Positions 1 through 64,000 of a stretch of 64,000 nucleotides of DNA are shown here, piece by piece. The number at the start of each line of letters is the position of its first letter. Position 1 is the first letter of the stretch. The DNA lies in assembly GCA_963797485.1 (NCBI GenBank), contig CAWCPF010000002.1, positions 223,217 through 287,216 of the forward strand, in the 5' to 3' direction. This DNA comes from an uncultured Chloroflexia bacterium. Lineage in GTDB: Bacteria; Chloroflexota; Anaerolineae; Anaerolineales; E44-bin32. The notes under the pieces are model-generated. The model worked only from the letters and a program-made list of their open reading frames with translations. It made no database searches and was not told where the DNA came from. A program made the translations under genes and the position numbers.

Positions 1-1415
1 AGCTTCTCGCCCGGCTGCCGTTCGCCGCCGCCAGTCTGCTGGCCGTGGTCTGCTTCTTCGTCCTGGCCTGGCGGCTGTTTGATTTCACAACGGGGGTTTA
101 CGCGGCTCTGCTCCTGGCCACCCACGGGCTGTTTGTGGCCTTCGGGCGAATCGTCCAGTACCAGTCGCTTGTGGTGCTGGGGGTTACGGCCAGCCTGATG
201 GCGATGACCCTGGCGTTGAAGGCGCCGCGCTGGCGCGTGGCCGGTCTGTACCTGGCTTTCACCGCCGCGGCGGCCGGCATCCTGGCGCACTTCGACGCCG
301 TCTTCGTCCTGCCTCCCCTGGGCGTGTTGACCTACAGTTGGTGGAAAATGGCCAGGCGGCAACCCGACTTCAACCGCCTTCGCTTTCATCTGGTGGCCGC
401 CTTGGGTCTGTTCCTGCTGCTCATCCTGGGTTTCTACGTGGAATATGTCATTCGCCTGAGGCCCAGCTTGCTGAATTACTGGGGCAGCCGGTTTGCCGGT
501 CCAACTACCAACACGCTGCGTATGCTCGAGTTCTACCTGCCTTCCCCTGTGGTCTGGCTCACCCTGGCGCTCGGTTGTTACGGGCTGTTCCAGATCCGCC
601 GGAACCTTGCCGGCCAGGCGCTCCTGGCATGGCTGCTCCCGCCGCTGGCATTTATGGAACTGATCTTCAAGGATTCACGCACTCATGCCTACACTTACGT
701 GCTGCCAGCCTTGCTTGTCGCCGGGTTGGGGGTCAAGGGGGTCATCGAGTGGGCGGAACGGCGCGCCGGACCCCGCGGTCGCCTGGCGGCGAACGTGGGT
801 GGGTTGGTCGTGGTCTTGCTGGCCGCATACGGGAGTTTTGCCGTGCTGATCGACCACCACCCCGAGTATCCGTGGCAGCCCAAGCGCGTGTTGGGCGTCG
901 AGATGAGCGGAGGCAACCTGACCGGCACTTTCGGGTTCCCATACGCCCGGGGATGGCGGCAGATTGGCGCCTGGTTTGATTCCCTCGGGGAGCAACCCGT
1001 GACGGTCGTCACCAACGAGAAACCGGAAATCGCCGGCTTCTACCTGCCCCCCATCGACCCTATCCGGTACTCCAGCCTGGATGCACCCGAAGCCCCGCCT
1101 CAAGAGGTGGCGGTCTACGTCCTGCAGGTGGAGGGGCCGCAGAGCTGGTTCGACCGTCTTTGGGGGTGGCCGTTGAAAAGGTGGATCACCGAGATCGCAC
1201 CGATCAAGGTCTTTGTTGATGACCAGGGCCAACCGACAGCCTGGGTCTGGCTCTTGAACTCGGGATCAGATCACAAGCCTTTTTTATGCAACCCCATAGG
1301 TCTCCGTACCAGCCGGCCGGCTGCATGCGTCGCGCATCTGGGACCGTCGAGGCGTTTCCATGGTGAACGTTGGATGGCTGGGCAGCCTGCGCCGGAACAA
1401 GATTGCGGGTGTTGA
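1..1415 (+). CDS. GT-C fold membrane glycosyltransferase (family 39 / ArnT-PMT-like), tandem paralog 1, 5' partial
   Basis: The frame is open from the window edge (LLARLPFAAASLLAVVCFF...). Many TM helices are followed by a soluble tail with DHHPEYPWQPK..FGFPY..W..IGAWF..VVTNEKP, shared with paralogs 2 and 3. The tail after AWVWLL diverges and overlaps the next gene, so the stop position is uncertain. Confidence 0.6.
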   Translation, partial: LLARLPFAAASLLAVVCFFVLAWRLFDFTTGVYAALLLATHGLFVAFGRIVQYQSLVVLGVTASLMAMTLALKAPRWRVAGLYLAFTAAAAGILAHFDAVFVLPPLGVLTYSWWKMARRQPDFNRLRFHLVAALGLFLLLILGFYVEYVIRLRPSLLNYWGSRFAGPTTNTLRMLEFYLPSPVVWLTLALGCYGLFQIRRNLAGQALLAWLLPPLAFMELIFKDSRTHAYTYVLPALLVAGLGVKGVIEWAERRAGPRGRLAANVGGLVVVLLAAYGSFAVLIDHHPEYPWQPKRVLGVEMSGGNLTGTFGFPYARGWRQIGAWFDSLGEQPVTVVTNEKPEIAGFYLPPIDPIRYSSLDAPEAPPQEVAVYVLQVEGPQSWFDRLWGWPLKRWITEIAPIKVFVDDQGQPTAWVWLLNSGSDHKPFLCNPIGLRTSRPAACVAHLGPSRRFHGERWMAGQPAPEQDCGC

Positions 1416-2916
1416 GGTCGCGTTGGTCATTGGGATGGCGGCCGTTCTGAGGTTTGTCCATCTCGGGTACTCCAATTTCCAGGGCGACGAAATCAGCACC
1501 ATCTGCCGACTTTCGAATTTCCCAACACTGGTGAAGTTCCTGGGCTACCTTCTGGGACAGCAAAAGGGCCCCGTCGAATACGTCGTCCCGTGCGCCATCG
1601 GCCTAATCGATCCGGCCTTCTCGAGTGAACTGGCGCTGCGTCTGCCATCGGCGATCGCCAGTCTGGTGTCGGTCGCTTCTTCTTCATCCTCGCCCAGCGT
1701 CTGTTCAACCGGCAAACCGCCATCTACGCGGGCCTTGTTGGTGGCGACCAACGGGATGTTCGTCGGCCAGGCACGTTTCGCGCAGTACCAGGCCTTCGTC
1801 CAACTCGGGGTTACGGCCAGCCTGATGGGGCTGATCCTTTCCGTGCAGGATGTACGTTGGCGAACCGCGGGGCTGTATCTGGCGGCCTTGGCGGCCGCCG
1901 GGGCGTTGCTCGCTCATTTCGATGGCGCCTGGGTTGTGCCTCCGCTCGGGATAATCGCGCTCCAGTGGTGGCGGCGCTGGCGTGAGGCCCCGATCTTTCC
2001 CCGCCTGAGGGCCCATTTGCTCGGGGCCGGCACGTTGTACGCTTTGCTCGTCCTGGGGTTCTACGTCGAATATATCCGCCGGTTGGGACCGCACCAGCTT
2101 GATTACTGGTCCCAGCGCTTCGCGGGCAGCGCCACCAACACGCTGCACTTCTTTCAGTTCTACAATCCTGGCTCGGCCATTTGGGTATATGCGATGGCCG
2201 TCATCCTGGCCATTCCCCGGGTTCGGCCGAACGCCAGCTGGCTCATGGCCCTGGCCTGGTTGGTCCCACCCCTACTCTTCATTGAGCTGGTGTTCAAGGA
2301 TTTTCGCGCTTCTGCCTACGATTACATCCTCCCGCTTTGCCTGGTCGCCGGGATCGGGTTGGACTCGCTAGTCGTGTGGGTCAAGGCAAAATGGCGCCCT
2401 GCCTGGAGCTGGGCAGCCCAGGGCATGATCTTGGCTGTGCTTCTGGCGCTTGGTCATGTGACCTTCGAGCTGCTGGTCGACCACAACCCGGAATACCCAT
2501 GGGAGCCCAAGACGATTGCCGGGATGACGGTCCCCGGAGGGAATTTCAATGGCTTCTTCGGGTTGCCCTACAACCGGGATTGGCGGGCGATCGGAGATTG
2601 GTTCGACGGTCTGCCCGGCGACGGCCAGGTGGTGGTCACCAATGAAAAGCTTGCCATCGCCATGTTCTACCTGCCGGACGATGTGCGCTTCAAATACATC
2701 TGGCGCGACGCGCCCGACAGCCTACCGGAAGACCCGGCGCTCTACTTCCTGGTCATCGACCGCCCCCAGAGTTGGATCGACCAGGTCTGGGGGAGAACGG
2801 CCACAGGCTGGCAGGCGTTGTTCACACCGGCTGAGATCTTCTACAGCGAATCGGGCACGCCGGTGGCCTGGGTTTATCGTTTGGACCACGCTCAGCTCAG
2901 CCAATTGCTCCGGTAA
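1360..2916 (+). CDS. GT-C fold membrane glycosyltransferase (family 39-like), tandem paralog 2
   Basis: 518-aa ORF with the N-terminal loop motif LRFVHLGYSNFQGDEI, multiple TM segments and the same C-terminal motif set as its neighbours. A ~20-aa stretch (SVASSSSSPSVCSTGKPPSTRA) is out of register, while another frame reads FFFILAQRLFNRQTAIYAGL like the paralogs. This indicates a compensated indel pair near 1675 and 1735. Confidence 0.65.
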   Translation: MVNVGWLGSLRRNKIAGVEVALVIGMAAVLRFVHLGYSNFQGDEISTICRLSNFPTLVKFLGYLLGQQKGPVEYVVPCAIGLIDPAFSSELALRLPSAIASLVSVASSSSSPSVCSTGKPPSTRALLVATNGMFVGQARFAQYQAFVQLGVTASLMGLILSVQDVRWRTAGLYLAALAAAGALLAHFDGAWVVPPLGIIALQWWRRWREAPIFPRLRAHLLGAGTLYALLVLGFYVEYIRRLGPHQLDYWSQRFAGSATNTLHFFQFYNPGSAIWVYAMAVILAIPRVRPNASWLMALAWLVPPLLFIELVFKDFRASAYDYILPLCLVAGIGLDSLVVWVKAKWRPAWSWAAQGMILAVLLALGHVTFELLVDHNPEYPWEPKTIAGMTVPGGNFNGFFGLPYNRDWRAIGDWFDGLPGDGQVVVTNEKLAIAMFYLPDDVRFKYIWRDAPDSLPEDPALYFLVIDRPQSWIDQVWGRTATGWQALFTPAEIFYSESGTPVAWVYRLDHAQLSQLLR

Positions 2917-3038
2917 CCGGGCAGACTAGGCGCCAGTCGAGGGGTTGTTGGACACCTATGAGTTTCTACGCGCAAGCTCGAGCTTGAGACCAACAGCGGG
3001 CGAACAAGATAGCCGACAGCGTTGGGAGGGAATGCGGC

Positions 3039-3182
3039 ATGGGAAGACCGATACCCTTCGAACTGGGGGTCAAGAATCCTGAACGCGGCCTCAGATTTCT
3101 ATGCCCGGGTCTTTGGCTGGAAGGTCGAGAAATGGGGAGGGGACTTCCCTTACTGGCTGATCACGACGGGTGAGAAGGAGAC
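3039..3182 (+). pseudogene. VOC/glyoxalase-family protein, N-terminal fragment (internal frameshift near 3085)
   Basis: GGGAGGG lies 8 nt upstream of ATG 3039. Two frames together read MGRPIPFELGVKNPER / SDFYARVFGWKVEKWGGDFPYWLITTGEKE, typical of the first beta-alpha-beta-beta-beta module of VOC proteins. Homology stops abruptly at 3183, where a 50-bp copy of glycosyltransferase sequence begins. Confidence 0.6.
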
Positions 3183-3232
3183 TCCGGCACCCACGCCTAC
3201 ACCTACTTCATGCCATTGCTCATGCTCGGCGG
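3183..3232 (+). repeat. 50-bp exact direct repeat, copy 1 (glycosyltransferase-derived, at the VOC breakpoint)
   Basis: tccggcacccacgcctacacctacttcatgccattgctcatgctcggcgg is identical to 4326-4375. Confidence 0.95.
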
Positions 3233-3360
3233 CAGCGACCCAGACCGTATTCGTGGCTACACCTTCCCTTTTCGAGCCGTACCTGCTATCTTGCAAGCTG
3301 ACCGGGAGGGAGAGGCGGCGAGTGGACTGATCTGCATCCAGAAGCGATGCCCCGGGTGCG

Positions 3361-4940
3361 ATGTCATCCTGCTCGAACCTGAAACGAATGATCCGTCGTG
3401 TTTTCGAATCCATTCGCGCTCGACCTTTGCTCAGCCTCGAACTGGCGGCCTTGCTGGCCGGCGCCCTGATCCTTCGATTCACGGACCTGGGCTATTCCAA
3501 CCTGCAGGGCGATGAGATCAAGGCCCTATGTTCGCCCCGGAGTTTCAAATCGATCGTCGGGTTCCTGGCCTTCCTGCTCGCCCAGCGCAAGGGCCCGGTC
3601 GAGTTCATCGTCACTTGCGCAGTTGGCCTGATCGATCCCGCGTTCTCGAGCGAGCTTTTTCTCAGGTTGCCGTTCGCCGTTGCGAATCTGCTCTCGCTGG
3701 CCTGCCTTTTCGTTGTTGCTTGGCGACTGTTTAGCCGCCCTGCGGCCATCTACAGCACTTTCCTGATAGCGGCCAACGGTGTCTTCGTAGCCTTTGGCCG
3801 TTTCGTTCAATACCAGTCCTTCGTCATGCTGGGCGTCTCTGCAAGCCTGATGGCTCTGATCCTGGCCGTCGAACGGGACCGCTGGCGCATCCCTGGGCTC
3901 TATCTGGGGTTTGCCGCCGCGGCCTGCGGCCTGCTTGCCCATTTCGATGCCGCGTTCGTTCTGCCTCCCATGGCCGTGCTGACGGCTCATTGGTGGCTCC
4001 GGGCACGCCGCCGCCCGGACGCCCGCCGGTTGACTTGGCATCTTGTGGGCGCAGGGGCGCTCTTCTTGATTTTGGTGTTCAGCTTCTACGTCGAGTACGC
4101 ACGCCATTTGGGAGCTTTCCAATTCGACTACTGGCAGAAGCGATTCACCGGAGCTGCAACCGACACATTGCGAATAGCACTCTACTACGACCCGGCTCCG
4201 GTTGTCTGGTTCAGCTTGGCCGTTGCCGGCTTAGGGTGTCTTCGATTCCGTTGGAACCTGGGTTGGCAAACGCTTCTGGCCTGGCTATACCGCCGCTGCT
4301 CTTCATGGAGCTACTCTTACGAGATTCCGGCACCCACGCCTACACCTACTTCATGCCATTGCTCATGCTCGGCGGAATCGGCTTGGAAGGGACCGTGTTG
4401 TGGATCAAACGCAGTTTTGGGGGACGGGCATTTGGCATAGCTCGGGCAATGGTGCTGGCGATGCTGCTCGTCAACCTGTTTGCCAGCTATTCGCTCTTCG
4501 TCGACCACGCGCCCGAGTACCCTTGGCAGCCGAAATCTGTTCTCGGCACGAACATGCCGGGCGGCGGCCCCATGAATACGTTTGGTTTTCCCTACAACCG
4601 AGATTGGCGTGCCATCGGCGCATGGTTCGCCGCCCTGCCGAGCCAGAACAAGATCGTGGTCACCAACGAAAAACCGGTGATCGCCGCCTTCTACCTCCCC
4701 AGCAGTATGCACTACCAGTACGAGTGGAGCGAAACACCCGACCAGTTGCCTAACTCCAGGGGCCTCTATTTCTTGGTGGTCGAATACCCTCAGAGCTGGC
4801 AGAACCAACTGTGGGGTTGGTCCGTTCCCCAGTGGCGGGACAAACTCACCCCCACACAGTCCTTCTACAATCCCCAAGGGCAACCTGTGGCCTGGGTCTA
4901 CTTCCTGACCAAGGAACAGCGCGCCCAACTCTTCCGCTGA
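3361..4940 (+). CDS. GT-C fold membrane glycosyltransferase (family 39-like), tandem paralog 3, apparent frameshift near 4288
   Basis: ORFs 3361-4440 and 3990-4940 join as ...LGWQTLLAWL / IPPLLFMELLLRDSGTHAYTYFMPLL..., colinear with paralog 1 (LAWLLPPLAFMELIFKDSRTHAYTY). The start may be the internal Met near 3388. Confidence 0.6.
4326..4375 (+). repeat. 50-bp exact direct repeat, copy 2 (in its native coding context, DSGTHAYTYFMPLLMLGG)
   Basis: Identical to 3183-3232. It lies ~35 nt downstream of the frameshift in paralog 3. Confidence 0.95.
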
Positions 4941-5020
4941 CCATTTTGGCAGGACCTGTCGATTTCTTCCTGTCCCGTTCGTTACCCCTTTGAAACTCGA
5001 TCCCGGCCGGAAGCAAACCG

Positions 5021-5499
5021 ATGGAACCCGTCATCCACCATCAGGTGCGTCTCGCCTGCAGAGCCCAGTCTGCCTTCGAGCACTTCACCCGTGGCGATCT
5101 GCTTGTGAGAATTCCTCACGAATGAGGCCGAAGTCGATCCCGATGTCGGCGGCAAGTACGAGCTGGCCTGGGATCCCGATAACAAACCTCAGGACAGCAC
5201 CGTCGGCTGCCGTAGCACCGCCTTGGCCGACGGCGAGTTGGTGGCGTTCGATTGGAAAGGACCGACGGCGTTCGACGCCGTCATGAACCACGCCCGGCCC
5301 CTGACCCATGTGGTCGTGGCCTATCACCAGCTGGAGGACAGCCCCGCCGCGGCCTGCGACGTAAACCTCATCCATTCAGGCCTGGCGGCCGGGTCCCGGA
5401 TGGGCCGATGCCAGAGCTTATTTCGACCATGCCTGGCAGCAGGTGTTCGAAGCGCTGGCCCAGCTGGTGTCCGCCCCCACGTTGCCTTCTCAACTTTGA
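5021..5499 (+). CDS. SRPBCC/AHSA1-like (START-fold) protein, at least two apparent frameshifts
   Basis: Three frames read MEPVIHHQVRLACRAQSAFEHFT..., then EFLTNEAEVDPDVGGKYELAWDPDNKPQDSTVGC...DWKGPTAFDAV...LIHSG, then WRPGPGWADARAYFDHAWQQVFEALAQLV..., with a stop at 5497-5499. The shifts lie near 5105 and 5385. Confidence 0.5.
5103..5122. promoter_or_regulatory. CRP/FNR-type palindrome variant, TTGTGA-gaattcc-TCACGAA (7-nt spacer)
   Basis: Read directly from the sequence. It lies inside the SRPBCC gene at the site of its first frameshift. Confidence 0.35.
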
Positions 5500-5689
5500 G
5501 CCGCGATCGAGGCGAAAGGAGAACCCATGCTGTACGCGTCTCGATGCCACGTTCATCCAGATCCACGCCCACGGGGGAACCATCGTCTCACCCAAGCACG
5601 CAGTCCCAGATGTCGGCTGGGTCGCCTACTGCCTTGACACGGAAGGCAACCGCTTCGGGATGATGCAGACAGATCCAAGCGTCAGTTGA
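5500..5689 (+). pseudogene. VOC/glyoxalase-family protein, C-terminal fragment (frameshift near 5545)
   Basis: AAIEAKGEPMLYA / LDATFIQIHAHGGTIVSPKHAVPDVGWVAYCLDTEGNRFGMMQTDPSVS matches the second VOC module. It starts immediately after the SRPBCC stop codon. Confidence 0.6.
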
Positions 5690-6503
5690 GGTTCCGGGCT
5701 GAGGGTTCGGCGGGCATCTGCATCTTCCCCGCTGGCAGAGCCGATCCTGCCTGCCCTACCCCGGCCGAGGCCGGAACAGCTTGTTTCGGCCGGCGCGCGG
5801 CAGTCCTGTCGGGCAGCAAGCCGGATAGCGTTCGATAAAGGGTCAGAAACAGCACGCTTCCACCGGCAAACCAGTACATGCGCTGAACCCACACGGATGG
5901 GCTGTCGGTGCCGCTCCACATGCCATGCGCCAGGGCGCCGACAAAGGCCACGAAGCTCAGGATGTGGATCAGGCGCCACAGCCTGGGACCGAGCGACTTT
6001 CTCATGTAGAAGCTCAGGCTGACAACGATCAGGGCGTAGAAGCCCAACTGGCCCACGCCAACCCACACGGGCTTGTAATTGACGCTTCCAAACGGCATCA
6101 TCACCTGGACGAGGCTGTAATCGATGAAGCGATCTCCGGTCAGGATTAGCGCGTGGAACAGGGCGACGGCCAGCCCGAGCAGGCTGGTGAATTGATGCAG
6201 ATCGAAGGCCGTAGGCCCTCCCGGCCACAACCGCGCCAGCCGATTGCTGATCATGGCCCCGAAGACCGTAGAAGCCCACAGCAGGCCGAAGGCCACGAAG
6301 GCACTCGAACGGGACAAGTACCAATAGGCCTTGGGCGATTGACCGAAGAGTGAAAGCGCCAGGTTCGGGGCCCAGGTCGGCAGGACGCTGACAGCCACGA
6401 AGGCGCCAAGCACTACCGAGAGGAAAAGCACCAGCACGGCCCCCATGGGCAGCGCGGCTTCATAGATTTCTCCCCCTTCGTGTCCCGTGTCATTGCGAGG
6501 CAT
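5682..6503 (-). CDS. ferric-reductase-like transmembrane domain protein (MsrQ/FRD family)
   Basis: 273 aa with ~6 TM helices and conserved His residues (LHQFTSLLGLAVALFHALI, IHILSFVAFVGALAHGMW), typical of di-heme FRD domains. Confidence 0.7.
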   Translation of the reverse strand: MPRNDTGHEGGEIYEAALPMGAVLVLFLSVVLGAFVAVSVLPTWAPNLALSLFGQSPKAYWYLSRSSAFVAFGLLWASTVFGAMISNRLARLWPGGPTAFDLHQFTSLLGLAVALFHALILTGDRFIDYSLVQVMMPFGSVNYKPVWVGVGQLGFYALIVVSLSFYMRKSLGPRLWRLIHILSFVAFVGALAHGMWSGTDSPSVWVQRMYWFAGGSVLFLTLYRTLSGLLPDRTAARRPKQAVPASAGVGQAGSALPAGKMQMPAEPSARNLN

Positions 6504-6509
6504 CGTCGG

Positions 6510-7436
6510 TTAGCTCCACAGGTAGTTGTCCAGATTGAGGCTCACGTCCATCTGCCCATCCTCCCGGACCAAGAGACCGGCCAGGTGAGGCCGCCGATCG
6601 AGCCAGGCCAGGCCGGCACGCGCACCCTGGATCAGCACCGCCTTGGCGGCCGCCTCGGCCTCCAAAGCGGATGGCGCCAACACAGTGGCAGTGAGCACAT
6701 CCGTCGCCGCCGGGCGCCGGGTCTGGGGATCCAGGATGTGGTGCATTTCAATCCCGTCGCGCTTCCAATGCCGGAAGTCACGGCCGGAGGTGGCCACACC
6801 GCCGTGTTTGAGCGCCAGCATCGCCAGCGGGCGGGTTCCTTTCGGGCGCGGATCGGTGATCGCCACCGGCCATGCCCACCCTCGGCTGGGCGGCCCGCTG
6901 ACGGCAATGTCCCCGCCGGCGTCCACCAGCACCGGGCCGTAGTGGCTGAGGCGCTGAGCGGCTCGGTCCGCCGCCCAGCCCTTTCCCACGCCACCCAAAT
7001 CGATGTGCACGCCTGAAGGAAGCTCTACCAGCTCTAGATCGAGGTCACAGCGGATGTCCCACCATCCGCCGGCAGCGGAGCCAGCGACGGCCCCGACCCC
7101 AGCAAGCTGCTGTGTCTCCAGGTGCTCGAATGAGCGATCATAGCCGATGGCGAGCATGGCATCCCTGAGCGTCGGATCGACCAGGCCTTCGGTCGCACGC
7201 GCCGCCTCCAGGCTGGCGGCGATGACTTCGCACAACTCGGGGCTGACTCGGACCGGTGATCCCGACTGCTCGTTGAGGCGGTTCAGTTCGCTGTCCGGAC
7301 GAAAGCGGCTCATGCACTGCTCCCACGCCTCGAACCAGGATGGGACCTGAAGGAGCGCCTCACGGGCCGGGGTGCGGGGGGCATCCAGCACCGCCCGCAT
7401 CGACGAGCCCATGGCTCGGAAGTCGATTTCTTCCAT
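6510..7436 (-). CDS. apbE: FAD:protein FMN transferase (ApbE family)
   Basis: MEEIDFRAMGSSMRAVL..., SRFRPDSELNRLN, DLGGVGKGWAADRAA, VLVDAGGDIAVSG and HHILDPQTRRP are ApbE hallmarks. I chose Met 7436 (AGGAA 6 nt upstream), not the long low-complexity extension to 7709. Confidence 0.8.
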   Translation of the reverse strand: MEEIDFRAMGSSMRAVLDAPRTPAREALLQVPSWFEAWEQCMSRFRPDSELNRLNEQSGSPVRVSPELCEVIAASLEAARATEGLVDPTLRDAMLAIGYDRSFEHLETQQLAGVGAVAGSAAGGWWDIRCDLDLELVELPSGVHIDLGGVGKGWAADRAAQRLSHYGPVLVDAGGDIAVSGPPSRGWAWPVAITDPRPKGTRPLAMLALKHGGVATSGRDFRHWKRDGIEMHHILDPQTRRPAATDVLTATVLAPSALEAEAAAKAVLIQGARAGLAWLDRRPHLAGLLVREDGQMDVSLNLDNYLWS

Positions 7437-7444
7437 GACGGTTC

Positions 7445-7804
7445 CTAACGCGATGAATGTGTTGAGGCAACCGCGTGCGGACGCCCGCCGCCACCGCCAC
7501 CGCCCCCTCCGCCAGGCGGCGGTGCCGACACGTGTCGCAGCACCGGCCCGGGAGCAGGAGCAGGCGCCTCGGCCTGAGCCGCCACCTGGATGTCGGTCAG
7601 GTCCGGTGCTGGGATCAGCGTGGGCAGCGGCGCCAACTCCAACACGATGTCGGTGGGCGGAGAGGTGGTCGGCGTTGGCTCCGGGTTGTCCAGGGTCAGC
7701 TTGGTCCAACCGACGAGCGTCGAGGCCAGCGCGCCGACTGTCAGAAAAGTCTTGGTGGCCGTCAACGTGCCCTTGCCACCGGGTTTGCGGTTTGGTCCAC
7801 TCAT
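7445..7804 (-). CDS. small single-TM, Pro/Thr-rich protein with a poly-Gly tract, unknown function
   Basis: 119-aa ORF with a basic N-terminus, one TM helix (TFLTVGALASTLVGW), a PT-rich linker, G10, and the ending RPHAVASTHSSR. Its stop is 8 nt before the apbE start, so the two are probably co-transcribed. Confidence 0.45.
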   Translation of the reverse strand: MSGPNRKPGGKGTLTATKTFLTVGALASTLVGWTKLTLDNPEPTPTTSPPTDIVLELAPLPTLIPAPDLTDIQVAAQAEAPAPAPGPVLRHVSAPPPGGGGGGGGGGRPHAVASTHSSR

Positions 7805-7859
7805 GATCTATGCCTCTACCTGTAAGGAGCCCTTAAGCTTGCTGATCGGATCACACAGC

Positions 7860-8402
7860 TCAATCATCGTCTTCATGTTCGTGGTCATCTTCCCCATGCG
7901 AGCCGCCGCCTCCCCCACCCGACGAGACGGTATTCGACGCAACGCCGGCGCCGTTGTACAGCAGCACCGCATTGGTGGCATCCAGGTACATCGTGCCGTG
8001 GTCCAGGACGACTTCCCACGCCACCGTGCCCTGGAAATCCACCAGTTCCGGCCAGCGGACCAGCCGGGCGCCGGGCGACAAGTTGAGCGCCAAACCCACA
8101 GCCAGGTCGGCCGAGATGGGATAGGTCTGGCCCGAGCTTTCTTGCGTGGGCGCGGCCTGGGACGCTTCGAGAGTGGCGATCTTCTGATACGCCTGCTCGA
8201 GCTGTTGATTGGCCTGGTCGATCATTTGCTGGTAGGCGGCTTCGCGCTGGTCAATCTGAGCGATCACGGCCGAGTCGACCGAGGCGGAGGTCGGCGTCAC
8301 CGTCCCGCTGTCTGCCGAAGCCCGGCCCGCCACCGCCCCAACGACCACCAGAACAAAGGCTGTCACACCCCCGGCAAACACCAACGTCCATTTGGCATTC
8401 AT
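7860..8402 (-). CDS. PepSY domain-containing membrane-anchored protein with an acidic His/Asp tail
   Basis: Start MNAKWTLVFAGG with GGAGGAG upstream. One TM, a coiled segment, then a PepSY-like ISADLAVGLALNL...VDFQGTVAWEVVLDHGTMYLDA. C-terminus is GGGGGGSHGEDDHEHEDDD. Confidence 0.6.
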   Translation of the reverse strand: MNAKWTLVFAGGVTAFVLVVVGAVAGRASADSGTVTPTSASVDSAVIAQIDQREAAYQQMIDQANQQLEQAYQKIATLEASQAAPTQESSGQTYPISADLAVGLALNLSPGARLVRWPELVDFQGTVAWEVVLDHGTMYLDATNAVLLYNGAGVASNTVSSGGGGGGSHGEDDHEHEDDD

Positions 8403-8474
8403 GTCTACTCTCCTCCAAGGCTGGATACACTCTAATGTCCGCGGCTTGAAAGGCTCTTGGAAGCAGGGCCGGGC

Positions 8475-8492
8475 TTTCCAATCAATTTCCAA
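8475..8492. promoter_or_regulatory. direct repeat TTTCCAA-N4-TTTCCAA (11-bp period) in the divergent PepSY / response-regulator promoter region
   Basis: Read directly from the sequence. An inverted copy CTTGGAA lies at 8456-8462. The 11-bp periodicity is typical of OmpR/PhoB-type binding sites. Confidence 0.35.
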
Positions 8493-8525
8493 GAATGGGC
8501 GGATAATGTGGCTGGCAGAGGTCCG

Positions 8526-9210
8526 ATGAAAATTCTGTTGATCGAAGATGACGTCCGACTGACTGCACTGGTAGCCAAAGTGCTGGCCGATGAGGGCCTA
8601 TCGGTAGATCGGGTTCACACCGGCGATGAAGGCCTCGACCTGGCCCTGCACGGAGAATACGATGTGGCTGTGATCGACTGGATGCTGCCGGGCCGGGACG
8701 GGCCGGCCATTTGCCGGGCGGTGCGATCCGCCGGACGGCCCATCGCCCTACTGCTGCTTACCGCCAGGGGGCAGATTGAGGATCGGGTGGCGGGGCTCGA
8801 CAGCGGCGCGGACGATTACCTGGTTAAACCATTTGCGATGGACGAGCTTCTGGCCCGAAATCCGCGCCCTGGGGAGGCGATTTGCTCCGGCCGCGCCCGA
8901 CCCGTGGGAGCTGCGCACGGGGGACCTGGTGCTCGACCTGAAAGCCCATACCGCCCGCCGCGGCCCCAAGGCACTGAATTTGTCCAAGACCGAATGGGGA
9001 CTACTTGAGTTTATGCTCCGCCATCCCGGCCAGGCCTTGACCCGCGAACAAATCCTTGACTACGTTTGGTCGTACGATCACGATGTCCAGCCATCCCTGG
9101 TCGATGTCTATATCTCCTACCTGAGGCGCAAGCTCGATCTCTCCGGCCGGGCCGATCCCATCCACACCGTCCGCGGCGTCGGGTATCGGTTGGAGCCGGA
9201 AGATGTTTAG
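8526..9210 (+). CDS. OmpR/PhoB-family response regulator, apparent frameshift near 8858
   Basis: MKILLIEDDVRLT...DWMLPGRDG...DDYLVKPFAMDELLAR, then (other frame) IRALGRR...LSKTEWGLLEFMLRHPGQALTREQILDYVW...TVRGVGYRLE. An extra A in cgaAAtc explains the shift. Confidence 0.85.
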
Positions 9211-10598
9211 ACCGGTCCGATTGCGTTTGACCTTGCTGTATGCCGCCGCGGGAGTGATCCTCATCTGCCTGCTGGGCGGCGGGACCTACGCGTTGCTCGG
9301 GTTCTTCTTCCAGTCGACCACCGATCTGGCGCTCGAGCACGTCATGGCCCAACAATTCGTCGCATTGGGCGTCCCTCTCCCGGCTGAGCTCTCCCAAGCT
9401 GACCGCCTGTGGGTGTCGAGCCAGGCCGGAGTAACAGTCGGCGGCTTGTTTCCTACCTTGCCGCATCGAACGGCTCCGGATAATTCCGGGGAGGCTGAAG
9501 AAGACACTCAGAGTCCCGACCATGAGCTTTCCGAGGCAGGTGAAGAGAACGGGCTGGATGCCGAGCTGGCAGCCGTATTTGTCTCGGCGCTCAGCGACCA
9601 GGGCGAGCTCCTTCCCGGGTTCAACATCTCACCCGCGCCCCTGGCGCCCGACCGCCAGGCGGTGGACAAAGCGCTTGAGCAGGGATCCGATCTGCGCACG
9701 GTCGTCTCCCCAAGCGGAAGCCGGGTCCGGCTGCTGACGTACCACGTCCCGGACGTGGCTGAGCCATCGATCATCCAGGTGGGACGCTCGCTATCCGACC
9801 AGGATCGGATTCGCGGCCAACTCGTCCTGGGCCTGGTCATGCTGGGCGGCGTTTCGCTGGCCCTGCTGGCGCTTGGAAGCTGGTTTCTGGCCGGGCAGTC
9901 GCTCCAGCCGACCCAGCGGGCGGTCGAACGCCAACAGGCGTTTGTGGCCAATGCCAGTCATGAATTGCGTACTCCCCTCACGCTGATCCGCGCCACGGCC
10001 GACGTGGCCCGCCGAGCATTGAAGGAAGATGACCCTCAGAAGAAGCTCCTGGACCAGATCCTGACTGAGAGCGATCATATGAGCCGGCTGATAGAGGATC
10101 AGCTGCTCTTATCGCGCATCGATTCAGAGGAACTCACCATCACACAGAAGCGGGTCGGATTGCCGGACCTGCTCGAGTTCGCTGCGCGAGACCGTATCCC
10201 GCTTGGCCGGAGACAAAGGCGTGAGACTCGAGGTGCGGCCGGCCGAAGGCGCCGTCTGGGCGGATCCCACCCGGTTGCGCCAGGTCCTGCTGGTGATCCT
10301 GGACAACGCCATTCGCCACACGCCATCCGGTGGTTGGATCCGGATGGAAACTGAGCTCCGAGGACACGAAGTCGTGCTCAGCGTGACCGATTCCGGCCCG
10401 GGGATTGCGGCCCATGATCTGCCCCACGTCTTCGAGCGTTACTACCGGGGAGATCCGGCCCATGCCGGGACTGGGACAGGATTAGGGCTGTCGATCGCCA
10501 AGGGCCTGATTGAAGCCCAGGGAGGCCGCATCGAAGTCGAGAGCCACGCGGGGTCTGGGACGATCGTCCGGCTTCGTCTGCGGGCCATTCAGGGCTAG
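9203..10598 (+). CDS. sensor histidine kinase (HisKA + HATPase_c), apparent frameshift near 10190
   Basis: Two TM segments, H-box FVANASHELRTPLT, then in the second frame N/G boxes LLVILDNAIRHTP, DSGPGI, GTGLGLSIAKGLIEAQGG. ATG 9203 overlaps the response-regulator stop. Confidence 0.85.
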
Positions 10599-10622
10599 CT
10601 GGCGGCCCTTAGCCAAGCGGCC

Positions 10623-11279
10623 ATGTATCAGCAGGATTTCATCAAGCGCCTCATTCTCCAATTCACCCAAGTCATGCTGCAGATCGCCGGCTTGTCACAG
10701 GCCGGGCGTCTCGGGGAGGCCCTGGCGCTGATCGATCAGACCTACGACGAATTGTTCGGCCTGTCCTCGAGCGTCGTGTTCTACTCCTCGGCTGAAGAGT
10801 TGATCCAGCGGGTCTCGAGGGGGGATCGTGATGACCCGCAAAGGATCCGCATCCTGGCTGATCTGCTGCGATCTGAAGCTCAAGTTAACCAGGCTCGTGG
10901 CCAGGATTTCGACGCCCACCAGCGACGACTAAAGAGCTTGGATCTCCACCTGGCTGCGGCCCGGATGGATCCGGCGCTCGACCCCGAATCAACCCTCGGG
11001 ACGGTCCTCGAACTCCGGGACGACATCCAGTCCGGCGGCATGCCGGCTCAGACTCAGGCGAATCTTTTCTTCTACTTCGAGGACCACGGTCACTACCGCC
11101 ACGCGCTGGACACCCTGGAGGCCTACCTCAGCCGGGCAGGGCGGCCGGAAGAAGTGCGTCCGCACGTGCTCGATTTCTGCCGCCGCATGCTGGCGCTGCC
11201 CGAGGCCGGGCTGGCCCAAGGCGGCCTTTCCCGAGCGGAGGTCGAAGCCGTCTTGGCGCGGGAGTCACGGCGGGCCTGA
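10623..11279 (+). CDS. hypothetical helical protein
   Basis: 218-aa intact ORF in good coding context. I recognise no catalytic motif. Confidence 0.5.
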   Translation: MYQQDFIKRLILQFTQVMLQIAGLSQAGRLGEALALIDQTYDELFGLSSSVVFYSSAEELIQRVSRGDRDDPQRIRILADLLRSEAQVNQARGQDFDAHQRRLKSLDLHLAAARMDPALDPESTLGTVLELRDDIQSGGMPAQTQANLFFYFEDHGHYRHALDTLEAYLSRAGRPEEVRPHVLDFCRRMLALPEAGLAQGGLSRAEVEAVLARESRRA

Positions 11280-11627
11280 CCGCCGTTCGCTATCACAGCC
11301 GGGCATGCGCCTTGCTCACCTTGAGCGACGCAGCGGCGATGCCTGGGCCTCGGGCCCTCGGCATGACACTTGAAAAGCATGTCATTCCGAGGCAGGCGCA
11401 GCCGGTGCAAGCCCTCCCCATGCTGGTCCCCCGAATCTTGGAGTTGGGAGAAAGGACCAGGAAGCGGTGCTGTCATAACGAGTTCCTGGATTACCTCAAG
11501 GCGCGTATCGGCGGACCCCAGCCACACACGCCCCTGGGATGACAGCTAAAAGCCCAAAACACACGGAGGACGACCGGCGCCTGAGAAACACGCTGCCGTA
11601 TCTCCCTGAAGTCATCCAAGAGACGGC

Positions 11628-11645
11628 TTGTGAATTCCTTCACAA
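11628..11645. promoter_or_regulatory. CRP/FNR-type palindrome TTGTGAATTCCTTCACAA
   Basis: Perfect 7-4-7 palindrome, ~75 nt upstream of the glycosidase start. Identical 18-mers occur at 25992 and 61517. Confidence 0.5.
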
Positions 11646-11718
11646 TTCCCCGCAAAGTCCTAGAGCCTCGACCGAGGCCTGGCCTGCGGTGGTGGTATCC
11701 TGATCCGAGTTCGCCGGC

Positions 11719-13333
11719 ATGGGCATGGAGCCCCGAGAACACGTGAAGCGACTCAGACGAGCGGCATGGTTGATCGCCAGCCTGGCCATGATGGCGGCGC
11801 AGGGACAGAGCGGATCGGCCGGCGAGTGGCGACAGATTGCCGATGGCGTCAGCTTCCAGATGTTCAACCTGCCCGGCCCAAATCGCGCCTACGTCGTTCT
11901 CATGGACCGAAGCAATCCCAATGTGACCCTGGACACGGCCATCGCCGGGGGACGGATCACCGAGGGCAAGGAAACCGTCAGCCAGATGGCGGAGCGCTAT
12001 GACGAGACGCTGGGCTCGTGGGAGCCGGCCTGGGGATCGCGTGACCAGGTGGTGGCGGTCATCAACGGCTCTTTCCACAACGAGGAGACCGGCAGTCCGC
12101 TGAGCGGGATGGTGCAGTCCGGCTGGTACCTCAAGCGTTTTGATGATCTGGGGGGCGGCAGCGGGTTCGCCTGGAAGCTCGATCGGGGCGCCTTCATCGG
12201 CGGGTGCGTCCGCCATCCTCCGGAGGGCCAGTTGGTCACGTATCTCGAATCCGGAGACCAGCAGATCATCGATGGGATCGACGACCGTCGACAGGGGGAC
12301 GAGCTGGTCGTGTACACACCGGCCTTTGATTTCCGGACGCACACCTCCGACTTGGGGATCGAAGTGGTGGTCGAACTCGATCAACCCTTCACCATCCTGC
12401 CTTATCCCCAGATGGTGCACGGGGTCGTGCGGGCGATCCATGTCGACCAGGGGAACTCCCCCATCCCATTTGATTCGGTCGTCCTGTCGGCCAGCGGCGA
12501 TGCCGCCAAGACTCTCCGGGCTCACGCCCAAGTGGGAGCCCGAGTTCGGCCTGTCCACACTGATCCAGCACTTTAAAGCCAACTGCCGCACGCCGGATGG
12601 GGACAACTGGTCGGAAACGTATGCCAGCCTGTCGGGGAGCTTCGTCTTCCTCGAAGATGGAGAGATCCAATCGTTTGACGATCTCGGGGCGATAACGCCC
12701 TCCCCGCGGACGGCCGTTTGCTTCAATGATGACAGCATTTACTTTGTGGTAGTGGATGGCCGCGATGCGGCCCACTCGATCGGGATGACGATGGACGGAT
12801 TGGCCCACTTTTGCCGTGATCGGCTGGACGCCGATTGGGGCATTAACCAGGACGGCGGCGGGTCGTCAACGCTTTGGCTGAACGGCAAGGTCATGAATCG
12901 TCCGTCGGATGGGCACCAGCGCGCCGTGGCCAACGGTCTCATGATGGTCGAGGTCAAACCACCAGAATTCTCCGATCGCTACCACCCCGGCGACAGCATC
13001 CGGATAAAGGACCTACTCGATTTTCGCCTCGGGCCGGGGAACAACTACCGGGGGCCCGGGGACCTGCCCGCTGAAAGCCAGGTGACGGTTGTACACCACC
13101 TCAATGGACTGGACGGGGTGCGGGCCACGAGTGAGTATTGGTGGCAGGTCGAGTACCAGGGACAATTGGGATGGGTTCCGGAAAGCGCCATGGAACTGGT
13201 CACGCCGGCGGGGCCGACCCCTTCAGACCCGGGACAGACCCAGATTGTGCCTCCAGACCCCGTTCAGGCCTTGCTGGCCAATCCTAGGTGGATTTGGTCC
13301 CAGGCCCCGTGGCTGAGCCAGGTCTGGCCCTGA
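11719..13333 (+). CDS. phosphodiester glycosidase family protein (DUF2233/NAGPA-like) with C-terminal SH3 domain, apparent frameshift near 12535
   Basis: N-terminal signal-like segment, INGSFH..., then in the second frame PRTAVCFNDDSIYFVVVDGRD...GINQDGGGSSTLWLNG, and an SH3b-like tail (YWWQVEYQGQLGWVPESAMELV). Confidence 0.7.
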
Positions 13334-13369
13334 CCGCGGCGTCCATTCCGCATCTCCCCCCTGCTCGGA

Positions 13370-14999
13370 TCATAAGTCGGGCCAGCTGCAGCTCTGGGTC
13401 TGATCGCCCACCTGGACCGTCCAGAATTGGGAGTTTTCCAGCCTGGTGACCGGATAGGCCGCCAGGGCCGGTGCCAAAGGCCGCAGCATTTTCAAAGCCT
13501 GCGCCTCGCTGAATCGGTAGGACGGCCAGCCGGCCGTCGCCGCCCGGTCCTCCAGAACCGCCAGGTCGCACGCCAGGGCTGGAAGCAGGCTGTCACGCGC
13601 CTCGGCGGGGAAGGTCTGGAATCTCTCAACCAGAGGCGCCACCGAGTCGGTCGAGAGAGTAGACAGATAGCCAGCGTCGAGTTCGCCGGCCCTCGAGGGG
13701 TTGGCGAAATTCTGTTCCACGATGAACGCATCCACGTTGAGCAAGTTGAGGCTCAGGCAGAATCCAAGCGCGCCGGCGGCACACGCCACGGCAAACCCGC
13801 GCAAGCGATCCGTCAGCAGCAAGGCCAGGAACGCCAGGAACAGGAGCCCCATCCACAAAATGGCCACATGGGTGTACGTCCGGAGCCGGCTGAAGCCGTA
13901 GGCTTCCTCGTACAGCAGCAGGCGTGTGAACGCCGATGCCAGGATGATACCGGTGAGGCCCACCAGCAAGGCGCTCAACCCGCCGAACCCGGCGCGCTGG
14001 CGGGCTCGATCACGGCGTGCCCACGCGCCGAGCGCCAGGATCAAGCCCAGTGTGAGAACGGCCAGGAACACCAGCTCGGCGAAGCCGCGGCGGGCGTACT
14101 CGGCGTAGGTGTACCCGGCGGCTGTGATGTTGCTCTGGCCGCCAAACAAGTATCGGAACTGCACCCCCACAAACGCGGCGAACAAGACGTCGACCGCACC
14201 CAGCACGACCGCCGATTTCGGTGAAACCGATGAAGGGACTTAAGAGCGGCTGGTCCAGACCCACCAGGCGGCGGCTTTCGGCGCGCCGCAGGGCCGCCAC
14301 CAGCGCGCCCAGGGTAAACAAACCGCTCAAGATCAAGACCGTCAGGCGGCCCATATACTCGAAGAAGCGCGCCAGATCGAGCCAATCCAGGGCGCGCTTC
14401 ACATAATCGCCGAAGACCAGATCGGCGGAGCTTAGCAGGACCAGAAACACGATCAGAATCGGAAAGGCCAGCAGCAGGCCCCGCCCGACGCCGGCCAGGG
14501 TGGATTGGGACTGCCGCTGGCGCAGCAGGCGAGCCTGGGTCTCCGACAGCACCCGCCAGGGCCTGAACCAGGCCTCCAGCGGCGGGATGACCAGCCCCAG
14601 GCCGAAATCGGCGAAACCGAACGCCATCAGGTCTTTGGACCTATAGGTCCGGACAAGCAGCGCCAGTCCGCATAGTGTCAGAATCACATCCAGGAAAACG
14701 GTCAACGGTTCGGATCGGAACGCCGGCAGGACCGACAGCACGGCCACCGCCGCGCCTAGACCCAGGCTTGGGGCCGAGGGCTTGACGCCTTCCTGCCAGC
14801 CCAACCCGATCAGGGCCGCCAGGCAGAGCCAGGTCCAGATAGCGAAAGACACACCCAGGGGGCGGCCGTAGAAGAGATATTCGAAGGCGGTGCCCAAAAC
14901 GAGCCCGGCGGCCGCCAGCCTTAAGGGGCGGCGAAAGCCGGAAGGCTGGGCGGTGGCTTCGACTTCGAGGGCGGGCGTGTCGGCCGGGATGGTTGCCAT
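13370..14999 (-). CDS. DUF4153/DUF4173-family polytopic membrane protein, apparent frameshift near 14215
   Basis: ORFs 14010-15119 and 13370-14206 join at ...SPFIGFTEI / VVLGAVDVLFAAFVGVQFRYLFGG. Start MATIPAD with AAGGAG 8 nt upstream. Confidence 0.6.
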
Positions 15000-15205
15000 G
15001 CTGCAGTCTCCTTGAGGGTCCGAGCGGAAGGCGTCCTTCACCCGCCAGGGGAACCCATGCGCGGCGGTGAGTCCACTATGGCCAACCAGGGCTGTCAAAA
15101 GACGGCAAGCGACTCTCAAAGCCCTCCAGATAGGCTAGGATGAGGGCGTTCTTGCGTGGCCCACACGGCCGGCCGGGCCCAAAGCCGTGCCCCTGGGGGC
15201 GGCTG

Positions 15206-15771
15206 ATGGACAGACCCGTCTGGATCCACGTCATCCCCGAGGCCGATGCCAGCGGTGAACTGGCGGAGCTGTACGACCGCTGGCAGGACCGCCGTCACCA
15301 CAAGGTGGACAACATCCTGCGGGTGCATTCGCTGCATCCTCGGACCCTGGGCGAGCACGCCGAGCTCTACGACACCACCATGCACGGCCCCTCCGGGTTG
15401 AGCCTGGCCGAGCGCGAGATGATCGCCGTGGTGGTGTCGTCCCTCAATCAGTGCCACTACTGAATGACCCACCATGCGGCCGGTCTGGGCCGCCTGCTCC
15501 GCCGGCGTCCGGATGCCGAAGCCCAGGAGGCGGGCCTGAAGACAGACCACACAGCGCTCGACCTGGCTCCACGCGAACGCTCCTTGCTGGACCACGCCGC
15601 CAAGCTGACCGCACGCCGTGGGATATGGCGGAATCCGACCTGGGTCCGCTGCGCCAGGCCGGACTGAGCGACATCGACATCCTGGACGCCAATCTGACGG
15701 TGGCTTATTTCGCCTACGTCAACCGCCTGGCCCAGGGACTGGGGGTCGAAGTCGAGCCATACGTGGGGTAG
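15206..15771 (+). CDS. carboxymuconolactone decarboxylase (CMD/AhpD) family 'peroxidase-related enzyme' with an in-frame TGA at the CxxC (Sec candidate); separate frameshift near 15612
   Basis: MDRPVWIHVIPEADASGELAELY...LSLAEREMIAVVVSSLNQCHY[TGA]MTHHAAGL...LDHAAKLT, then PWDMAESDLGPLRQAGLSDIDILDANLTVAYFAYVNRLAQGLGVEVE. A missing C in acCCgc explains the later shift. Confidence 0.75.
15476..15493 (+). promoter_or_regulatory. SECIS-like hairpin GCGGCC-GGUCUG-GGCCGC, 12 nt downstream of the in-frame UGA
   Basis: Perfect 6-bp stem with a 6-nt G/U-rich loop. Its position and loop resemble the minimal E. coli fdhF SECIS. Confidence 0.45.
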
Positions 15772-15802
15772 GCGGCGGGCGCGGGCGGTCCCGGCAGCGA
15801 CA

Positions 15803-16733
15803 TCACGGGCCGGGAAACTCCGGCAGGACGAGTTCGGCCAGGGCGGCCAGCCCGTCCAGATCGTCCAGCTCAAGCCACTGCAGCATGATGCGCTGGACCC
15901 CGGCGCTCTGGTAGGCGTGCAGTTGGGGCAGGATTTCATCCCCGACCCCGACGATGATGGTGCGCCGGCGCTGGGCCTCCACGCTGGAACCCCGGGCTTG
16001 CGCCTTGGCCTCAAGACCCGCAGCCGTGGCGCTGAACAGGATGTTGATCATCAGAGAGCGGCGCACCTCTCCCGGATCGCGGCCGCGGGCTGCCAACAGC
16101 CCGTCCAGGTGCCGGCTCAGATCGCTGAACTCGGCCGGGGAGACAAAGTTGCCGTTCCACTCGTTGGCAAAACGGGCCGCCAGAGGCATCGTCCGCCGGC
16201 GGCCGCTGCCCCCGATCAGCAGGGGCGGCCGCCCGGGCGCCAGGGGCGGCGGGAGCAGCAGGGCGTCACGCAGCTGATAGGTGCTGCCCTGGAACGAGAC
16301 CGGCTCCTTCTCACGCAGCAGCCGGTAGATCACCTCCACCCCCTCCTCGAAGCGGTCGAAGCGTCCTTCGCCTTTCAGGAGCGGGAACCCGAACATCTCG
16401 TGTTCCAGATCCTGCCAGCCGCTGCCCACGCCAAGCACCAGGCGGCCGCCCGAGAGCGTGTCGATGTCCTTGCCCATCCGGGCGATGAACACCGGGTGGC
16501 GGAACGAGACCGGCGCCACCAGCGGGCCGAACTCGATCCGGGTGGTGTGGCTGGCGAGCCAGGTGAGCGACGTCCACAACTCGAGCGAGTCCTCGATGAG
16601 GATGGTTGGGGATGGTGAAGTGATCCGAACGGAACAGGCCGGCAAAACCCAGTTCTTCGGTTGCCCCGGCGATGCGCTTCCAGCGGTCCCATGTCAGGCC
16701 CTGCTGGCCTTCGATCATCAGGCAGACATCCAT
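15803..16733 (-). CDS. LLM-class (luciferase-like) F420/flavin-dependent oxidoreductase, apparent frameshift near 16615
   Basis: MDVCLMIEGQQGLTWDRWKRIAGATEELGFAGLFRSDHFT, then SPSPTILIEDSLELWTSLTWLASHTTRIEFGPLV...LVLGVGSGW.... Confidence 0.75.
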
Positions 16734-16874
16734 GGCTTTCTTAGCCCTCTCCCGCGGCCGTCCCGGTGGTCTCCCCATCATAGCGGGTTCCCACAGGGAG
16801 GCCAGCCGGAGCCGCCTGCGCCGGGTCGGCCCTGGCCGGGAACCGGTTTCAGGTTAAACCGTCTTAAGCGTGCC

Positions 16875-17348
16875 ATGAAGACCCTACAAACGGTCCCATT
16901 CCTGTTTGTGATATTCCTCACAAGCTGCGCCGGAGCTGGGACGGCCGGCTCGCCTGCTTTGGCCGCGCCCAGCCGCACTCCGGGCCAGGCGCCCCCGAGC
17001 GCCACGCCCGCCTTGCCGGCGGTCACCCCGCTGTCTGTTGACCAACTGCCTCCCGAGGCGGCGGCCATGGTCGGGCGTGTCCAAGCCGATCTGGCTGAGC
17101 GCCTGTCGGCCCCGCCGGGCGCGACCATGACCTTGCTCTCGGCCGAGGCCGTGGTGTGGCCCGACGCCAGCCTGGGCTGCCCCCGCCCGAACACGGGCTA
17201 CATCCAGGTGGAGACGCCTGGCTACCGGATCGTGCTGTTGGCCAACGGGGGCGACTACACGTACCACACGGATGCGAGGGACAACTTCGTGCTGTGCATG
17301 AACGGGGAGCCGGAGAATCCGGGGACCGAGCCCCAGGTGGCACCGTGA
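16875..17348 (+). CDS. lipoprotein, unknown function (paralog A)
   Basis: Signal peptide plus lipobox (FLFVIFLTSC), a Pro/Ala-rich linker, and a conserved C-terminal module VVWPDASLGCPRPNTGYIQVETPGYRIVLLANGGDYTYHTDARDNFVLC. Confidence 0.7.
   Translation: MKTLQTVPFLFVIFLTSCAGAGTAGSPALAAPSRTPGQAPPSATPALPAVTPLSVDQLPPEAAAMVGRVQADLAERLSAPPGATMTLLSAEAVVWPDASLGCPRPNTGYIQVETPGYRIVLLANGGDYTYHTDARDNFVLCMNGEPENPGTEPQVAP
16906..16923. promoter_or_regulatory. CRP/FNR-type palindrome TTGTGAtattccTCACAA inside the lipoprotein signal-peptide codons
   Basis: Read directly from the sequence, 31 nt downstream of ATG 16875. Confidence 0.35.
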
Positions 17349-17601
17349 TCGCCGCTGGTCATCGAGGGCCGAACAAATACGGGTGTCCGACAGGGCGTCT
17401 GTCAAACCGCATGCAGGCGCTCGATTCGGCGCCACGCAGTAGAGTACGGATGCGCTTCGCGGCCTCGGGCCGATCCGCGTAGAATTTGCAGCCGATGTCC
17501 GGTCGGCCCATCCTCGTGACGGCTGACTGGCCTCCGATGCGCACCGACGGGCGAGCGAACAACCCAGTCTCCGGGAACCTTTCTCAAGGTAGATTCGTCC
17601 T

Positions 17602-18135
17602 ATGGGCATGAACACGCTGCGAATGACCTCCCTTGTCTTGGCCGTTTTCCTTGTCGGCTGCGCCGGAAGGCCCGCCCTGCCCACCGCCGGAGCCTCCGGG
17701 GTTCCGGCCACCCAGGCCAGCCGGCCTTCGGCCACACAGGCTCAGCCATCCACCCCTGCCGTCACTCAACCCCCGGCCGCCACCCCGCTGCCAACCCAGA
17801 AGCTCCCCCAGGATGCGCGTTTGATGGTCGACAGAGTGAAGGCAGCTCTGGCTGATCAGCTGTCGGTCAAGGGGGAGACGATCCAACTCGCGCTGGCGCA
17901 AGCCGTGATCTGGCCCGACGCCTCTCTAGGCTGCCCACGCCCGGGCACCGATTACATCCAGGTGCAGACGCCAGGCTTTGTGATCTCCCTGCAGGCGGGC
18001 GGAGAGACCTACCTGTTCCACACCGACCAAACCTCCAACTACGTCCTTTGTCCGGCCGGCGAGGGGCCCTTTCCTGAGATCCCGGTCACGCCCTCCGGCA
18101 TCCAGGATGGTGTACCCTGGCTTCCGGTCAACTAG
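17602..18135 (+). CDS. lipoprotein, unknown function (paralog B)
   Basis: Lipobox LVGC, a PT/Q-rich linker, and the same module VIWPDASLGCPRPGTDYIQVQTPGFVISLQAGGETYLFHTDQTSNYVLC. TAGATT lies 6 nt upstream of the ATG. Confidence 0.7.
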   Translation: MGMNTLRMTSLVLAVFLVGCAGRPALPTAGASGVPATQASRPSATQAQPSTPAVTQPPAATPLPTQKLPQDARLMVDRVKAALADQLSVKGETIQLALAQAVIWPDASLGCPRPGTDYIQVQTPGFVISLQAGGETYLFHTDQTSNYVLCPAGEGPFPEIPVTPSGIQDGVPWLPVN

Positions 18136-18156
18136 CGTTGTCTTAACCAAGGTAAG

Positions 18157-18192
18157 AAAACGGGGCCCACTGTGAAGTGGGCCCCGTCTTTT
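18157..18192. terminator. bidirectional rho-independent terminator
   Basis: aaaa-CGGGGCCCACT-gtga-AGTGGGCCCCG-tctttt, between convergent genes. Confidence 0.8.
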
Positions 18193-18225
18193 CAGCAGGC
18201 TAGCCTTGCTGTCGAGAGCCGTCGC

Positions 18226-20475
18226 TTAGTGTCCGTTGATCCCTCCAAACCCATGGCCGTGGCCGCCGCCATGACCATGCCCGTTTCCGTTGCCGTTGCC
18301 ACCACCATGCCCATGCCCGTGGGGCAGGCTGGACCCATGCCTGTGGCCGTGGTGGTTGCCTTTGCCGTGTTCACCATCGTCGTTCTTCAAGATGAAGCCG
18401 AAGGTGTAGTCGGCATACCCAGTGAAATCTTCGGGGGCATCGAAGGTCACCAGCATGGCCACATCGGAGTGGTCATTCAGCAGCTTCCGGATGTTGGCCA
18501 CGCCATCCTCCGTCATGTGATTGAGCCGGAAGGAGGCGATCTTGTAGGAGGTGTTGTTCCCGGTCTTCTTGAATCCAACAAAGGTCACGTTGAAGTCGTT
18601 GTTGATCGGGAGGATTTCGGTGATGTCTTTGAACACCGAGGCATCCGTACCGTCGGAGATCGGGTTGCCGTCGACGGCCACGTTGTCCACCAGCCAACCG
18701 GGCGCGGTGAACGACCAGTCGGTCACATACCGGAACGCCACCAGGATGTCCTGGCCCGAGTAGGCACTCAGGTCGAAGCTCTCATTCAACCAACCTTCGG
18801 CATCACTCCCGGGGTAGTCCCCGCTGAAGCCGGTGAAGCCGGGCAGGTTTGCCACGACCTTGGGATGCGCGTCCGGATCATGCACGTCGGTTGTGTCGCC
18901 GTTGGCCAGGCTGGTCCAGGTGTTGCCGCCATCGGTCGAGACCTGCACGAACCCGAAATCCCAGAACTGCTCGATATCGAAGAACGTGTCGAAGCTCAGT
19001 GTTCCGCCGCCGGTGGTCTCAAAGATCGCCCAGTTGTCGAGCAGATCCCCGGCGCCGCTGAACAGCTCCTCGCCGTCGGATGTCCAGGCCGTCGGGAAGG
19101 ACGTGTAGTCCAGGCCGTTGAATTCAAAGCCCAAGACATCTTTGGTGCTGTGACCGTCCAGATAGCTGTCGATCCACAGGTAGTCCGTCCCCCAGGGTGG
19201 TGCCCCCGGGGTGTCGTAGGCCTCCGGATTGGGGGCATCCGGCGTCCCCATGTCGGCATGGAAGTCGACTTCGTCGAAGTTGTACCTTCCGCCGGCCTTC
19301 TTCGAGTCGAGCAGCATGGCCACCGAGAAGTCATGATAGACATCCGCAAAGGTCTTCTTGATATGGTGCGCCTTCAGGGTGTTGTTGATCCCGGTGATCC
19401 CATTGCCTTGTTCGTGGAACAGATCGCGCGTGAACTGCTCGCCGAACTGCTCGTACATATACAGTTCGAACAGGGCCGCTTGCCCGTAGTCGGTCAGGAT
19501 CTCCAGGTCACCCTGGTCTCCCCACACGGTCAGCGAGTTCTCGGGGTTGCTGGCGCCGGCGTCGAGGTGGCTTTGATTGGCGACGCCGTAGCCGACGAGG
19601 AATTCGGCGAAGTCGGACATGCCTTCGTTGATGAAGTTCTCCTCGTCCGGATCGTAGTCTGAGTGCAGCAAGTGCTGGTACTCATGCGCAAAGACGCCTT
19701 CGTACAGGAAGGGGCGCGGGGGATGATCCGGATCGTCCGCCGGCGGATTGGCGCCCGTGCGGTGCTCCCAATCGTAGGCGTCGATGGTCATCGCATTGCG
19801 GTCGAAGTTGGCCTCAGCGTGGGGGAAAAGAAGCCAGCGATGTAGATCGGGTAGGTGTAATCGAAGAAGTTCTCATCTTCGACATTCTCGACCAGCACGA
19901 TCTGGCGTCCCTGGCTGTCGGCGTAATAGTCGTCCGGCAGCCCGAGCAAACCGGGAAGGATGGCGCTGCTCCCGTCATGCAAGTCCGGGGTGCCAAAGAA
20001 CTCGGTCTCCTGGGGGTACATGTTGTTGTCGAACTGGTCCAGCATGTACTGCGCTTGCTCGCAGGTGATGGCGGGGGTTGCCCTGGGATCGCCATCGGGC
20101 CAACTCAGGTCCGCCTGCACCCAGACCTGAGACTGATCGGTCTCGGCCGCCAGCAGGAACACGTCAACAAAGTAGAAATCCATCGGCATCGTCCAGCCCC
20201 AGCCAGTATTTCGCATCGGTGGCGCAATCCGCGTAGGGTGTTCCGGCCACGGCCGCCAGGGCGGCATCTTCGCCGGCCTGGATTTCCTCCGCGGATCCGG
20301 GCGCCGTGGACCGATCGATGTGGGATGCCGTCGGTTCCCAACCCCGCACATCGGCGCTGATGTCCACAGGCTCATAGTTAGGCAGCTTTGGGGCGGCGCT
20401 GGCCACGCCGACCGTCCCCACCTGCCCTAGCAGGAAAGCCAGAGCGAATCCTGCTCGAAGAAGTCTGGATTTCAC
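18226..20475 (-). CDS. M6 family (immune inhibitor A-like) metallopeptidase with a His/Gly-rich C-terminal tail, two apparent frameshifts (near 19795 and 20190)
   Basis: Signal peptide MKSRLLRAGFALAFLL. The zinc motif is FAHEYQHLLH...NEGMSDF. Three ORF pieces are colinear. The tail is GEHGKGNHHGHRHGSSLPHGHGHGGGNGNGNGHGHGGGHGHGFGGINGH. Confidence 0.75.
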
Positions 20476-21030
20476 GGTTATCTCCCTCCCAGAAGCTCTA
20501 CGGTCCGAAAGATTGACGATGAATCAAACGAGTTGCGTGGCGCCCAGGGCACCTCCTGTTCCCGCTCCGGCATATGCAAGGACTCCGGTCGAAATCACCC
20601 GGACCAGACGATGAACGCCTGGACCCGCAATAGGCGACCCGCCCGCAAGATGGCCAGGTCTGTCGCTCAGATGGGTCTGAGAATTGGTCGGTTGTCGATG
20701 CAGCTTGGATCTTCGCGACGATGCTTCCGGAGGGTGTGCCTAAGGCACCAAGATCCCCCACGGCATGGGCGCCCAACACCCAGGCCGGCGGCGCCGCACA
20801 GCCTCGGCGACCCCCCGGAGAACACGCACAGCGGAGGCTCCCAGTCCCCCGCTGTTCAACATTTGTACCTTATTTGACTCAACCGTAACTCAACTTCTGA
20901 GGTTCTGGTTGGCATGACGGGAGTCCGTTTGAGCGGCCCCTGAGAGTTTGGCGCCCGGCAGGACATGATCGGCCAAACACGAGCCTGCAGGCCGTCCATG
21001 GCGCGGGTGGCCGGGCCAAAGGCGCGCCGG

Positions 21031-21065
21031 AAAACCACGGGGGCGGCAGAAGGTCTGCCGCCCCC
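21031..21065 (-). terminator. rho-independent terminator downstream of the 21093-21419 gene
   Basis: 11-bp stem GGGGGCGGCAG / CTGCCGCCCCC. On the minus strand it is followed by GTGGTTTTCC. Confidence 0.7.
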
Positions 21066-21092
21066 GAGTAGGTTCACGAACTTGGGTTGGGT

Positions 21093-21419
21093 CTACTTCA
21101 TGACCGTCTTGGCCGGCTCGCTGGAGGCCATCGACGGCGCACTGGTGGAGCTGCTGGACCGGCTGCGCATACCCCAGATCAACAAAGCCAGGCCGGCGCC
21201 GAGGCCAAATCCGCCGATGGTGGCGCTGCCGCTCACCCAATGCCCGAGCAAGGCGAAGACGCCCAACAGTCCCAGGAAGGCGCCCAGGGCAAACTGCCAG
21301 CTGCCGCGGTGGTCGTCAAACGAGCGCAGTGTGAACCAGCCCACGCCAATCCCGAAGACGAAGGCACCCAGGGCCCGCAGCACCAAACCTAGAATATTGA
21401 AAATCGACAGGATATCCAT
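21093..21419 (-). CDS. small membrane protein (3 TM), unknown function
   Basis: 108 aa, Gly-rich TM helices, GAGGAGGGA upstream of the ATG. Confidence 0.55.
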   Translation of the reverse strand: MDILSIFNILGLVLRALGAFVFGIGVGWFTLRSFDDHRGSWQFALGAFLGLLGVFALLGHWVSGSATIGGFGLGAGLALLIWGMRSRSSSSTSAPSMASSEPAKTVMK

Positions 21420-21559
21420 GCTGTTCCAACTCCCTCCTCTGAAGTGAGACTTGTATGAACCGCGACCGTCATCGCGGTCCGTAGAAGTTAGTTGGCCCGC
21501 ACCTCGACGGGCACCGGCCCGGGTGGTACTATCCAGATTGCCAAGTGAGGTTTCCGACG

Positions 21560-21688
21560 ATGGCTCGAAAAGACAACCCCGGCCGCCAATCCAAGAAACG
21601 CCCCCGTACGAGCTGGTCTCAGATTCTCTTCACCGTGATGGCCCTGATCGTAATCGCCGCCTTCGTGCTCAGCCTGCTCGCCAACTAG
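21560..21688 (+). CDS. 42-aa tail-anchored small membrane protein (not in the ORF track)
   Basis: MARKDNPGRQSKKRPRTSWSQILFTVMALIVIAAFVLSLLAN. GAGG lies ~8 nt upstream. The N-terminus is basic and there is a single C-terminal TM. Confidence 0.45.
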   Translation: MARKDNPGRQSKKRPRTSWSQILFTVMALIVIAAFVLSLLAN

Positions 21689-21750
21689 GCCTGCGCCCAT
21701 CGCATCCCCGGTGAGCGACCCCGGCCGGTCAAGCTTTGGCACACCGGGAT

Positions 21751-22029
21751 CTACCCGAACGAGAAGAACATCGAAACCAGCGAAAGCAACCCGGCCACGA
21801 AGTAACCCACCATGGCCACCCGGTTCTGCGAGCGCATGACGGCGTTGGTGGCATCGATGTACTGGTTGAAATCGTGCACGAAGTCCTTCAGCTGGTCCCC
21901 CGTGCCCTCGGTCTCCCGCATGCGGAACGTGCGTGCCAGACCCTGGGACAGGCGCCAGTGCTGATAGGCAAACGTGAAAAAGATGGCGGCGAACAGAAGC
22001 CAAATCGGATAGAAATCGTGAACCTGCAT
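21751..22029 (-). CDS. small membrane protein (2 TM), unknown function
   Basis: Start MQVHDFYPIWLLFAAIFF with GGAGG 8 nt upstream. The longer ORF to 22089 lacks an RBS. Confidence 0.5.
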   Translation of the reverse strand: MQVHDFYPIWLLFAAIFFTFAYQHWRLSQGLARTFRMRETEGTGDQLKDFVHDFNQYIDATNAVMRSQNRVAMVGYFVAGLLSLVSMFFSFG

Positions 22030-22481
22030 GAGAGTGCCTCCTGGAACCCGGTCAGTTTGGATAGGCAGGTTTAGCCCTGGGTCCGGCACCCAAACCGCAG
22101 GCCGCGTTGTTGGGTCCGCCTGCCTGGCTCTTGAGCCTGTGGCGTGGCACAGGATACATTAGAACCCCGCAGGCGGCAATGACCCCCAATTCCCCCGCCC
22201 TTGCAGGGACGGGCGCCGTCCGGCGGCCGCAAGGCGTCGCCCAGCACACGCTCTCAATAGGACCCATCTCCCAGGCGCCGGAAGTAACGCCCGTCCCTGG
22301 CCGACGTTTTCTTGGTCACAGCCAAGAGCATTAGAGTGCAGCCGGTGAATTGAGACAATTCTGCAAGTGCCCTGTAAGGTCGTCGGAAGCCCGGTTGTGC
22401 TAACCTTCAGTCACAGCTACATAAACAAAACCGGTCCGCAAGGCCCGGTCGAATTCTAAAACAGGAAGGAGGTGAAACCAG

Positions 22482-22628
22482 ATGCTATACGCGCCGAAAG
22501 AAAGAGGTCAGGGTTTGGTAGAGTACGCGTTGATCCTCGTTTTGGTCGCTGTTGTCGTGATTGTGATTTTGGCTCTGCTTGGCCCGGCGATCGGCAACGT
22601 CTTCAGCAATATCGTTAGCAACATCTAG
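22482..22628 (+). CDS. Flp family type IVb pilin
   Basis: 48 aa, MLYAPKERGQGLVEYALILVLVAVVVIVILALLGPAIGNVFSNIVSNI. It has the G/LVEYAL processing motif and a strong GGAAGGAGG RBS. It is not in the ORF track (<60 aa). Confidence 0.8.
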   Translation: MLYAPKERGQGLVEYALILVLVAVVVIVILALLGPAIGNVFSNIVSNI

Positions 22629-22677
22629 TCCGACGCGTCGTATCCGGGAGGTCTCACCTCCCGCCTGACAAGAAGAC

Positions 22678-22709
22678 AGCCCTATCAAGCGATAGGGCTC
22701 TTCTTCTTT
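22678..22709. terminator. rho-independent terminator after flp (also downstream of the convergent gcvT-like gene)
   Basis: AGCCCTATC-aagc-GATAGGGCT followed by cttcttcttt. Confidence 0.7.
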
Positions 22710-22729
22710 AAGCGGCCGGCCGCGCCAGA

Positions 22730-24254
22730 CTACTTGGGAAATCGGGTCAACACCGTGGCCGGGGAGGGCACCTGAAGCCGCGATCCGATGTCGACGGATT
22801 GGCCATCTTTGGCGACCAATCCGCCCTGGAAGATCCCCAAGTGGGTGTCCGGGGCGGTGGAGTCCATATCGACATACGCCTGGCCGAGCAGGTAGCCGTC
22901 CGAATCGACGGCGCAGGATGTGACCTTCCCCACGACGCGCCCACGATGATCGACCACCGGATCCCCGTAGTGCGCCATGCGCACGCCCTTATCATCGAAG
23001 CGGAAGCGGACGACTTCGCCCCGGCGTTCGTGCTCCTGTGCCAGGAACGCGCTGCGCCCGGCGAACCACGGCTTATAGGTCTTGACATAAGCGCCAAACC
23101 CGGCATGGCCAACGCCGAGACCCATCTCCCCGGCCATCTCGTGACCGTACAGGGGCAGCCCGGCTTCCGTCCGCAGCGAATCGCGAGCCCCCAGACCCAC
23201 CGGCTTCAGACCCATCGGATGTCCGGTTTTCAGGATTGCTTCCCACAAAGCCGGGCTCGCGTCCGGATGCACGAAAAGCTCATACGCCGTGCGCTCACCG
23301 GTATAGCCGGTCCGGCTGACCACCAGATCGAACTTGCCAAAGCGGCCTTCCATCACGCCGGCCCACTTCAGCCCGCTCAGCCTCTCCGCCGAAGCGTCGT
23401 CGGTCCCCAGGCCCAGCAAGATGTCCCGGCTGCGGGGGCCCTGCAGGGCCAGGTCGACGCGCATGTCGCCGCGCGGCATCGGGCAGGCGCAGGTTGCGCA
23501 GGCGGCAGTGGCGCCCAAGGGCCAGCGCCCACGGCCGGGCTTCGTCGATCCGGGCGGAACCGCTCTGCACCGCCTGGAGCCAGGCCCAATCCTTGTCATC
23601 ATTGGAGGCGTTGACCACTATCATGTAGGTTTCGGCGCCCCGGCGGTAGATCATCAGGTCATCGAGCACGTGCCCATCCGGGTCCATCAAATGTGTGTAA
23701 TGCAACTCGCCGATCTCGAGCTTGGCCACGTCGTTGCCGACGACGCTATCCAGGAACGCAGCCGCGCCGCTGCCCTCGGCCTGGTAGACGCCCATGTGGC
23801 TGACATCGAACAAGCCGGCCGCATGGCGCACGGCTAGATGCTCCTCGACCACCGACGTGTACCAAACCGGCATTTCCCAGCCGGCGAAGGGGACCATCTT
23901 GGCGCCCAGGGACTTGTGGGCTTCGAACAGCGCCGTCCGGCGCAGAGTCTCGGGCTCGGCGTCGTCCCAGGCGAAGGCCGGGAGCGGATCGCCTTCATCG
24001 GCTGGGTTCACGCCGATGTACCAGGGCTTGTCGGTCCCGTCGGCTATCTGCTTGGGCGCGCCGTCCTTGGCCGGACCGGCGTCGCTGACGACCACCGGCC
24101 CGGGCAGTTTTCGCTCCAGGTCTGCCGGATCGAAAGCCACAAAGCCGTCGGAGAGATCGCGCAGCCAGGTTGACAGACGCGGCACGGCTTCGGCGGGGAC
24201 GGCCAGGGACCACACCGAGCCGTCCTTGGGCCGGGTCAGGCTGGCCTCGATCAA
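22730..24254 (-). CDS. gcvT: aminomethyltransferase (GcvT-like) module, apparently the C-terminal part of a SHMT fusion; frameshifts near 23500 and 24262
   Basis: RRTALFEAHKSLGAKMVPFAGWEMPVWYTSVVEEHLAVRHAAGLFDVSHMG..., then DLALQGPRSRDIL...SRTGYTGERTAYELFV...GLGARDSLRTEAGLPLYGHE. Upstream, a degenerate second GCV_T-like domain links to SHMT. Confidence 0.7.
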
Positions 24255-24268
24255 CTGGCCCCCGGCGT

Positions 24269-25856
24269 CTACGCGTACACGACAGTTTCCCCGGGCGCCA
24301 GCTCGTCCGCCCGGGCCGTGGTGGCCCAGGTCAGGAATTCGCCTGCCTCCGGTCCGTCGATCTGGATCGCCTGTCGCCCCTTCCCCGGAACGGGGTCATC
24401 CAAATAGTAAAAATGAGGGTAGCCATGTTCCCCCGGCTGGGTATCGATACCGGCAGCCTGAGCGAGATCGCGCACGCGCAGGCGAACATCGTTCAGGACC
24501 TCGAAATCGACCTTGGCCCGGGCCGAGCCTCCCTTGCGGCCGCCCGAGGCATACGGCAGGCAGGCCTTGAGCACACGGGCAATCAGCCGGCCCACTTCCC
24601 GGCTGCCATCCGCGTCGAAGCCGCGCTGCGTGATCCAGGGCGTCCCCAGCCGGATGCCGGAGGGGTTAAAGAGCCGAGCGGTCCCCAGGGATCGTCTGGC
24701 GGTTCACGACCAGCCCGGCCAGATCCAGGATGCGGGCCGCCAGATCCCCGGAGAGTGCCGTGCCGTCTTCCCCGGTCACCGACTTGCAGTCGACGTTGGT
24801 GAGATGGGTGTCGGTCCCCCCGAACGGAATGCGCAGGCCTTCGCCCGCCAGGGCTTCGGTCATAGCCACACAGTTGGTGACGATCTGATGCTGGAGTGTC
24901 TTGAATGCCTGCGAGGCGGCGAGTTTGAAGGCCACCGCCTGCGCGGCGATGGTGCTGATATGCGGTCCACCCTGCTCGCCCGGAAACACGGCCCGATCGA
25001 TGGCGCGCGCCAGCTTGGGCGACGCCGTCAGGATCACCGCCCCGCGCGGACCACACAAGGACTTATGGGTGGTGAAGGTGATCACGTCGGCGAAGCCAAC
25101 TGGCGATGGGTAGGCTCCGGCGGCCACCAGTCCGGCCACGTGGGCGATGTCGGCCAACAGGTACGCGCCCACCTCGTCGGCGATGGCGCGGAAGGCGGCC
25201 CAGTCCACAGCCCAGGCGTACGACGAGAACCCGGCGATGATCATCTTGGGCTGGTGCTCGCGGGCCACGGCCCCGACCTGGTCGTAGTCGATCCTTTCCG
25301 TCTCGGGATCGACGGTGTAGTGCACGGCATGGAAGTACTTGCCCGACCGGTTGACCGGCGAACCATGGGTGAGATGGCCGCCGTGGAGCAGGTTCATGCC
25401 CATCACGGTGTCGCCCGGCTCGAGCAGCGCGTGGTATACGGCGTTGTTGGCCGGGGCGCCAGAGAGGGCCTGGACGTTGACGTACAGGTTGTCGGCCGAC
25501 ACCCCGTTGGCGGCGAAGACCTCGGCGCAGCGCCGGCGGGCCAAGGACTCAACCAGATCCACGTATTCGACGCCCTTGTAGTAGCGTGGATCCGAGTAGC
25601 GGCGGTAGTGCGCCAGGCGCGCCGGGATGTCCAGCAGCTCGGACTCGGTCATCCGGCGTGTGTCCTCATCCGGATAACCCTCGGCGTAGATGTTGTTAAA
25701 GGGCGTCCCGAGCACGTCAAGCACGGCCCTGGGGGCACTGCTCTCGGATGGGATCAGGATCAGCTTGCGGTACTGGCGCTCGGTTTCGAACTCGATGATG
25801 TCGGCCACAGCCGGATCGAGCTCGGCCAGGCTCCCGCGGATCAGGAAATCAGGCAT
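24269..25856 (-). CDS. glyA: serine hydroxymethyltransferase with a C-terminal extension continuing into the GcvT-like module; frameshift near 24668
   Basis: LILIPSESSAP, TFTTHKSLCGPRG (the PLP lysine motif), and ...IPGDRSA / NPSGIRLGTPWITQRGF. The open frame then continues (...PHFYYLDDP...QIDGPEAGEFL...) with no RBS or start before the AMT domain. Confidence 0.8.
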
Positions 25857-25927
25857 GCAGGGCTCCAAGAGGGACGTTGCCATTTGCCGGGAGGACTGCG
25901 CCTCGACCGGCACCGGGTTGCGTCTGG

Positions 25928-25956
25928 ATTGTATTCCGCGGCCATGGAGGGGTCAA
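25928..25956 (-). promoter_or_regulatory. sigma-70-type promoter of glyA (TTGACC-17-TACAAT)
   Basis: Read on the minus strand. The -10 context TACAATCCAGAC is repeated at 35023. Confidence 0.5.
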
Positions 25957-25991
25957 GCAATGGCCCAGCCGGTCCGCTTCGTCCGGCTGGC

Positions 25992-26009
25992 TTGTGAATT
26001 CCTTCACAA
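25992..26009. promoter_or_regulatory. CRP/FNR-type palindrome TTGTGAATTCCTTCACAA
   Basis: Perfect palindrome centred ~45 bp upstream of the glyA -35 hexamer. Confidence 0.5.
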
Positions 26010-26018
26010 AATGGACGG

Positions 26019-27619
26019 CTAGGGGACGGGCATAGGGCCGCCCTTGTACACCCACAGGTCAAACAGTGCCTGCAGGTCACAGCTGCAGGTGGCCTCGGCC
26101 GAAGCCTGGAAGTCCTGAGACGTGGCCGTGCTGTATCGATACTCCGCGTAGTAAGCTTTGAGGAAGGCGAAGAACGCTTGATCGCCGATGCGTTGGCGCA
26201 GGGCGTCGAAGAACAGTGCGCCTTTCCAGTACACAATCAGGGCGTAGGTGTTTTCATCCGGGTAATCGCCGACACCCAGTCCGATGGGCAGATCACCGCG
26301 GAAGTAAGGGCCGACCACGGACCGGTAGTGGCTGAGCTCGCCGGTTGCCCGTCCATCCCCCTCGTAATGTTCGAGAAACAGCACCGAGGCATAGGTGGCA
26401 GCGGCTTCGTCCAGCCAGGGCTGTTCGAGCTGGTCGTCGCCAATCAGGCCGTAGAACCACTGATGTGCCACCTCATGGATGACGGGGATCTCCAGGTCGG
26501 GGGTCCCGACCGTGCCGATGGTCACCAGCCCCGGATATTCGATTCCCCCAAACGCGCCGGGGACGTCGACCACGTCCAGCTCCGTGTACGGATACGGCCC
26601 CACGTCCTGGCTCAGCAGGTCGAGCTGGTCACGCGCCAGCCGGAGCATGCGCGACAGGTCGCTGCGATGCGCCTCCAGTACCCAGCCCTGGATGGTGACG
26701 CCGTCCGCCTGAACCGAACCCTGGACGAAGGGGCCTACGGCAAAGGCAAAATCGCGCACCGGGCCGGTGACATAGCTCACGGTCTGGGTGTCCCCGTCAG
26801 CCTCCTGCCGGGCGACTTCGACGCCCGAGGCGGCCAGGCCGGCATCGGCCGGCACGGTCAGCTCGACGGTGTACATGGCGATGTCAGAGTTGGTGGTGTC
26901 ACCCCCGGAAGGGGCGCGTTCTTCCTCCCACTGGCCGTCGATCAGGCGCGGCACCAGCGGATAGAACGTGGGCGCGAACAACACGCCCTGAGTAAGACCG
27001 AAACGCCCCGGCTCGGGACCCCCGATGTCCCCCTGCGCCTGGATTTCGAACGGCACGCTCAGGTCGAGGCTCTCCCCGGCCTTCAGCGGAGCCGGCAGCC
27101 GGTAGCGCACGGCCAGGCCGCCCAGCTCAATCGTGGGCGGCACGACCTTCCCACCAATCAGGGCGGGGCCAGCCTGCATCGCTGGATCGGTACTGACGGT
27201 CATTGGGCCACAGCATGAGGACCAGGTCGGCCAGCGGCTCCGTCTGGGGGTTGGTGTACACGATGCGCGCCAGCCCCTGGATGGCCGCCTGCTGGGCAAG
27301 CGCATTCAACGTCACACTGGCGCGAATGGCATACCGGGTCCAACCCGGATCGGAATCCAGGATGTCCTGCTCGCCCGGCTTGAGCGCGGCGCGCTGCTGG
27401 CCCGGCAAGTCGTTGTCGGCCGGCGGGGTGGCGGCCAGGGTAGGCAGGAAGGTCGGACTGGGAGTGGGCGTGAAGGCTGGAGGCAGACTGCGCGCCGTGC
27501 TGGTTGAGACCGGAACCGAAGGGGTCGTCGGCGTGGCCGCCGGCAGGCCGGGCGCCGGACCGCACGCCGCCGCCAGCGACCATCAGCCACACGACCCCTC
27601 GGGCTCGGCGATGCAACAT
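26019..27619 (-). CDS. M1 family (aminopeptidase N-like) metallopeptidase, two apparent frameshifts (near 27185 and 27545)
   Basis: The gluzincin motif is VIHEVAHQWFYGLIGDDQLEQPWLDEAAATY. The N-terminal signal is MLHRRARGVVWLMVAGGG, followed by a PT-rich linker in a second frame. Confidence 0.75.
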
Positions 27620-27677
27620 GCTCACCTCGGAAAACACAGGGCCGCGTCCGAAAGGCTCCGGAAGGACACGGCTCAAG

Positions 27678-27752
27678 TGGGCGGAACAGGACTTCGAACC
27701 TGCGACCCCTTCTGTGTAAGAGAAGTGCTCTAACCAGCTGAGCTATCCGCCC
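27678..27752 (-). tRNA. tRNA-Val (anticodon UAC)
   Basis: Cloverleaf folded by hand: acceptor GGGCGGA/TCCGCCC, D arm GCTC..GAGC, anticodon stem CTTCT/AGAAG with loop CTTACAC, T stem GCAGG/CCTGT. CCA is not encoded. The T loop has 8 nt (TTCGAAGT), possibly a 1-nt indel. Confidence 0.85.
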
Positions 27753-27871
27753 GACCAGATTATACGACGACCTCGTCTCATCCCGGCTGCGGCGGGTTTT
27801 GCCCGTCGGAACAGGTGATGCTATAGTTCCGGGCCATCCGACCCGTCGGTGATTGGACGGACACACGCTCC

Positions 27872-28721
27872 ATGGCCTCGTTTGAGAACCGGATTCGAGA
27901 AGTCAGAACGGACCTCACGCCCAGTTTTCGGGTTCTGGCCGATTTCCTGCTCGAACTCGTATGACCAGGCAGCGTTCCTTTCAGGAACCGAGCTCGCCCA
28001 CCGGTTGGATGTCGATCCGGCCACCGTGGTGCGTTTCGCACAGCGTCTGGGCTATCCAGGCTACCGTGAACTCCAGCGCGAGGTTCAACAGCGGGTTCAA
28101 CAACTTCTGGATCCCCCGCTGGCTGCCCGCGCCGGTTCGCCTGAACAAGCCGCCGCTCAGGGATTTGACCAGGTGGAAAAGCTGCTGGATCGGGTTCGGC
28201 GGACGTTTCCGTTCGAGGCCGCCAACCAGCTCATCAAGCTGCTGGACGAGGCGGCGCGGGTGGTCATTCTGGCGGAGGGTCTGGCGCTGACCTCGGCGCG
28301 CAACCTGGGAGCCTGGCTCGAACTCGGCGGCCATACCGTCCACTATAGTGCGGGTTCGGCGGCGGATCTGGCTCGGGCGCTGGCGGGGCTGCGGCGGGGC
28401 GATCTCGTGCTGGCGGTCGAGATCGACGGGGAAACCCCGATGCTGGCGCGGGCCCTGGAGCAGGCCGGCCGGCAAGGGGCCACGACCGTGGCCCTGGTGG
28501 CCACACCCTCGGACGAGGTCACGTTGCACGCCGATCTGGTGCTCGCCGGGAAGAGCGTCCCGGACCCCGGGCTGGCGCTGATGATGCTCGACGGCATGGC
28601 CTACGCGCTGATGCGCATGCTGATCAAAGCTCGGCCGGGACGTTACCAGCCGGTTGACGGCCGAATTCGAGACCTCACGCGCGCCCTGTCCGGACGCGAA
28701 GGCTCTGACAAAGGCGCCTGA
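27872..28721 (+). CDS. MurR/RpiR family transcriptional regulator (HTH + SIS), apparent frameshift near 27950
   Basis: MASFENRIREVRTDLTPSFRVLADFLL / NSYDQAAFLSGTELAHRLDVDPATVVRFAQRLGYPGYRELQ, followed by a SIS-like domain. Confidence 0.75.
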
Positions 28722-28760
28722 ACGCGCCCGCGCGCCGAGCCATCCGCGACGCCCATCCGC

Positions 28761-29432
28761 ATGCCCTTTGCGATCGCCCTAATCCTGCTGGCCGCGCTGG
28801 TTGTCCTTGGCATCTGGGAGCTTGTGATTTGTGAGGGCGCCCACCTCGGCCGGCGTTCGGTTGTGTGGACCTACAATCTGGCCGCCGGCCGCTACGATGG
28901 CATCAAGCGCTTTGACCCCGACTGGGAGAAGCGAACGCTGGGCGAGCCGGTCGCCAACGTCATGGGAAGCCTGCAAGGCGCGCGCGTATTGGACGTCGGC
29001 GCCGGCACCGGCCGGCTGGCGCGGGCCCTGGCGTCGGCCGGGGGTCTGGACGGCGTCGTGTACGCTGCCGAGCCGTCTCTCGGCATGCTCCGCCTCGGTC
29101 GAGCCTTCGAGGTCCCTTTTCCCAGCCGTTGGGTGCAGGCCTGGTCCGACCCGCTGCCCTTCGCCTCCGAGACGTTTGACCTGGTCACGTCGCTCGAGAT
29201 GCTCGAGTTCACCCCTCATCCCGGCCGGACGCTGGCCGAGATGGTGCGCGTCCTGCGCCGCGACGGCTGGCTGCTGACCACCCACCGGATCGGCTGGGAG
29301 GCTCGGCTGATCCTCGGCCACACGTACACGCGGCGGGAGCTGCAGGCGCGCCTGGAGCAGGCAGGTTTGGAGGCGGTCCAATTCTTCGGCTGGCAGCTGG
29401 ATTACGATTTGGTTTGGGGTTACAAGCCGTAG
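28761..29432 (+). CDS. class I SAM-dependent methyltransferase with N-terminal TM helix
   Basis: Motif I is VLDVGAGTGRLARAL. The ORF is an intact 223 aa. Confidence 0.7.
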   Translation: MPFAIALILLAALVVLGIWELVICEGAHLGRRSVVWTYNLAAGRYDGIKRFDPDWEKRTLGEPVANVMGSLQGARVLDVGAGTGRLARALASAGGLDGVVYAAEPSLGMLRLGRAFEVPFPSRWVQAWSDPLPFASETFDLVTSLEMLEFTPHPGRTLAEMVRVLRRDGWLLTTHRIGWEARLILGHTYTRRELQARLEQAGLEAVQFFGWQLDYDLVWGYKP

Positions 29433-29463
29433 CCGGTTCGTGCTGGCAGGAGTGACATCCCAC

Positions 29464-30250
29464 ATGCGATTGGTGCGCTACCGAAAACGCGCCGGAGGCT
29501 CGATCCAATGGGGATGGCTGTCCGAAGATCGAGTCGGTCTGGTCGAAGGCAGTCCATTCGGCGAGTACCGCCGAAAGGAAGCCCGCCTGTCCCTCGACAC
29601 CGTCGAGTTGCTGGCGCCGGCCACACCGAGCAAGATCATATGTGTCGGCCGGAACTACGCCGCGCACGCGGCCGAACACGAGGTGGACGTCCCCGAGCTG
29701 CCGCTGCTGTTTCTCAAGCCTCCCAGCTCGATCATCGGCCCGGGCGGGACCGTGCGGCTGCCGCCTCAGTCCACCCAGGTGGAGCACGAAGCCGAGCTGG
29801 CGGTCGTCATCGGCCAGACCTGCCGCTGGGTCGAGCCGAAAGCAGCCATGCAGTCCGTGCTGGGGTTCACCGTCGCCAATGACGTGACCGCCCGCGACCT
29901 GCAGCGGCTGGACGGGCAGTGGACCCGCGCCAAGGGTTTCGACACTTTCTGCCCACTCGGACCGTGGATCGAGACCGAGCTCGACCCGGCCGAACTCGCT
30001 GATTACCTGCACGGTCAACGGCCAGCTGCGGCAGATGGCCTCGACGCGCGACCTGGTCTTTCCCGTCCGCCAGATCGTGGCTTTCATCTCGTCGGTCATG
30101 ACCCTGGAGGCCGGTGATGTGATCCTGACCGGGACGCCATCCGGCGTCGGTCCTTTGGCGGACGGCGACCACGTAACGATCGATATCGAGGGCGTGGGCG
30201 TGCTCGAGCACGAGGTGCGCGCCGCCCCCCACCCCTCTGCTCAAGCGTAG
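29464..30250 (+). CDS. fumarylacetoacetate hydrolase (FAH) family protein, apparent frameshift near 30005
   Basis: KIICVGRNYAAHAAE...LFLKPPSS...EHEAELAVVIG...ANDVTARDLQ...WTRAKGFDTFCPLGPW, then STRDLVFPVRQIVAFISSVMTLEAGDVILTGTPSGVG. Confidence 0.8.
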
Positions 30251-30268
30251 CCAAGGAGGCAGGTCGGC

Positions 30269-30823
30269 ATGGGACTGAAGCCGGATCACTGGATCACGCA
30301 TATGGCTCAAACGGAACGCATGATCGAGCCATTTGAAGAGCATCAGGTTCGGAACGGCGTCATCTCCTACGGCGTTTCGTCCTATGGTTACGATATCCGT
30401 GTGGCCGATGAGTTCAAGATTTTCACCAACGTCTTTTCGGCGGTGGTGGACCCCAAGGCTTTCGATCCGGCGTCGATGGTCGACTTCAAGGGGCCGGTGT
30501 GCACCATTCCCCCGAACTCGTTTGCGCTGGCGCGCACGGTCGAATACTTCCGCATCCCGCGCCAGGTGCTGACCATCTGCCTGGGGAAATCCACCTATGC
30601 CCGCTGCGGCATCATCGTCAATGTCACGCCCTTCGAGCCCGAGTGGGAGGGCTACGTCACGCTGGAGATCTCCAACACCACACCGCTCCCGGCGCGCATT
30701 TACGCCAATGAAGGCATCGCCCAGGTGCTGTTCTTCGAAGCCGATGACATGTGCCGTATTTCGTATGCCGACAAGAAGGGCAAGTATCAGAAGCAAAACA
30801 CAATCGAGCTGCCGCGGCTTTAG
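30269..30823 (+). CDS. dcd: dCTP deaminase
   Basis: [14 protein letters not shown]...[15 protein letters not shown]...[46 protein letters not shown]. Confidence 0.9.
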
Positions 30824-30906
30824 ACGCCGGTCTGGAAAACCCGGCAAGCAGCCGGTGTGCTAGAATCGCGCCGCTTTGACACGTGTAGGCATGGGAGCAG
30901 GTCAAA

Positions 30907-31281
30907 TTGGAGAGGTGGTTCCTGGCTCTGGGCTCAGCCGCCGCCCTGGTGGCGGTCGCCACCGGCGCCTTCGGCGCGCATGCCCTGAGCGCCTACTTTC
31001 AAACCCATCCCGACTTGAGATCGCCGTACGACACGGCCGTCCAGTACCTCTTCTATCACGGCTTGGGTTTGCTGGCCGTAGGCTGGGCTGCCGGCCGATT
31101 CGGCGGAACCTCCATCAACTTGGCGGGCTGGCTGCTGGTGGCAGGCTGTGTGTTGTTCAGCGGGAGCCTGTTCGTTTTGAGCCTGACCGGCGGGCGTGTT
31201 TGGGGCGCCGTGACCCCGGTTGGAGGCGTGGCTTTTCTCGGCGGCTGGGCGCTGTTCTTGCTGGGCGTGCTGCGCGGATGA
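30907..31281 (+). CDS. DUF423 domain membrane protein
   Basis: 124 aa, 4 TM, GAFGAHAL...YLFYHGLGLL motif. TTG start. Confidence 0.7.
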   Translation: MERWFLALGSAAALVAVATGAFGAHALSAYFQTHPDLRSPYDTAVQYLFYHGLGLLAVGWAAGRFGGTSINLAGWLLVAGCVLFSGSLFVLSLTGGRVWGAVTPVGGVAFLGGWALFLLGVLRG

Positions 31282-31375
31282 CGCGCCAACGCCTCCCCGC
31301 CACATCTCCCTTTTCACTCCCCCACCTACCAAGACCGACCGATCCGTCTTCGCCGACCCGAAACAAGGCGGGCAG

Positions 31376-32362
31376 ATGAGTGTCCCATCGCCGGAGCAAT
31401 TGGGCGAGGCGCTCCACGCGCAGGGGTACATCGCCAACCCCGAAATCACCACCGTCCTCTCGCTCGCCCAGGGGCTGGGCAAACCCGTCCTGGCCGAGGG
31501 TCCGGCCGGGGTTGGCAAGACCGAGCTGGCCAAGGCCTGGGCCGGCGCGACGGGCCGCCAGCTGATCCGTCTGCAGTGCTACGAGGGCCTGGATGAGTCC
31601 AAGGCCCTGTACGAGTGGGAGTATGCCAAACAGATGCTGTACTCCCAGCTCCTGCGTGACAAACTCAACCAGCTGTTGTCCGACACCCGCAACCTGTCGG
31701 AGGCCGCCGACCGCATCGCCAGCGAAGAGGACGCCTTCTTCTCGATGCGTTTTCTGCTGGCCCGGCCGCTTCTGAAGGCCATCTTGTCGGATGAGCCCGC
31801 CCTGCTGCTCATCGATGAGATCGACCGCGCCGACGCCGAATTCGAAGCTTTCCTGCTGGAGGTCCTGAGCGACTTCCAGGTGAGCGTCCCCGAGATCGGC
31901 ACGCTGACCGCCAAACATCATCCGCTGGTTGTGCTCACCAGCAACAACACGCGCGAACTGTCCGAGGCTCTCAAGCGACGCTGCCTGTATTTGTTCATCG
32001 ACTTCCCCAGCGTGGAGACCGAGTTGGCGGTGGTCCGCCTGCGCGTGCCCGAGCTGGATCAACAGATAGCGCGCCAGGCGGTTGAGCTGGTCCATCGCAT
32101 GCGGCAGCTTGACCTGCGCAAGAGCCCCGGGATCAGCGAGACCCTCGACTGGGCGCGCGCGCTGGTCCATCTCAATGCCCATGCCATCGATCGCGAAACC
32201 CTCCAGCACACGCTGACCGTCCTGTTGAAATACGAACGCGATGTCCAGCTGACCCGGCGGGCCCTCCAGCCCGAGCCGCCCCGCCCCCGGCAGGCCGCCA
32301 CGGCACCTGAGCCGGGCCCAACCGAAGATGACGAACCCATGCAGTCTGAACCCGATGGATGA
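31376..32362 (+). CDS. MoxR-family AAA+ ATPase (CoxD-like)
   Basis: Walker A is GPAGVGKT and Walker B is LLIDEIDRAD. Also TSNNTRELSEALKRRCLY. I chose Met 31376, not the upstream TTG. Confidence 0.8.
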   Translation: MSVPSPEQLGEALHAQGYIANPEITTVLSLAQGLGKPVLAEGPAGVGKTELAKAWAGATGRQLIRLQCYEGLDESKALYEWEYAKQMLYSQLLRDKLNQLLSDTRNLSEAADRIASEEDAFFSMRFLLARPLLKAILSDEPALLLIDEIDRADAEFEAFLLEVLSDFQVSVPEIGTLTAKHHPLVVLTSNNTRELSEALKRRCLYLFIDFPSVETELAVVRLRVPELDQQIARQAVELVHRMRQLDLRKSPGISETLDWARALVHLNAHAIDRETLQHTLTVLLKYERDVQLTRRALQPEPPRPRQAATAPEPGPTEDDEPMQSEPDG

Positions 32363-33728
32363 CCGCATGGTCAGCTTCGTGGCCGCCCTGCGTGCGGCCG
32401 GGGTTCGGGTGTCGCTGGCCGAATGCCAGGATGCCTTCGCAGCCACCCAGGCCCTCGGGGTGATGGACAGGCGGCAGTTTCGGACGGCGCTTCAAACCAC
32501 CCTGGTGAAGGAGCGGGCCGACCGACCCACTTTCGACGCCCTGTTCCCGATCTACTTTGGCTCTGGGCCGCGCAGCATGCCCAACGCCGACGAGGCCCTT
32601 TCAGGCGAGGCCATCAATCAGCTTCGCCAGGCCCTGCAGGCCATGGCCGAGGAGCTGCGCCAGATGCTCGAGCGCCTCAGCCGCGGGGAGCCCTTCTCCC
32701 AGGCCGAGCTCGAGCAGGCCGCCCAATCGGCCGGCCTGGACGAGGCCCAATCGCTCGCCGACCGGGGATGGCTCGCCAGGCGCATGGCTCAAGAACTGGG
32801 GTTGAGTGAACTGCTGAACGAGATTCAGCACTTGTTGGAACAGCTGGCCGAGATGGGGGCGACGCCGGGTGAGCGGGCCGATGTCCAGGCGCTGCTGATG
32901 GGGAACTACCAGACCATGCGGGAGCAGGTGGAGGCCTACGCGGGCTTCAGCCTCGCCGAGCGGATGAAGGATTTCACGCCACCCACATCGGAGGACGGCA
33001 CCCTCATGGACATCCCCTTCCAAAACCTCCGGGCGCGCGAGCTCGACCAGCTCCAGCGCGAGGTCACTCGATTGGCCGCCCGCCTGCGCACCCGGGCGGC
33101 GCTGCGCCAGAAGCGGGGCAAGGGCCGCCGCCTGGATCCCAAGCGCACGCTGCGGACCAACTTGAGGAACGGCAATGTGCCCTTCATCCTCGAACACCGC
33201 GTCCGGCGCCGCAAAGCTCGTTTCACCCTGGTCTGCGACGTCTCCACCTCCATGCGGCCGGTGGTGTCCTTCCTGCTGCTCCTGATGTACCAGGTGCAGG
33301 CGCAGGTCGGCCGAACGCGGAGCTTTGCGTTTATCGATCATCTGGAGGAGATCAGCCAGGCCTTCGAGGGCAAGCGGCCTGAGCGCGCCGTGCCGGAGGT
33401 GCTGCAGCGTCTGCCGCCCGGCCACTACAACACGGACCTGGGGCACAGCCTGGAGCAATTCGTCCGCCACCAGTTGGGCGCGGTGGACGGCCGCACAACC
33501 TTGATCATTTGCGGGGACGGCCGGAACAACTTCAACCCGCCGCGGACCGATCTGGTTGAACTGCTGGCGCGGCGGGCGCGCAAGCTGGTGTGGTTCAATC
33601 CGGAGCCGCCGGCGATATGGGGGACCGGCGACAGCGATATGCTGGCTTACGCGCCGCTGGTCAGCTCGGTTTTCGAGGTCTCCAACCTTCGCCAGCTGTC
33701 GCAGGCTGTGGACCAGCTACTGCTTTAG
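32355..33728 (+). CDS. VWA domain-containing CoxE-like protein
   Basis: The start overlaps the MoxR stop (ATGGATGA). The N-terminal CoxE-like region is FVAALRAAGVRVS. The MIDAS-like motif is LVCDVSTSM. Confidence 0.75.
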   Translation: MDDRMVSFVAALRAAGVRVSLAECQDAFAATQALGVMDRRQFRTALQTTLVKERADRPTFDALFPIYFGSGPRSMPNADEALSGEAINQLRQALQAMAEELRQMLERLSRGEPFSQAELEQAAQSAGLDEAQSLADRGWLARRMAQELGLSELLNEIQHLLEQLAEMGATPGERADVQALLMGNYQTMREQVEAYAGFSLAERMKDFTPPTSEDGTLMDIPFQNLRARELDQLQREVTRLAARLRTRAALRQKRGKGRRLDPKRTLRTNLRNGNVPFILEHRVRRRKARFTLVCDVSTSMRPVVSFLLLLMYQVQAQVGRTRSFAFIDHLEEISQAFEGKRPERAVPEVLQRLPPGHYNTDLGHSLEQFVRHQLGAVDGRTTLIICGDGRNNFNPPRTDLVELLARRARKLVWFNPEPPAIWGTGDSDMLAYAPLVSSVFEVSNLRQLSQAVDQLLL

Positions 33729-34979
33729 GGTTCCACCGCAGGGCCGGAGGCAGGCGCTGTGGCGAATTCGACCGGCCGCCGGCGCGCCAGGATCAGCCCT
33801 CCGACGGCCAGCGCGGTCAGGACCGCCGCGGCCGGAAAGACGGCTCGCAAGCTGAGCCGTGACAACAGGGCGCCCAGGCCTGGGCCGAGCATAAACCCCA
33901 GGTTGACCGGCAGATAGGCAAACGACATCACCCGGCCGCGGACGTCTTCGCTGGCCGAACTCGAGAGCACATTGAATGACAGCGCGAAATTGCTGGAGGT
34001 CACGCCGCTGACCAGCGCCCAGGTCAAGGCCAGACTCGGGCAGGTCACGCGCCAACGCCGGCAAGGGCCACACGGCGATGGCCACCAACCCCCCGGCGAT
34101 CAGCACCGTCCAATGGCCGCGCCGGTCCGCCAGCGCCCCTACCAGGGGACTCACGAGCAGAGCGCCCAGGCCCCCGGCCCCGGCCACCAGCCCGACGACC
34201 TTGCCGGGCTCCGGGCCCCGATAGACCGAGGTCGTCACCAGCGGGATAAAGGTCAGCGCCATCAGCCAGCCGGCGAACAGCAGGAATAGGGCCGGGAACA
34301 GCAGCCGCAGCCGCGGGCTGCCGGTCACAATGCGAACCGAGTCGACCGCCATGCCGAGCAAAGGACCGCGATCCGTGCCGACGAAGTAATCGCGGTAACC
34401 GAGCACCATGGCCGCGATCACCAGGCCCATGACGACCACATTGACCGCCAGCAGCGTTCGAAAGCCGTAGGCGTCAAAGATCGCCCCGCCGATCAAGGGT
34501 CCAAGAAAGACGCCCACAGCCGGCCCGCCGTTCATGATCGAGAAGGCCAGCCCCTGGCGGGTGCGCGGAGCGCGCTCCGAGAGCGTGGTCATCATCAATC
34601 CGCTGTTGCCCAGCGCCAGGCTGGTGATGGAGCGCGCCAGCAGGAACACCCATATGCTCCCCGACAGTATCATCCCCAGCCCGGCCAGGAAATGGGCGAT
34701 GAACGAGCGCACGATGATCGGCTGGCGGGCGTAGCGGTCCGCCAGCGCGCCCCAGAAGGGAAGCAGCGGCAGCCCGATGGCGCTGGTGATCGAAGCGATG
34801 GCGCCGGTCCATGTGGCGACGTCTTGTGGACGGACGCCGATCTTGGGCAGGTACAGCGGCGTGAACGCGTTGATCTGGCTGTAGAAAGCCGCCTCGACAA
34901 AGCCGGCGGCCGTGAACAGGGTGAGGATCCAGATCCACGAAGTCGGAGCCTTCGCCTGGCTTGGGCCTGACTGGGACAT
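33725..34979 (-). CDS. MFS transporter, apparent frameshift near 34050
   Basis: 12-TM pattern with GALADRYARQP-type loops. The C-terminal two helices continue in ORF 33725-34048. TAGAAT lies 6 nt upstream of the ATG. Confidence 0.75.
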
Positions 34980-35114
34980 TCGGCCATTCTACCCTCGCCA
35001 CGGTCGCCCTTCTGGCTGAAGGTACAATCCAGACACCCGCCGCAAAACGGCAGAGGCCCGAGTGTGAAACCTGACGACCGGAATCCGGTGCCTGCCTCAT
35101 CCCCGGGCAGGCTG

Positions 35115-35945
35115 ATGGCCTGGACCGAGGACCTTTTCATCACGCCTCGGCTGCAGGATGTGGCCCGACGGCTGGGTTATGCGTTGAGCGTGATTGAAGC
35201 CCCGGCGCAGCTCCAGGCCGATGGCGCCCCGCCAGGCAGGCGGGTGCCGCTCACCGAACCGCTGGAAGGACCGGATGGGCAGTTGGTGGAGGCGCTGACC
35301 CAACAGCGCCCGGCCCTCATCCTGGCCGACACCGCGTCAGACAGGCTGCCGTGGGCGCGCTGGATCCAGGTGCTCAAGACGTCGGCCGCCACGCGGCGCA
35401 TCCCCATCCTGGCCTTCGGACCCCACGTGGATGAGGCCCGCCTGGAGCAGGCGAGGCAAGCAGGCGCCGATGTGGTCGTCAGCCGCGGCAAACTGCAGTC
35501 TTCCCTGCCCCAACTGATCCAGACCTGGGCGCACGCCTTGGGGGAGGCGGATCTGCTGGCAGGCTGCGAGGGGGGCCTGTCCGACTGGGCCCTTCAGGGA
35601 GTCGAGCTGCACCGGGCGGGGAAGTATTTCGAGGCCCACGAAGCTTTGGAGAAGGCATGGCTTGAAGCGCCCGAAGTCGAGGGGACTTTGTATCGGGCGC
35701 TGCTGCAGGTCTCCGTGGCCTATCTGCACGCCTCGCGGGGCAACCACCGCGGCGCCAGCAAGATGATGCTGCGCGTGCGTCAATGGCTGGATCCGCTCCC
35801 GGATGCCTGCCGCGGGATGGACGTAGCGCGCCTGCGCGCCCAGGTCGAGGCATTCCGCCAGGCGCTCAAACAACTCTCGCCTGAGACCATGGACCAGTTC
35901 GACCGGCGCCTGCTCCAGCCGTTCCCTCAGCTCGAACCGGGCTGA
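35115..35945 (+). CDS. DUF309 domain protein with an N-terminal receiver-like domain
   Basis: The C-terminal YFEAHEALEKAW...YRALLQVSVAYLHASRGNHRGA is the DUF309 signature. The N-terminal half has a CheY-like alpha/beta pattern. Confidence 0.6.
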   Translation: MAWTEDLFITPRLQDVARRLGYALSVIEAPAQLQADGAPPGRRVPLTEPLEGPDGQLVEALTQQRPALILADTASDRLPWARWIQVLKTSAATRRIPILAFGPHVDEARLEQARQAGADVVVSRGKLQSSLPQLIQTWAHALGEADLLAGCEGGLSDWALQGVELHRAGKYFEAHEALEKAWLEAPEVEGTLYRALLQVSVAYLHASRGNHRGASKMMLRVRQWLDPLPDACRGMDVARLRAQVEAFRQALKQLSPETMDQFDRRLLQPFPQLEPG

Positions 35946-37129
35946 TCTCGGCCGGCATGGCGGGCTTGTTCGTGGGCCGGCTTGCCCGGGGCGCGCCACG
36001 CAAACCTCGCCAGGTCGGGATTGGGGATACCCTCTACGGCGTCGGCGATCAGGCCGCCCAGCACCGGCGCGAACTTGAACCCGTGTCCGCTGCCGCCGGT
36101 AGCCACGAATAGACCCGGCCGGTCGGGATCGGCGGCGATGTAGAAATCGCCATCCCAGGTGTCGCAGTAAAGGCACAGGCGCGAGCCGGCCAGCGGTGCC
36201 CCCGCCAACTCCGGCAGAGATCGCCTGAGGAAGTCCCGGAACGCCGTCTCAGCCGTCGGGGCCACCCGGCGTTCGGCGTCGGGATCGACACGCATCCCGG
36301 GGCCGTGGTTGGCGATCTTGAGCGTGCCATCGTCCAGCGCCGGGAAGCCATACCAGCCGGTGCGGGCGATGTCGGCCGCCCAGGGCACGAATTGGGGAGG
36401 CTGGAATTGGCCGGCGGGATCGGCCTTGAAGTGCAGCACCGGCTGGCCCACCGTCCACATGCGGTCGGACAGCCAGGGGAGCAGCTTCGGGGTCCATGCG
36501 CCGGCGGCCACGACGACGGCGTCGGCCTCGAGCGCGCCCCCAGGGACTTTCACGCCGATGACGCGCCCGGCGCGCTGGACAAGCCCGGCCATGCGCCGGT
36601 CCGGCAGCACCTCGACGCCGGCCTCGCCGGCCTGCTCGATCAAGCCGGCCACCACCTGGCCGCTTTCGGCCCAGCCAGCCTCAGGGTTGAAGTAGCCGTC
36701 CTGATAGCCGCCCTCCGCCCACGACGGAAAGCGCGCCGTGATGTCGGAGGCGGCCAAACGCTGCGGCTGATGGCCGCGCGCCTCCAGCAGGCGAAAGCTC
36801 TCGTACTCGAACTCGCCCGGCTGCATCGGGCCGGGGGTCAGGAGCAGGAATCCGGTCTCATGAAACAGCGGCCGAGGCCAATCGCGGTTCCAGCCGCGCC
36901 AGCCTTCCAAGGCGCGTTCCATCAAGTCCATATAAAAGGCATCCGCGCCGTAGTCCATGCGAACGACTTTGCTGATATCCGTGGATGACGCCAGCGCATG
37001 CGGCAGCGGCCCAGGATCGAGCAGCCGGACGGCATGCCCGCGCCCGGCCAGCGTGAGCGCCGCCGCGGCGCCAAACACGCCTCCACCGACGATCAAGACA
37101 GTGTCGACCCGGGCAGGGCGCGCCCTCAT
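35927..37129 (-). CDS. FAD-dependent oxidoreductase (DAO / monomeric sarcosine oxidase-like)
   Basis: The dinucleotide fold is VLIVGGGVFGAAAALTLAGRG. The C-terminal part has GGSGHGFKFAPVLG. Confidence 0.75.
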   Translation of the reverse strand: MRARPARVDTVLIVGGGVFGAAAALTLAGRGHAVRLLDPGPLPHALASSTDISKVVRMDYGADAFYMDLMERALEGWRGWNRDWPRPLFHETGFLLLTPGPMQPGEFEYESFRLLEARGHQPQRLAASDITARFPSWAEGGYQDGYFNPEAGWAESGQVVAGLIEQAGEAGVEVLPDRRMAGLVQRAGRVIGVKVPGGALEADAVVVAAGAWTPKLLPWLSDRMWTVGQPVLHFKADPAGQFQPPQFVPWAADIARTGWYGFPALDDGTLKIANHGPGMRVDPDAERRVAPTAETAFRDFLRRSLPELAGAPLAGSRLCLYCDTWDGDFYIAADPDRPGLFVATGGSGHGFKFAPVLGGLIADAVEGIPNPDLARFAWRAPGKPAHEQARHAGRDQPGSS

Positions 37130-37190
37130 GCCAGCTCCCAGCCGGCCGAAGCCGGCGTTCGTCCGAAGTCAGGGCGTGACCAGGTTTGCA

Positions 37191-37208
37191 TTGTGAAATT
37201 CCTCACAA
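37191..37208. promoter_or_regulatory. CRP/FNR-type palindrome TTGTGAaattccTCACAA
   Basis: In the divergent region between the flavoprotein (start 37129) and the M48 peptidase (start 37317). Confidence 0.5.
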
Positions 37209-37316
37209 ACTATCCGGCGCCGGCGGGTGACACGAGTGTAGGCCAGGCCGGCCCGCCAGGTCAACGGCTGGAGCGCCCCCGATGAAGCCCCAGAAGCGCG
37301 GAGTACAATCCCCCCC

Positions 37317-38474
37317 GTGGAAACCGAGCCGTTGAGACTTGACCCCGAACGCCAGGCCCAGGCGCGACAGTACGCCGCAATCCGCCGCCGGCTGATGGTG
37401 GTTGAGCTGGCACTGGGGGCGTCCTACCTGGCCTTGTGGCTGGCGGCCGGCTGGGCGATCCGTGTTCGTCACGCCCTGGAGATCACGCCGCCTTTCGCCG
37501 GCGCGTGGTGGCTGGTGCTGCTGGGGACGGCGGCCGGCCTGGGCCTCCCGTGGCTGATCGCCAGCCTGCCTCTGAGCTACCATTCCGGATTCCGGCTGCC
37601 CCATCGCTACGGGTTGTCGACTCAAACCGTGCGCGGCTGGATCGCCGATCAACTCAAGGGCTTGGGCCTGTCCGCCGTGATCGGCGCGCCGCTGCTGGTC
37701 GGCTTGTACGCCGTGATCCGCTGGCAGCCCGGCGCGTGGTGGCTGTTTGCGTCGGTGCTTTACACCCTGGTCACGGCCGTGCTGGCGGCGCTGGCCCCGG
37801 TGCTCTTGCTGCCGGTGTTCTACAAACTCACGCCTCTGGAGGACAGCCGCTCGGACCTGCGCGACCGGCTGCTCGCCCTGGCGGCGCGGGCCGGCGCCCG
37901 GATCGAGGGGGTCTACCGCATGGACATGAGCCGGCGCACCCGGGCCGCCAACGCGGCCCTCACCGGTTTGGGGCGCACCCGGCGCATCGTCATCGGCGAC
38001 ACGCTCCTGGACGAATTCACTCCGGACGAAATTGAGACCGTGCTGGCGCACGAGCTTGGACATCACGTTCACCGGGACATCCCTCTCGGTTTGGCGGTTG
38101 AAGCCTTGCTCAACTTGCTGGGTTTCTGGCTGGTTCAGGGGGGCCTGGTGCTCGGCGCGGGCTGGTTTCAATTGAATGGACCCGCCGATCCGGCCGGTCT
38201 CCCCTGGATCGGCCTGCTGTTGGGCGCGTTCGGGCTGTTGACGATGCCGCTCTCCAACGCCTACTCGCGCTGGCGTGAGTCTCTGGCGGACGATTTCGCC
38301 CTGAAGACGACCCGCAAGCCGGAGGCCTTCGCCCGCGCCATGACCCGCCTGGCCAATCAGAACCTGGCCGAGGCGCAGCCGCCCAAATGGGTCGTGGCCC
38401 TGCTGTATTCGCATCCTCCGCTTCAGAACCGCATCGACAAGGCGGCGAGGCTCGGCGCTCGCCCCACAGGCTAG
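37317..38474 (+). CDS. M48 family (Ste24/HtpX-like) zinc metallopeptidase
   Basis: HELGHHVH motif, multiple TM helices. GTG start with TACAAT 7 nt upstream. Confidence 0.8.
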   Translation: METEPLRLDPERQAQARQYAAIRRRLMVVELALGASYLALWLAAGWAIRVRHALEITPPFAGAWWLVLLGTAAGLGLPWLIASLPLSYHSGFRLPHRYGLSTQTVRGWIADQLKGLGLSAVIGAPLLVGLYAVIRWQPGAWWLFASVLYTLVTAVLAALAPVLLLPVFYKLTPLEDSRSDLRDRLLALAARAGARIEGVYRMDMSRRTRAANAALTGLGRTRRIVIGDTLLDEFTPDEIETVLAHELGHHVHRDIPLGLAVEALLNLLGFWLVQGGLVLGAGWFQLNGPADPAGLPWIGLLLGAFGLLTMPLSNAYSRWRESLADDFALKTTRKPEAFARAMTRLANQNLAEAQPPKWVVALLYSHPPLQNRIDKAARLGARPTG

Positions 38475-38529
38475 CGCACCGTCGCCGGACACCGCGCGCC
38501 GGCGTTCGGTGATCGATAGTTCGAGGCGG

Positions 38530-39633
38530 TCAGATGATGAAGTGGCCCGCCTCGTAGAAGACCTGGCCGTCGGCCAGGATGCGCGAGTCCGTCCCCATGT
38601 CGGTGACCATGTCCCAATGGATGGCGCTCTTGTTCACCCCGCCGGCGAACTCCAGGCCGTGGCCCACGGCCAGATGGATCGTGCCGCCGATCTTCTCGTC
38701 AAACAGCGCATCCCCGGTGTGGCGGGTGATTCCCGGGTTGTTGCCGATGGCGAACTCTCCGATGACGCGAGAGCCCTCATCCAGGTCCAGCTGGCTCATG
38801 AGGAAGGCTTCCTCCTTGGTGGCCGAGGCGGCCGTGACCCGGCCGCCTTCCAGGGTCAGCTCGACGCCTTCCACCTGGTGACCGCTGAAAACCGCCGGAT
38901 ACACAAATCGGATCCAGCCCTCGGCGCTGTCCTCGACCGGGCAGGTGAAGACCTCACCGTCGGGCATGTTGTAGTGGCCATCCGAGTTTATCCACGGCCG
39001 GCCGTCGATCGATAAGCGAAGATCACAATTGGGGCCCTCGACCTTCAGTTCTTTCCGCCCCTTGAGCCAGTCGACAATCACCTGCTGGCGCGCTGAGACC
39101 TGGCGCCACGAAGCCACCGGGTCCGGCAGATCTACCCGGCAACCTGTGTAGACGAAGTCTTCATACTCGGACAAACTCATTTCGGCTTCCTGGGCGCTGG
39201 CTTGGGTCGGATGGCGTGTTAATACCCAGCGCAGCTCACCCGCCGCGCTCCTCCGAAGGTAGGTTTCAAACTGTTTGCGCCTCCCGGATTGGCGAAGGGC
39301 TTGGCGCACTGGATCGGCTCGCGTCAGGGCGCGCGTGTTCTGAGAGCCGGCCAGGTAGATCATCACATCTACCTGTTCGAAGAGGGCCAGCTCGGTCGGC
39401 GGCTGCCATTGAATCTGCTCATCACTTCCCTGGAAAAGCAGGGTCTCGGTCAGTCGATCGTCAACCATGACCGCCTGGGGCAAGCCGCCCAATTCGAGCA
39501 CCGAGCGATAGACCTCCCGGACGAGCGGCAACGCGCCCATCTCGCCCAGGATGACAGTCCACTCGTTGGGCCTTGTTTGCACGCAGTAATTGACCAATAG
39601 ATCAGCCAGCCGGGTCGTGTGTTCGTCCGCCAA
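38530..39633 (-). CDS. M29 family aminopeptidase (AmpS/PepS-like)
   Basis: 367 aa, colinear with the thermophilic metalloaminopeptidase family (...GEFAIGNNPGI...HLAVG..). Confidence 0.75.
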   Translation of the reverse strand: MADEHTTRLADLLVNYCVQTRPNEWTVILGEMGALPLVREVYRSVLELGGLPQAVMVDDRLTETLLFQGSDEQIQWQPPTELALFEQVDVMIYLAGSQNTRALTRADPVRQALRQSGRRKQFETYLRRSAAGELRWVLTRHPTQASAQEAEMSLSEYEDFVYTGCRVDLPDPVASWRQVSARQQVIVDWLKGRKELKVEGPNCDLRLSIDGRPWINSDGHYNMPDGEVFTCPVEDSAEGWIRFVYPAVFSGHQVEGVELTLEGGRVTAASATKEEAFLMSQLDLDEGSRVIGEFAIGNNPGITRHTGDALFDEKIGGTIHLAVGHGLEFAGGVNKSAIHWDMVTDMGTDSRILADGQVFYEAGHFII

Positions 39634-39775
39634 TAGTTGTGCCTTTCACGGATCGAGTGGCCGGATCGCCGGCCCCATTCTACAGCCGAGCGGCCAAACG
39701 CCCACCAACGATCTTGCCTGTGAACCGTTACGGCGGGTCGACCGAGACGGTCATCCCGCCGCCCGGCCGTTCGGC

Positions 39776-39804
39776 TTGACACACTCCGGTGAATACCCTA
39801 GGAT
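39776..39804 (+). promoter_or_regulatory. sigma-70-type promoter TTGACA-17-TAGGAT for the amino-acid ABC operon
   Basis: Read directly from the sequence. It leaves a ~205-nt leader before ATG 40015. Confidence 0.55.
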
Positions 39805-40014
39805 ACGGACATCCAACGCTCTTGCACGCCGCAAGACCACGCAACTTAGCACCCGTCCAGGGTCCAGCACCTGGGAAGTTGAGGCCAAGGCCGCACCCTT
39901 CCAGTGCGCAGGATCAACCGTCTCTTTGGGAGAGAGGAGGCGAGCGACCCTCACACCTTGCGGAAGACTGTAAATTCCTAGAGTCAAGTGAACACTCATA
40001 GGAGGAGGAGAAAC

Positions 40015-41139
40015 ATGTTTCGTAAGCTGACCCTTGCAGTTTCGGTTTTGATGGTGGCCTCGATCGCTCTGGCAGCCTGCGCCCCGTCGGCCACGCCGGC
40101 GCCGAGCGGCGGAGGCCCGAGCGCCGATCAGCCAACGGCCACGGCCGCCAGCGGCGGAGATGAAGTCATGCCGGAGCAGACCACCGGCCGCGGGGAAATC
40201 ATGAGCCGCGTCCAGGACCGCGGCAGCGTGGTGTGTGGCGGACGCACCGATCTGGCAGGATTTGGTTTCCTGGATGAAAGTGGCAACAACAAGGGCTTCG
40301 ATATCGACCTGTGCAAAGCCGTGGCGGCTGCCGTTCTTGGAGACCCGGAAGCCGTCGAAATCGTCCCCCTGACCGCCGACGAACGCGGCCCCGCGCTGCA
40401 AACCGGCGAGGTCGATTTGCTGGCGCGCAATGTGACGTGGACCTGCAGCCGCGATGCCCAGTGGGGCAACTTCACCTGGATTACGTTCTACGACGGGCAA
40501 GGCTTCATGGTCCCGGCGGACAGCGGCATCACCACCATCGAACAGCTGGATGGCGCTACGATCTGCGTCACCAGCGGGACCACCACCGAGCTCAACCTGG
40601 CGGATGCCTTCCGGCAGCGGGGCCTGGAGTACACAGCCTTGTCGTTCGAAGACACCGCCACCGTCTACGGAACCTATGAAGACGGGCGTTGTGATGCCAC
40701 CACCAGCGACAAGTCTCAGCTAGCTTCGGTGCGCACGGGTTTCCAGGATCCAAACGCACATGTCATCCTGGACATCACCATTTCCAAGGAGCCGCTGACC
40801 CCGGCCGTCCCGTCGGGTGATGATCAATGGTTCGACGCTGTGAAGATGGTGATCTTCGGCTTGATCAACGCTGAGGAACTGGGGGTGACCCAGGCGAATG
40901 TCGAGGACATGAAGACCAGCGACAACGTGGAGGTACGACGCCTGCTCGGTGTGGAAGGCGAATGGGGCCAGGCCGACCTCGGGCTTGAGCCGGATGCGAT
41001 TGCCAAAGCGGTGGCGGCCGTCGGAAACTACGGAGAAATTTACGACCGCTACTTGGGCCCCGACGCGCTCAACATCCCGCGCGGCCCCAATCGACTGTGG
41101 ACCGACGGTGGCCTGATTTACGCCCCGCCGCTCCGCTAG
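40015..41139 (+). CDS. amino acid ABC transporter substrate-binding lipoprotein (AapJ-like)
   Basis: GGAGGAGGAG RBS and lipobox LAAC. There is a general L-amino-acid-binding family pattern (GFDIDLCKAVAAAV, NVTWTCSRD). Confidence 0.85.
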   Translation: MFRKLTLAVSVLMVASIALAACAPSATPAPSGGGPSADQPTATAASGGDEVMPEQTTGRGEIMSRVQDRGSVVCGGRTDLAGFGFLDESGNNKGFDIDLCKAVAAAVLGDPEAVEIVPLTADERGPALQTGEVDLLARNVTWTCSRDAQWGNFTWITFYDGQGFMVPADSGITTIEQLDGATICVTSGTTTELNLADAFRQRGLEYTALSFEDTATVYGTYEDGRCDATTSDKSQLASVRTGFQDPNAHVILDITISKEPLTPAVPSGDDQWFDAVKMVIFGLINAEELGVTQANVEDMKTSDNVEVRRLLGVEGEWGQADLGLEPDAIAKAVAAVGNYGEIYDRYLGPDALNIPRGPNRLWTDGGLIYAPPLR

Positions 41140-41213
41140 CCCTGTCGAGCTAACGCTCATCTGGGGCGCGGGCGTCGCCCGCGCCCCAGACACCTACTCC
41201 TGACCGAGGCCCG

Positions 41214-42416
41214 GTGGCCGTTTCACCCCCCTCCGGCAGCATCCCGCGCAACGCCAGCCAAATTCCCCTCTGGCGAGACGAGCGGGTCTTGCGGGCCTCT
41301 GCCCAGGCCGTGTCGGCGGTAGTCGTCTTGGGATTGTTGTACTGGGCCTTGGCCAACGCCATCAGCGCCGCTAACCAGCGAGGCCTGAGCCTGGGTTTTG
41401 GCTTCCTCGAGCAGTCGGCCGGGTTCCCCATCGCCGAATCTCCCATCGGCTACAGCCCCTCTGACACCTTCGGAATAGCTTTCATGGCCGGCGTCCTCAA
41501 CACGCTAAAAGTGGCCAGCCTGGGCATCGTCCTGGCAACCGTATTGGGCACGTTGGTGGGGCTGGCGAGGCTGTCGTCGAATTGGCTGGTGAGCCGGTTG
41601 GCGCTGGTCTACATCGAGGCCCACCGCAATATCCCCCTGCTGGTGCTCTTGTTCCTGTGGTACCGAGGCGTGTGGACGACCCAGCTGCCCGGGGTCAAAG
41701 ACGCGCTTCAGCTGCCGGGCCCCATATTCCTCACGCAGCGCGGCGTGTACATGGTATGGCCACGCCTCACCGCGCAGGGCGACCCCTTTGCGATCCTGAT
41801 GGTCGTGGGGGTGGTCTTGTCGCTAATCGCTTGGCAGGTCCTGCGCCGGATTCGAGAGCAGACCGGCCGGCCGACTTATTTCGGCGCCGTCAGTCTGGGA
41901 CTGCTGATCCTGCTGCCGGCCATCGGCTGGGTGCTATCTGGGGGACAACCGCTGGTCTGGGATCCGCCTCACCTGCAAGGTTTCAACTTTGCGGGCGGCG
42001 TCCATTTGACTCCCGAGTTTGTGGCGCTGCTGATCTCGCTGGTGATGTACACCGCCGCCTTTATCGCCGAAGTGGTCAGGGCGGGGATCCAGGCTGTGGA
42101 TCGCGGCCAGACAGAAGCCGCGCACGCGTTAGGCCTAGGCCCCTTTCATGTCCTGGGCCTGGTCATCCTCCCACAAGCCCTGCGGGTGATCATCCCACCC
42201 CTCATCAGCCAGTTCCTGAATCTGACCAAGAACTCAAGCCTGGCCTTTTTCATCGGCTTTCCGGAGCTGTTCACCATCAGTCGAATCATGATCAACCAGG
42301 CGGGACGCGCTGTCCCCGTTTTTCTGATGATGATGGCCGCCTACCTGGCGATGAGCCTGCTGACGTCGTTCGTCCTCAATATCTACAACCGCCGTATTCA
42401 GTTAATCGAGAGATAG
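41214..42416 (+). CDS. amino acid ABC transporter permease (AapQ-like)
   Basis: 400 aa. The EAA-type loop is GQTEAAHALGL...LPQALRVIIPPL. Confidence 0.85.
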   Translation: MAVSPPSGSIPRNASQIPLWRDERVLRASAQAVSAVVVLGLLYWALANAISAANQRGLSLGFGFLEQSAGFPIAESPIGYSPSDTFGIAFMAGVLNTLKVASLGIVLATVLGTLVGLARLSSNWLVSRLALVYIEAHRNIPLLVLLFLWYRGVWTTQLPGVKDALQLPGPIFLTQRGVYMVWPRLTAQGDPFAILMVVGVVLSLIAWQVLRRIREQTGRPTYFGAVSLGLLILLPAIGWVLSGGQPLVWDPPHLQGFNFAGGVHLTPEFVALLISLVMYTAAFIAEVVRAGIQAVDRGQTEAAHALGLGPFHVLGLVILPQALRVIIPPLISQFLNLTKNSSLAFFIGFPELFTISRIMINQAGRAVPVFLMMMAAYLAMSLLTSFVLNIYNRRIQLIER

Positions 42417-42417
42417 C

Positions 42418-43695
42418 GTGACGGCCATCCAGGAAGAGACTCGACCACCCGAAAGGCCGGCGCTGATCCAGTGGATCCGGCAGAACCTCTTCAGCACGTG
42501 GTACAACGCGCTGCTGACGGTCGTCTCGCTGGCTGTGATCTACTTCGCCGTTTCCGGTTTGGTGCGCTGGACGCTTTTCACCGCCGACTGGACTCCGGTC
42601 AGCCAGAACTTCATGCTCTTCCTGGTAGGACAATACCCGAGAGACCAACTATGGCGTCTTGCCGGTTGCCTCGTCTTGGTCTCTTTCCTGCTCGGCGCGA
42701 GCTGGGCCAAGTGGGGAGAGACCTTGCGCACCTTCGGGGTGACCCTGGCCGCCCTGTACGTGCTTGTGGCGGTGCTGCCCATCAGCAACGTTCCGATGCC
42801 GATGCGCGTCTTCATGGCCGCCAATCCAGCCGTGATGCTGGTGGCGTACCTCGCCACCCGGCGATGGCGCTGGTCTGGGCGAAATCTGCTACTCGCCTGG
42901 CTAGGTTCGGGGATCGTCGTCTGGTTCCTGCTGCGGGGCATTGGCGGAACTGCCTGGCTGCCTTCGGTGCCCATCGGAACTTGGGGAGGCCTGCTGGTCA
43001 CGGTCCTTCTGGCCGTGGCTGGCATTTTGCTTTCGTTTCCCATTGGCGTGCTGCTGGCACTCGCCAGACGATCGACCCTGCCCGTCTTGAGCGTGTTTTC
43101 CACCGTCTTCATCGAGCTGATACGCGGGGTTCCACTTATCAGTATCCTGTTCCTCTTCTCGCTGATCGTGCCGCTCTTCCTGCCCCCCGGCGTCCGCTTT
43201 GACCGGCTTCTGCGGGCCATGGTGGCCATGACCGTCTTCAGCGCCGCCTATATGGCAGAGAACATACGGGGAGGACTACAGGCAATTCCTCATGGCCAGT
43301 TCGAGGCCGCCCGGGCGGTCGGGCTAAACAACTTCCAGACAACGCTCTTCATCGTGCTGCCACAGGCGCTGCGCAAGGTCATTCCGACCGTCGTCGGCCA
43401 ATTCATCACACTCTTCAAGGACACCACCCTCGCTTCCGGCGTGGCGGTTCTCGAGATCCTGAGCATCGCCCGGTCCGTTTTGCAGGGCAACCCGGAGTTC
43501 TTGCGCCTGCAGGCGGAAGTCTACGTGTTTATCGCCGCTATCTTCTGGATTTTCAGTTATTCTATGTCTGTCGCCAGCCGCCGAATCGAAACTCAGCTCG
43601 GCGTCGGCGAACGTAGGAAGGATTCGCCCATGTCCCAGATCCTCACGCCTGAACTCCGACGACGGTCTGATCATCGAGTGCCACGACGTCCATAA
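42418..43695 (+). CDS. amino acid ABC transporter permease (AapM-like); 3' end uncertain
   Basis: [11 protein letters not shown]...[11 protein letters not shown]. The ORF runs through the RBS and ATG of the next gene, so an indel near 43614 probably hides the true stop. Confidence 0.8.
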
Positions 43696-44398
43696 GTGGT
43701 TCGGCTCGTTTCACGCGCTGAAGGGCATCGATATGGACGTCGAACACGGCGAGGTGATCGTCATCTTCGGCCCCTCCGGGTCCGGCAAATCGACTTTTAT
43801 CCGGACCATCAACCGTCTTGAAGAACATCAACATGGGCAAATCATCGTCGATGGCATCGAACTAACCCATGACGTTCACAACATTGCCGCCATCCGAAGC
43901 GAAATCGGGATGGTTTTCCAGCAGTTCAACCTCTTCCCGCATTTGACCGTCCTTCAGAATGTCTCTCTGGCGCCGATCTTTGTTCGGAAGTGGCCCAAAG
44001 AACAGGCCGAGCAGGGCGCCCGCGAGCTGCTGGCACGCGTCGGGATCCCGGAGCAGTCCGAGAAGTTCCCTGGCCAATTGTCCGGCGGCCAGCAGCAGCG
44101 GGTGGCCATCGCGCGTGCGCTGGCCATGCAGCCGAAGATCATGCTGTTCGATGAGCCCACGTCGGCCCTCGACCCCGAAATGATCAAAGAGGTGTTGGAC
44201 GTGATGATCTCGTTGGCCCAGTCGGGGATGACGATGCTGGTCGTGACGCATGAGATGGGCTTCGCCAAGGCGGTCGCCGACCGCATGTACTTTTTCGACG
44301 CAGGTCAGGTGGTCGAGACCGGGACACCCGAGGAGATCTTCCAGAACCCCAAGCAGGACAGAACCAAGCTGTTCCTTTCCCAGATCCTCTCCCACTGA
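43630..44398 (+). CDS. amino acid ABC transporter ATP-binding protein, apparent frameshift near 43650
   Basis: AGGAAGGA RBS plus ATG 43630 (MSQILTPE), then in the next frame [19 protein letters not shown]...GPSGSGKST...[15 protein letters not shown]...[10 protein letters not shown]. Confidence 0.85.
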
Positions 44399-44413
44399 AG
44401 CCGCGCCAGTTAC

Positions 44414-44812
44414 TTATTGTGAAATGGTCCCCACCTGGGTGCCGTTCAACCAGACGGAGTAACGGCCCTGTCCGAAGCTTCCGAGGGGGATGCGCAAATT
44501 CATGGGGGCCACGATTTGGATACAAGCTTGCTCGGCCGGGGCCTGGGAGTGGAGTTCGACCTGAACCCGGCCGAGCGAATCGGGGCCGGAAACCGACCAC
44601 ACGGCTTCGTGGCATGGATCGGGCAGGTGCCCATCGACCTGCAGCACGACTTGCACCGGGTAACTTTCAAGGGAGATCAATTGGGTCTGGTCGACGTAGA
44701 CCGGGCCGAGGCTGACGCCTGCTCCGCCGGGGGGCGTGACCGGCGGCCGGCCGGCGCAGGCTGCCTGCGTGGCCAGGATCAAACTCAACAGCATCACGGG
44801 TAAAGATTTCAT
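44414..44812 (-). CDS. lipoprotein, unknown function
   Basis: Lipobox ATQAAC. The domain is ESYPVQVVLQVDGHLPDPCHE...CIQIVAPM, with two Cys. Confidence 0.55.
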   Translation of the reverse strand: MKSLPVMLLSLILATQAACAGRPPVTPPGGAGVSLGPVYVDQTQLISLESYPVQVVLQVDGHLPDPCHEAVWSVSGPDSLGRVQVELHSQAPAEQACIQIVAPMNLRIPLGSFGQGRYSVWLNGTQVGTISQ

Positions 44813-44985
44813 CCAACTCGTCCTTCCGGCGAACCGGCTGTCGTCTTAGACTATGGACGGCGCTGTACGCGCCACAAGTTCCCGCCTGGGATGATGGTTG
44901 CGAAGGCTCAACCATGATACGCCGAGCAGGCCGCCAACACCCGGATGGCCATGGGTGGTCAAGCTGACCGGAAAGGATCGTCCGC

Positions 44986-46032
44986 GTGCCGTCATTGCCT
45001 GTGGATACCGATTTCCTGACGTCGCTCCTTCTGAAGCTGCTTGAGACCCCCAGCCCGACGGGATTTGCCGGGCCGGCGCTTGAGGTGGTCCAGGGCGCGC
45101 TGGACCAGCTCGGGCTGGAGGCGCGGCGCACGCGCAAGGGCGCGCTCGTGGCCGCCTGGGCCGGGGAGGCGGATGACGCGCCGCGGGGCCTGACGGCCCA
45201 TGTTGACACTTTGGGGGCGGTGGTCAAAGAGCTCACGTCCAACGGCCGGCTCAAACTCTCCAGGCTGGGATCTTTCAGCTGGAACTCCGTGGAAGGAGAG
45301 ACGTGCCGGGTCTTGACGCGCCAGGGCAGCCAAGTCAGCGGCACCATTCTGCCGGACAAAGCCAGCGTGCACGTGCACGGCAAGGAGGTCAGCAACTCGC
45401 CGCGCACTGATGAGCACATGCAGGTCCGTTTGGACGCCCGGGTCCACGACCCCGAGGACGTCCGCGCGCTGGGGATAGACGTCGGAGATGCCGTGGCCTT
45501 TGACGCCCGGCCGGCGATCCTGCCGACAGGTTTCATCCGCTCGCGCCATCTGGACGACAAGGCCTGTGTGGCCTGCGTGTTGACCGCCGTCCGTGGGATG
45601 CTTTCCGCCGGCAGGCAGCCTGGCCAGACCACGCATTTGCACTTCAGCAACTATGAAGAAGTCGGGCATGGCGCAGCCGTCGGCCTGCCTCGCGAGCTGG
45701 CCGAGCTGGTGGCGGTGGACATGGCCGCCGTCGGCCAGGGACAGAATTCCGACGAGTTCCACGTGACCGTATGCGCCAAAGACAGCGGCGGACCTTACAA
45801 CTCCGCCTTGACCACCCGGCTCGTTCGGCTGGCCGAGGCCGAAGGCATCCCGTTCAAAGTGGACGTCTACCCGTATTACGGGTCCGACGGCGAGGCCTAC
45901 TGGCGCGCGGGCGGCGACGCCGCGCTGGGCCTGATCGGGCCCGGCGTGGACGCCTCGCACCACTACGAGCGCACCCACCTGGACGCTTTGGTGGCCACGG
46001 TGCAGCTCATCACGGCCTATCTGACTTCGTGA
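44986..46032 (+). CDS. M42 family peptidase (glutamyl aminopeptidase / NAGGN-type)
   Basis: 348 aa with HVDTLG, SRHLDDKACVA and NYEEVGHGAA motifs. Confidence 0.8.
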   Translation: MPSLPVDTDFLTSLLLKLLETPSPTGFAGPALEVVQGALDQLGLEARRTRKGALVAAWAGEADDAPRGLTAHVDTLGAVVKELTSNGRLKLSRLGSFSWNSVEGETCRVLTRQGSQVSGTILPDKASVHVHGKEVSNSPRTDEHMQVRLDARVHDPEDVRALGIDVGDAVAFDARPAILPTGFIRSRHLDDKACVACVLTAVRGMLSAGRQPGQTTHLHFSNYEEVGHGAAVGLPRELAELVAVDMAAVGQGQNSDEFHVTVCAKDSGGPYNSALTTRLVRLAEAEGIPFKVDVYPYYGSDGEAYWRAGGDAALGLIGPGVDASHHYERTHLDALVATVQLITAYLTS

Positions 46033-46768
46033 CTCTCCCCGAGAACGCCCAGGCCGCGGCGCCCACAAGCGCCGGCCGCGCCTTTGTCCAGGGTGTGCAG
46101 GACCAGGTCCCCATCTTGCTTGGGGTCATCCCGTTCGGGTTGATCTTCGGCGCGCTGGCGGTCTCCCAGGGCATCTCGGGCTGGGCCACTCAGGGACTGT
46201 CGATCCTGGTGTTCGCCGGCTCGGCCCAGTTTGTGGCGGCTGAGCTGGCTGGATCCGGCGCGCCGGCCCTGCTGATCGTCTTCACCATCCTGGTGGTCAA
46301 TCTGCGCCATATGCTCTACAGCGCCAGCCTGGCGCCTCACTTCCGGCGCCTGCCCCTGCGCTGGCGGGCCGTCCTCGCCTGGCTGTTGACCGATGAAGCC
46401 TTCGCCACCACCTCATCCAGGGTCAGCCGAGGCAACACCCATCAGCTGCACTGGTACCTGTTGGGCACCGGGCTGGCTCTGTGGGCCTGCTGGCAAATCA
46501 GCACGGCGGTCGGAAATCTTGCTTGGGGCCGGGGTTCCCTCCAGTTGGTCGCTGGATTTCGCGCTGCCCCTGACGTTCATGGCTCTGATCGCCCCCAGCC
46601 TGACCGACCGCCCGGCTTTGGCGGCCGCCGGCGCCGCGGGACGTGGCCGCCGTGGCCCTGGCCGGCCTGCCCTACCATCTGGGGCTGGTGCTGGCCGGCC
46701 TGATCGGCATTGTCGTGGGGATGGGGTTCGAACGCTGGCGGCAGATGGCAGCCGGAATACACCCATGA
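46029..46768 (+). CDS. azlC: AzlC family branched-chain amino acid exporter subunit, two apparent frameshifts (near 46520 and 46640)
   Basis: GTGA overlap with the M42 stop. VFAGSAQFVAAEL...NLRHMLYSASL, then DFALPLTFMALIAPSL, then LAGLPYHLGLVLAGLIGIVVG. Confidence 0.7.
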
Positions 46769-47097
46769 CGCCGGCTTTTTGGGCGGTGGTCCTGCTGGGA
46801 GGCCTGGCGGTCACGTATGCCACGCGTTTGTCCTTCCTGGTGTTGCTCGGCCAGGATGCCCTGCCGGGGCAGCTCCGCCGCGGATTGCGCTTCGTCGCGC
46901 CGTCGATCCTGGCGGCGTTGATCCTGCCCGCGCTGACCCTCGATCCCGCCGGCCGGCTTGCCCTATGGCCCATCATGCCGCGTTTGCTGGCCGGGCTGCT
47001 GGCCGTGGCTGTGGCCTGGAGATTCCGCAACACCTGGCTGACGATCGCCGCCGGCATGGGAAGTCTGTGGATTTTGCAGGCGCTGATCGGCCCTTGA
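46765..47097 (+). CDS. azlD: AzlD family protein
   Basis: ATGA overlap with azlC. 110 aa, 3-4 TM, LAVTYATRLSF motif. Confidence 0.7.
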   Translation: MTPAFWAVVLLGGLAVTYATRLSFLVLLGQDALPGQLRRGLRFVAPSILAALILPALTLDPAGRLALWPIMPRLLAGLLAVAVAWRFRNTWLTIAAGMGSLWILQALIGP

Positions 47098-47103
47098 CTG
47101 GCT

Positions 47104-47122
47104 TTGTGAAAACTTTCACGAA
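47104..47122. promoter_or_regulatory. CRP/FNR-type palindrome variant TTGTGAaaacttTCACGAA
   Basis: Centred ~45 bp upstream of the TAGAAT hexamer of the CDF gene. Confidence 0.4.
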
Positions 47123-47167
47123 CGCACCGTTGCCATCGGTCCGGCGCAGGGCAGGTAGAATCGCCGC

Positions 47168-48082
47168 ATGCAGAACCGCCCGCGCCTGACCCGTTTTGCC
47201 TGGTTGTCCATCTTTGCGGCCCTGGCCACCATGGGCCTCAAAGCCGGCGCCTACTGGCTAACGGGTTCGGTCGGGCTGCTGTCGGACGCGCTCGAGTCCG
47301 GCGTCAATCTGATGGCCGCCGTCCTGGCGCTGATCGTCCTGACCGTCGTGGCGCGCCCGCCGGATGAAGAACATGGCTACGGCCACGAAAAAGCTGAGTA
47401 CTTCTCCAGCGGCGCCGAGGGGGCATTCATCCTGATGGCCGCCGTCGTCATTGCCGTCAATGCGCTCCGGCGCTTGCTCTCCCCGGTGCCGCTGCACGAG
47501 CTCGGGCTGGGGGTGGCAATCTCGGCTGTCGCCTCGATCATCAACCTGGTGGTCGCCCAGGTCCTGCTGAGGGTCAGCCGCCGGGCCCGATCGATCGCGC
47601 TGGAAGCCGATGCCCGGCACCTGCTTTCGGATGTGTGGTCGTCGGGGGCGATCTTGCTGGGCGTGGCCGTGGTAGCCATCACCGGTTGGGAGCCCTTGGA
47701 CGCGCTGGTCGCCCTGGCGGGCGCGGCCATCATCACCTGGGCCGGGCTAAACCTGGTGCGCCGCTCGATCCTGGGCTTAATGGACACAGCCCTGCCGGAG
47801 CCCGATCTTCAGGCCGTCCGGTCAATTCTGCAAGCCTACGAAGCCCGGGGCGTGCGCTACCATGCCCTGCGCAGCCGCCAGTCAGGCGCCCGATCGTTCG
47901 TGTCGCTGCACATTCAGGTGCCGGGGAGTTGGACTATTCAGCAGGGGCACAATCTGCTGGAGACTATCGAGGCGCAGGTGCGTCGTGCGCTTCCTTCGGC
48001 GAGTGTGTTCACCCACATCGAGCCGATCGAGGATCCCAGCTCGTGGGACGACCAGCGCCTCGACCGGACAAACGCGGCCTAG
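47168..48082 (+). CDS. cation diffusion facilitator (CDF) family transporter
   Basis: SDALESGVNL, HLLSDVWSS, and a C-terminal cytoplasmic domain. TAGAAT lies 6 nt upstream of the ATG, with no SD. Confidence 0.85.
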   Translation: MQNRPRLTRFAWLSIFAALATMGLKAGAYWLTGSVGLLSDALESGVNLMAAVLALIVLTVVARPPDEEHGYGHEKAEYFSSGAEGAFILMAAVVIAVNALRRLLSPVPLHELGLGVAISAVASIINLVVAQVLLRVSRRARSIALEADARHLLSDVWSSGAILLGVAVVAITGWEPLDALVALAGAAIITWAGLNLVRRSILGLMDTALPEPDLQAVRSILQAYEARGVRYHALRSRQSGARSFVSLHIQVPGSWTIQQGHNLLETIEAQVRRALPSASVFTHIEPIEDPSSWDDQRLDRTNAA

Positions 48083-48139
48083 GCGCGCTTGCAGGGACGC
48101 TCGTTCTATCACAACGCTTCGATTGAAGGCATCCAGAGC

Positions 48140-49756
48140 TTAAGGAGCGGCCGTCGGCGTGCACGGCGGCAAGTGCTTGTTGCCGTGCTCCCCGACGCGG
48201 CAGCGATCGCCGCTGGGCGTGTCCGTCGGCGCCGGCGCGCCGGAGGTGCTGGTGGGCTGCGGCGCGGGTGTGTTGCTTGGAGCCGGCGCGGGGGTCTGGC
48301 TGGGCGGGACAGCGGTCGACGTGGGCTGGGAGGCCGGCGTGTTGGAGGCACCCCCGCCGCCTGAAGCTGTGGCCGTCGGCGAGGCAGGGCCAGGGGTGGG
48401 CGAGGAAGTTCCATTAGCCTGGCCACTTTGGCCGGTCGATCCGCCCGGCGTGGCGGCTGTCGAGCTGCCGGAAGTTACCGCCATCGGCCTGCTGGTGACC
48501 TGTGACGTGGGGGTGGCGTCGGACGACAGACTGGCGGGCAGCCGGCCGGGCCCGGCCATCGCCATGGCCTTCACGGTCGCCTGCACCATGGCTTCGATGG
48601 CTGTGTCATTCAACCCCGGACCGGCCGCAGCCACCTGTGTGGACAGGGCCATGATCGTCGCCTGGTAATCGGCCTGGCTCAATCCCCCGATTTGGGGCGT
48701 AGAGCCATCCTGTGAGCCGGGTCGAAACGCGGCCAGCGCGAACCCGGCAGACGGCAGCAGGAATAAGAACAGCGTCGCCAGGGCTGCCGTCCGATAGCGC
48801 CAATGCCACGCCCGCCTGGCAATCCCGATCGGGCCGGCGAGCGGCGATCGCTCCATGATCCAGGTGGAGATGTCAAAACGATCGGGCTGTGGGATGAAGT
48901 TGCCCGCCGTATCGAAACTGGCCTCGACGGCTTGTCTGAACGCGCCGGCCAGTTCAGAAACCGAGCTGAAACGCTGCTCGGCTTTCTTGCTCAGCGCCTT
49001 GCTCAATAGATGGTCGAGGTCCTCGGGGATGCGCGGGTTGACAACGCGGGCCCTGGGGATGGGTTGATTGATTTGCTGCACGGCGACGGCCATGGGCGTG
49101 TCGCCGGAGAAGGGCAGCGTCCCGGTGCAGATCTGGTAAAGCACAATGCCGAGCGAGTACTGGTCGGAGCGGGGCGTAACGGCCTGGCCCTGGCATTGCT
49201 CCGGGGACATGTAGGCCGGCGTGCCGATCACGGCCGAGCCCGTTAAGCTCCCGGAGAGGTCCCCAACGTGCGCGAATCCAAAGTCCGAGAGCAAGGCGCG
49301 CCCCTCGTCGGACAGCAGGATGTTGGAGGGCTTGACGTCACGGTGCACGATCCCGTGATCGTGGGCGAACTGCAGGCCAGCGGCGACATCGTCGATCAGC
49401 TGGACCCCCTCTTGCGGGGTGAGCGGCCCGGATTCCAGACGGTTGTACAGCGTGCCGCGCGGCATGAACGGCATCACAATATAGGCCAGGCCGTCGTCTT
49501 CGCCATAATCGAGGACCGGCACAACGTTGGGATGCTTGAGCTCCAGCAGGAGCTCGATCTCCCGCTTGAATCGGCTCTTGAACTTGGGGTCTTGCGCGAT
49601 ATACGGGGAGAGGACTTTGACCGCCACGGTCTCATTGCGGACGGCGTCGATGGCCTTGTAGACCGTGGTCATGCCGCCCTGGCCGATTTGGTCCAGGATG
49701 TGGTAGTTGCCTAGCTGCTGGCCCTCCATACGATCCACTGGCTGCTGCTGCCTCAC
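48140..49756 (-). CDS. Ser/Thr protein kinase with one TM and a long S/T/P-rich extracytoplasmic tail
   Basis: GQGGMTTVYKA, HRDVKPSNILL, DFGFA and GTPAYMSPE motifs. Confidence 0.85.
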   Translation of the reverse strand: MRQQQPVDRMEGQQLGNYHILDQIGQGGMTTVYKAIDAVRNETVAVKVLSPYIAQDPKFKSRFKREIELLLELKHPNVVPVLDYGEDDGLAYIVMPFMPRGTLYNRLESGPLTPQEGVQLIDDVAAGLQFAHDHGIVHRDVKPSNILLSDEGRALLSDFGFAHVGDLSGSLTGSAVIGTPAYMSPEQCQGQAVTPRSDQYSLGIVLYQICTGTLPFSGDTPMAVAVQQINQPIPRARVVNPRIPEDLDHLLSKALSKKAEQRFSSVSELAGAFRQAVEASFDTAGNFIPQPDRFDISTWIMERSPLAGPIGIARRAWHWRYRTAALATLFLFLLPSAGFALAAFRPGSQDGSTPQIGGLSQADYQATIMALSTQVAAAGPGLNDTAIEAMVQATVKAMAMAGPGRLPASLSSDATPTSQVTSRPMAVTSGSSTAATPGGSTGQSGQANGTSSPTPGPASPTATASGGGGASNTPASQPTSTAVPPSQTPAPAPSNTPAPQPTSTSGAPAPTDTPSGDRCRVGEHGNKHLPPCTPTAAP

Positions 49757-49903
49757 CCAGCCCTTGACCGATCGCCCGAACGGAGGCGGCGCGGGCCACC
49801 CTCCCCCGGTCTTGACCTACAATGCCTGACAATATTGATTCTGACGGCAAGGTTCTCGGGTATCAAGTCCCATATCTGGGCGACCCGGGCCTGCGGCCCC
49901 CAC

Positions 49904-50209
49904 CTATACGGAATTCTGCACCACTTTGGCATACATCAGGGTCACCAGACCCTCGGCAAACTGGTTGAGGTTGTCGCCGGCGGCCTGCATTTCCGGGCTT
50001 CGCATGGCCGTGCGAAGGGCTTGTTCATCGTCGAAGTGCATGATAGCCATCAGGTAGACTCCCGCCCCCATGACGGTGCGCTCCACGCGGCGAACTTCGA
50101 TGCGCCTCAAACCCGGGACCTTTTCAATCAGGGGCAGATGGGTTGAAAAGTAGCTTTGGTCAAATCCCTGTGGATCTTCCGGCGGTGCGAACAGGGCGAC
50201 GAGGTCCAT
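49904..50209 (-). CDS. EthD family reductase
   Basis: MDLVALFAPPEDPQGFDQSYFSTHLPLIEKVPGL..., about 100 aa, ferredoxin-like EthD pattern. Confidence 0.65.
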   Translation of the reverse strand: MDLVALFAPPEDPQGFDQSYFSTHLPLIEKVPGLRRIEVRRVERTVMGAGVYLMAIMHFDDEQALRTAMRSPEMQAAGDNLNQFAEGLVTLMYAKVVQNSV

Positions 50210-50243
50210 GCGGCATGTCTCCTGGGTTGTCAGATCCGTTGGT

Positions 50244-50744
50244 TCAGATCGGTTTGAACGCCTCGAAGGGCCCGCCGCAGGCATTGCATACGTGGATTGA
50301 GCGGCATTGAGTCGACCCGAAGGCGTTCGTCAGACGCGTATTCTCCGAGCCGCAGTAGGGGCAGGCCGCCGGCGCGTCCAACACCAGGCGGACTTGGCCC
50401 CGGTGAAGGGGCGGGGGCGCCAGGCCGAACGCACGCAGCTTGGTCCGCGTCTCAGGCGAAAGCCCATCGGTTGTCCAAGGAGGGTCGAAACAGAGCTCCA
50501 CCTCAACCGGTTCGTATCCAAGTCCGGCCACGGCCAGTTCAATCTGCTGGCGCATGACCTCCAGCGCCGGGCAGCCGGCGAATGTGGGCGTCATGACCAC
50601 ACGGGCGCGGCTGCCGTCCACCTCGACCTGTCGAACCACCCCTAATTCGACGACCGAGACAACCGGGATTTCCGGGTCCATGATCCCGTCCAAAGCTCGC
50701 CAGATGGCCGACGTGTCCGCCCGGCTGTCCATGCTCGCCGTCAC
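50244..50744 (-). CDS. paaD: 1,2-phenylacetyl-CoA epoxidase subunit PaaD
   Basis: An MIP18/DUF59-like DPEIPVVSVVELGVV region plus a C-terminal Cys cluster (CPYCGS...CNACG). Confidence 0.8.
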   Translation of the reverse strand: MTASMDSRADTSAIWRALDGIMDPEIPVVSVVELGVVRQVEVDGSRARVVMTPTFAGCPALEVMRQQIELAVAGLGYEPVEVELCFDPPWTTDGLSPETRTKLRAFGLAPPPLHRGQVRLVLDAPAACPYCGSENTRLTNAFGSTQCRSIHVCNACGGPFEAFKPI

Positions 50745-51508
50745 CAGGCCACCCCGGGATGTGCCCGAGCGACGGATTGCATCTCCGTCAGCAGGCCGAC
50801 CAGGTGCTCACTGTGCGCGTGCCGGGATCGAACCGGGGCGTGGTCCGCCTGTGGCGCCGGAAGGTCGATGGCCTCAAGAAATGCACCCACGTCGGACATC
50901 CAGGTCCCGCTCCAGGCGGAGAGACCCGGCAACCAGCCTTCGGCTTCCAGGTGGTCGTCTCCCGGCATGGGGTCCCACAACTGCAGGGCGAAGGGCCAGA
51001 GCTGCTCGAGGGCTGCCTGCATTCGCTGGCGGCTCTCCTGGGTGCCCAAAGCCAGACGCCGGACCCAGGATTGGGTGTGGCGCAGATGGTAGATTTCTTC
51101 CTGGGAGACCTTGGCCGCCACTTCGGCCATTGGCCGATAGGCTGATCCAGCCAGCGCCGGCAGCCACACCGCCTCGGCGGCATCGAAGAGATACTGCCTG
51201 AGCATGGAGACGGCCCAATCGCCATTCGGCAGCTCAACCAGTTGGGCGTTTCGGTAGAAGGGCGCCTCGCGCTGGAAGACCAGCTCATCCGGGTAGATTT
51301 CGGGGTCTTGTCCGATGAGCGCGGCGTGCAGCCGATACCAGAGCCAGGCGTGGCCCATCTCGTCCACGGCCAGATTGGTGAAGGCGATGTCCTCCTCCAG
51401 GATGGGCGCATGTCCGGTCCATTCGGAGTTGCGATGGGCCAGGATCATTTCATCGTCGGCCATGGCCAGCAGCCGCTCGGCGAGGCGCGCCTCGTACTCG
51501 GGCATCAC
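50741..51508 (-). CDS. paaC: 1,2-phenylacetyl-CoA epoxidase subunit PaaC
   Basis: LAMADDEMILAHRNSEWTGHAPILEEDIAFTNLAVDEMGHA. Confidence 0.8.
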   Translation of the reverse strand: MMPEYEARLAERLLAMADDEMILAHRNSEWTGHAPILEEDIAFTNLAVDEMGHAWLWYRLHAALIGQDPEIYPDELVFQREAPFYRNAQLVELPNGDWAVSMLRQYLFDAAEAVWLPALAGSAYRPMAEVAAKVSQEEIYHLRHTQSWVRRLALGTQESRQRMQAALEQLWPFALQLWDPMPGDDHLEAEGWLPGLSAWSGTWMSDVGAFLEAIDLPAPQADHAPVRSRHAHSEHLVGLLTEMQSVARAHPGVAW

Positions 51509-52044
51509 TCGCCCCCCTGCGGATCATCGGCCTGCCCAGCCTTGATCTTGCGGATCAAACTCTCCGTGCGATAGTACGACTGATGGCGGAAGGGTTTGTC
51601 CTTGGCCGCCTCGAACCACACGGCATCCTCAGCCTTCGAACTGGCGGTGATGGCCGAGTGAGGCGCCACCCACCACACCCAGGTGTCGTCCGGGAAGCTC
51701 GCCACCGCCCGCTGGAGCGCAGCGCCTGGAGAAGCGGCGGTCACCTGGCCCACCCACGCATGCTGCCCTTTTCGAGCCGGCTTGGTGAACACATCGTAAG
51801 GCGCCTCGGCCCCCTGATCGGGCGCGGCCGGCAGGCCCTCCAACCCTTGTCGGGTGACCTGGCTGATGTCCGCTGCGCGGACGACCCACAAGCTGACACA
51901 CTCCGGCCGCCGAACAAACACATCACGGGCGTGAAGCAAGGCCATTTCGGGATCGGTGGCGTGGACGGTTCCGCAGTTGAGATGAGGCGAGTCAAAAGTG
52001 TCTTGTTTGAAGACGTAAAACCGGTCGCCCTGCGAGTCGCTCAA
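51505..52044 (-). CDS. paaB: 1,2-phenylacetyl-CoA epoxidase subunit PaaB, tandemly duplicated domain (~179 aa)
   Basis: TTG start overlapping the paaA stop (GGAGG upstream). The first half has [40 protein letters not shown]. The second half has YDVFTKP..HAWVGQV...WVWWVAP...[10 protein letters not shown]. Confidence 0.7.
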
Positions 52045-52991
52045 GCCGCCTCCGAGGCTGTGTGCCGATCCGCATACGCTTGCAGCGCCTCGCGCACCCA
52101 GCGGCCGTTCGCGTGTGCCTGCCGGCGCGCCTGTAGACGCTCGCGGTTGCACGGCCCGTGGCCGTTGATCACCTGCCAAAACTCATCCCAATCGATTTCA
52201 CCAAAGACCCAATGGCCGCCGGCCTCGTCAAAGCGCAGCGCCTCATCGGGCACCGAAAGCTCCAGCGCGTGGAGCTCGGGGATCAGATTATCGACAAAGG
52301 TTTGGCGCAGCTCATCATTGGTGCGGGTCTTGATCCCCCACCGGATCAGCTGGGGTGAATTGGGCGAGTCGGTGTCGCGCGGGCCGAACATCATCAGCGT
52401 CGGCCACCACCAGCGGTTGACGGCATCCTGGACCATCTGCTTCTGGGCGGCTGTGCCGCGCGCCATGCGGATGACCATTTCCTTCCCCTGCTTCATGTGG
52501 AAGCTCTCTTCGGCGCAGATGCGCAGGTTGGCGCGTGAGTACGGCCCATACGAACAACGCGCCAGCATGGTCTGATTCAAGATGGCCGCGCCGTCGACGA
52601 AATAGCCGATCACGCCGATATCGGCCCAGCTCAGGGTGGGGTAGTTGAAAATGTTGGAGTACTTGGCTTTCTCAGACAGCAGGGCTTCGATCAGATCCCC
52701 GCGGTCGGCGCCCAGCGTCTCGGCGGCATGATACAGATACTGGCCATGGCCGGCCTCGTCCTGGACTTTGGCCAGCAGCACCAGCTTTCGCCGCAGATTA
52801 GGGGCACGCGTGATCCAGCCGCCTTCAGGCAGCATCCCGACCACTTCGCTGTGAGCGTGCTGGGAGATCATCCGCAGGAGCTGCCTGCGGTAGGCGTCCG
52901 GCATCCAGTCGCCGGGCTCGATCTTCTCGCCCCGGGCGACGCGCGCCTCGAACTCGGTTAGCTTCTCCGGATCGAGCGCCTCGGTGTCCAT
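52041..52991 (-). CDS. paaA: 1,2-phenylacetyl-CoA epoxidase catalytic subunit PaaA
   Basis: Di-iron ligand regions are [23 protein letters not shown] and [10 protein letters not shown]. Confidence 0.85.
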
Positions 52992-53060
52992 CGGGGTGTC
53001 TTCTTTAACTTGTCTGCCGGCCACGCCCCTATTATAAGGGCATCACCCGGAGCGACCGGG

Positions 53061-53948
53061 TTAGGCTTCAGGCGGATGGCCGTCGGGCCATTCCGGGCTA
53101 TCATCCTCGGCCCAGCGCCGGCGAATCTCATCGTAGTCCGGGGGGCGTTTCTCATTGAATGCCAGCACCCCCTCGCGGGTTTCGGGGCTGGTGTTGTGGA
53201 TGGCCAGCCATTCGCGCCCATGGCCGATGGTCAGGTGCCAGCTGAGATCCCGCCAGAAGTTGAGCTGCTGTTTGGTGTAGCGGGTCTTTTCGGGGAACTT
53301 GGCGATCAGCTTCCCGGCCAGCTCATCCACCTTGGCATCGAGCTGGGCGCGCGGAACGGCGTAGTTGACCAGGCCCCACGCTTCAGCCTGGGCGGCGGGG
53401 ATCTCCTCATTGAGCAGCAGGATCTGGCGCGCGCGCCGATCGCCGACCATCAAGGGCAGGAACTGCGTCGCCCCCGCCAGAGCCACGCTGCCGTGGCTGG
53501 TGCCAACCTGACGGATGTAGATATCGTCTGCCGCCACAGCCAAATCGCAGCTCAGGTTGAACTCGTTGCCGCCCCCGACCACGATCCCATTGAGCCGGGC
53601 CAGGGTAGGCTTGCCGAGGTTGCGCAGGCGCTCGTGGCACTCGATGAAGCGCCCCATCCATTTCCAGTAGTCGCGGGGCCGTTCGAGGAATGCTTCCTGC
53701 TCCTTCAAGTCGGCTCCTGTGCAGAAAGCCCGCTCGCCTGCCCCGGTTAGCACGACGACCGCCACTTCATCGTCCCAGCTGGCGTCCAGGAAGGCGGCAT
53801 TGAGCTCCTCGAGCATGGGGCCGTTGACCGCGTTCAAGACTTCCGGGCGGTTGAGCGTTATGGTGGCGCGCAGGTTGGACTTTTCGTAGCGAATGAGCTT
53901 GAAATCGAAGGCCTCGGGAGGCCGTCCGGTGTATGTGCGATTTTCCAC
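53061..53948 (-). CDS. enoyl-CoA hydratase/isomerase (crotonase) family protein
   Basis: VVVLTGAGERAFCTGADL, GIVVGGGNEF. The specific paa step is not assignable from the sequence. Confidence 0.75.
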   Translation of the reverse strand: MENRTYTGRPPEAFDFKLIRYEKSNLRATITLNRPEVLNAVNGPMLEELNAAFLDASWDDEVAVVVLTGAGERAFCTGADLKEQEAFLERPRDYWKWMGRFIECHERLRNLGKPTLARLNGIVVGGGNEFNLSCDLAVAADDIYIRQVGTSHGSVALAGATQFLPLMVGDRRARQILLLNEEIPAAQAEAWGLVNYAVPRAQLDAKVDELAGKLIAKFPEKTRYTKQQLNFWRDLSWHLTIGHGREWLAIHNTSPETREGVLAFNEKRPPDYDEIRRRWAEDDSPEWPDGHPPEA

Positions 53949-53982
53949 GATTGTCTCTCCACGGGCGGCCGGGATCGACCCG

Positions 53983-55728
53983 TCAGGTGCCGGCAGGCGG
54001 GGGCCAGGGCTTGAAATCGCGCAAGATCGACCCGCCGATGAACTCGCGCAGGATCGAGTTGTCCGGGATCAGGCGTGTGTCGATGGGCAGGAACCACTCC
54101 AAAAACGCCAGCAGACGTTTGGCCTCGACATGCGCCGGGGTGGCATAGGCGACCTGCCGGAGCAGCGGCTCGGCCAGCGGGGCCAGAGCGGCGACTTCGT
54201 AGACCAGGGCCGAGTTGAACATCACGTCGGCGTTTTCCTGGAAGGGGAAGATGTTGGTCTTTTCGCCGCGTGCGACCGACTCCCAGCGATCGATCGTCTC
54301 GGCCGCCGTATAGCCTCGCTGGGAGGCATCGCGCACGAGGCGGCGAATCAGGCGCGTATCGGTGGTTGAGACGCGGTTGTAGCGGTCGAGGTTCAACTGA
54401 GTCAGGGCCGAGGCGTAGATGCGGAAGATCGACTCCTCGGGGATGTCGGGGACCAGGGCCGGGTTCAGGCCATGGATGCCCTCAAGGATCATGAGATGAC
54501 CTGGCGGCAGCTGGACCTCGTCACCCTCGACCTGGGCGCCGGTGGTGAAATCGTATTTTGACAGCCGCACCCGCCGGCCGAGGCTCAGCTCGCGCAGATC
54601 ATGGTTGAGGCGCGCCACGTCCAGCGCTCCCAGCGACTCATAATCCAGCTGTCCGTCCGCGCCGGCCGGGGTTTGATCGCGATCGACAAAGAAGTTGTCC
54701 AGCTCGATTGGATAGGGCGACAGGCCCAAGGACAACAACTGGATCGACAGGCGTTTGGAAAATGTCGTCTTGCCGGAGGATGACGGGCCGGCGATCAGGA
54801 TCACCCTCACCCGGTCGCTCTGCTCGGCGATCTGGGTGGCGATCTCCGAAATGCGCTGGTCGTGCAAGGCTTCGGATACCAGCACGATCTCCCGGCCGCG
54901 CTCCTTCACCAGCGCGTCGTTGAGGGTGCCGACGTTGGGGATCCCCAATTTGTCCAGCCACTCGCCATAACGGCGGAAGGTTGCCAGGAGTTTGGGGTAT
55001 TCCGGAGGCTCTTGCAGATCCGTTGGCTGATAACGCCGTGGAAACTGCAGCGTGAAGCCGTCCCCAGCCTCCGTCAGCGCAAACCACTTCAAGTAGCCCG
55101 AGCTGGGCACCATGTAGCCGTGGTGGTAATCCCAGTGATCGCCGAGCTTGTAGATCACCATGTGCGGCTTGCGCCGGTAAGTGAGCAGGCGGACCTTATC
55201 GTCGAAGCCCTTGGCCTGGAAATAGGCCATGGCCTCGGCCACGGGCATTTCCATCTTGGCGAAGGGCAAATTGGCAGCCACCATGTCTTCCATGCGGCTG
55301 GTCAGGCGCCCGAGTTCTTCAAGGGATAGGGGCGGACGGCCCGCCACCTGGCAGAAATAGCCGCCCGAAGCCACGGAATGGTCGACGTTCAAGCGGGCGT
55401 CGGGAAACATGGCCTCGAAGGCGGCGGCCAACAGGAAGGTCAGCGACCGCCGATAGATGCGCATCCCGTCGGCATCGTCCATCGTCACCGGCTGGACGTT
55501 GGCCTCCATCTCGACCGGGACGGTGAGCTCGCGCAGCAGGCCGTTGACGATGGCGCCCACGATCGGCGCACCCGATCCGGCCTGCTCTGCCAGAAAGGCC
55601 TCCAGCTGGATGCCGCGGCGGCCCTGCAAGACGCGTCCGTCGGGCAGGTGAATCTCGACCGTAGGGCTGGGCGGAACCTCCGCCACCGGCTCCTCGCCGT
55701 CGATGCGTTGAAGCTCTTCCAGGGCCAT
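53983..55728 (-). CDS. nucleoside (uridine-type) kinase with N-terminal TGS / ThrRS-like domains
   Basis: TGS-like IHLPDGRVLQGRRGI, a P-loop LIAGPSSSGKTTF, and a PRK-like C-half. I chose Met 55728 (TAGAAT 10 nt upstream) over the low-complexity extension to 55932. Confidence 0.75.
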   Translation of the reverse strand: MALEELQRIDGEEPVAEVPPSPTVEIHLPDGRVLQGRRGIQLEAFLAEQAGSGAPIVGAIVNGLLRELTVPVEMEANVQPVTMDDADGMRIYRRSLTFLLAAAFEAMFPDARLNVDHSVASGGYFCQVAGRPPLSLEELGRLTSRMEDMVAANLPFAKMEMPVAEAMAYFQAKGFDDKVRLLTYRRKPHMVIYKLGDHWDYHHGYMVPSSGYLKWFALTEAGDGFTLQFPRRYQPTDLQEPPEYPKLLATFRRYGEWLDKLGIPNVGTLNDALVKERGREIVLVSEALHDQRISEIATQIAEQSDRVRVILIAGPSSSGKTTFSKRLSIQLLSLGLSPYPIELDNFFVDRDQTPAGADGQLDYESLGALDVARLNHDLRELSLGRRVRLSKYDFTTGAQVEGDEVQLPPGHLMILEGIHGLNPALVPDIPEESIFRIYASALTQLNLDRYNRVSTTDTRLIRRLVRDASQRGYTAAETIDRWESVARGEKTNIFPFQENADVMFNSALVYEVAALAPLAEPLLRQVAYATPAHVEAKRLLAFLEWFLPIDTRLIPDNSILREFIGGSILRDFKPWPPPAGT

Positions 55729-56238
55729 TGGACCTCGGATTCTACTCGAATTCAGGCCGGCGACCGGAGTGCGGCGCATCCCTGACAGGTCATGGCGAGG
55801 GGCAGATAACCCCGAAACAATCGTTCGTGATGCCGACTCCCCGCCCGCCACTCCTGAGTCTGGCCCTTCGCCAGCTTCTGCCGCGGCCGCCTGGTTCGTC
55901 CCTTGATTCCCGGGCGCGGCTTCCCCAGACAACTCGTGGGGCAGGCGCCCCTACGGGGCTCGCAGTTACCTTGTCCCTTCGCCATGCCTCGCCCGGGTCC
56001 CGTTGGAATGGCCATGCGCTCGGATCCTCCAACCGAATTCCTGTCTTTGGCTGTTCAGAATCTATTGAGCCATGAAGCGTATGTTTGGGCTAGGACAATG
56101 ACAATCAGGCCCTGGTTATTGAGGGGAGCCGGGGCGGATGATCAGGCTCTCTGTCGGGTCATCCTTAATCGATGGGAGCGCCTGCTAAGCATGGCGCTCC
56201 CTACTTTTTCCTATTGGGACGACGTTCTCCGGCCGCGA

Positions 56239-57703
56239 TCAGGCGATGGATTTCTCCTGAGGCAGCGCCGGGCGGCAGCACAAGACCAGTTCCTTGGCGG
56301 CCTGCACCTCATCCAGCCGGCCAAAGGGCGTGGTGTGGGGCGCCGATTTCAAAGTCTCCGGTTCGGTGCGCGCCTCCTGAGCGATCTTCAGCAGCGCCTC
56401 GGCAAAGGCATCCAAGGTCTCCTTGGGCTCCGTCTCGGTCGGCTCGATCATCAGGGCTTCATGGACAATGAGCGGGAAGTAGTACGTCGGCGGGTGAAAG
56501 CCATAGTCCATCAGCCGTTTTGCGACATCGAAAGCGCGGATGCCGGGGGCATCCTCCCACTGGCCCTCGACCACGAACTCGTGCATGCAAACTCGATCGA
56601 AGGGTGCGTAGTAGGTGCCGGCCAGGCGGGATTTGAGGTAGTTGGCATTCAGTACGGCATGGTCGGCGATTTGACGCATGCCTTCCCGTCCGTACATCTT
56701 GAGATAAGCCATGGCCCGGACGAGCAGTCCGAAGTGGCCGTGGAAAGCCTTCACCCGGCCGATGGTCTTGGCGGGCGTGATCAGCGAATAGGTCGGCCGG
56801 CCTTCCGGATCGACCGTCCGCTCAACCAGGGGGGCAGGCAGGAAATCCGCCAGAGCCTGGGATGCGCCTACGGCGCCAGCCCCGGGCCCGCCTCCACCGT
56901 GCGGCGTTGAGAAGGTCTTGTGCAAGTTGTAGTGCAGGACGTCGAACCCCAGGTCCCCGGGGCGGACCACACCCAGCAGCGCGTTCATGTTGGCACCGTC
57001 GCCATACACCAGCCCGCCGCAAGCATGTACCGCTTTGACCACATCCAACACATGCTCTTCGAACAGCCCTAGGGTGTTCGGGTTGGTCAGCATCAGGCCG
57101 GCAACGGTCTCATCACAGGCGGCGCGCAGCGCTTCGAGGTCGACATTGCCTCGAGCGTCTGAAGGCAGTTCCACCACCTGCAGGCCGCTCATGGCCGTGG
57201 TGGCGGGATTGGTGCCGTGGGCCGAGTTGGGGATCAGGATCTTGACCCGGGCCGTGTCGCCCCGAGCGCGGTGGTAAGCCTTGATCATCAGGATGCCGGT
57301 CAGTTCGCCATGCGCGCCCGCCGCAGGCTGCAAACTCACCTGGGCGAAGCCGCCGATCTCCTGGAGCCAGCACTGAAGCTCATGCATCAACGCCAGATTG
57401 CCCTGCACCGTGGCTTCAGGCTGGAGCGGGTGCGAGAAGGCGAAACCCGGAAGCCGGGCGGCGTCTTCATTCAGCTTGGGGTTGTACTTCATGGTGCAGG
57501 AGCCCAAGGGGTAGATGCCGGTATCGATCGAGTAGTTGAGCTGAGAAAGCCGGACGAAATGGCGGACGGCCTGGAATTCGGATACTTCGGGCAGGGGCAG
57601 GTCGTCTCGCACCAAACCCGGCGGCAGTTCGGCCTGCGGGACATCGGGATCCGGGAAGGTCACACCGGTCCGCCCGGGCGAGGACAGTTCGTAGATCAGC
57701 GGC

Positions 57704-57711
<8 letters not shown>
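56239..57711 (-). CDS. gcvPB: glycine dehydrogenase (aminomethyl-transferring) subunit 2
   Basis: 490 aa. The PLP-lysine region is HYNLHKTFSTPHGGGGPGAG. Confidence 0.9.
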
Positions 57712-59046
<1,335 letters not shown>

Positions 59047-59047
<1 letters not shown>

Positions 59048-59439
59048 CAGTGGGCGCGCCCCTCGCAGTACTTCTCGTAGGCCGGAGCATCCATCAGGTC
59101 TTTGACCTGCGCGGCATCGGCCAGTTTGACCTTCACCATCCAGGCCTGGCCATAGGGGTCCGAGTTCAACCATTCAGGATGACCGGCCAGATCAGCGTTA
59201 ACCGCCACCAGCTCGCCCGACACCGGCATGTAGACATCCGAAGCGGCCTTGACCGACTCGACCACCGCCACGACGTCTCCCTTGTTCAGGTGCGCCCCGG
59301 GCTCGGACGTGACTTCGAAATAGACCACATCCGAAAGCTGCTCCTGGGCGAAGTCACTGATGCCAACGGTACCCTGCTCGCCTTCCACCTTGATCCATTC
59401 ATCGTTTTCGGTGTACCTGCAGTCCGCCGGAACCTTCAT
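59047..59439 (-). CDS. gcvH: glycine cleavage system H protein
   Basis: MKVPADCRYTENDEWIK...VESVKAASDVYMPVSG (the lipoyl-lysine motif). AAGGAG lies 6 nt upstream of ATG 59439. Confidence 0.9.
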
Positions 59440-59479
59440 CTGCAACTCCTTGGCGGCTCTCAGGCCGCGCTCCGTGCCA

Positions 59480-59697
59480 AATAAAAAAGAGGACGCACGT
59501 TGAATTCATGTGCGCCCTCTGTCGGGAACCTGAGAGATTTACCGCCTGTCGGCGGCTTGCCCCGTCGGTGTCTGTCGACTTTCCAGAGGCTCAGCCAGAC
59601 CGGGTCCTTTTACCTGAGAGTTTCACCCCTGCGCCGTTCGCGTGCGAGGGGCTTGCCCCTTCGGTGCCCGGGCGAACCGGGTCTCTCCCCGACCTGT
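59480..59697 (-). promoter_or_regulatory. tandem glycine riboswitch with an intrinsic-terminator expression platform
   Basis: On the minus strand, aptamer 1 is GGGGAGAGACC..GCACCGAAGGGGCAAGCC..GAAACTCTCAGGTAAAAGGAC. Aptamer 2 is CTCTGGAAAG..ACACCGACGGGGCAAGCC..AATCTCTCAGG..GACAGAGGGC. The terminator is GAGGGCGCAC-11 nt-GTGCGTCCTC-TTTTTTATT, and its 5' arm overlaps aptamer-2 P1. Confidence 0.9.
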
Positions 59698-59714
59698 CTT
59701 CAATTGTGTCTCGC

Positions 59715-59743
59715 ATTCTACGAACGGCCCTGCCTTAAGTCAA
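59715..59743 (-). promoter_or_regulatory. sigma-70-type promoter TTGACT-17-TAGAAT driving the riboswitch-gcvH-PA-PB transcript
   Basis: Read on the minus strand. The predicted TSS near 59708 lies just 5' of aptamer 1. Confidence 0.6.
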
Positions 59744-59839
59744 GCCGAGGGCGCGGTGCAAGCATGGGACAGATGTCACCAAGTGTGGGGAGGTGAGCGG
59801 ATGGGGGGCTAGAAGCTGGAGGCCGGCAGCCAGCGGCGA

Positions 59840-60265
59840 GCCTCTAGCCTCTAGCGCTGAGCACTGAGCACAGACCATTGAGTGGCGAGATTTCGAACGC
59901 TTCACTCGCCTCCCTGAGCGGAACCCGCATTACAACATAGGGAGGCAAGGGCCAAGCGACGCCCGAGCTGATCGCCTCCCTGAGCGGAACCCGCCTTTCA
60001 ACTGTGGGAGCAAAGCTTGGGGGTGCGGTGAAGTCGAAGGGCGGCCGAGTCGAATTGGAGAGCCACCCTTCGACTGCGGCGGAGGCGCCGAGAGTTCGCC
60101 CCTGGGCATCCGCTCCGCCGGAGCTTGTCCTGAGCAAAGCCGAAGGGCTCAGGGAGGCAAGAGAGCGGTGCTTAGTGCTAGTTGCTAGCTGCTCGGCGCT
60201 AGGTGCTCGGTGCTAGTTGCTCGGTGCTCGGTGCTAGTCGCTCGGTGCTCGCTGCTCAGCGTGCA
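59840..60265. repeat. MITE-like non-coding repeat element with inverted heptanucleotide-repeat arms and internal hairpin repeats
   Basis: The left arm is cctctag cctctag cgctgag cactgag cac. The right arm is ~13 heptads of nTGCTnG (60166-60262) whose reverse complement, cgctgagcagcgagcac, matches the left end. The internal 23-nt direct repeat tcgcctccctgagcggaacccgc occurs at 59906 and 59972. Hairpins are at 60033/60066 and 60129/60147. Confidence 0.6.
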
Positions 60266-60301
60266 GGGTTGAGACAGGTGTCAACGACGATCGATGAGAT
60301 C

Positions 60302-61417
60302 TCAATCGGAATACAGCCGCGGCACGCGGGCGCTGAGCCCGCACACGACCTCGTAGCCGACGGTGTGCCACACACGGGCCAAATCCTCCGGGCGCAGCTT
60401 TTCGCCCTGCTGTTCACCGACGATGACGACTTCATCGCCGATGGCCGCCTGGGGCACGTGGTCGAGGTTGATGATGGTTTGGTCCATGCACACCCGCCCG
60501 ACCACCGGCGCCCACACGCCGTGAACCAGCACACCCGCCCCGGCTTCGCGCCGGAAGCCATCCCCATAACCGACCGGGATCACGCCCAGCCGCTCGTCCT
60601 TCTGGGTGACATACACGTGGCCGTAGGACACACCCGTCCCGGCCGGGACGTCGCGGACGGTGGTCAGGCGCGCTTTCCAAGCCAGCGCCCGATGGAAGTT
60701 GGGAGGCAGGCGGACCTCCTCGGAGGGGTTCATGCCATACAGGGCGATTCCGGGGCGAACCATGTCGAAGCGCGCCGAGGGGCGGGTCAACGCGGCGGCG
60801 GAGTTAGCGGCGTGCACCAGAGGCGGGCGCATGCCGGCCGCAGTCACCTCGCTCAGCAGGTCGGTGAACACCGCCTCCTGCCGGTCGCTGCTGGCGGCCT
60901 CGGGTTCGTCGGCTCGGGCGAAGTGAGTAAACAAACCTTCCACCTCGACACCCGGCAAGCCGCGCAGCGCCTGCAACAAACCGAAAGCTCCCTGGGGCGC
61001 GGCGCCCAGCCTGGTCATGCCGGTGTCGACTTTCACGTGCACCCGGGCGGTGCGGCCGGCGGAGCGAGCCGCCGCCGCCAGCGGCTCCAACTGGGCGTCA
61101 TCGTACACGGTGATCGACACGCCCTGCCCGACGGCCTCCGCCAGGCGCGAGTTGGGGGTCTCTCCCAACACCAGCGTCGGGCCGTCGACACCGCCCTGGC
61201 GCATCTCAAGCGCTTCATCGATCCGGGCCACCCCGCAGTAGTCTGCGCCGGCCTCGACCGCCCGGCGCGCCACCGGGACCAGCCCATGGCCATAGCCGTT
61301 GGCTTTGACGACCGCCATTACGCGCACGCCGGTCAACTCACCGACGGCGTGCACATTGTGGGCGATAGCGCCCAGATCGATCTCGAGCCAGGTGGACAAT
61401 CGGTCGCGTGAAGCCAT
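60302..61417 (-). CDS. alr: alanine racemase
   Basis: The PLP lysine region is AVVKANGYGHG. Also YGMNPS and VSYGH motifs. I chose Met 61417 (TATACT 10 nt upstream). Confidence 0.85.
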   Translation of the reverse strand: MASRDRLSTWLEIDLGAIAHNVHAVGELTGVRVMAVVKANGYGHGLVPVARRAVEAGADYCGVARIDEALEMRQGGVDGPTLVLGETPNSRLAEAVGQGVSITVYDDAQLEPLAAAARSAGRTARVHVKVDTGMTRLGAAPQGAFGLLQALRGLPGVEVEGLFTHFARADEPEAASSDRQEAVFTDLLSEVTAAGMRPPLVHAANSAAALTRPSARFDMVRPGIALYGMNPSEEVRLPPNFHRALAWKARLTTVRDVPAGTGVSYGHVYVTQKDERLGVIPVGYGDGFRREAGAGVLVHGVWAPVVGRVCMDQTIINLDHVPQAAIGDEVVIVGEQQGEKLRPEDLARVWHTVGYEVVCGLSARVPRLYSD

Positions 61418-61516
61418 GGATTCGAGCAGTATAAACGCGTTGCCGGTCAATGCACACCGCCGAGGGTATAATCCGGCGCCGATGGGTGCGCTTTACGCCA
61501 CAGCGCCGCAGCCGAT

Positions 61517-61534
61517 TTGTGAATTCCTTCACAA
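61517..61534. promoter_or_regulatory. CRP/FNR-type palindrome TTGTGAATTCCTTCACAA abutting the tgt start codon
   Basis: The last A of the palindrome is the A of ATG 61534. It lies ~100 bp upstream of the divergent alr start. A TATAAT box is at 61467. Confidence 0.5.
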
Positions 61535-62662
61535 TGCCAGCCTTCGAGTTTGACTTGCAAGCCACGGACGGCCGGGCCCGGGCGGGGGTATTCCACACCC
61601 CGCACGGCGCATTGCACACGCCTGTCTTCGCCCCGGTGGGCACCCAGGCCACGGTCAAGGCGGTCACCCCCGACCAGCTCGAGGCCCTTGGCGCCAGTCT
61701 GGTGCTGGCCAACAGCTATCACCTCTACCTGCGGCCAGGTCACGAACTCGTTCGGCGCATGGGCGGGTTGCATGCTTTCATGCACTGGCCCCACCCCATC
61801 CTCACCGATTTAGGCGGCTTCCAGGTCTTTTCGCTGGGCGACCGGCGTGTGGTGGACGACGACGGGGTGACCTTTCGGTCGCACCTGGACGGCTCGGAGC
61901 ATCGTTTTACGCCCGAGAAGTCCATCGAGATCCAGGAAGCCCTGGGCGCCGACATCATCATGGCCTTCGACGAATGTCCCGAGCCGCATGATCGCGCCAT
62001 ACAACCGCGCCGCCCTCGATCGAACCCATCGCTGGGCGGAGCGCTGCCTGGCGGCCAAAACGCGCCCCGATCAGGCCCTGTTCGGAATCGTCCAGGGCGG
62101 TGTGTTCCCCGACCTGCGGCGCGAGTCGGCCGAGTTCATGGGCGGGCTCGGGTTCCCCGGCGTGGCCATCGGGGGCCTGTCCGTCGGCGAATCCAAGGCC
62201 GACATGCTGGCCATGCTCGACGTCGTGGATGAGGCGCTGCCGCCGGATCGCCCGCGCTACCTGATGGGCGTCGGATCGCCCGAGGACCTGGTGGCGGCGG
62301 TCCAGCGGGGCGTGGACATCTTCGACTGCGTCCTGCCGACGCGCATGGCCCGCAATCATGCCGCCCTCACCCGCCGGGGCCGCCTCAATCTGCGCAACGC
62401 CGCCTTCGCCGACGACCCCCAGCCGATCGACCCCGGTTGCCGGTGCTCGACGTGCCGGGACTTCAGCCGAGCCTACCTGCGCCACCTGGTCGTGGCCGGG
62501 GAGATGCTCTCGGCCACCCTGTTGTCGATCCACAACCTGACCATGCTCATCCAGTTGACCGCCGACCTGGGTGCCGCCATCCGCGCCGGAGAACTCGACG
62601 CGTTCTCCCGGCAGTTCGAAGCCGAATACCGTAAGCACCGGGTGGAGGCCCCTTCAGCATGA
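61534..62662 (+). CDS. tgt: tRNA-guanine transglycosylase (queuine tRNA-ribosyltransferase), apparent frameshift near 61990
   Basis: [37 protein letters not shown]...TDLGGFQV...AFDEC, then GIVQGG...[11 protein letters not shown]...DCVLPTR, with the zinc site [16 protein letters not shown]. Confidence 0.85.
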
Positions 62663-63483
62663 CGGTCTTACAAGCCTTGATCCTGGGCGTGGTCCAGGGC
62701 GCCACGGAGTTCCTGCCGGTGTCCTCCTCCGGGCACCTGGTGATCGTGCCTTGGCTGCTGGGATGGCGGCTCGACCCACAGGCGACGTTTGTGTTTGATG
62801 TCCTGGTGCAGTGGGGGACGCTGCTGGCGCTGGTGATCTATTTCTGGCGCGACCTGGTCGAATTGGCCGTGGCCGCCGTCACGGCCTTGTTCCGCGGACG
62901 GCCGTTCGACACGCCCAAAGCCCGGCTGGCGTGGCTGCTTGTTCTGGCCAGCCTCCCGGCGGCGATTTTGGGGTTGGCCTTCAAGGACACCGTCGAGGCC
63001 ACCTTCAGCCAGCCGCGCCTGGTCTTCGCCTGCTTGTTGGTGACGGCCCTGCTGCTGGCTTTGAGCGAATGGCTGGGGCACCGGTCGCGCGCCGTGGAGG
63101 AACTGCGCTGGACGGACGCCGTGTGGATCGGATTCGCCCAGGCGCTGGCCCTTTTCCCGGGCGTGTCTCGCTCGGGATCGACGATCGCCGGCGGCATGAC
63201 GCGCAACCTGCGGCGCGCCGACGCGGCACGCTTCGCCTTTTTGATGGCCGTCCCGATCATGATCGGCGCCGGTCTGGTGGCGCTCCGCGACCTGGCCCGG
63301 CTGCCCGGCGCCGCCAGCCAGATCAGCAGTCTCCTGGTCGGCTTCGCCGCCGCGGCGGTGGTCGGCTATGCCGCCATTCGCTGGTTGCTGGGGTACTTGG
63401 CCCGGCGCCCGCTGACGCCCTTCATCATTTACACCGCGCTGGTGGGGGCTGCCGGGCTGGTCCTGAGCTTCTGGCGTGCGTAG
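62659..63483 (+). CDS. uppP: undecaprenyl-diphosphate phosphatase
   Basis: GVVQGATEFLPVSSSGH, PGVSRSGSTI motifs. 274 aa. Confidence 0.9.
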   Translation: MTVLQALILGVVQGATEFLPVSSSGHLVIVPWLLGWRLDPQATFVFDVLVQWGTLLALVIYFWRDLVELAVAAVTALFRGRPFDTPKARLAWLLVLASLPAAILGLAFKDTVEATFSQPRLVFACLLVTALLLALSEWLGHRSRAVEELRWTDAVWIGFAQALALFPGVSRSGSTIAGGMTRNLRRADAARFAFLMAVPIMIGAGLVALRDLARLPGAASQISSLLVGFAAAAVVGYAAIRWLLGYLARRPLTPFIIYTALVGAAGLVLSFWRA

Positions 63484-64000
63484 AGCGCTGATCGGCTTGC
63501 TGGCGGGGTTAGCCGTCGGCGCGTGTTCGGGTGCCCCGACACCCGCCGCCACGCCCACCCCGCCGCCCGTGCTGGTTACCAGCCCGGACCTTCAACCGCT
63601 GGTCATGGGCTGGCTGGAGGCCTATACCCAATCGCACGGTCCGCTGGAATTCGACCTGCAGGTCCGATCTCCACAAGCGGAACTTGGCGCCGATGAAATC
63701 CGCATCCAGTCGGCCGCGCCGGATAGCCAGGCGTTTGCCACGCCGCTGGGTTGGGAATCCGTCAGTGTCATCGTCAACGCCGATGTTTCCAAGCGCGATT
63801 TTTCGCTGGAAGAATTGGGGGACATCTTCGCAGGTCGCAAGACGGATTGGTCGGATTTCGACTCGGGTTCCGGGTTCATTCAGCCCGTGATTCCGCCACT
63901 AGGCGACGGCTTGCGGGCCGTCTTCCACACCCGCGTGCTCCAGACGGCTCCCTTCGCCTCCACCGCCCGACTGGCAGCCACGCCGCAATCGATGACCGAC
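63476..64000 (+). CDS. PstS-like (PBP_like_2) substrate-binding lipoprotein, 3' partial
   Basis: GTG start overlapping the uppP stop. The lipobox is LAVGAC. The frame is open to the window edge (translated by hand, no stops). It is not in the ORF track because no stop is reached. Confidence 0.6.
   Translation, partial: MRRALIGLLAGLAVGACSGAPTPAATPTPPPVLVTSPDLQPLVMGWLEAYTQSHGPLEFDLQVRSPQAELGADEIRIQSAAPDSQAFATPLGWESVSVIVNADVSKRDFSLEELGDIFAGRKTDWSDFDSGSGFIQPVIPPLGDGLRAVFHTRVLQTAPFASTARLAATPQSMTD

Follow-up and report, generated by a model that had tools for sequence, protein, structure and literature searches.

Candidate Rex-type operators at high density in an uncultured Chloroflexota lineage

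The palindromes of the form TTGTGAA-N4-TTCACAA that are scattered through the 64-kb stretch of DNA analysed here (the window) are, judged from their sequence, a family of transcription-factor operators. On balance, we favor the view that they are operators of a dimeric factor, most likely Rex, acting on an unusually large set of promoters in this Chloroflexota lineage. Most likely, then, the operator is of a known kind, and what is unusual is its copy number and the tendency of its copies to face the same direction along the chromosome. The Rex reading draws on the enrichment of the motif, its identity with the published consensus, the occurrence of the identical 18-mer beside rex genes of other phyla, the conservation of half-sites at orthologous positions, and the intergenic location of the sites.

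The palindrome family in the window

TGTGA-N6-TCACA has five matches in the window as compared to 0.03 expected from dinucleotide shuffles, in agreement with the over-representation originally estimated, and TTGTGA-N6-TCACAA with at most two mismatches has six as compared to 0.90. The longer motif, TTGTGAA-N4-TTCACAA, occurs in these 64 kb three times perfectly, twice with one mismatch, and once with two. The copies considered are as follows.

5103..5122, + strand: doubtful member TTGTGA-GAATTCC-TCACGA with a 7-nt spacer, in an SRPBCC-like reading frame
11628..11645, + strand: exact 18-mer TTGTGAATTCCTTCACAA, 73 nt upstream of the ATG at 11719
16906..16923, + strand: variant TTGTGATATTCCTCACAA, within codons 11-16 of a lipoprotein signal peptide
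25992..26009, + strand: exact 18-mer TTGTGAATTCCTTCACAA, between two minus-strand genes
37191..37208, + strand: variant TTGTGAAATTCCTCACAA, in the divergent intergenic region of a DAO flavoprotein and an M48 peptidase
47104..47121, + strand: variant TTGTGAAAACTTTCACGA, 34 nt upstream of TAGAAT (47156-47161)
61517..61534, + strand: exact 18-mer TTGTGAATTCCTTCACAA, between alr (minus) and tgt (plus)

The three identical 18-mers and the variants at 37191, 16906, and 47104 were found with the positions and sequences reported for them, and a degenerate copy proposed at 39969 is not palindromic and falls outside the family. The 7-nt-spacer copy at 5103 was also correctly placed and read, but its membership is doubtful: the reading frame is frameshifted exactly there, and removal of one base restores it (...GDLLVKFLTNEAEVDPDVGGKYELAWDP...). 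This copy may be a 6-nt-spacer site with an assembly indel, or a chance match. The original prediction of a non-random palindrome family, mostly intergenic or promoter-proximal, is otherwise borne out, and a protein-binding role of the palindromes is supported.

Among 14 core matches collected without seeding, position 1 was T in 14 and position 18 was A in 13, and the predicted half-site is thus 6-7 nt long, TTGTGA(A), giving the full motif TTGTGAA-N4-TTCACAA, in which the CRP/FNR core TGTGA-N6-TCACA is nested. A7 and T12 are preferred, as they are in Rex boxes, and positions beyond 0 and 19 of the aligned sites carry little information.

Promoter positions and neighboring genes

Most copies had been assigned to promoter regions, which holds for the family in that it is mostly intergenic or promoter-proximal; the copy at 16906 departs from this, as it starts 31 nt after the lipoprotein ATG at 16875 and lies within the codons of the signal peptide (MKTLQTVPFLFVIFLTSC). 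Predicted -10 boxes are found 22-61 nt downstream of most sites. At site 11628, a predicted TGn-extended -10 (TATCCT, 11696-11701) follows at 50 nt, and the TAGAAT downstream of site 47104 is separated by 6 nt from the ATG of a leaderless CDF transporter gene. An M1 peptidase gene ends 9 nt before site 25992, and glyA (24666-25913, minus) is 78 nt downstream of it, with a -10-like TACAAT on the minus strand (25928-25933). At tgt the order is reversed: the final A of the site doubles as the A of the tgt ATG, and a TATAAT (61467-61472) is located 44 nt upstream of the site. Placed by the predicted -10 boxes, and hence by predicted start sites, site centers fall at roughly -44 to -83, with -116 at M48 and +40 at tgt. 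Because the sites are generally ∼22-61 nt upstream of the predicted -10 rather than on it, a simple promoter-occlusion repressor is not obvious.

In many cases the stop codon of a co-oriented gene upstream precedes the copy by 4-30 nt, and the motif abuts the start codon at tgt and at one locus outside the window (L081).

The genes called next to the sites as glyA, the DAO flavoprotein/M48 pair, the CDF transporter, and alr were confirmed with Pfam. The "phosphodiester glycosidase" at 11719-12576 had no match in the Pfam search, and tgt was identified from reading its translation rather than by Pfam. Site neighbors linked to NAD(H) include dihydrolipoamide dehydrogenase (lpdA), a 2-oxoacid dehydrogenase E1, a Zn alcohol dehydrogenase, and the DAO flavoprotein, with which we group glyA, lying beside glycine-cleavage genes. 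Housekeeping neighbors are numerous (tgt, alr, ftsY, minC, an S1-domain protein, and peptidases), and the CDF transporter is a further neighbor.

Rex consensus, relatives, and alternative binders

For Rex, a repressor that senses NADH/NAD+, the operator consensus in the literature is TTGTGAAW4TTCACAA, or TTGTGAANNNNTTCACAA, and the window motif is identical to it, the same 18-bp inverted repeat being known as the Rex operator (ROP) of Streptomyces, Bacillus, Staphylococcus, Thermus, and others. A scan of public loci was seeded on the exact 18-mer, with rex called by the architecture PF06971 + PF02629. Among the matches listed, the 18-mer was closely upstream of rex in 48 of 226 loci (23 genome and 25 metagenome loci, at 12-60 nt), and these belong to Gemmatimonadota, Zixibacteria, and Ignavibacteria. 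In Gemmatimonadaceae, Zixibacteria, and Ignavibacteriaceae, this rex-adjacent box abuts a -10-like hexamer.

The sites are also conserved at orthologous positions in relatives, a check proposed with the original prediction. Four relatives (L017, L086, L114, and L168; 73-80% DNA identity) carry an identical site at tgt, and the ortholog of the CDF site at 47104 in L148 is the exact TTCC 18-mer. The M48 site at 37191 has counterparts in L227 (TTGTGAAGATAATCACAA) and L228/L229 (TTGTGAATTCTTTCACAA) and is not present in the orthologous region of L230. Across relatives, the CDF, ftsY, minC, and M48 sites retain their half-sites and differ in their spacers, as do Rex operators. Rex, composed of a winged-helix domain and an NAD(H)-binding Rossmann domain, would bind as a dimer with one TTGTGA(A) half-site per monomer. 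The 4-6 bp center would be read only indirectly, and could therefore drift between relatives. By analogy with characterized Rex proteins, site occupancy would track the NADH/NAD+ ratio.

Several features fit this reading poorly. Neither the window nor ∼250 kb of lineage loci was found to contain a rex gene. The presence of rex in this genome, and the binding of its product to the sites, are predictions of this reading. Optimal binding by S. aureus Rex involves an A/T-rich 4-bp spacer, whereas sites in the window and lineage prefer TTCC. In this lineage (the Chloroflexota lineage of the window, related to three MAGs), there is about one site per 10-17 kb, ∼10 times the density in other high-GC taxa. 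This is far above known Rex regulons: six sites with at most two mismatches in 64 kb, as compared to 36 sites with at most three mismatches in the whole genome of S. avermitilis and 54 sites in S. aureus. The many housekeeping neighbors also differ from the pattern of Rex operators, the majority of sites are upstream of the predicted core promoter rather than overlapping it as expected of a repressor, and a symmetric homodimer fails to explain an asymmetric spacer whose orientation is biased relative to strand composition.

The predicted promoter geometry, with centers at about -44 to -83, fits an activator better than a Rex-type repressor, and it is here that a global regulator of the CRP/FNR family must be considered as the binder; it would sense cNMP or redox state and act positively or negatively from class I or class II-like positions. 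The core they share with the window sites is the one found five times where 0.03 were expected. A density of one site per 10-17 kb is usual among global regulators of the CRP type, which have hundreds of sites per genome (here an extrapolated number), and placement upstream of predicted extended -10 or leaderless promoters is compatible with activation. Some family members, such as HcpR, are reported to have TTGTGA-N6-TCACAA sites. The CRP/FNR reading originally offered is thus sound for the core; the outer T and A and the A7/T12 preference, however, fit the Rex consensus and not the E. coli type, the A/T-rich flanks of which (aaaTGTGAt...aTCACAttt, 22 bp) are missing, with T preceding TGTGA in 14 of 14 matches. 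The likeness to sites of E. coli CRP, GlxR, CRP-Mt, B. subtilis Fnr, and HcpR lies in the core, the number of sites per genome, and the promoter positions. The window and the lineage loci were found to contain no CRP/FNR gene. Among the 226 loci listed, a rex gene accompanied the 18-mer in 48 and a CRP-like gene in one, the single tblastn match to E. coli CRP being in L221, outside the lineage. A CRP/FNR regulator would also leave the asymmetric spacer and its strand polarity unaccounted for, and we regard this alternative as possible but unlikely.

Far less probable is that the copies represent a REP/MITE-like short repeat, whether mobile or dispersed, or that they form an RNA hairpin serving as a terminator, stabilizer, or 5'-UTR element. 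Three identical copies, a perfect 7-bp inverted repeat, and the placement just past stop codons or against start codons would suit such elements, and REP/BIME sequences are likewise many-copy intergenic palindromes often found directly after stop codons. Yet the conserved unit is only 18 bp, without a GTAG head, clusters, flanking conservation, or a target-site duplication. Its sequence is a transcription-factor consensus, with orthologous positions kept as centers drift. The REP/MITE-like candidate, and with it the "short dispersed repeat" of the original prediction, was rejected because flanks are unrelated, half-sites are kept while the spacer changes, and the window region orthologous to L066 lacks the site but shows no clean indel there. 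A structured RNA or intrinsic terminator was rejected because the stem is weak (-5.1 to -7.7 kcal/mol in a 64% GC genome), variants disrupt pairs 6-13 and 7-12 without compensation, no U-tract adjoins the sites, and an Rfam search gave no family match at them; copies also occur in both orientations relative to genes. The unrelated flanks, uncompensated variants, weak hairpin, and orthologous conservation together argue for an operator family instead.

If the binder is Rex, a NADH/NAD+ sensor would act as a genome-wide regulator of housekeeping, glycine/serine amino-acid, and dehydrogenase genes, and the activator-like site positions would broaden the presumed roles of Rex-family proteins.

Orientation of the spacer

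The spacer core ATTCC, described earlier as invariant, is present in six of the seven listed window palindromes; at 47104 the spacer is AAACTT, and in relatives it drifts (AGCG, GAGT, AGATAA, and ATTCTT). Four-nucleotide spacers other than TTCC include ATCC, TTCT, TTGC, GTCC, and AGCG. The accompanying suggestion of extra constraint on an asymmetric spacer is supported, as the spacer carries extra information. Among the matches listed, 18 of 21 lineage MAG loci have ATTCC on the C-rich strand (p = 0.0015), as compared to 60 of 109 loci in other taxa. Skew is the same for genes of either orientation and between genes (-0.021 co-oriented, -0.018 anti-oriented, and -0.019 intergenic). Adjacent exact sites on the same contig are co-directional in 10 of 12 cases among the matches listed, including 4 of 4 across 0.8 Mb of one contig with mixed local gene orientation, and in the window every ATTCC-type spacer is on the + strand.

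One-way orientation along replichores would be accounted for if a Rex-type palindrome underlay, or had been reshaped into, a DNA element that depends on replication direction. Its 7-bp arms and GGAA/TTCC center would then form either a polar protein-DNA barrier or a hairpin on one template strand. We consider this improbable. The sample is small, being the matches listed from a scan seeded on the exact 18-mer, and orientation is also moderately correlated with downstream gene direction, so that the two effects are not cleanly separated. At orthologous sites it is the half-sites and not the loop that are conserved, and the hairpin is weak. KOPS/SRS and Chi have a similar density (∼1 per 10-15 kb) and a strong orientation bias relative to the GC-skew strand, but they are short non-palindromic words acting alone. 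Here polarity is confined to the palindrome center: elsewhere, no strand skew was seen for ATTCC, TTCCTTC, GAATTCC, or words like them, which argues against a KOPS/Chi-type word.

A further proposal, which we put forward only tentatively and still think doubtful, is that copies of a Rex-type operator have increased to several hundred per genome, by extrapolation, with the TTCC/GGAA center held one way relative to the replication strand, and that the sites serve or are shaped by a replication-direction-dependent process. Such a process might involve folding of the lagging-strand template into a hairpin, a protein barrier with polarity, or loop mutations specific to one strand. We know of no transcription-factor operator family described with a replication-strand-oriented spacer. 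Should the bias be true on complete chromosomes, this would be a rare regulatory palindrome in which a non-contacted center carries replication-strand information, with a bearing on the interplay of replication, hairpin-prone DNA, and transcription-factor sites. Should neither this nor the broad role of Rex be true, what looks like a "CRP site" in an uncultured bacterium of high GC content would still be better annotated as a Rex box. At site 25992, the spacer reads AGGAAT in the direction of glyA.

Enrichment of the motif and its probable operator type

The 64-kb window, with a G+C content of 62-68%, contains TGTGA-N6-TCACA five times against an expectation of 0.03 from dinucleotide-preserving shuffles, and TTGTGA-N6-TCACAA, when allowed up to two mismatches, is present six times where 0.9 would be expected. 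The enrichment is real and non-random, as the original prediction had claimed, and the three identical 18-mers it had listed (TTGTGAATTCCTTCACAA) are exact at 11628, 25992 and 61517, with mutually unrelated flanks. Two further proposed members fared less well. The copy at 5103 does have the 7-nt spacer ascribed to it, but its membership is doubtful because it lies inside an SRPBCC-like reading frame that is frameshifted at exactly the same point, and the sequence at 39969, proposed as a degenerate member, lacks palindromic symmetry. The tgt gene (61534-62662, + strand) also has a frame shift, at about 61900-62000, while its L017 orthologue (from a related public locus) encodes an intact 371-aa protein; the occurrence of this shift together with the one at 5103-5122 suggests indel errors of long-read assembly, or pseudogenes.

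Read as 7 + 4 + 7, the motif is TTGTGAA-TTCC-TTCACAA, a perfect sequence match to the operator recognised by Rex, a redox-sensing repressor. This operator is described in S. aureus as TTGTGAAW4TTCACAA (PMC2883068) and generalised as TTGTGAANNNNTTCACAA by Ravcheev et al. 2012 (quoted in PMC5317091 and PMC5355995). Searching the window and related loci for the CRP-like core alone, which leaves the outer bases unselected, yielded 14 sites, with T at position 1 in 14/14, A at position 18 in 13/14, and A7 and T12 in 8/14 each. Because of these counts, we take the half-site to be TTGTGA(A) rather than the aaaTGTGAt of E. coli CRP. The CRP/FNR label originally given therefore holds for the core, whereas the full word is of Rex type; the motif is best filed in the Rex-type operator family, with Rex as a candidate binder only. 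This kind of operator is already known, and what is unusual here is the number of copies, their placement relative to promoters, the preference for an asymmetric spacer and the strand polarity.

The same 18-mer was found at no fewer than 106 loci in a scan of one genome per species for the exact word, and at 120 more in metagenomes. Among the matches listed, 48 of 226 place it 12-60 nt upstream of a gene with Rex architecture (PF06971 + PF02629), in Gemmatimonadaceae, Zixibacteria and Ignavibacteriaceae, and only a single 18-mer locus, from outside the lineage studied here, contains a CRP-like gene. The tblastn queries were Rex of B. subtilis and CRP of E. coli, and the Rex matches were then confirmed by Pfam. 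In Gemmatimonadaceae the box directly abuts a -10-like TAGCTT or TAGCAT, which is the classic geometry of autorepression.

Other occurrences of the word have different surroundings. In Anaerolineales and Caldilineaceae (L092, 3062; L044, 5128), the exact 18-mer is flanked by a cytochrome P450 gene on one side and a DoxX-HtpG (Hsp90) pair on the other, and at L067 (2941) it adjoins a P450 gene and a DnaJ-domain gene; the P450/DoxX-HtpG arrangement is conserved in these other Chloroflexota and is atypical as a Rex target. A 1.6-kb metagenome contig of 47% GC (L183, 240-1230) carries nine Rex-consensus boxes besides the seed 18-mer, with differing A/T-rich spacers, within about 1 kb and on both sides of a 176-aa ORF, making it, by consensus match, an unusually dense operator array.

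Conservation and promoter context of the sites

At tgt, the window and four related loci (L017, L086, L114 and L168) carry the identical site, and in all five the motif ends on the A of the start codon ATG. Upstream of tgt in three genomes (window, L017 and L086), TATAAT and the motif are separated by a constant 44 nt of variable sequence. At other orthologous sites the half-sites are kept and the centre drifts.

Centres of orthologous sites, by pair
L025, TTCC; L121, AGCG
L081, ATGT; L158, GAGT
window 47104, AACT; L148, TTCC

Kept half-sites around a drifting centre are the footprint expected of a dimeric protein that reads two half-sites. Since the loci compared upstream of the M48 peptidase gene were fetched through M48 homologues, that comparison is free of motif seeding. 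Conservation upstream of orthologues, proposed as a check in the original prediction, is seen both at tgt and here: a site stands at the same place in L227 (78% aa identity; spacer AGATAA) and in L228/L229 (67%; spacer ATTCTT), and is absent upstream of M48 in L230 (63%). A Rex-like box with a single mismatch (TAGTGAAATCCTTCACAA or TAGTGAAATTCTTCACAA) is also conserved at L017 189, L086 6659 and L114 447, within a beta-eliminating-lyase-like CDS (...MANLQAVSEILHKH...), where it may be functional or a coding coincidence.

Genes neighbouring the window sites include, by Pfam, glyA, a divergent DAO flavoprotein and M48 peptidase pair, a CDF transporter and alr, together with a lipoprotein, a 285-aa protein without an assigned family, and tgt, which was recognised from its translation. 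The corresponding list for related loci comprises dihydrolipoamide dehydrogenase, 2-oxoacid dehydrogenase E1, Zn alcohol dehydrogenase, pirin, ftsY, an S1-domain protein, minC, GNAT, SnoaL, M29 peptidase and PMT_2. Promoters in the lineage look like TGn-extended -10 boxes, often without a clear -35, and many genes are apparently leaderless, with TAGAAT or TACAAT followed by a start codon after 6-7 nt.

Leaderless-type starts (e.g., TAGAAT-N6-ATG)
window 47156-47170
window 37304-37319
L227, L228 and L230

About ten sites have a predicted -10 box 22-61 nt downstream, two (tgt and L025 7215) have one upstream, and four have divergent boxes; no promoter element at a fixed distance was found around the sites, the -10 boxes being at variable distances. 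By these distances the predicted site centres range from about -44 to -83, with -116 for M48; the start sites being themselves predicted, such positions are unlike the overlap expected of a simple repressor. Upstream of tgt, which is without a Shine-Dalgarno sequence, TATAAT-N9-ATG opens a reading frame of 21-23 codons (window 61467-61536; L017; L086) that crosses the motif, always as ...CEFLHN..., and stops just past the tgt ATG; one possibility is a leaderless upstream ORF whose translation is coupled to that of tgt.

Several readings other than a protein-binding site were weighed. The short dispersed repeat offered as an alternative in the original prediction, or any mobile repeat, was rejected because the flanks of 36 aligned sites share no homology, with only a weak T/C at position 0 and A/T at 19, and because there is no clean indel between the L066 site and the empty orthologous region of the window. 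As a structured RNA, the palindrome would form only a weak hairpin (-5 to -7.7 kcal/mol by folding) that lacks a U-tract, and in variants pairs 6-13 and 7-12 are lost with no compensatory change; Rfam detected no family at the motif sites in the window, where its only matches are the glycine riboswitch and the tRNA listed below. The spacer resembles a Shine-Dalgarno sequence only in the reverse orientation, as in L216, where AAGGAA precedes by 8 nt the start codon ATG of a membrane-protein gene on the minus strand, but most lineage sites face the other way. In L216 (6881-7024), a 63-bp unit that includes the motif and the first codons of that gene is present in three tandem copies.

Site density in the lineage

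The window shares 73-77% DNA identity with loci of MAGs labelled 'uncultured Chloroflexia', and its M48 peptidase has a recorded counterpart of 100% identity, after which the next relatives are labelled Anaerolineales. Three related MAGs (CAVSID, CAWAND and CAWDZQ) contribute 21 of the 106 genome-scan loci listed.

Sites with at most two mismatches per 100 kb (additional sites besides the seed, except in the window, where all sites are counted)
Lineage MAG loci, 5.95
Lineage metagenome loci, 4.5
Window, 9.4
Other high-GC taxa, 0.57
rex-adjacent loci, 0

From these densities, and from totals of 36 motifs with up to three mismatches in the whole S. avermitilis genome (PMC5355995) and 54 motifs in S. 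aureus (PMC2883068), we conclude that the site has multiplied about tenfold or more in the lineage, which by extrapolation would amount to a few hundred sites per genome.

Orientation of the asymmetric centre and other features of the window

In the window, every site whose spacer is of the ATTCC type has ATTCC on the + strand. Among the matches listed for the three MAGs, exact sites adjacent on a contig are co-oriented in 10 of 12 cases, including four sites spread over 0.8 Mb of one contig with mixed local gene orientation. When all loci are placed in the direction that reads ATTCC, 18/21 lineage loci among the matches listed have a negative GC skew (p = 0.0015; mean -0.024), as compared with 60/109 in other taxa with the same 18-mer (p = 0.34). 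Co-oriented genes (-0.021), anti-oriented genes (-0.018) and intergenic DNA (-0.019) show the same skew, which speaks against a gene-orientation artefact and indicates a replication-type skew rather than a by-product of transcription. A compositional artefact does not explain the polarity either, since the other taxa are unbiased and a 2% skew predicts only about 52:48, and sub-words such as ATTCC and TTCCTTC have no strand bias outside the palindrome, contrary to a KOPS/Chi-like word. Orientation also tracks, less strongly, the direction of flanking genes: by crude gene calls, both flanking genes run in the direction of ATTCC at about 14 sites and against it at 5. The orientation sample is small, seeded on the exact 18-mer and contains a few orthologous pairs. 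Because a symmetric homodimer cannot sense orientation, this bias goes beyond symmetric-homodimer binding.

Elsewhere in the window, the following were observed.

3-4440: three tandem paralogous multi-pass membrane proteins, by eye only a possible glycosyltransferase-type family
16875-17348 and 17602-18135 (+): a pair of lipoprotein paralogues, each with a lipobox signal peptide, that have in common a C-terminal domain (...WPDASLGCPRP.TGYIQV.TPG...) with no Pfam match
23295-25913: gcvT, probable gcvH and glyA
27678-27752 (-): tRNA gene (Rfam RF00005, 66 bits)
59516-59700 (-): tandem glycine riboswitch aptamers (Rfam RF00504, 68.6 and 33 bits), upstream of glycine dehydrogenase subunit genes at 57704-59173 and 56239-57711
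50244-53024: probable paaABCD cluster

Follow-up and report, generated by a model that had tools for sequence, protein, structure and literature searches.

Does the in-frame TGA at positions 15461-15463 of this DNA, which interrupts a gene of the AhpD family, end the protein, or is it read as selenocysteine (Sec)? A sequence-only reading of the 64-kb stretch analysed here, the window, had taken the UGA to be recoded as Sec. The conservation of the TGA, the selection acting on both halves of the gene and the constraint on a downstream hairpin and its loop support that proposal, and we consider the TGA to be very probably a genuine selenocysteine codon of an AhpD-like CxxU selenoprotein gene (probability about 0.88). 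The positions given earlier for the TGA and the hairpin were all exact when the window sequence was read again.

An AhpD-like gene with two interruptions

The gene and its neighbours are as follows.

13373 to 15119, − strand: DUF4153 membrane protein, divergent upstream neighbour, frameshifted near 14215 (Pfam profile; synteny)
15206 to 15771, + strand: AhpD-like or 'peroxidase-related enzyme' gene, TIGR01926, CMD fold (profile matches, translation)
15806 to 16781, − strand: luciferase-like (LLM) oxidoreductase, convergent downstream neighbour, frameshifted near 16595 (profile; synteny)

Translation of the AhpD-like gene starts at the ATG at 15206, a position fixed by orthologs that begin MKRPAWI or MNRPAWI. 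The frame-2 translation of the + strand runs MDRPVWIHV...SSLNQCHY up to the TGA (15461-15463) and continues beyond it with MTHHAAGLGRLL...LDHAAKLT. After this point the family-typical sequence RTPWDMAESDL...NRLAQGLGVEVEPYVG is found in the −1 frame and ends at the stop codon TAG (15769-15771). The gene is interrupted twice, by the TGA and by a 1-nt frameshift. Reading the TGA as Sec and putting back one missing base gives a product of 188 aa. The frameshift after ...AAKLT had been only implied in the sequence-only reading, which spoke of a 'joined product' and of 'indel errors common' in the assembly.

The joined product matches TIGR01926 over its full length, from profile position 2 to 177 of 178, with 138.6 bits (cutoff 81.8), and also matches PF02627 CMD (42.2, cutoff 23). 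The original assignment to the CMD/AhpD family holds from end to end, and membership of the family is directly established. The best relatives of known structure are 3c1l, 6k40 (Deinococcus radiodurans AhpD), 2pfx, 2oyo and 2prr, with E values between 5e-28 and 3e-22 for 3c1l, 6k40 and 2pfx. The DUF4153 and LLM oxidoreductase genes are also present at the orthologous loci. No ahpC gene is adjacent to the AhpD-like gene at the window locus.

The TGA occupies the column of the second redox cysteine

Four features, all on the + strand, make up the predicted redox centre.

15416 to 15418, + strand: codon GAG for Glu71, part of the proton relay, 12 residues N-terminal to the first Cys (Glu in 78/78 homologs)
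15452 to 15463, + strand: redox motif C83-H-Y85-U86 (TGC CAC TAC TGA), the CxxU centre (sequence and homolog alignment)
15461 to 15463, + strand: in-frame TGA, predicted Sec86 codon (ortholog and homolog comparison)
15473 to 15475, + strand: codon CAT for His90, four residues past the predicted Sec (His in 77/78 homologs)

The relay residues of AhpD enzymes have been described as Glu118, Cys130, His132, Cys133 and His137 in Mycobacterium tuberculosis AhpD and as Glu36, Cys48, Tyr50, Cys51 and His55 in PA0269 (PMC3141380). These five residues map to Glu71, Cys83, Tyr85, Sec86 and His90 of the window gene, with the spacing reported there. Among 78 full-length homologs, E71 is conserved in 78, C83 in 73, Y85 in 78 and H90 in 77. 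At the TGA column the same homologs carry Cys (55), Trp (13), Gly (8) or Ser (2), and alignments with 3c1l, 6k40 and 2pfx show the motif N-x-C-x-Y-C with Cys at this column. The TGA lies, as had been proposed, at the position of the second Cys of the CxxC motif.

The TGA and the downstream frame are conserved among orthologs

We collected an ortholog set of 19 loci, which reduce to 11 further distinct sequences (12 with the window). The sources were uncultured Chloroflexia MAGs (Microflora Danica long-read bins), NCBI MAGs, JGI and ENA metagenomes and Logan assemblies, and they include both long-read and short-read assemblies (SPAdes and MEGAHIT-style; NODE_ and Logan contigs). The codon for residue 86 is TGA in the window and at 19/19 orthologous loci, and in 12/12 distinct sequences. 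The mean pairwise dS among the distinct orthologs is ~1.35. Comparison of the orthologs gave a dN/dS of 0.057 before the TGA and 0.106 after it, and this strong purifying selection on either side indicates that both halves are translated in one frame.

A protein search showed that the closest relatives, with 77-90% identity, exist solely as half-length entries: C-terminal entries of 103-114 aa beginning MTHHA... and one N-terminal entry ending ...NHCHY. The identity between this clade and the nearest other forms of the protein is only 45-56%.

A conserved hairpin follows the TGA

Downstream of the TGA we find a hairpin that resembles a bacterial SECIS element.

15476 to 15493, + strand: SECIS-like hairpin, GCGGCC (15476-81), GGTCTG (15482-87), GGCCGC (15488-93) (sequence, folding)
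15482 to 15487, + strand: apical loop GGUCUG, nt 22-27 when the U of UGA is nt 1 (sequence, ortholog alignment)

The hairpin starts exactly 12 nt 3' of the TGA and has a perfect 6-bp stem of G and C and a 6-nt loop, in agreement with the earlier description. The stem can be extended by the pairs C15473-G15496 and A15474-U15495, with a mismatch between them and the stem. The 18-mer has a folding energy of −12.8 kcal/mol, and the 24-nt segment reaches −13.7 kcal/mol. A published bacterial SECIS (bSECIS) model specifies a loop of 3-9 nt, an upper stem of 4-16 bp, G at the first two positions of the loop, a distance of 16-37 nt between UGA and loop, and a minimum free energy of −7.5 kcal/mol or lower (PMC13188914). 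We applied these criteria by hand, which answers the SECIS check suggested by the sequence-only reading, and the window hairpin agrees with every one of them (loop 6 nt, stem 6 bp, GG, spacing 18 nt, −12.8 kcal/mol). The variants of the L001 type are weaker, at −6.8 kcal/mol for the 24-mer and −8.1 to −10.4 kcal/mol for a 48-nt stretch.

The two strands of the window contain 1709 TGA trinucleotides, and only 1.2% of them precede a bacterial SECIS-type hairpin of equal quality. As a whole, the segment 15455-15530 folds no more stably than shuffled sequence (z = −0.05), so that thermodynamics alone is no evidence here and the evidence comes from position, loop motif and conservation. A search of 15380-15600 against Rfam at permissive thresholds gave chance-level matches only (livK 17 bits, mir-1208 14 bits).

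Folding of each sequence separately places the hairpin at the same site in 13/13 sequence variants, in one of two registers. Register A has six perfect pairs and the loop GGUCU[G/U/C]; in register B, found in the L001 and L019 types, which make up half of the orthologs, a C bulged from the 3' strand divides the stem into 4+2 pairs, and the loop is GGUCU. When pairs were counted in a fixed register, there were no compensatory changes in register A, and register B exhibited compensatory-type double changes at two stem pairs (C-G to U-A in 5 sequences, C-G to G-C in 1). These double changes excluded only 12/500 shuffles, in a clade that is shallow. RNAalifold on the 12 orthologs returned only a 4-bp consensus that differs from the hairpin. 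The modest covariation and the failure of RNAalifold are attributable to the shallow clade and to a stem that shifts its register. Because these covariation tests are weak, we place the weight on per-sequence folding, on the invariance of the loop and on the constraint at synonymous sites.

The loop columns nt 22-26 (GGTCT) are invariant in the 12 distinct orthologs. The Gly codon in the loop, at +7 relative to the TGA, is GGT in 12/12 of them, and GGT accounts for 11% of Gly codons in the long ORFs of the window; six other invariant Gly columns of the gene mix all four Gly codons. In a sliding window of 9 codons, the fraction of synonymous differences falls to 0.21-0.22 at codons −1 to +12, its lowest value anywhere in the gene; the next-lowest is 0.31 and the mean 0.47. 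The hairpin and its loop are constrained at the nucleotide level.

Alternative explanations for the TGA and the frameshift

One explanation of the TGA is a substitution error in sequencing or assembly, with TGC or TGT (Cys) as the true codon. The assembly of the window is error-prone, and the sequence-only reading had judged a substitution less likely than an indel. The errors that we observe in the window are indels, with no substitutions among them, and the identical TGA is found at 19 independent loci. Because contigs from short-read assemblies also carry the TGA, a long-read artefact is excluded, and from this comparison the substitution reading is effectively refuted. Another explanation keeps the TGA as a true stop and produces the C-terminal half by termination and reinitiation at an adjacent ATG, giving a protein in two pieces with no second redox residue. 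Restart is formally possible, since the codon right after the TGA is ATG both in the window and at 18/19 orthologous loci; for the same reason gene callers output two ORFs, and they annotate fragments of 85 aa and ~103 aa throughout. That no gene of the Sec machinery was found in the window or in the flanks of the loci also weighs on this side. At the remaining locus, L019, the sequence reads CHY-TGA-TRHHAAGLARL, with ACG (Thr) instead of ATG; the downstream protein is conserved in frame, and the called downstream ORF begins only 60 nt later, which argues against a split gene with a restart. No sequence has a Shine-Dalgarno-like purine run ahead of the ATG. Moreover, the stop would sit precisely at the catalytic Cys column in a family with published Sec forms, and two separate genes would leave no role for the nucleotide-level constraint on the hairpin and its GGU loop. 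TGA is the only codon found here in the 12 diverged sequences; neither TAA nor TAG occurs, even though these two together close 16/38 long ORFs of the window. A split gene is very unlikely on this evidence. Orthologs that terminate at the TGA and encode the C-terminal half separately, which the sequence-only reading had named as evidence against Sec, appear only in automated annotation (the 85-aa and ~103-aa entries), and the arrangement breaks down at L019; the database fragments are the expected mis-annotation of a selenoprotein. A genetic code in which TGA is reassigned was considered and rejected, since TGA is the commonest ending codon in the window (64.5% G+C), where it closes 22/38 long ORFs, and since a scan of the window for other in-frame TGAs in coding-like context found no second convincing candidate.

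The frameshift raises a different question, namely whether the lineage has a Sec gene whose copy in the window was inactivated by a 1-nt deletion.

15609 to 15611, + strand: frameshift site, CTGACC-GCACG, one base missing (ortholog comparison)

The site lies ~150 nt downstream of the TGA. Orthologs mostly read ACC CGN or ACG CGN here (K-L-T-R-T-P-W; L006 has CAG), and the simplest reading is that a run of three C has lost one of them (CCC to CC). In favour of a pseudogene, the frameshift is present in the window sequence, and L008, the closest relative of the window, likewise has frame breaks. Those of L008, however, are at different sites from the window's, the sequence past the shift is still perfectly family-typical, and a shortened C run is the simplest form of the deletion. 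We also found six frame changes in the window between 8.4 and 16.8 kb relative to the L001 and L002 orthologs, about one indel per 1.4 kb. The DUF4153 and GCV_T Pfam profiles are split across frames in the window, and frame changes relative to orthologs affect at least five further conserved genes within 8 kb. Frame changes in so many genes are typical of long-read assemblies that have not been polished, and they do not look like gene decay. The frameshift at ~15609-15611 is on these grounds very probably an assembly indel, and loss of the gene by deletion is improbable.

A model for decoding of the UGA

If the TGA is a Sec codon, the UGA at 15461-15463 would escape being read as a stop in translation. 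The hairpin 12 nt 3' of it, with its apical loop GGUCUG, would serve as a bacterial SECIS and bring SelB-GTP-Sec-tRNA(Sec) to the ribosome while the UGA occupies the A site, and selenocysteine would be inserted as residue 86. The predicted product is a 188-aa all-helical thiol-type oxidoreductase of the AhpD/CMD fold, with Cys83-His-Tyr85-Sec86 flanked by Glu71 and His90. A cycle between the selenol/thiol and selenenylsulfide states could reduce hydroperoxides or re-reduce a partner of the peroxiredoxin type. We infer Sec insertion, the binding of SelB, the enzymatic activity and the kind of physiological partner from the conserved features of the gene and from its family.

The genes selA, selB and selD and a gene for tRNA-Sec were absent from the 64-kb window and from the flanks of the loci, which cover a small fraction of the genome; the search in the window included ORF translations read by eye. 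ARAGORN, applied to the window and to 14 loci, reported no tRNA-Sec, a result that applies to forms which it detects, as unusual 8/4 forms might escape it. Such 8/4 tRNA-Sec forms have been reported in Chloroflexi (PMC5389517), and for the phylum both tRNA-Sec and the Sec-decoding trait are on record (PMC5322559, PMC5389517, PMC1794560, PMC13326102).

Sec and Cys forms in the wider family

Two of the homologs with Trp at the Sec column, P0004 and P0021, were read at the DNA level and have TGA there. We take them to be Sec forms that the gene caller translated with a code in which TGA is Trp. Members of the P0021 cluster appear as 182-aa 'W' versions on contigs <2 kb and are truncated to 81 aa on contigs up to 52 kb; the long contigs come from Tara Oceans and include members labelled Neomarinimicrobiota. 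Both marine types (P0004/L020 and P0021/L021) are 46-53% identical to the window protein and exhibit the TGA, GG at nt 22-23 and a hairpin. The fuller motif GGUC at nt 22-25 is found in the Chloroflexia and P0021 sequences. One of the homologs with Gly at the column, P0014, has a true GGA codon, and the hairpin is still there.

At +7, 12/13 'W' forms and every Chloroflexia Sec form have Gly, as compared to only 5/55 Cys forms; 44/55 Cys forms have Ala there. This distribution suggests that residue +7 is dictated by the SECIS loop. The Sec form of TIGR01926 could be one old invention that carried its in-gene SECIS along across phyla and forced the change from Ala to Gly at +7; we give this history even odds. 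As part of the same reading, and with no greater confidence, much of the Sec form may be hidden in protein databases, partly broken into fragments and partly in full-length entries that have Trp wrongly translated for Sec (code-4 calls, short contigs).

Implications for annotation and selenium use

The annotation of this gene is wrong across the clade, as all public records retrieved call it as fragments of 85 aa and ~103 aa. AhpD-like CxxU proteins have been catalogued as selenoproteins since 2005, and since the family is already published our result is an annotation correction; it reveals no new mechanism and no new kind of biology. It implies that an uncultured Chloroflexia lineage decodes UGA as Sec and would need selenium for some of its oxidative-stress or redox chemistry. 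The gene is also a natural example of a coding-region SECIS that appears to constrain both a codon (GGT is fixed) and the protein (Gly in place of the family's usual Ala).

Comparison with known systems

The window gene shares the fold family and the relay E(-12)-C-x-[H/Y]-C-x-x-x-H with M. tuberculosis AhpD and Pseudomonas aeruginosa PA0269, and it likewise shares fold family and relay with the TIGR01926-type structures 3c1l, 6k40, 2pfx, 2oyo and 2prr. Where the Cys-type AhpD enzymes have their second Cys, the window gene has the predicted Sec. The partner of M. tuberculosis AhpD is AhpC or the lipoamide system, whereas no ahpC accompanies the window gene.

The closest counterpart of the hairpin is the E. 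coli fdhF SECIS, whose sequence we confirmed in 5419 E. coli genomes. Its loop letters G22 G23 U24 C25 U26 G27 and their distance from the UGA are identical to those of the window hairpin. The fdhF-type G/U loop recognised in the sequence-only reading is present in both as GGUC at nt 22-25 and is invariant in the 12 orthologs. The stem of the minimal 17-nt upper stem-loop of fdhF begins 11 nt past the UGA, as compared to 12 nt in the window. The fdhF upper stem has a bulged U17, whereas the window hairpin has a perfect 6-bp stem with no bulge; a clear lower helix is also absent from the window.

NF041238 ('hypothetical protein 1' from the Sargasso Sea) has a distantly related AhpD-type domain and a CxxU motif like that of the window gene. 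Membership of the window gene in this family (AhpD_rel_CFYUT) was rejected, as the match scored 52.3 bits, far below the cutoff of 175, and covered the C-terminal half of the 357-position model.

That AhpD/CMD-like families include Sec-containing members, as had been stated in the sequence-only reading, is borne out by the literature. AhpD-like CxxU proteins were reported as a new selenoprotein family from Sargasso Sea data (27 sequences, COG2128; PMC1088965), were the fourth most abundant selenoprotein family in the GOS data (299 sequences; PMC2398784), and are entered in a 2026 review as 'AhpD-like protein, TIGR01926, CxxU' (PMC13188914). With these AhpD-like selenoproteins (COG2128/TIGR01926; 'AhpD-like 1' of the Sargasso Sea and GOS, e.g. 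MCB9421940.1) the window gene shares the model and the CxxU motif, together with a SECIS-type hairpin directly 3' of the UGA that has G in its first loop positions. The window clade differs from the known marine members in lineage and habitat, as it comprises uncultured Chloroflexia MAGs from soil and terrestrial-type metagenomes. On all sequence-level criteria the window gene agrees with the AhpD-like CxxU selenoprotein family, of which it would be a terrestrial Chloroflexia representative.

Substitutions at the Sec position

Thirteen of the 78 full-length homologs of the AhpD-like gene carry Trp at the Sec column (the 'W' entries). For two of these thirteen, P0004 and P0021, the DNA was compared with the public protein entries, and the codon for which those entries give Trp is TGA. 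As judged from this codon, P0004 and P0021 are predicted selenoproteins that were mistranslated, on short contigs, with a TGA=Trp code. The P0021 cluster also holds truncated versions of 81 aa, which come from long contigs (Tara Oceans, Neomarinimicrobiota). In another homolog, P0014, the codon at the Sec/Cys position is genuinely GGA (Gly), which differs from TGA by one base, and a hairpin is still present just 3' of this codon; P0014 may have exchanged Sec for Gly recently, or it may be inactive.

Homolog loci:
L020 491-1036, P0004, TGA at the Sec position
L021 303-851, P0021, TGA at the Sec position
L022 327-887, P0014, GGA at the Sec/Cys position

In a separate group of homologs (P0067, P0070, P0076, P0077 and P0079) both redox residues are replaced, by Ser and Gly.

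Orthologous loci and gene order

Chloroflexia MAGs were the source of all genome matches except L003 (CAZMSI010000215.1, 3392 bp), whose ortholog is 84% identical to the window protein and whose contig is binned as 'uncultured Sideroxydans sp.'; this contig is probably mis-binned. In most orthologous loci an uncharacterised gene of ~710 aa, which has no Pfam match, separates the AhpD-like gene from that of the luciferase-like oxidoreductase. This ~710-aa gene is missing from the window (gap 15772-15805) and from the window's closest relative, L008, and the two flanking genes nearly adjoin there.

L011, L014-L017: 3472-5606, minus strand, uncharacterised gene of ~710 aa

Frame changes and other genes in the window

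The assembly has many single-base frame changes across 8400-16800 and 22733-24703. Alignments of the L001 and L002 orthologs switch between two frames of the window inside the genes near 8859, 10170, 12545, 14215, 15610 and 16595, and the DUF4153 and GCV_T (aminomethyltransferase) Pfam profiles are each divided between two frames. The indel rate is ~1 per 1.4 kb, and any ORF-based reading of the window therefore requires frameshift-tolerant methods.

Two paralogous ORF pairs were read by eye:
3-2913, plus strand, a consecutive pair of large ORFs for membrane proteins, clearly paralogs of each other
16329-17345 and 17593-18132, plus strand, two tandem paralogous ORFs

The membrane-protein ORFs share motifs that include NEKPEIAGFYLP and NEKLAIAMFYLP, and by this reading resemble proteins of glycosyltransferase family 39 / ArnT type. 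Both tandem ORFs have signal-peptide or lipoprotein-like N-termini, Pro/Ala-rich linkers and the C-terminal motif WPDASLGCPRP.T.YIQV.TPG...HTD....VLC.

The gcvT fragments and glyA (SHMT), at 22.7-26.0 kb, lie apart from gcvH-gcvPA-gcvPB and its riboswitch:
59516-59700, minus strand, glycine riboswitch of the tandem type, its two aptamers scoring 68.6 and 33 bits
56242-59505, minus strand, gcvH-gcvPA-gcvPB (GCV_H and GDC-P Pfam matches), immediately downstream of the riboswitch

This riboswitch-gcv layout is an ordinary arrangement.
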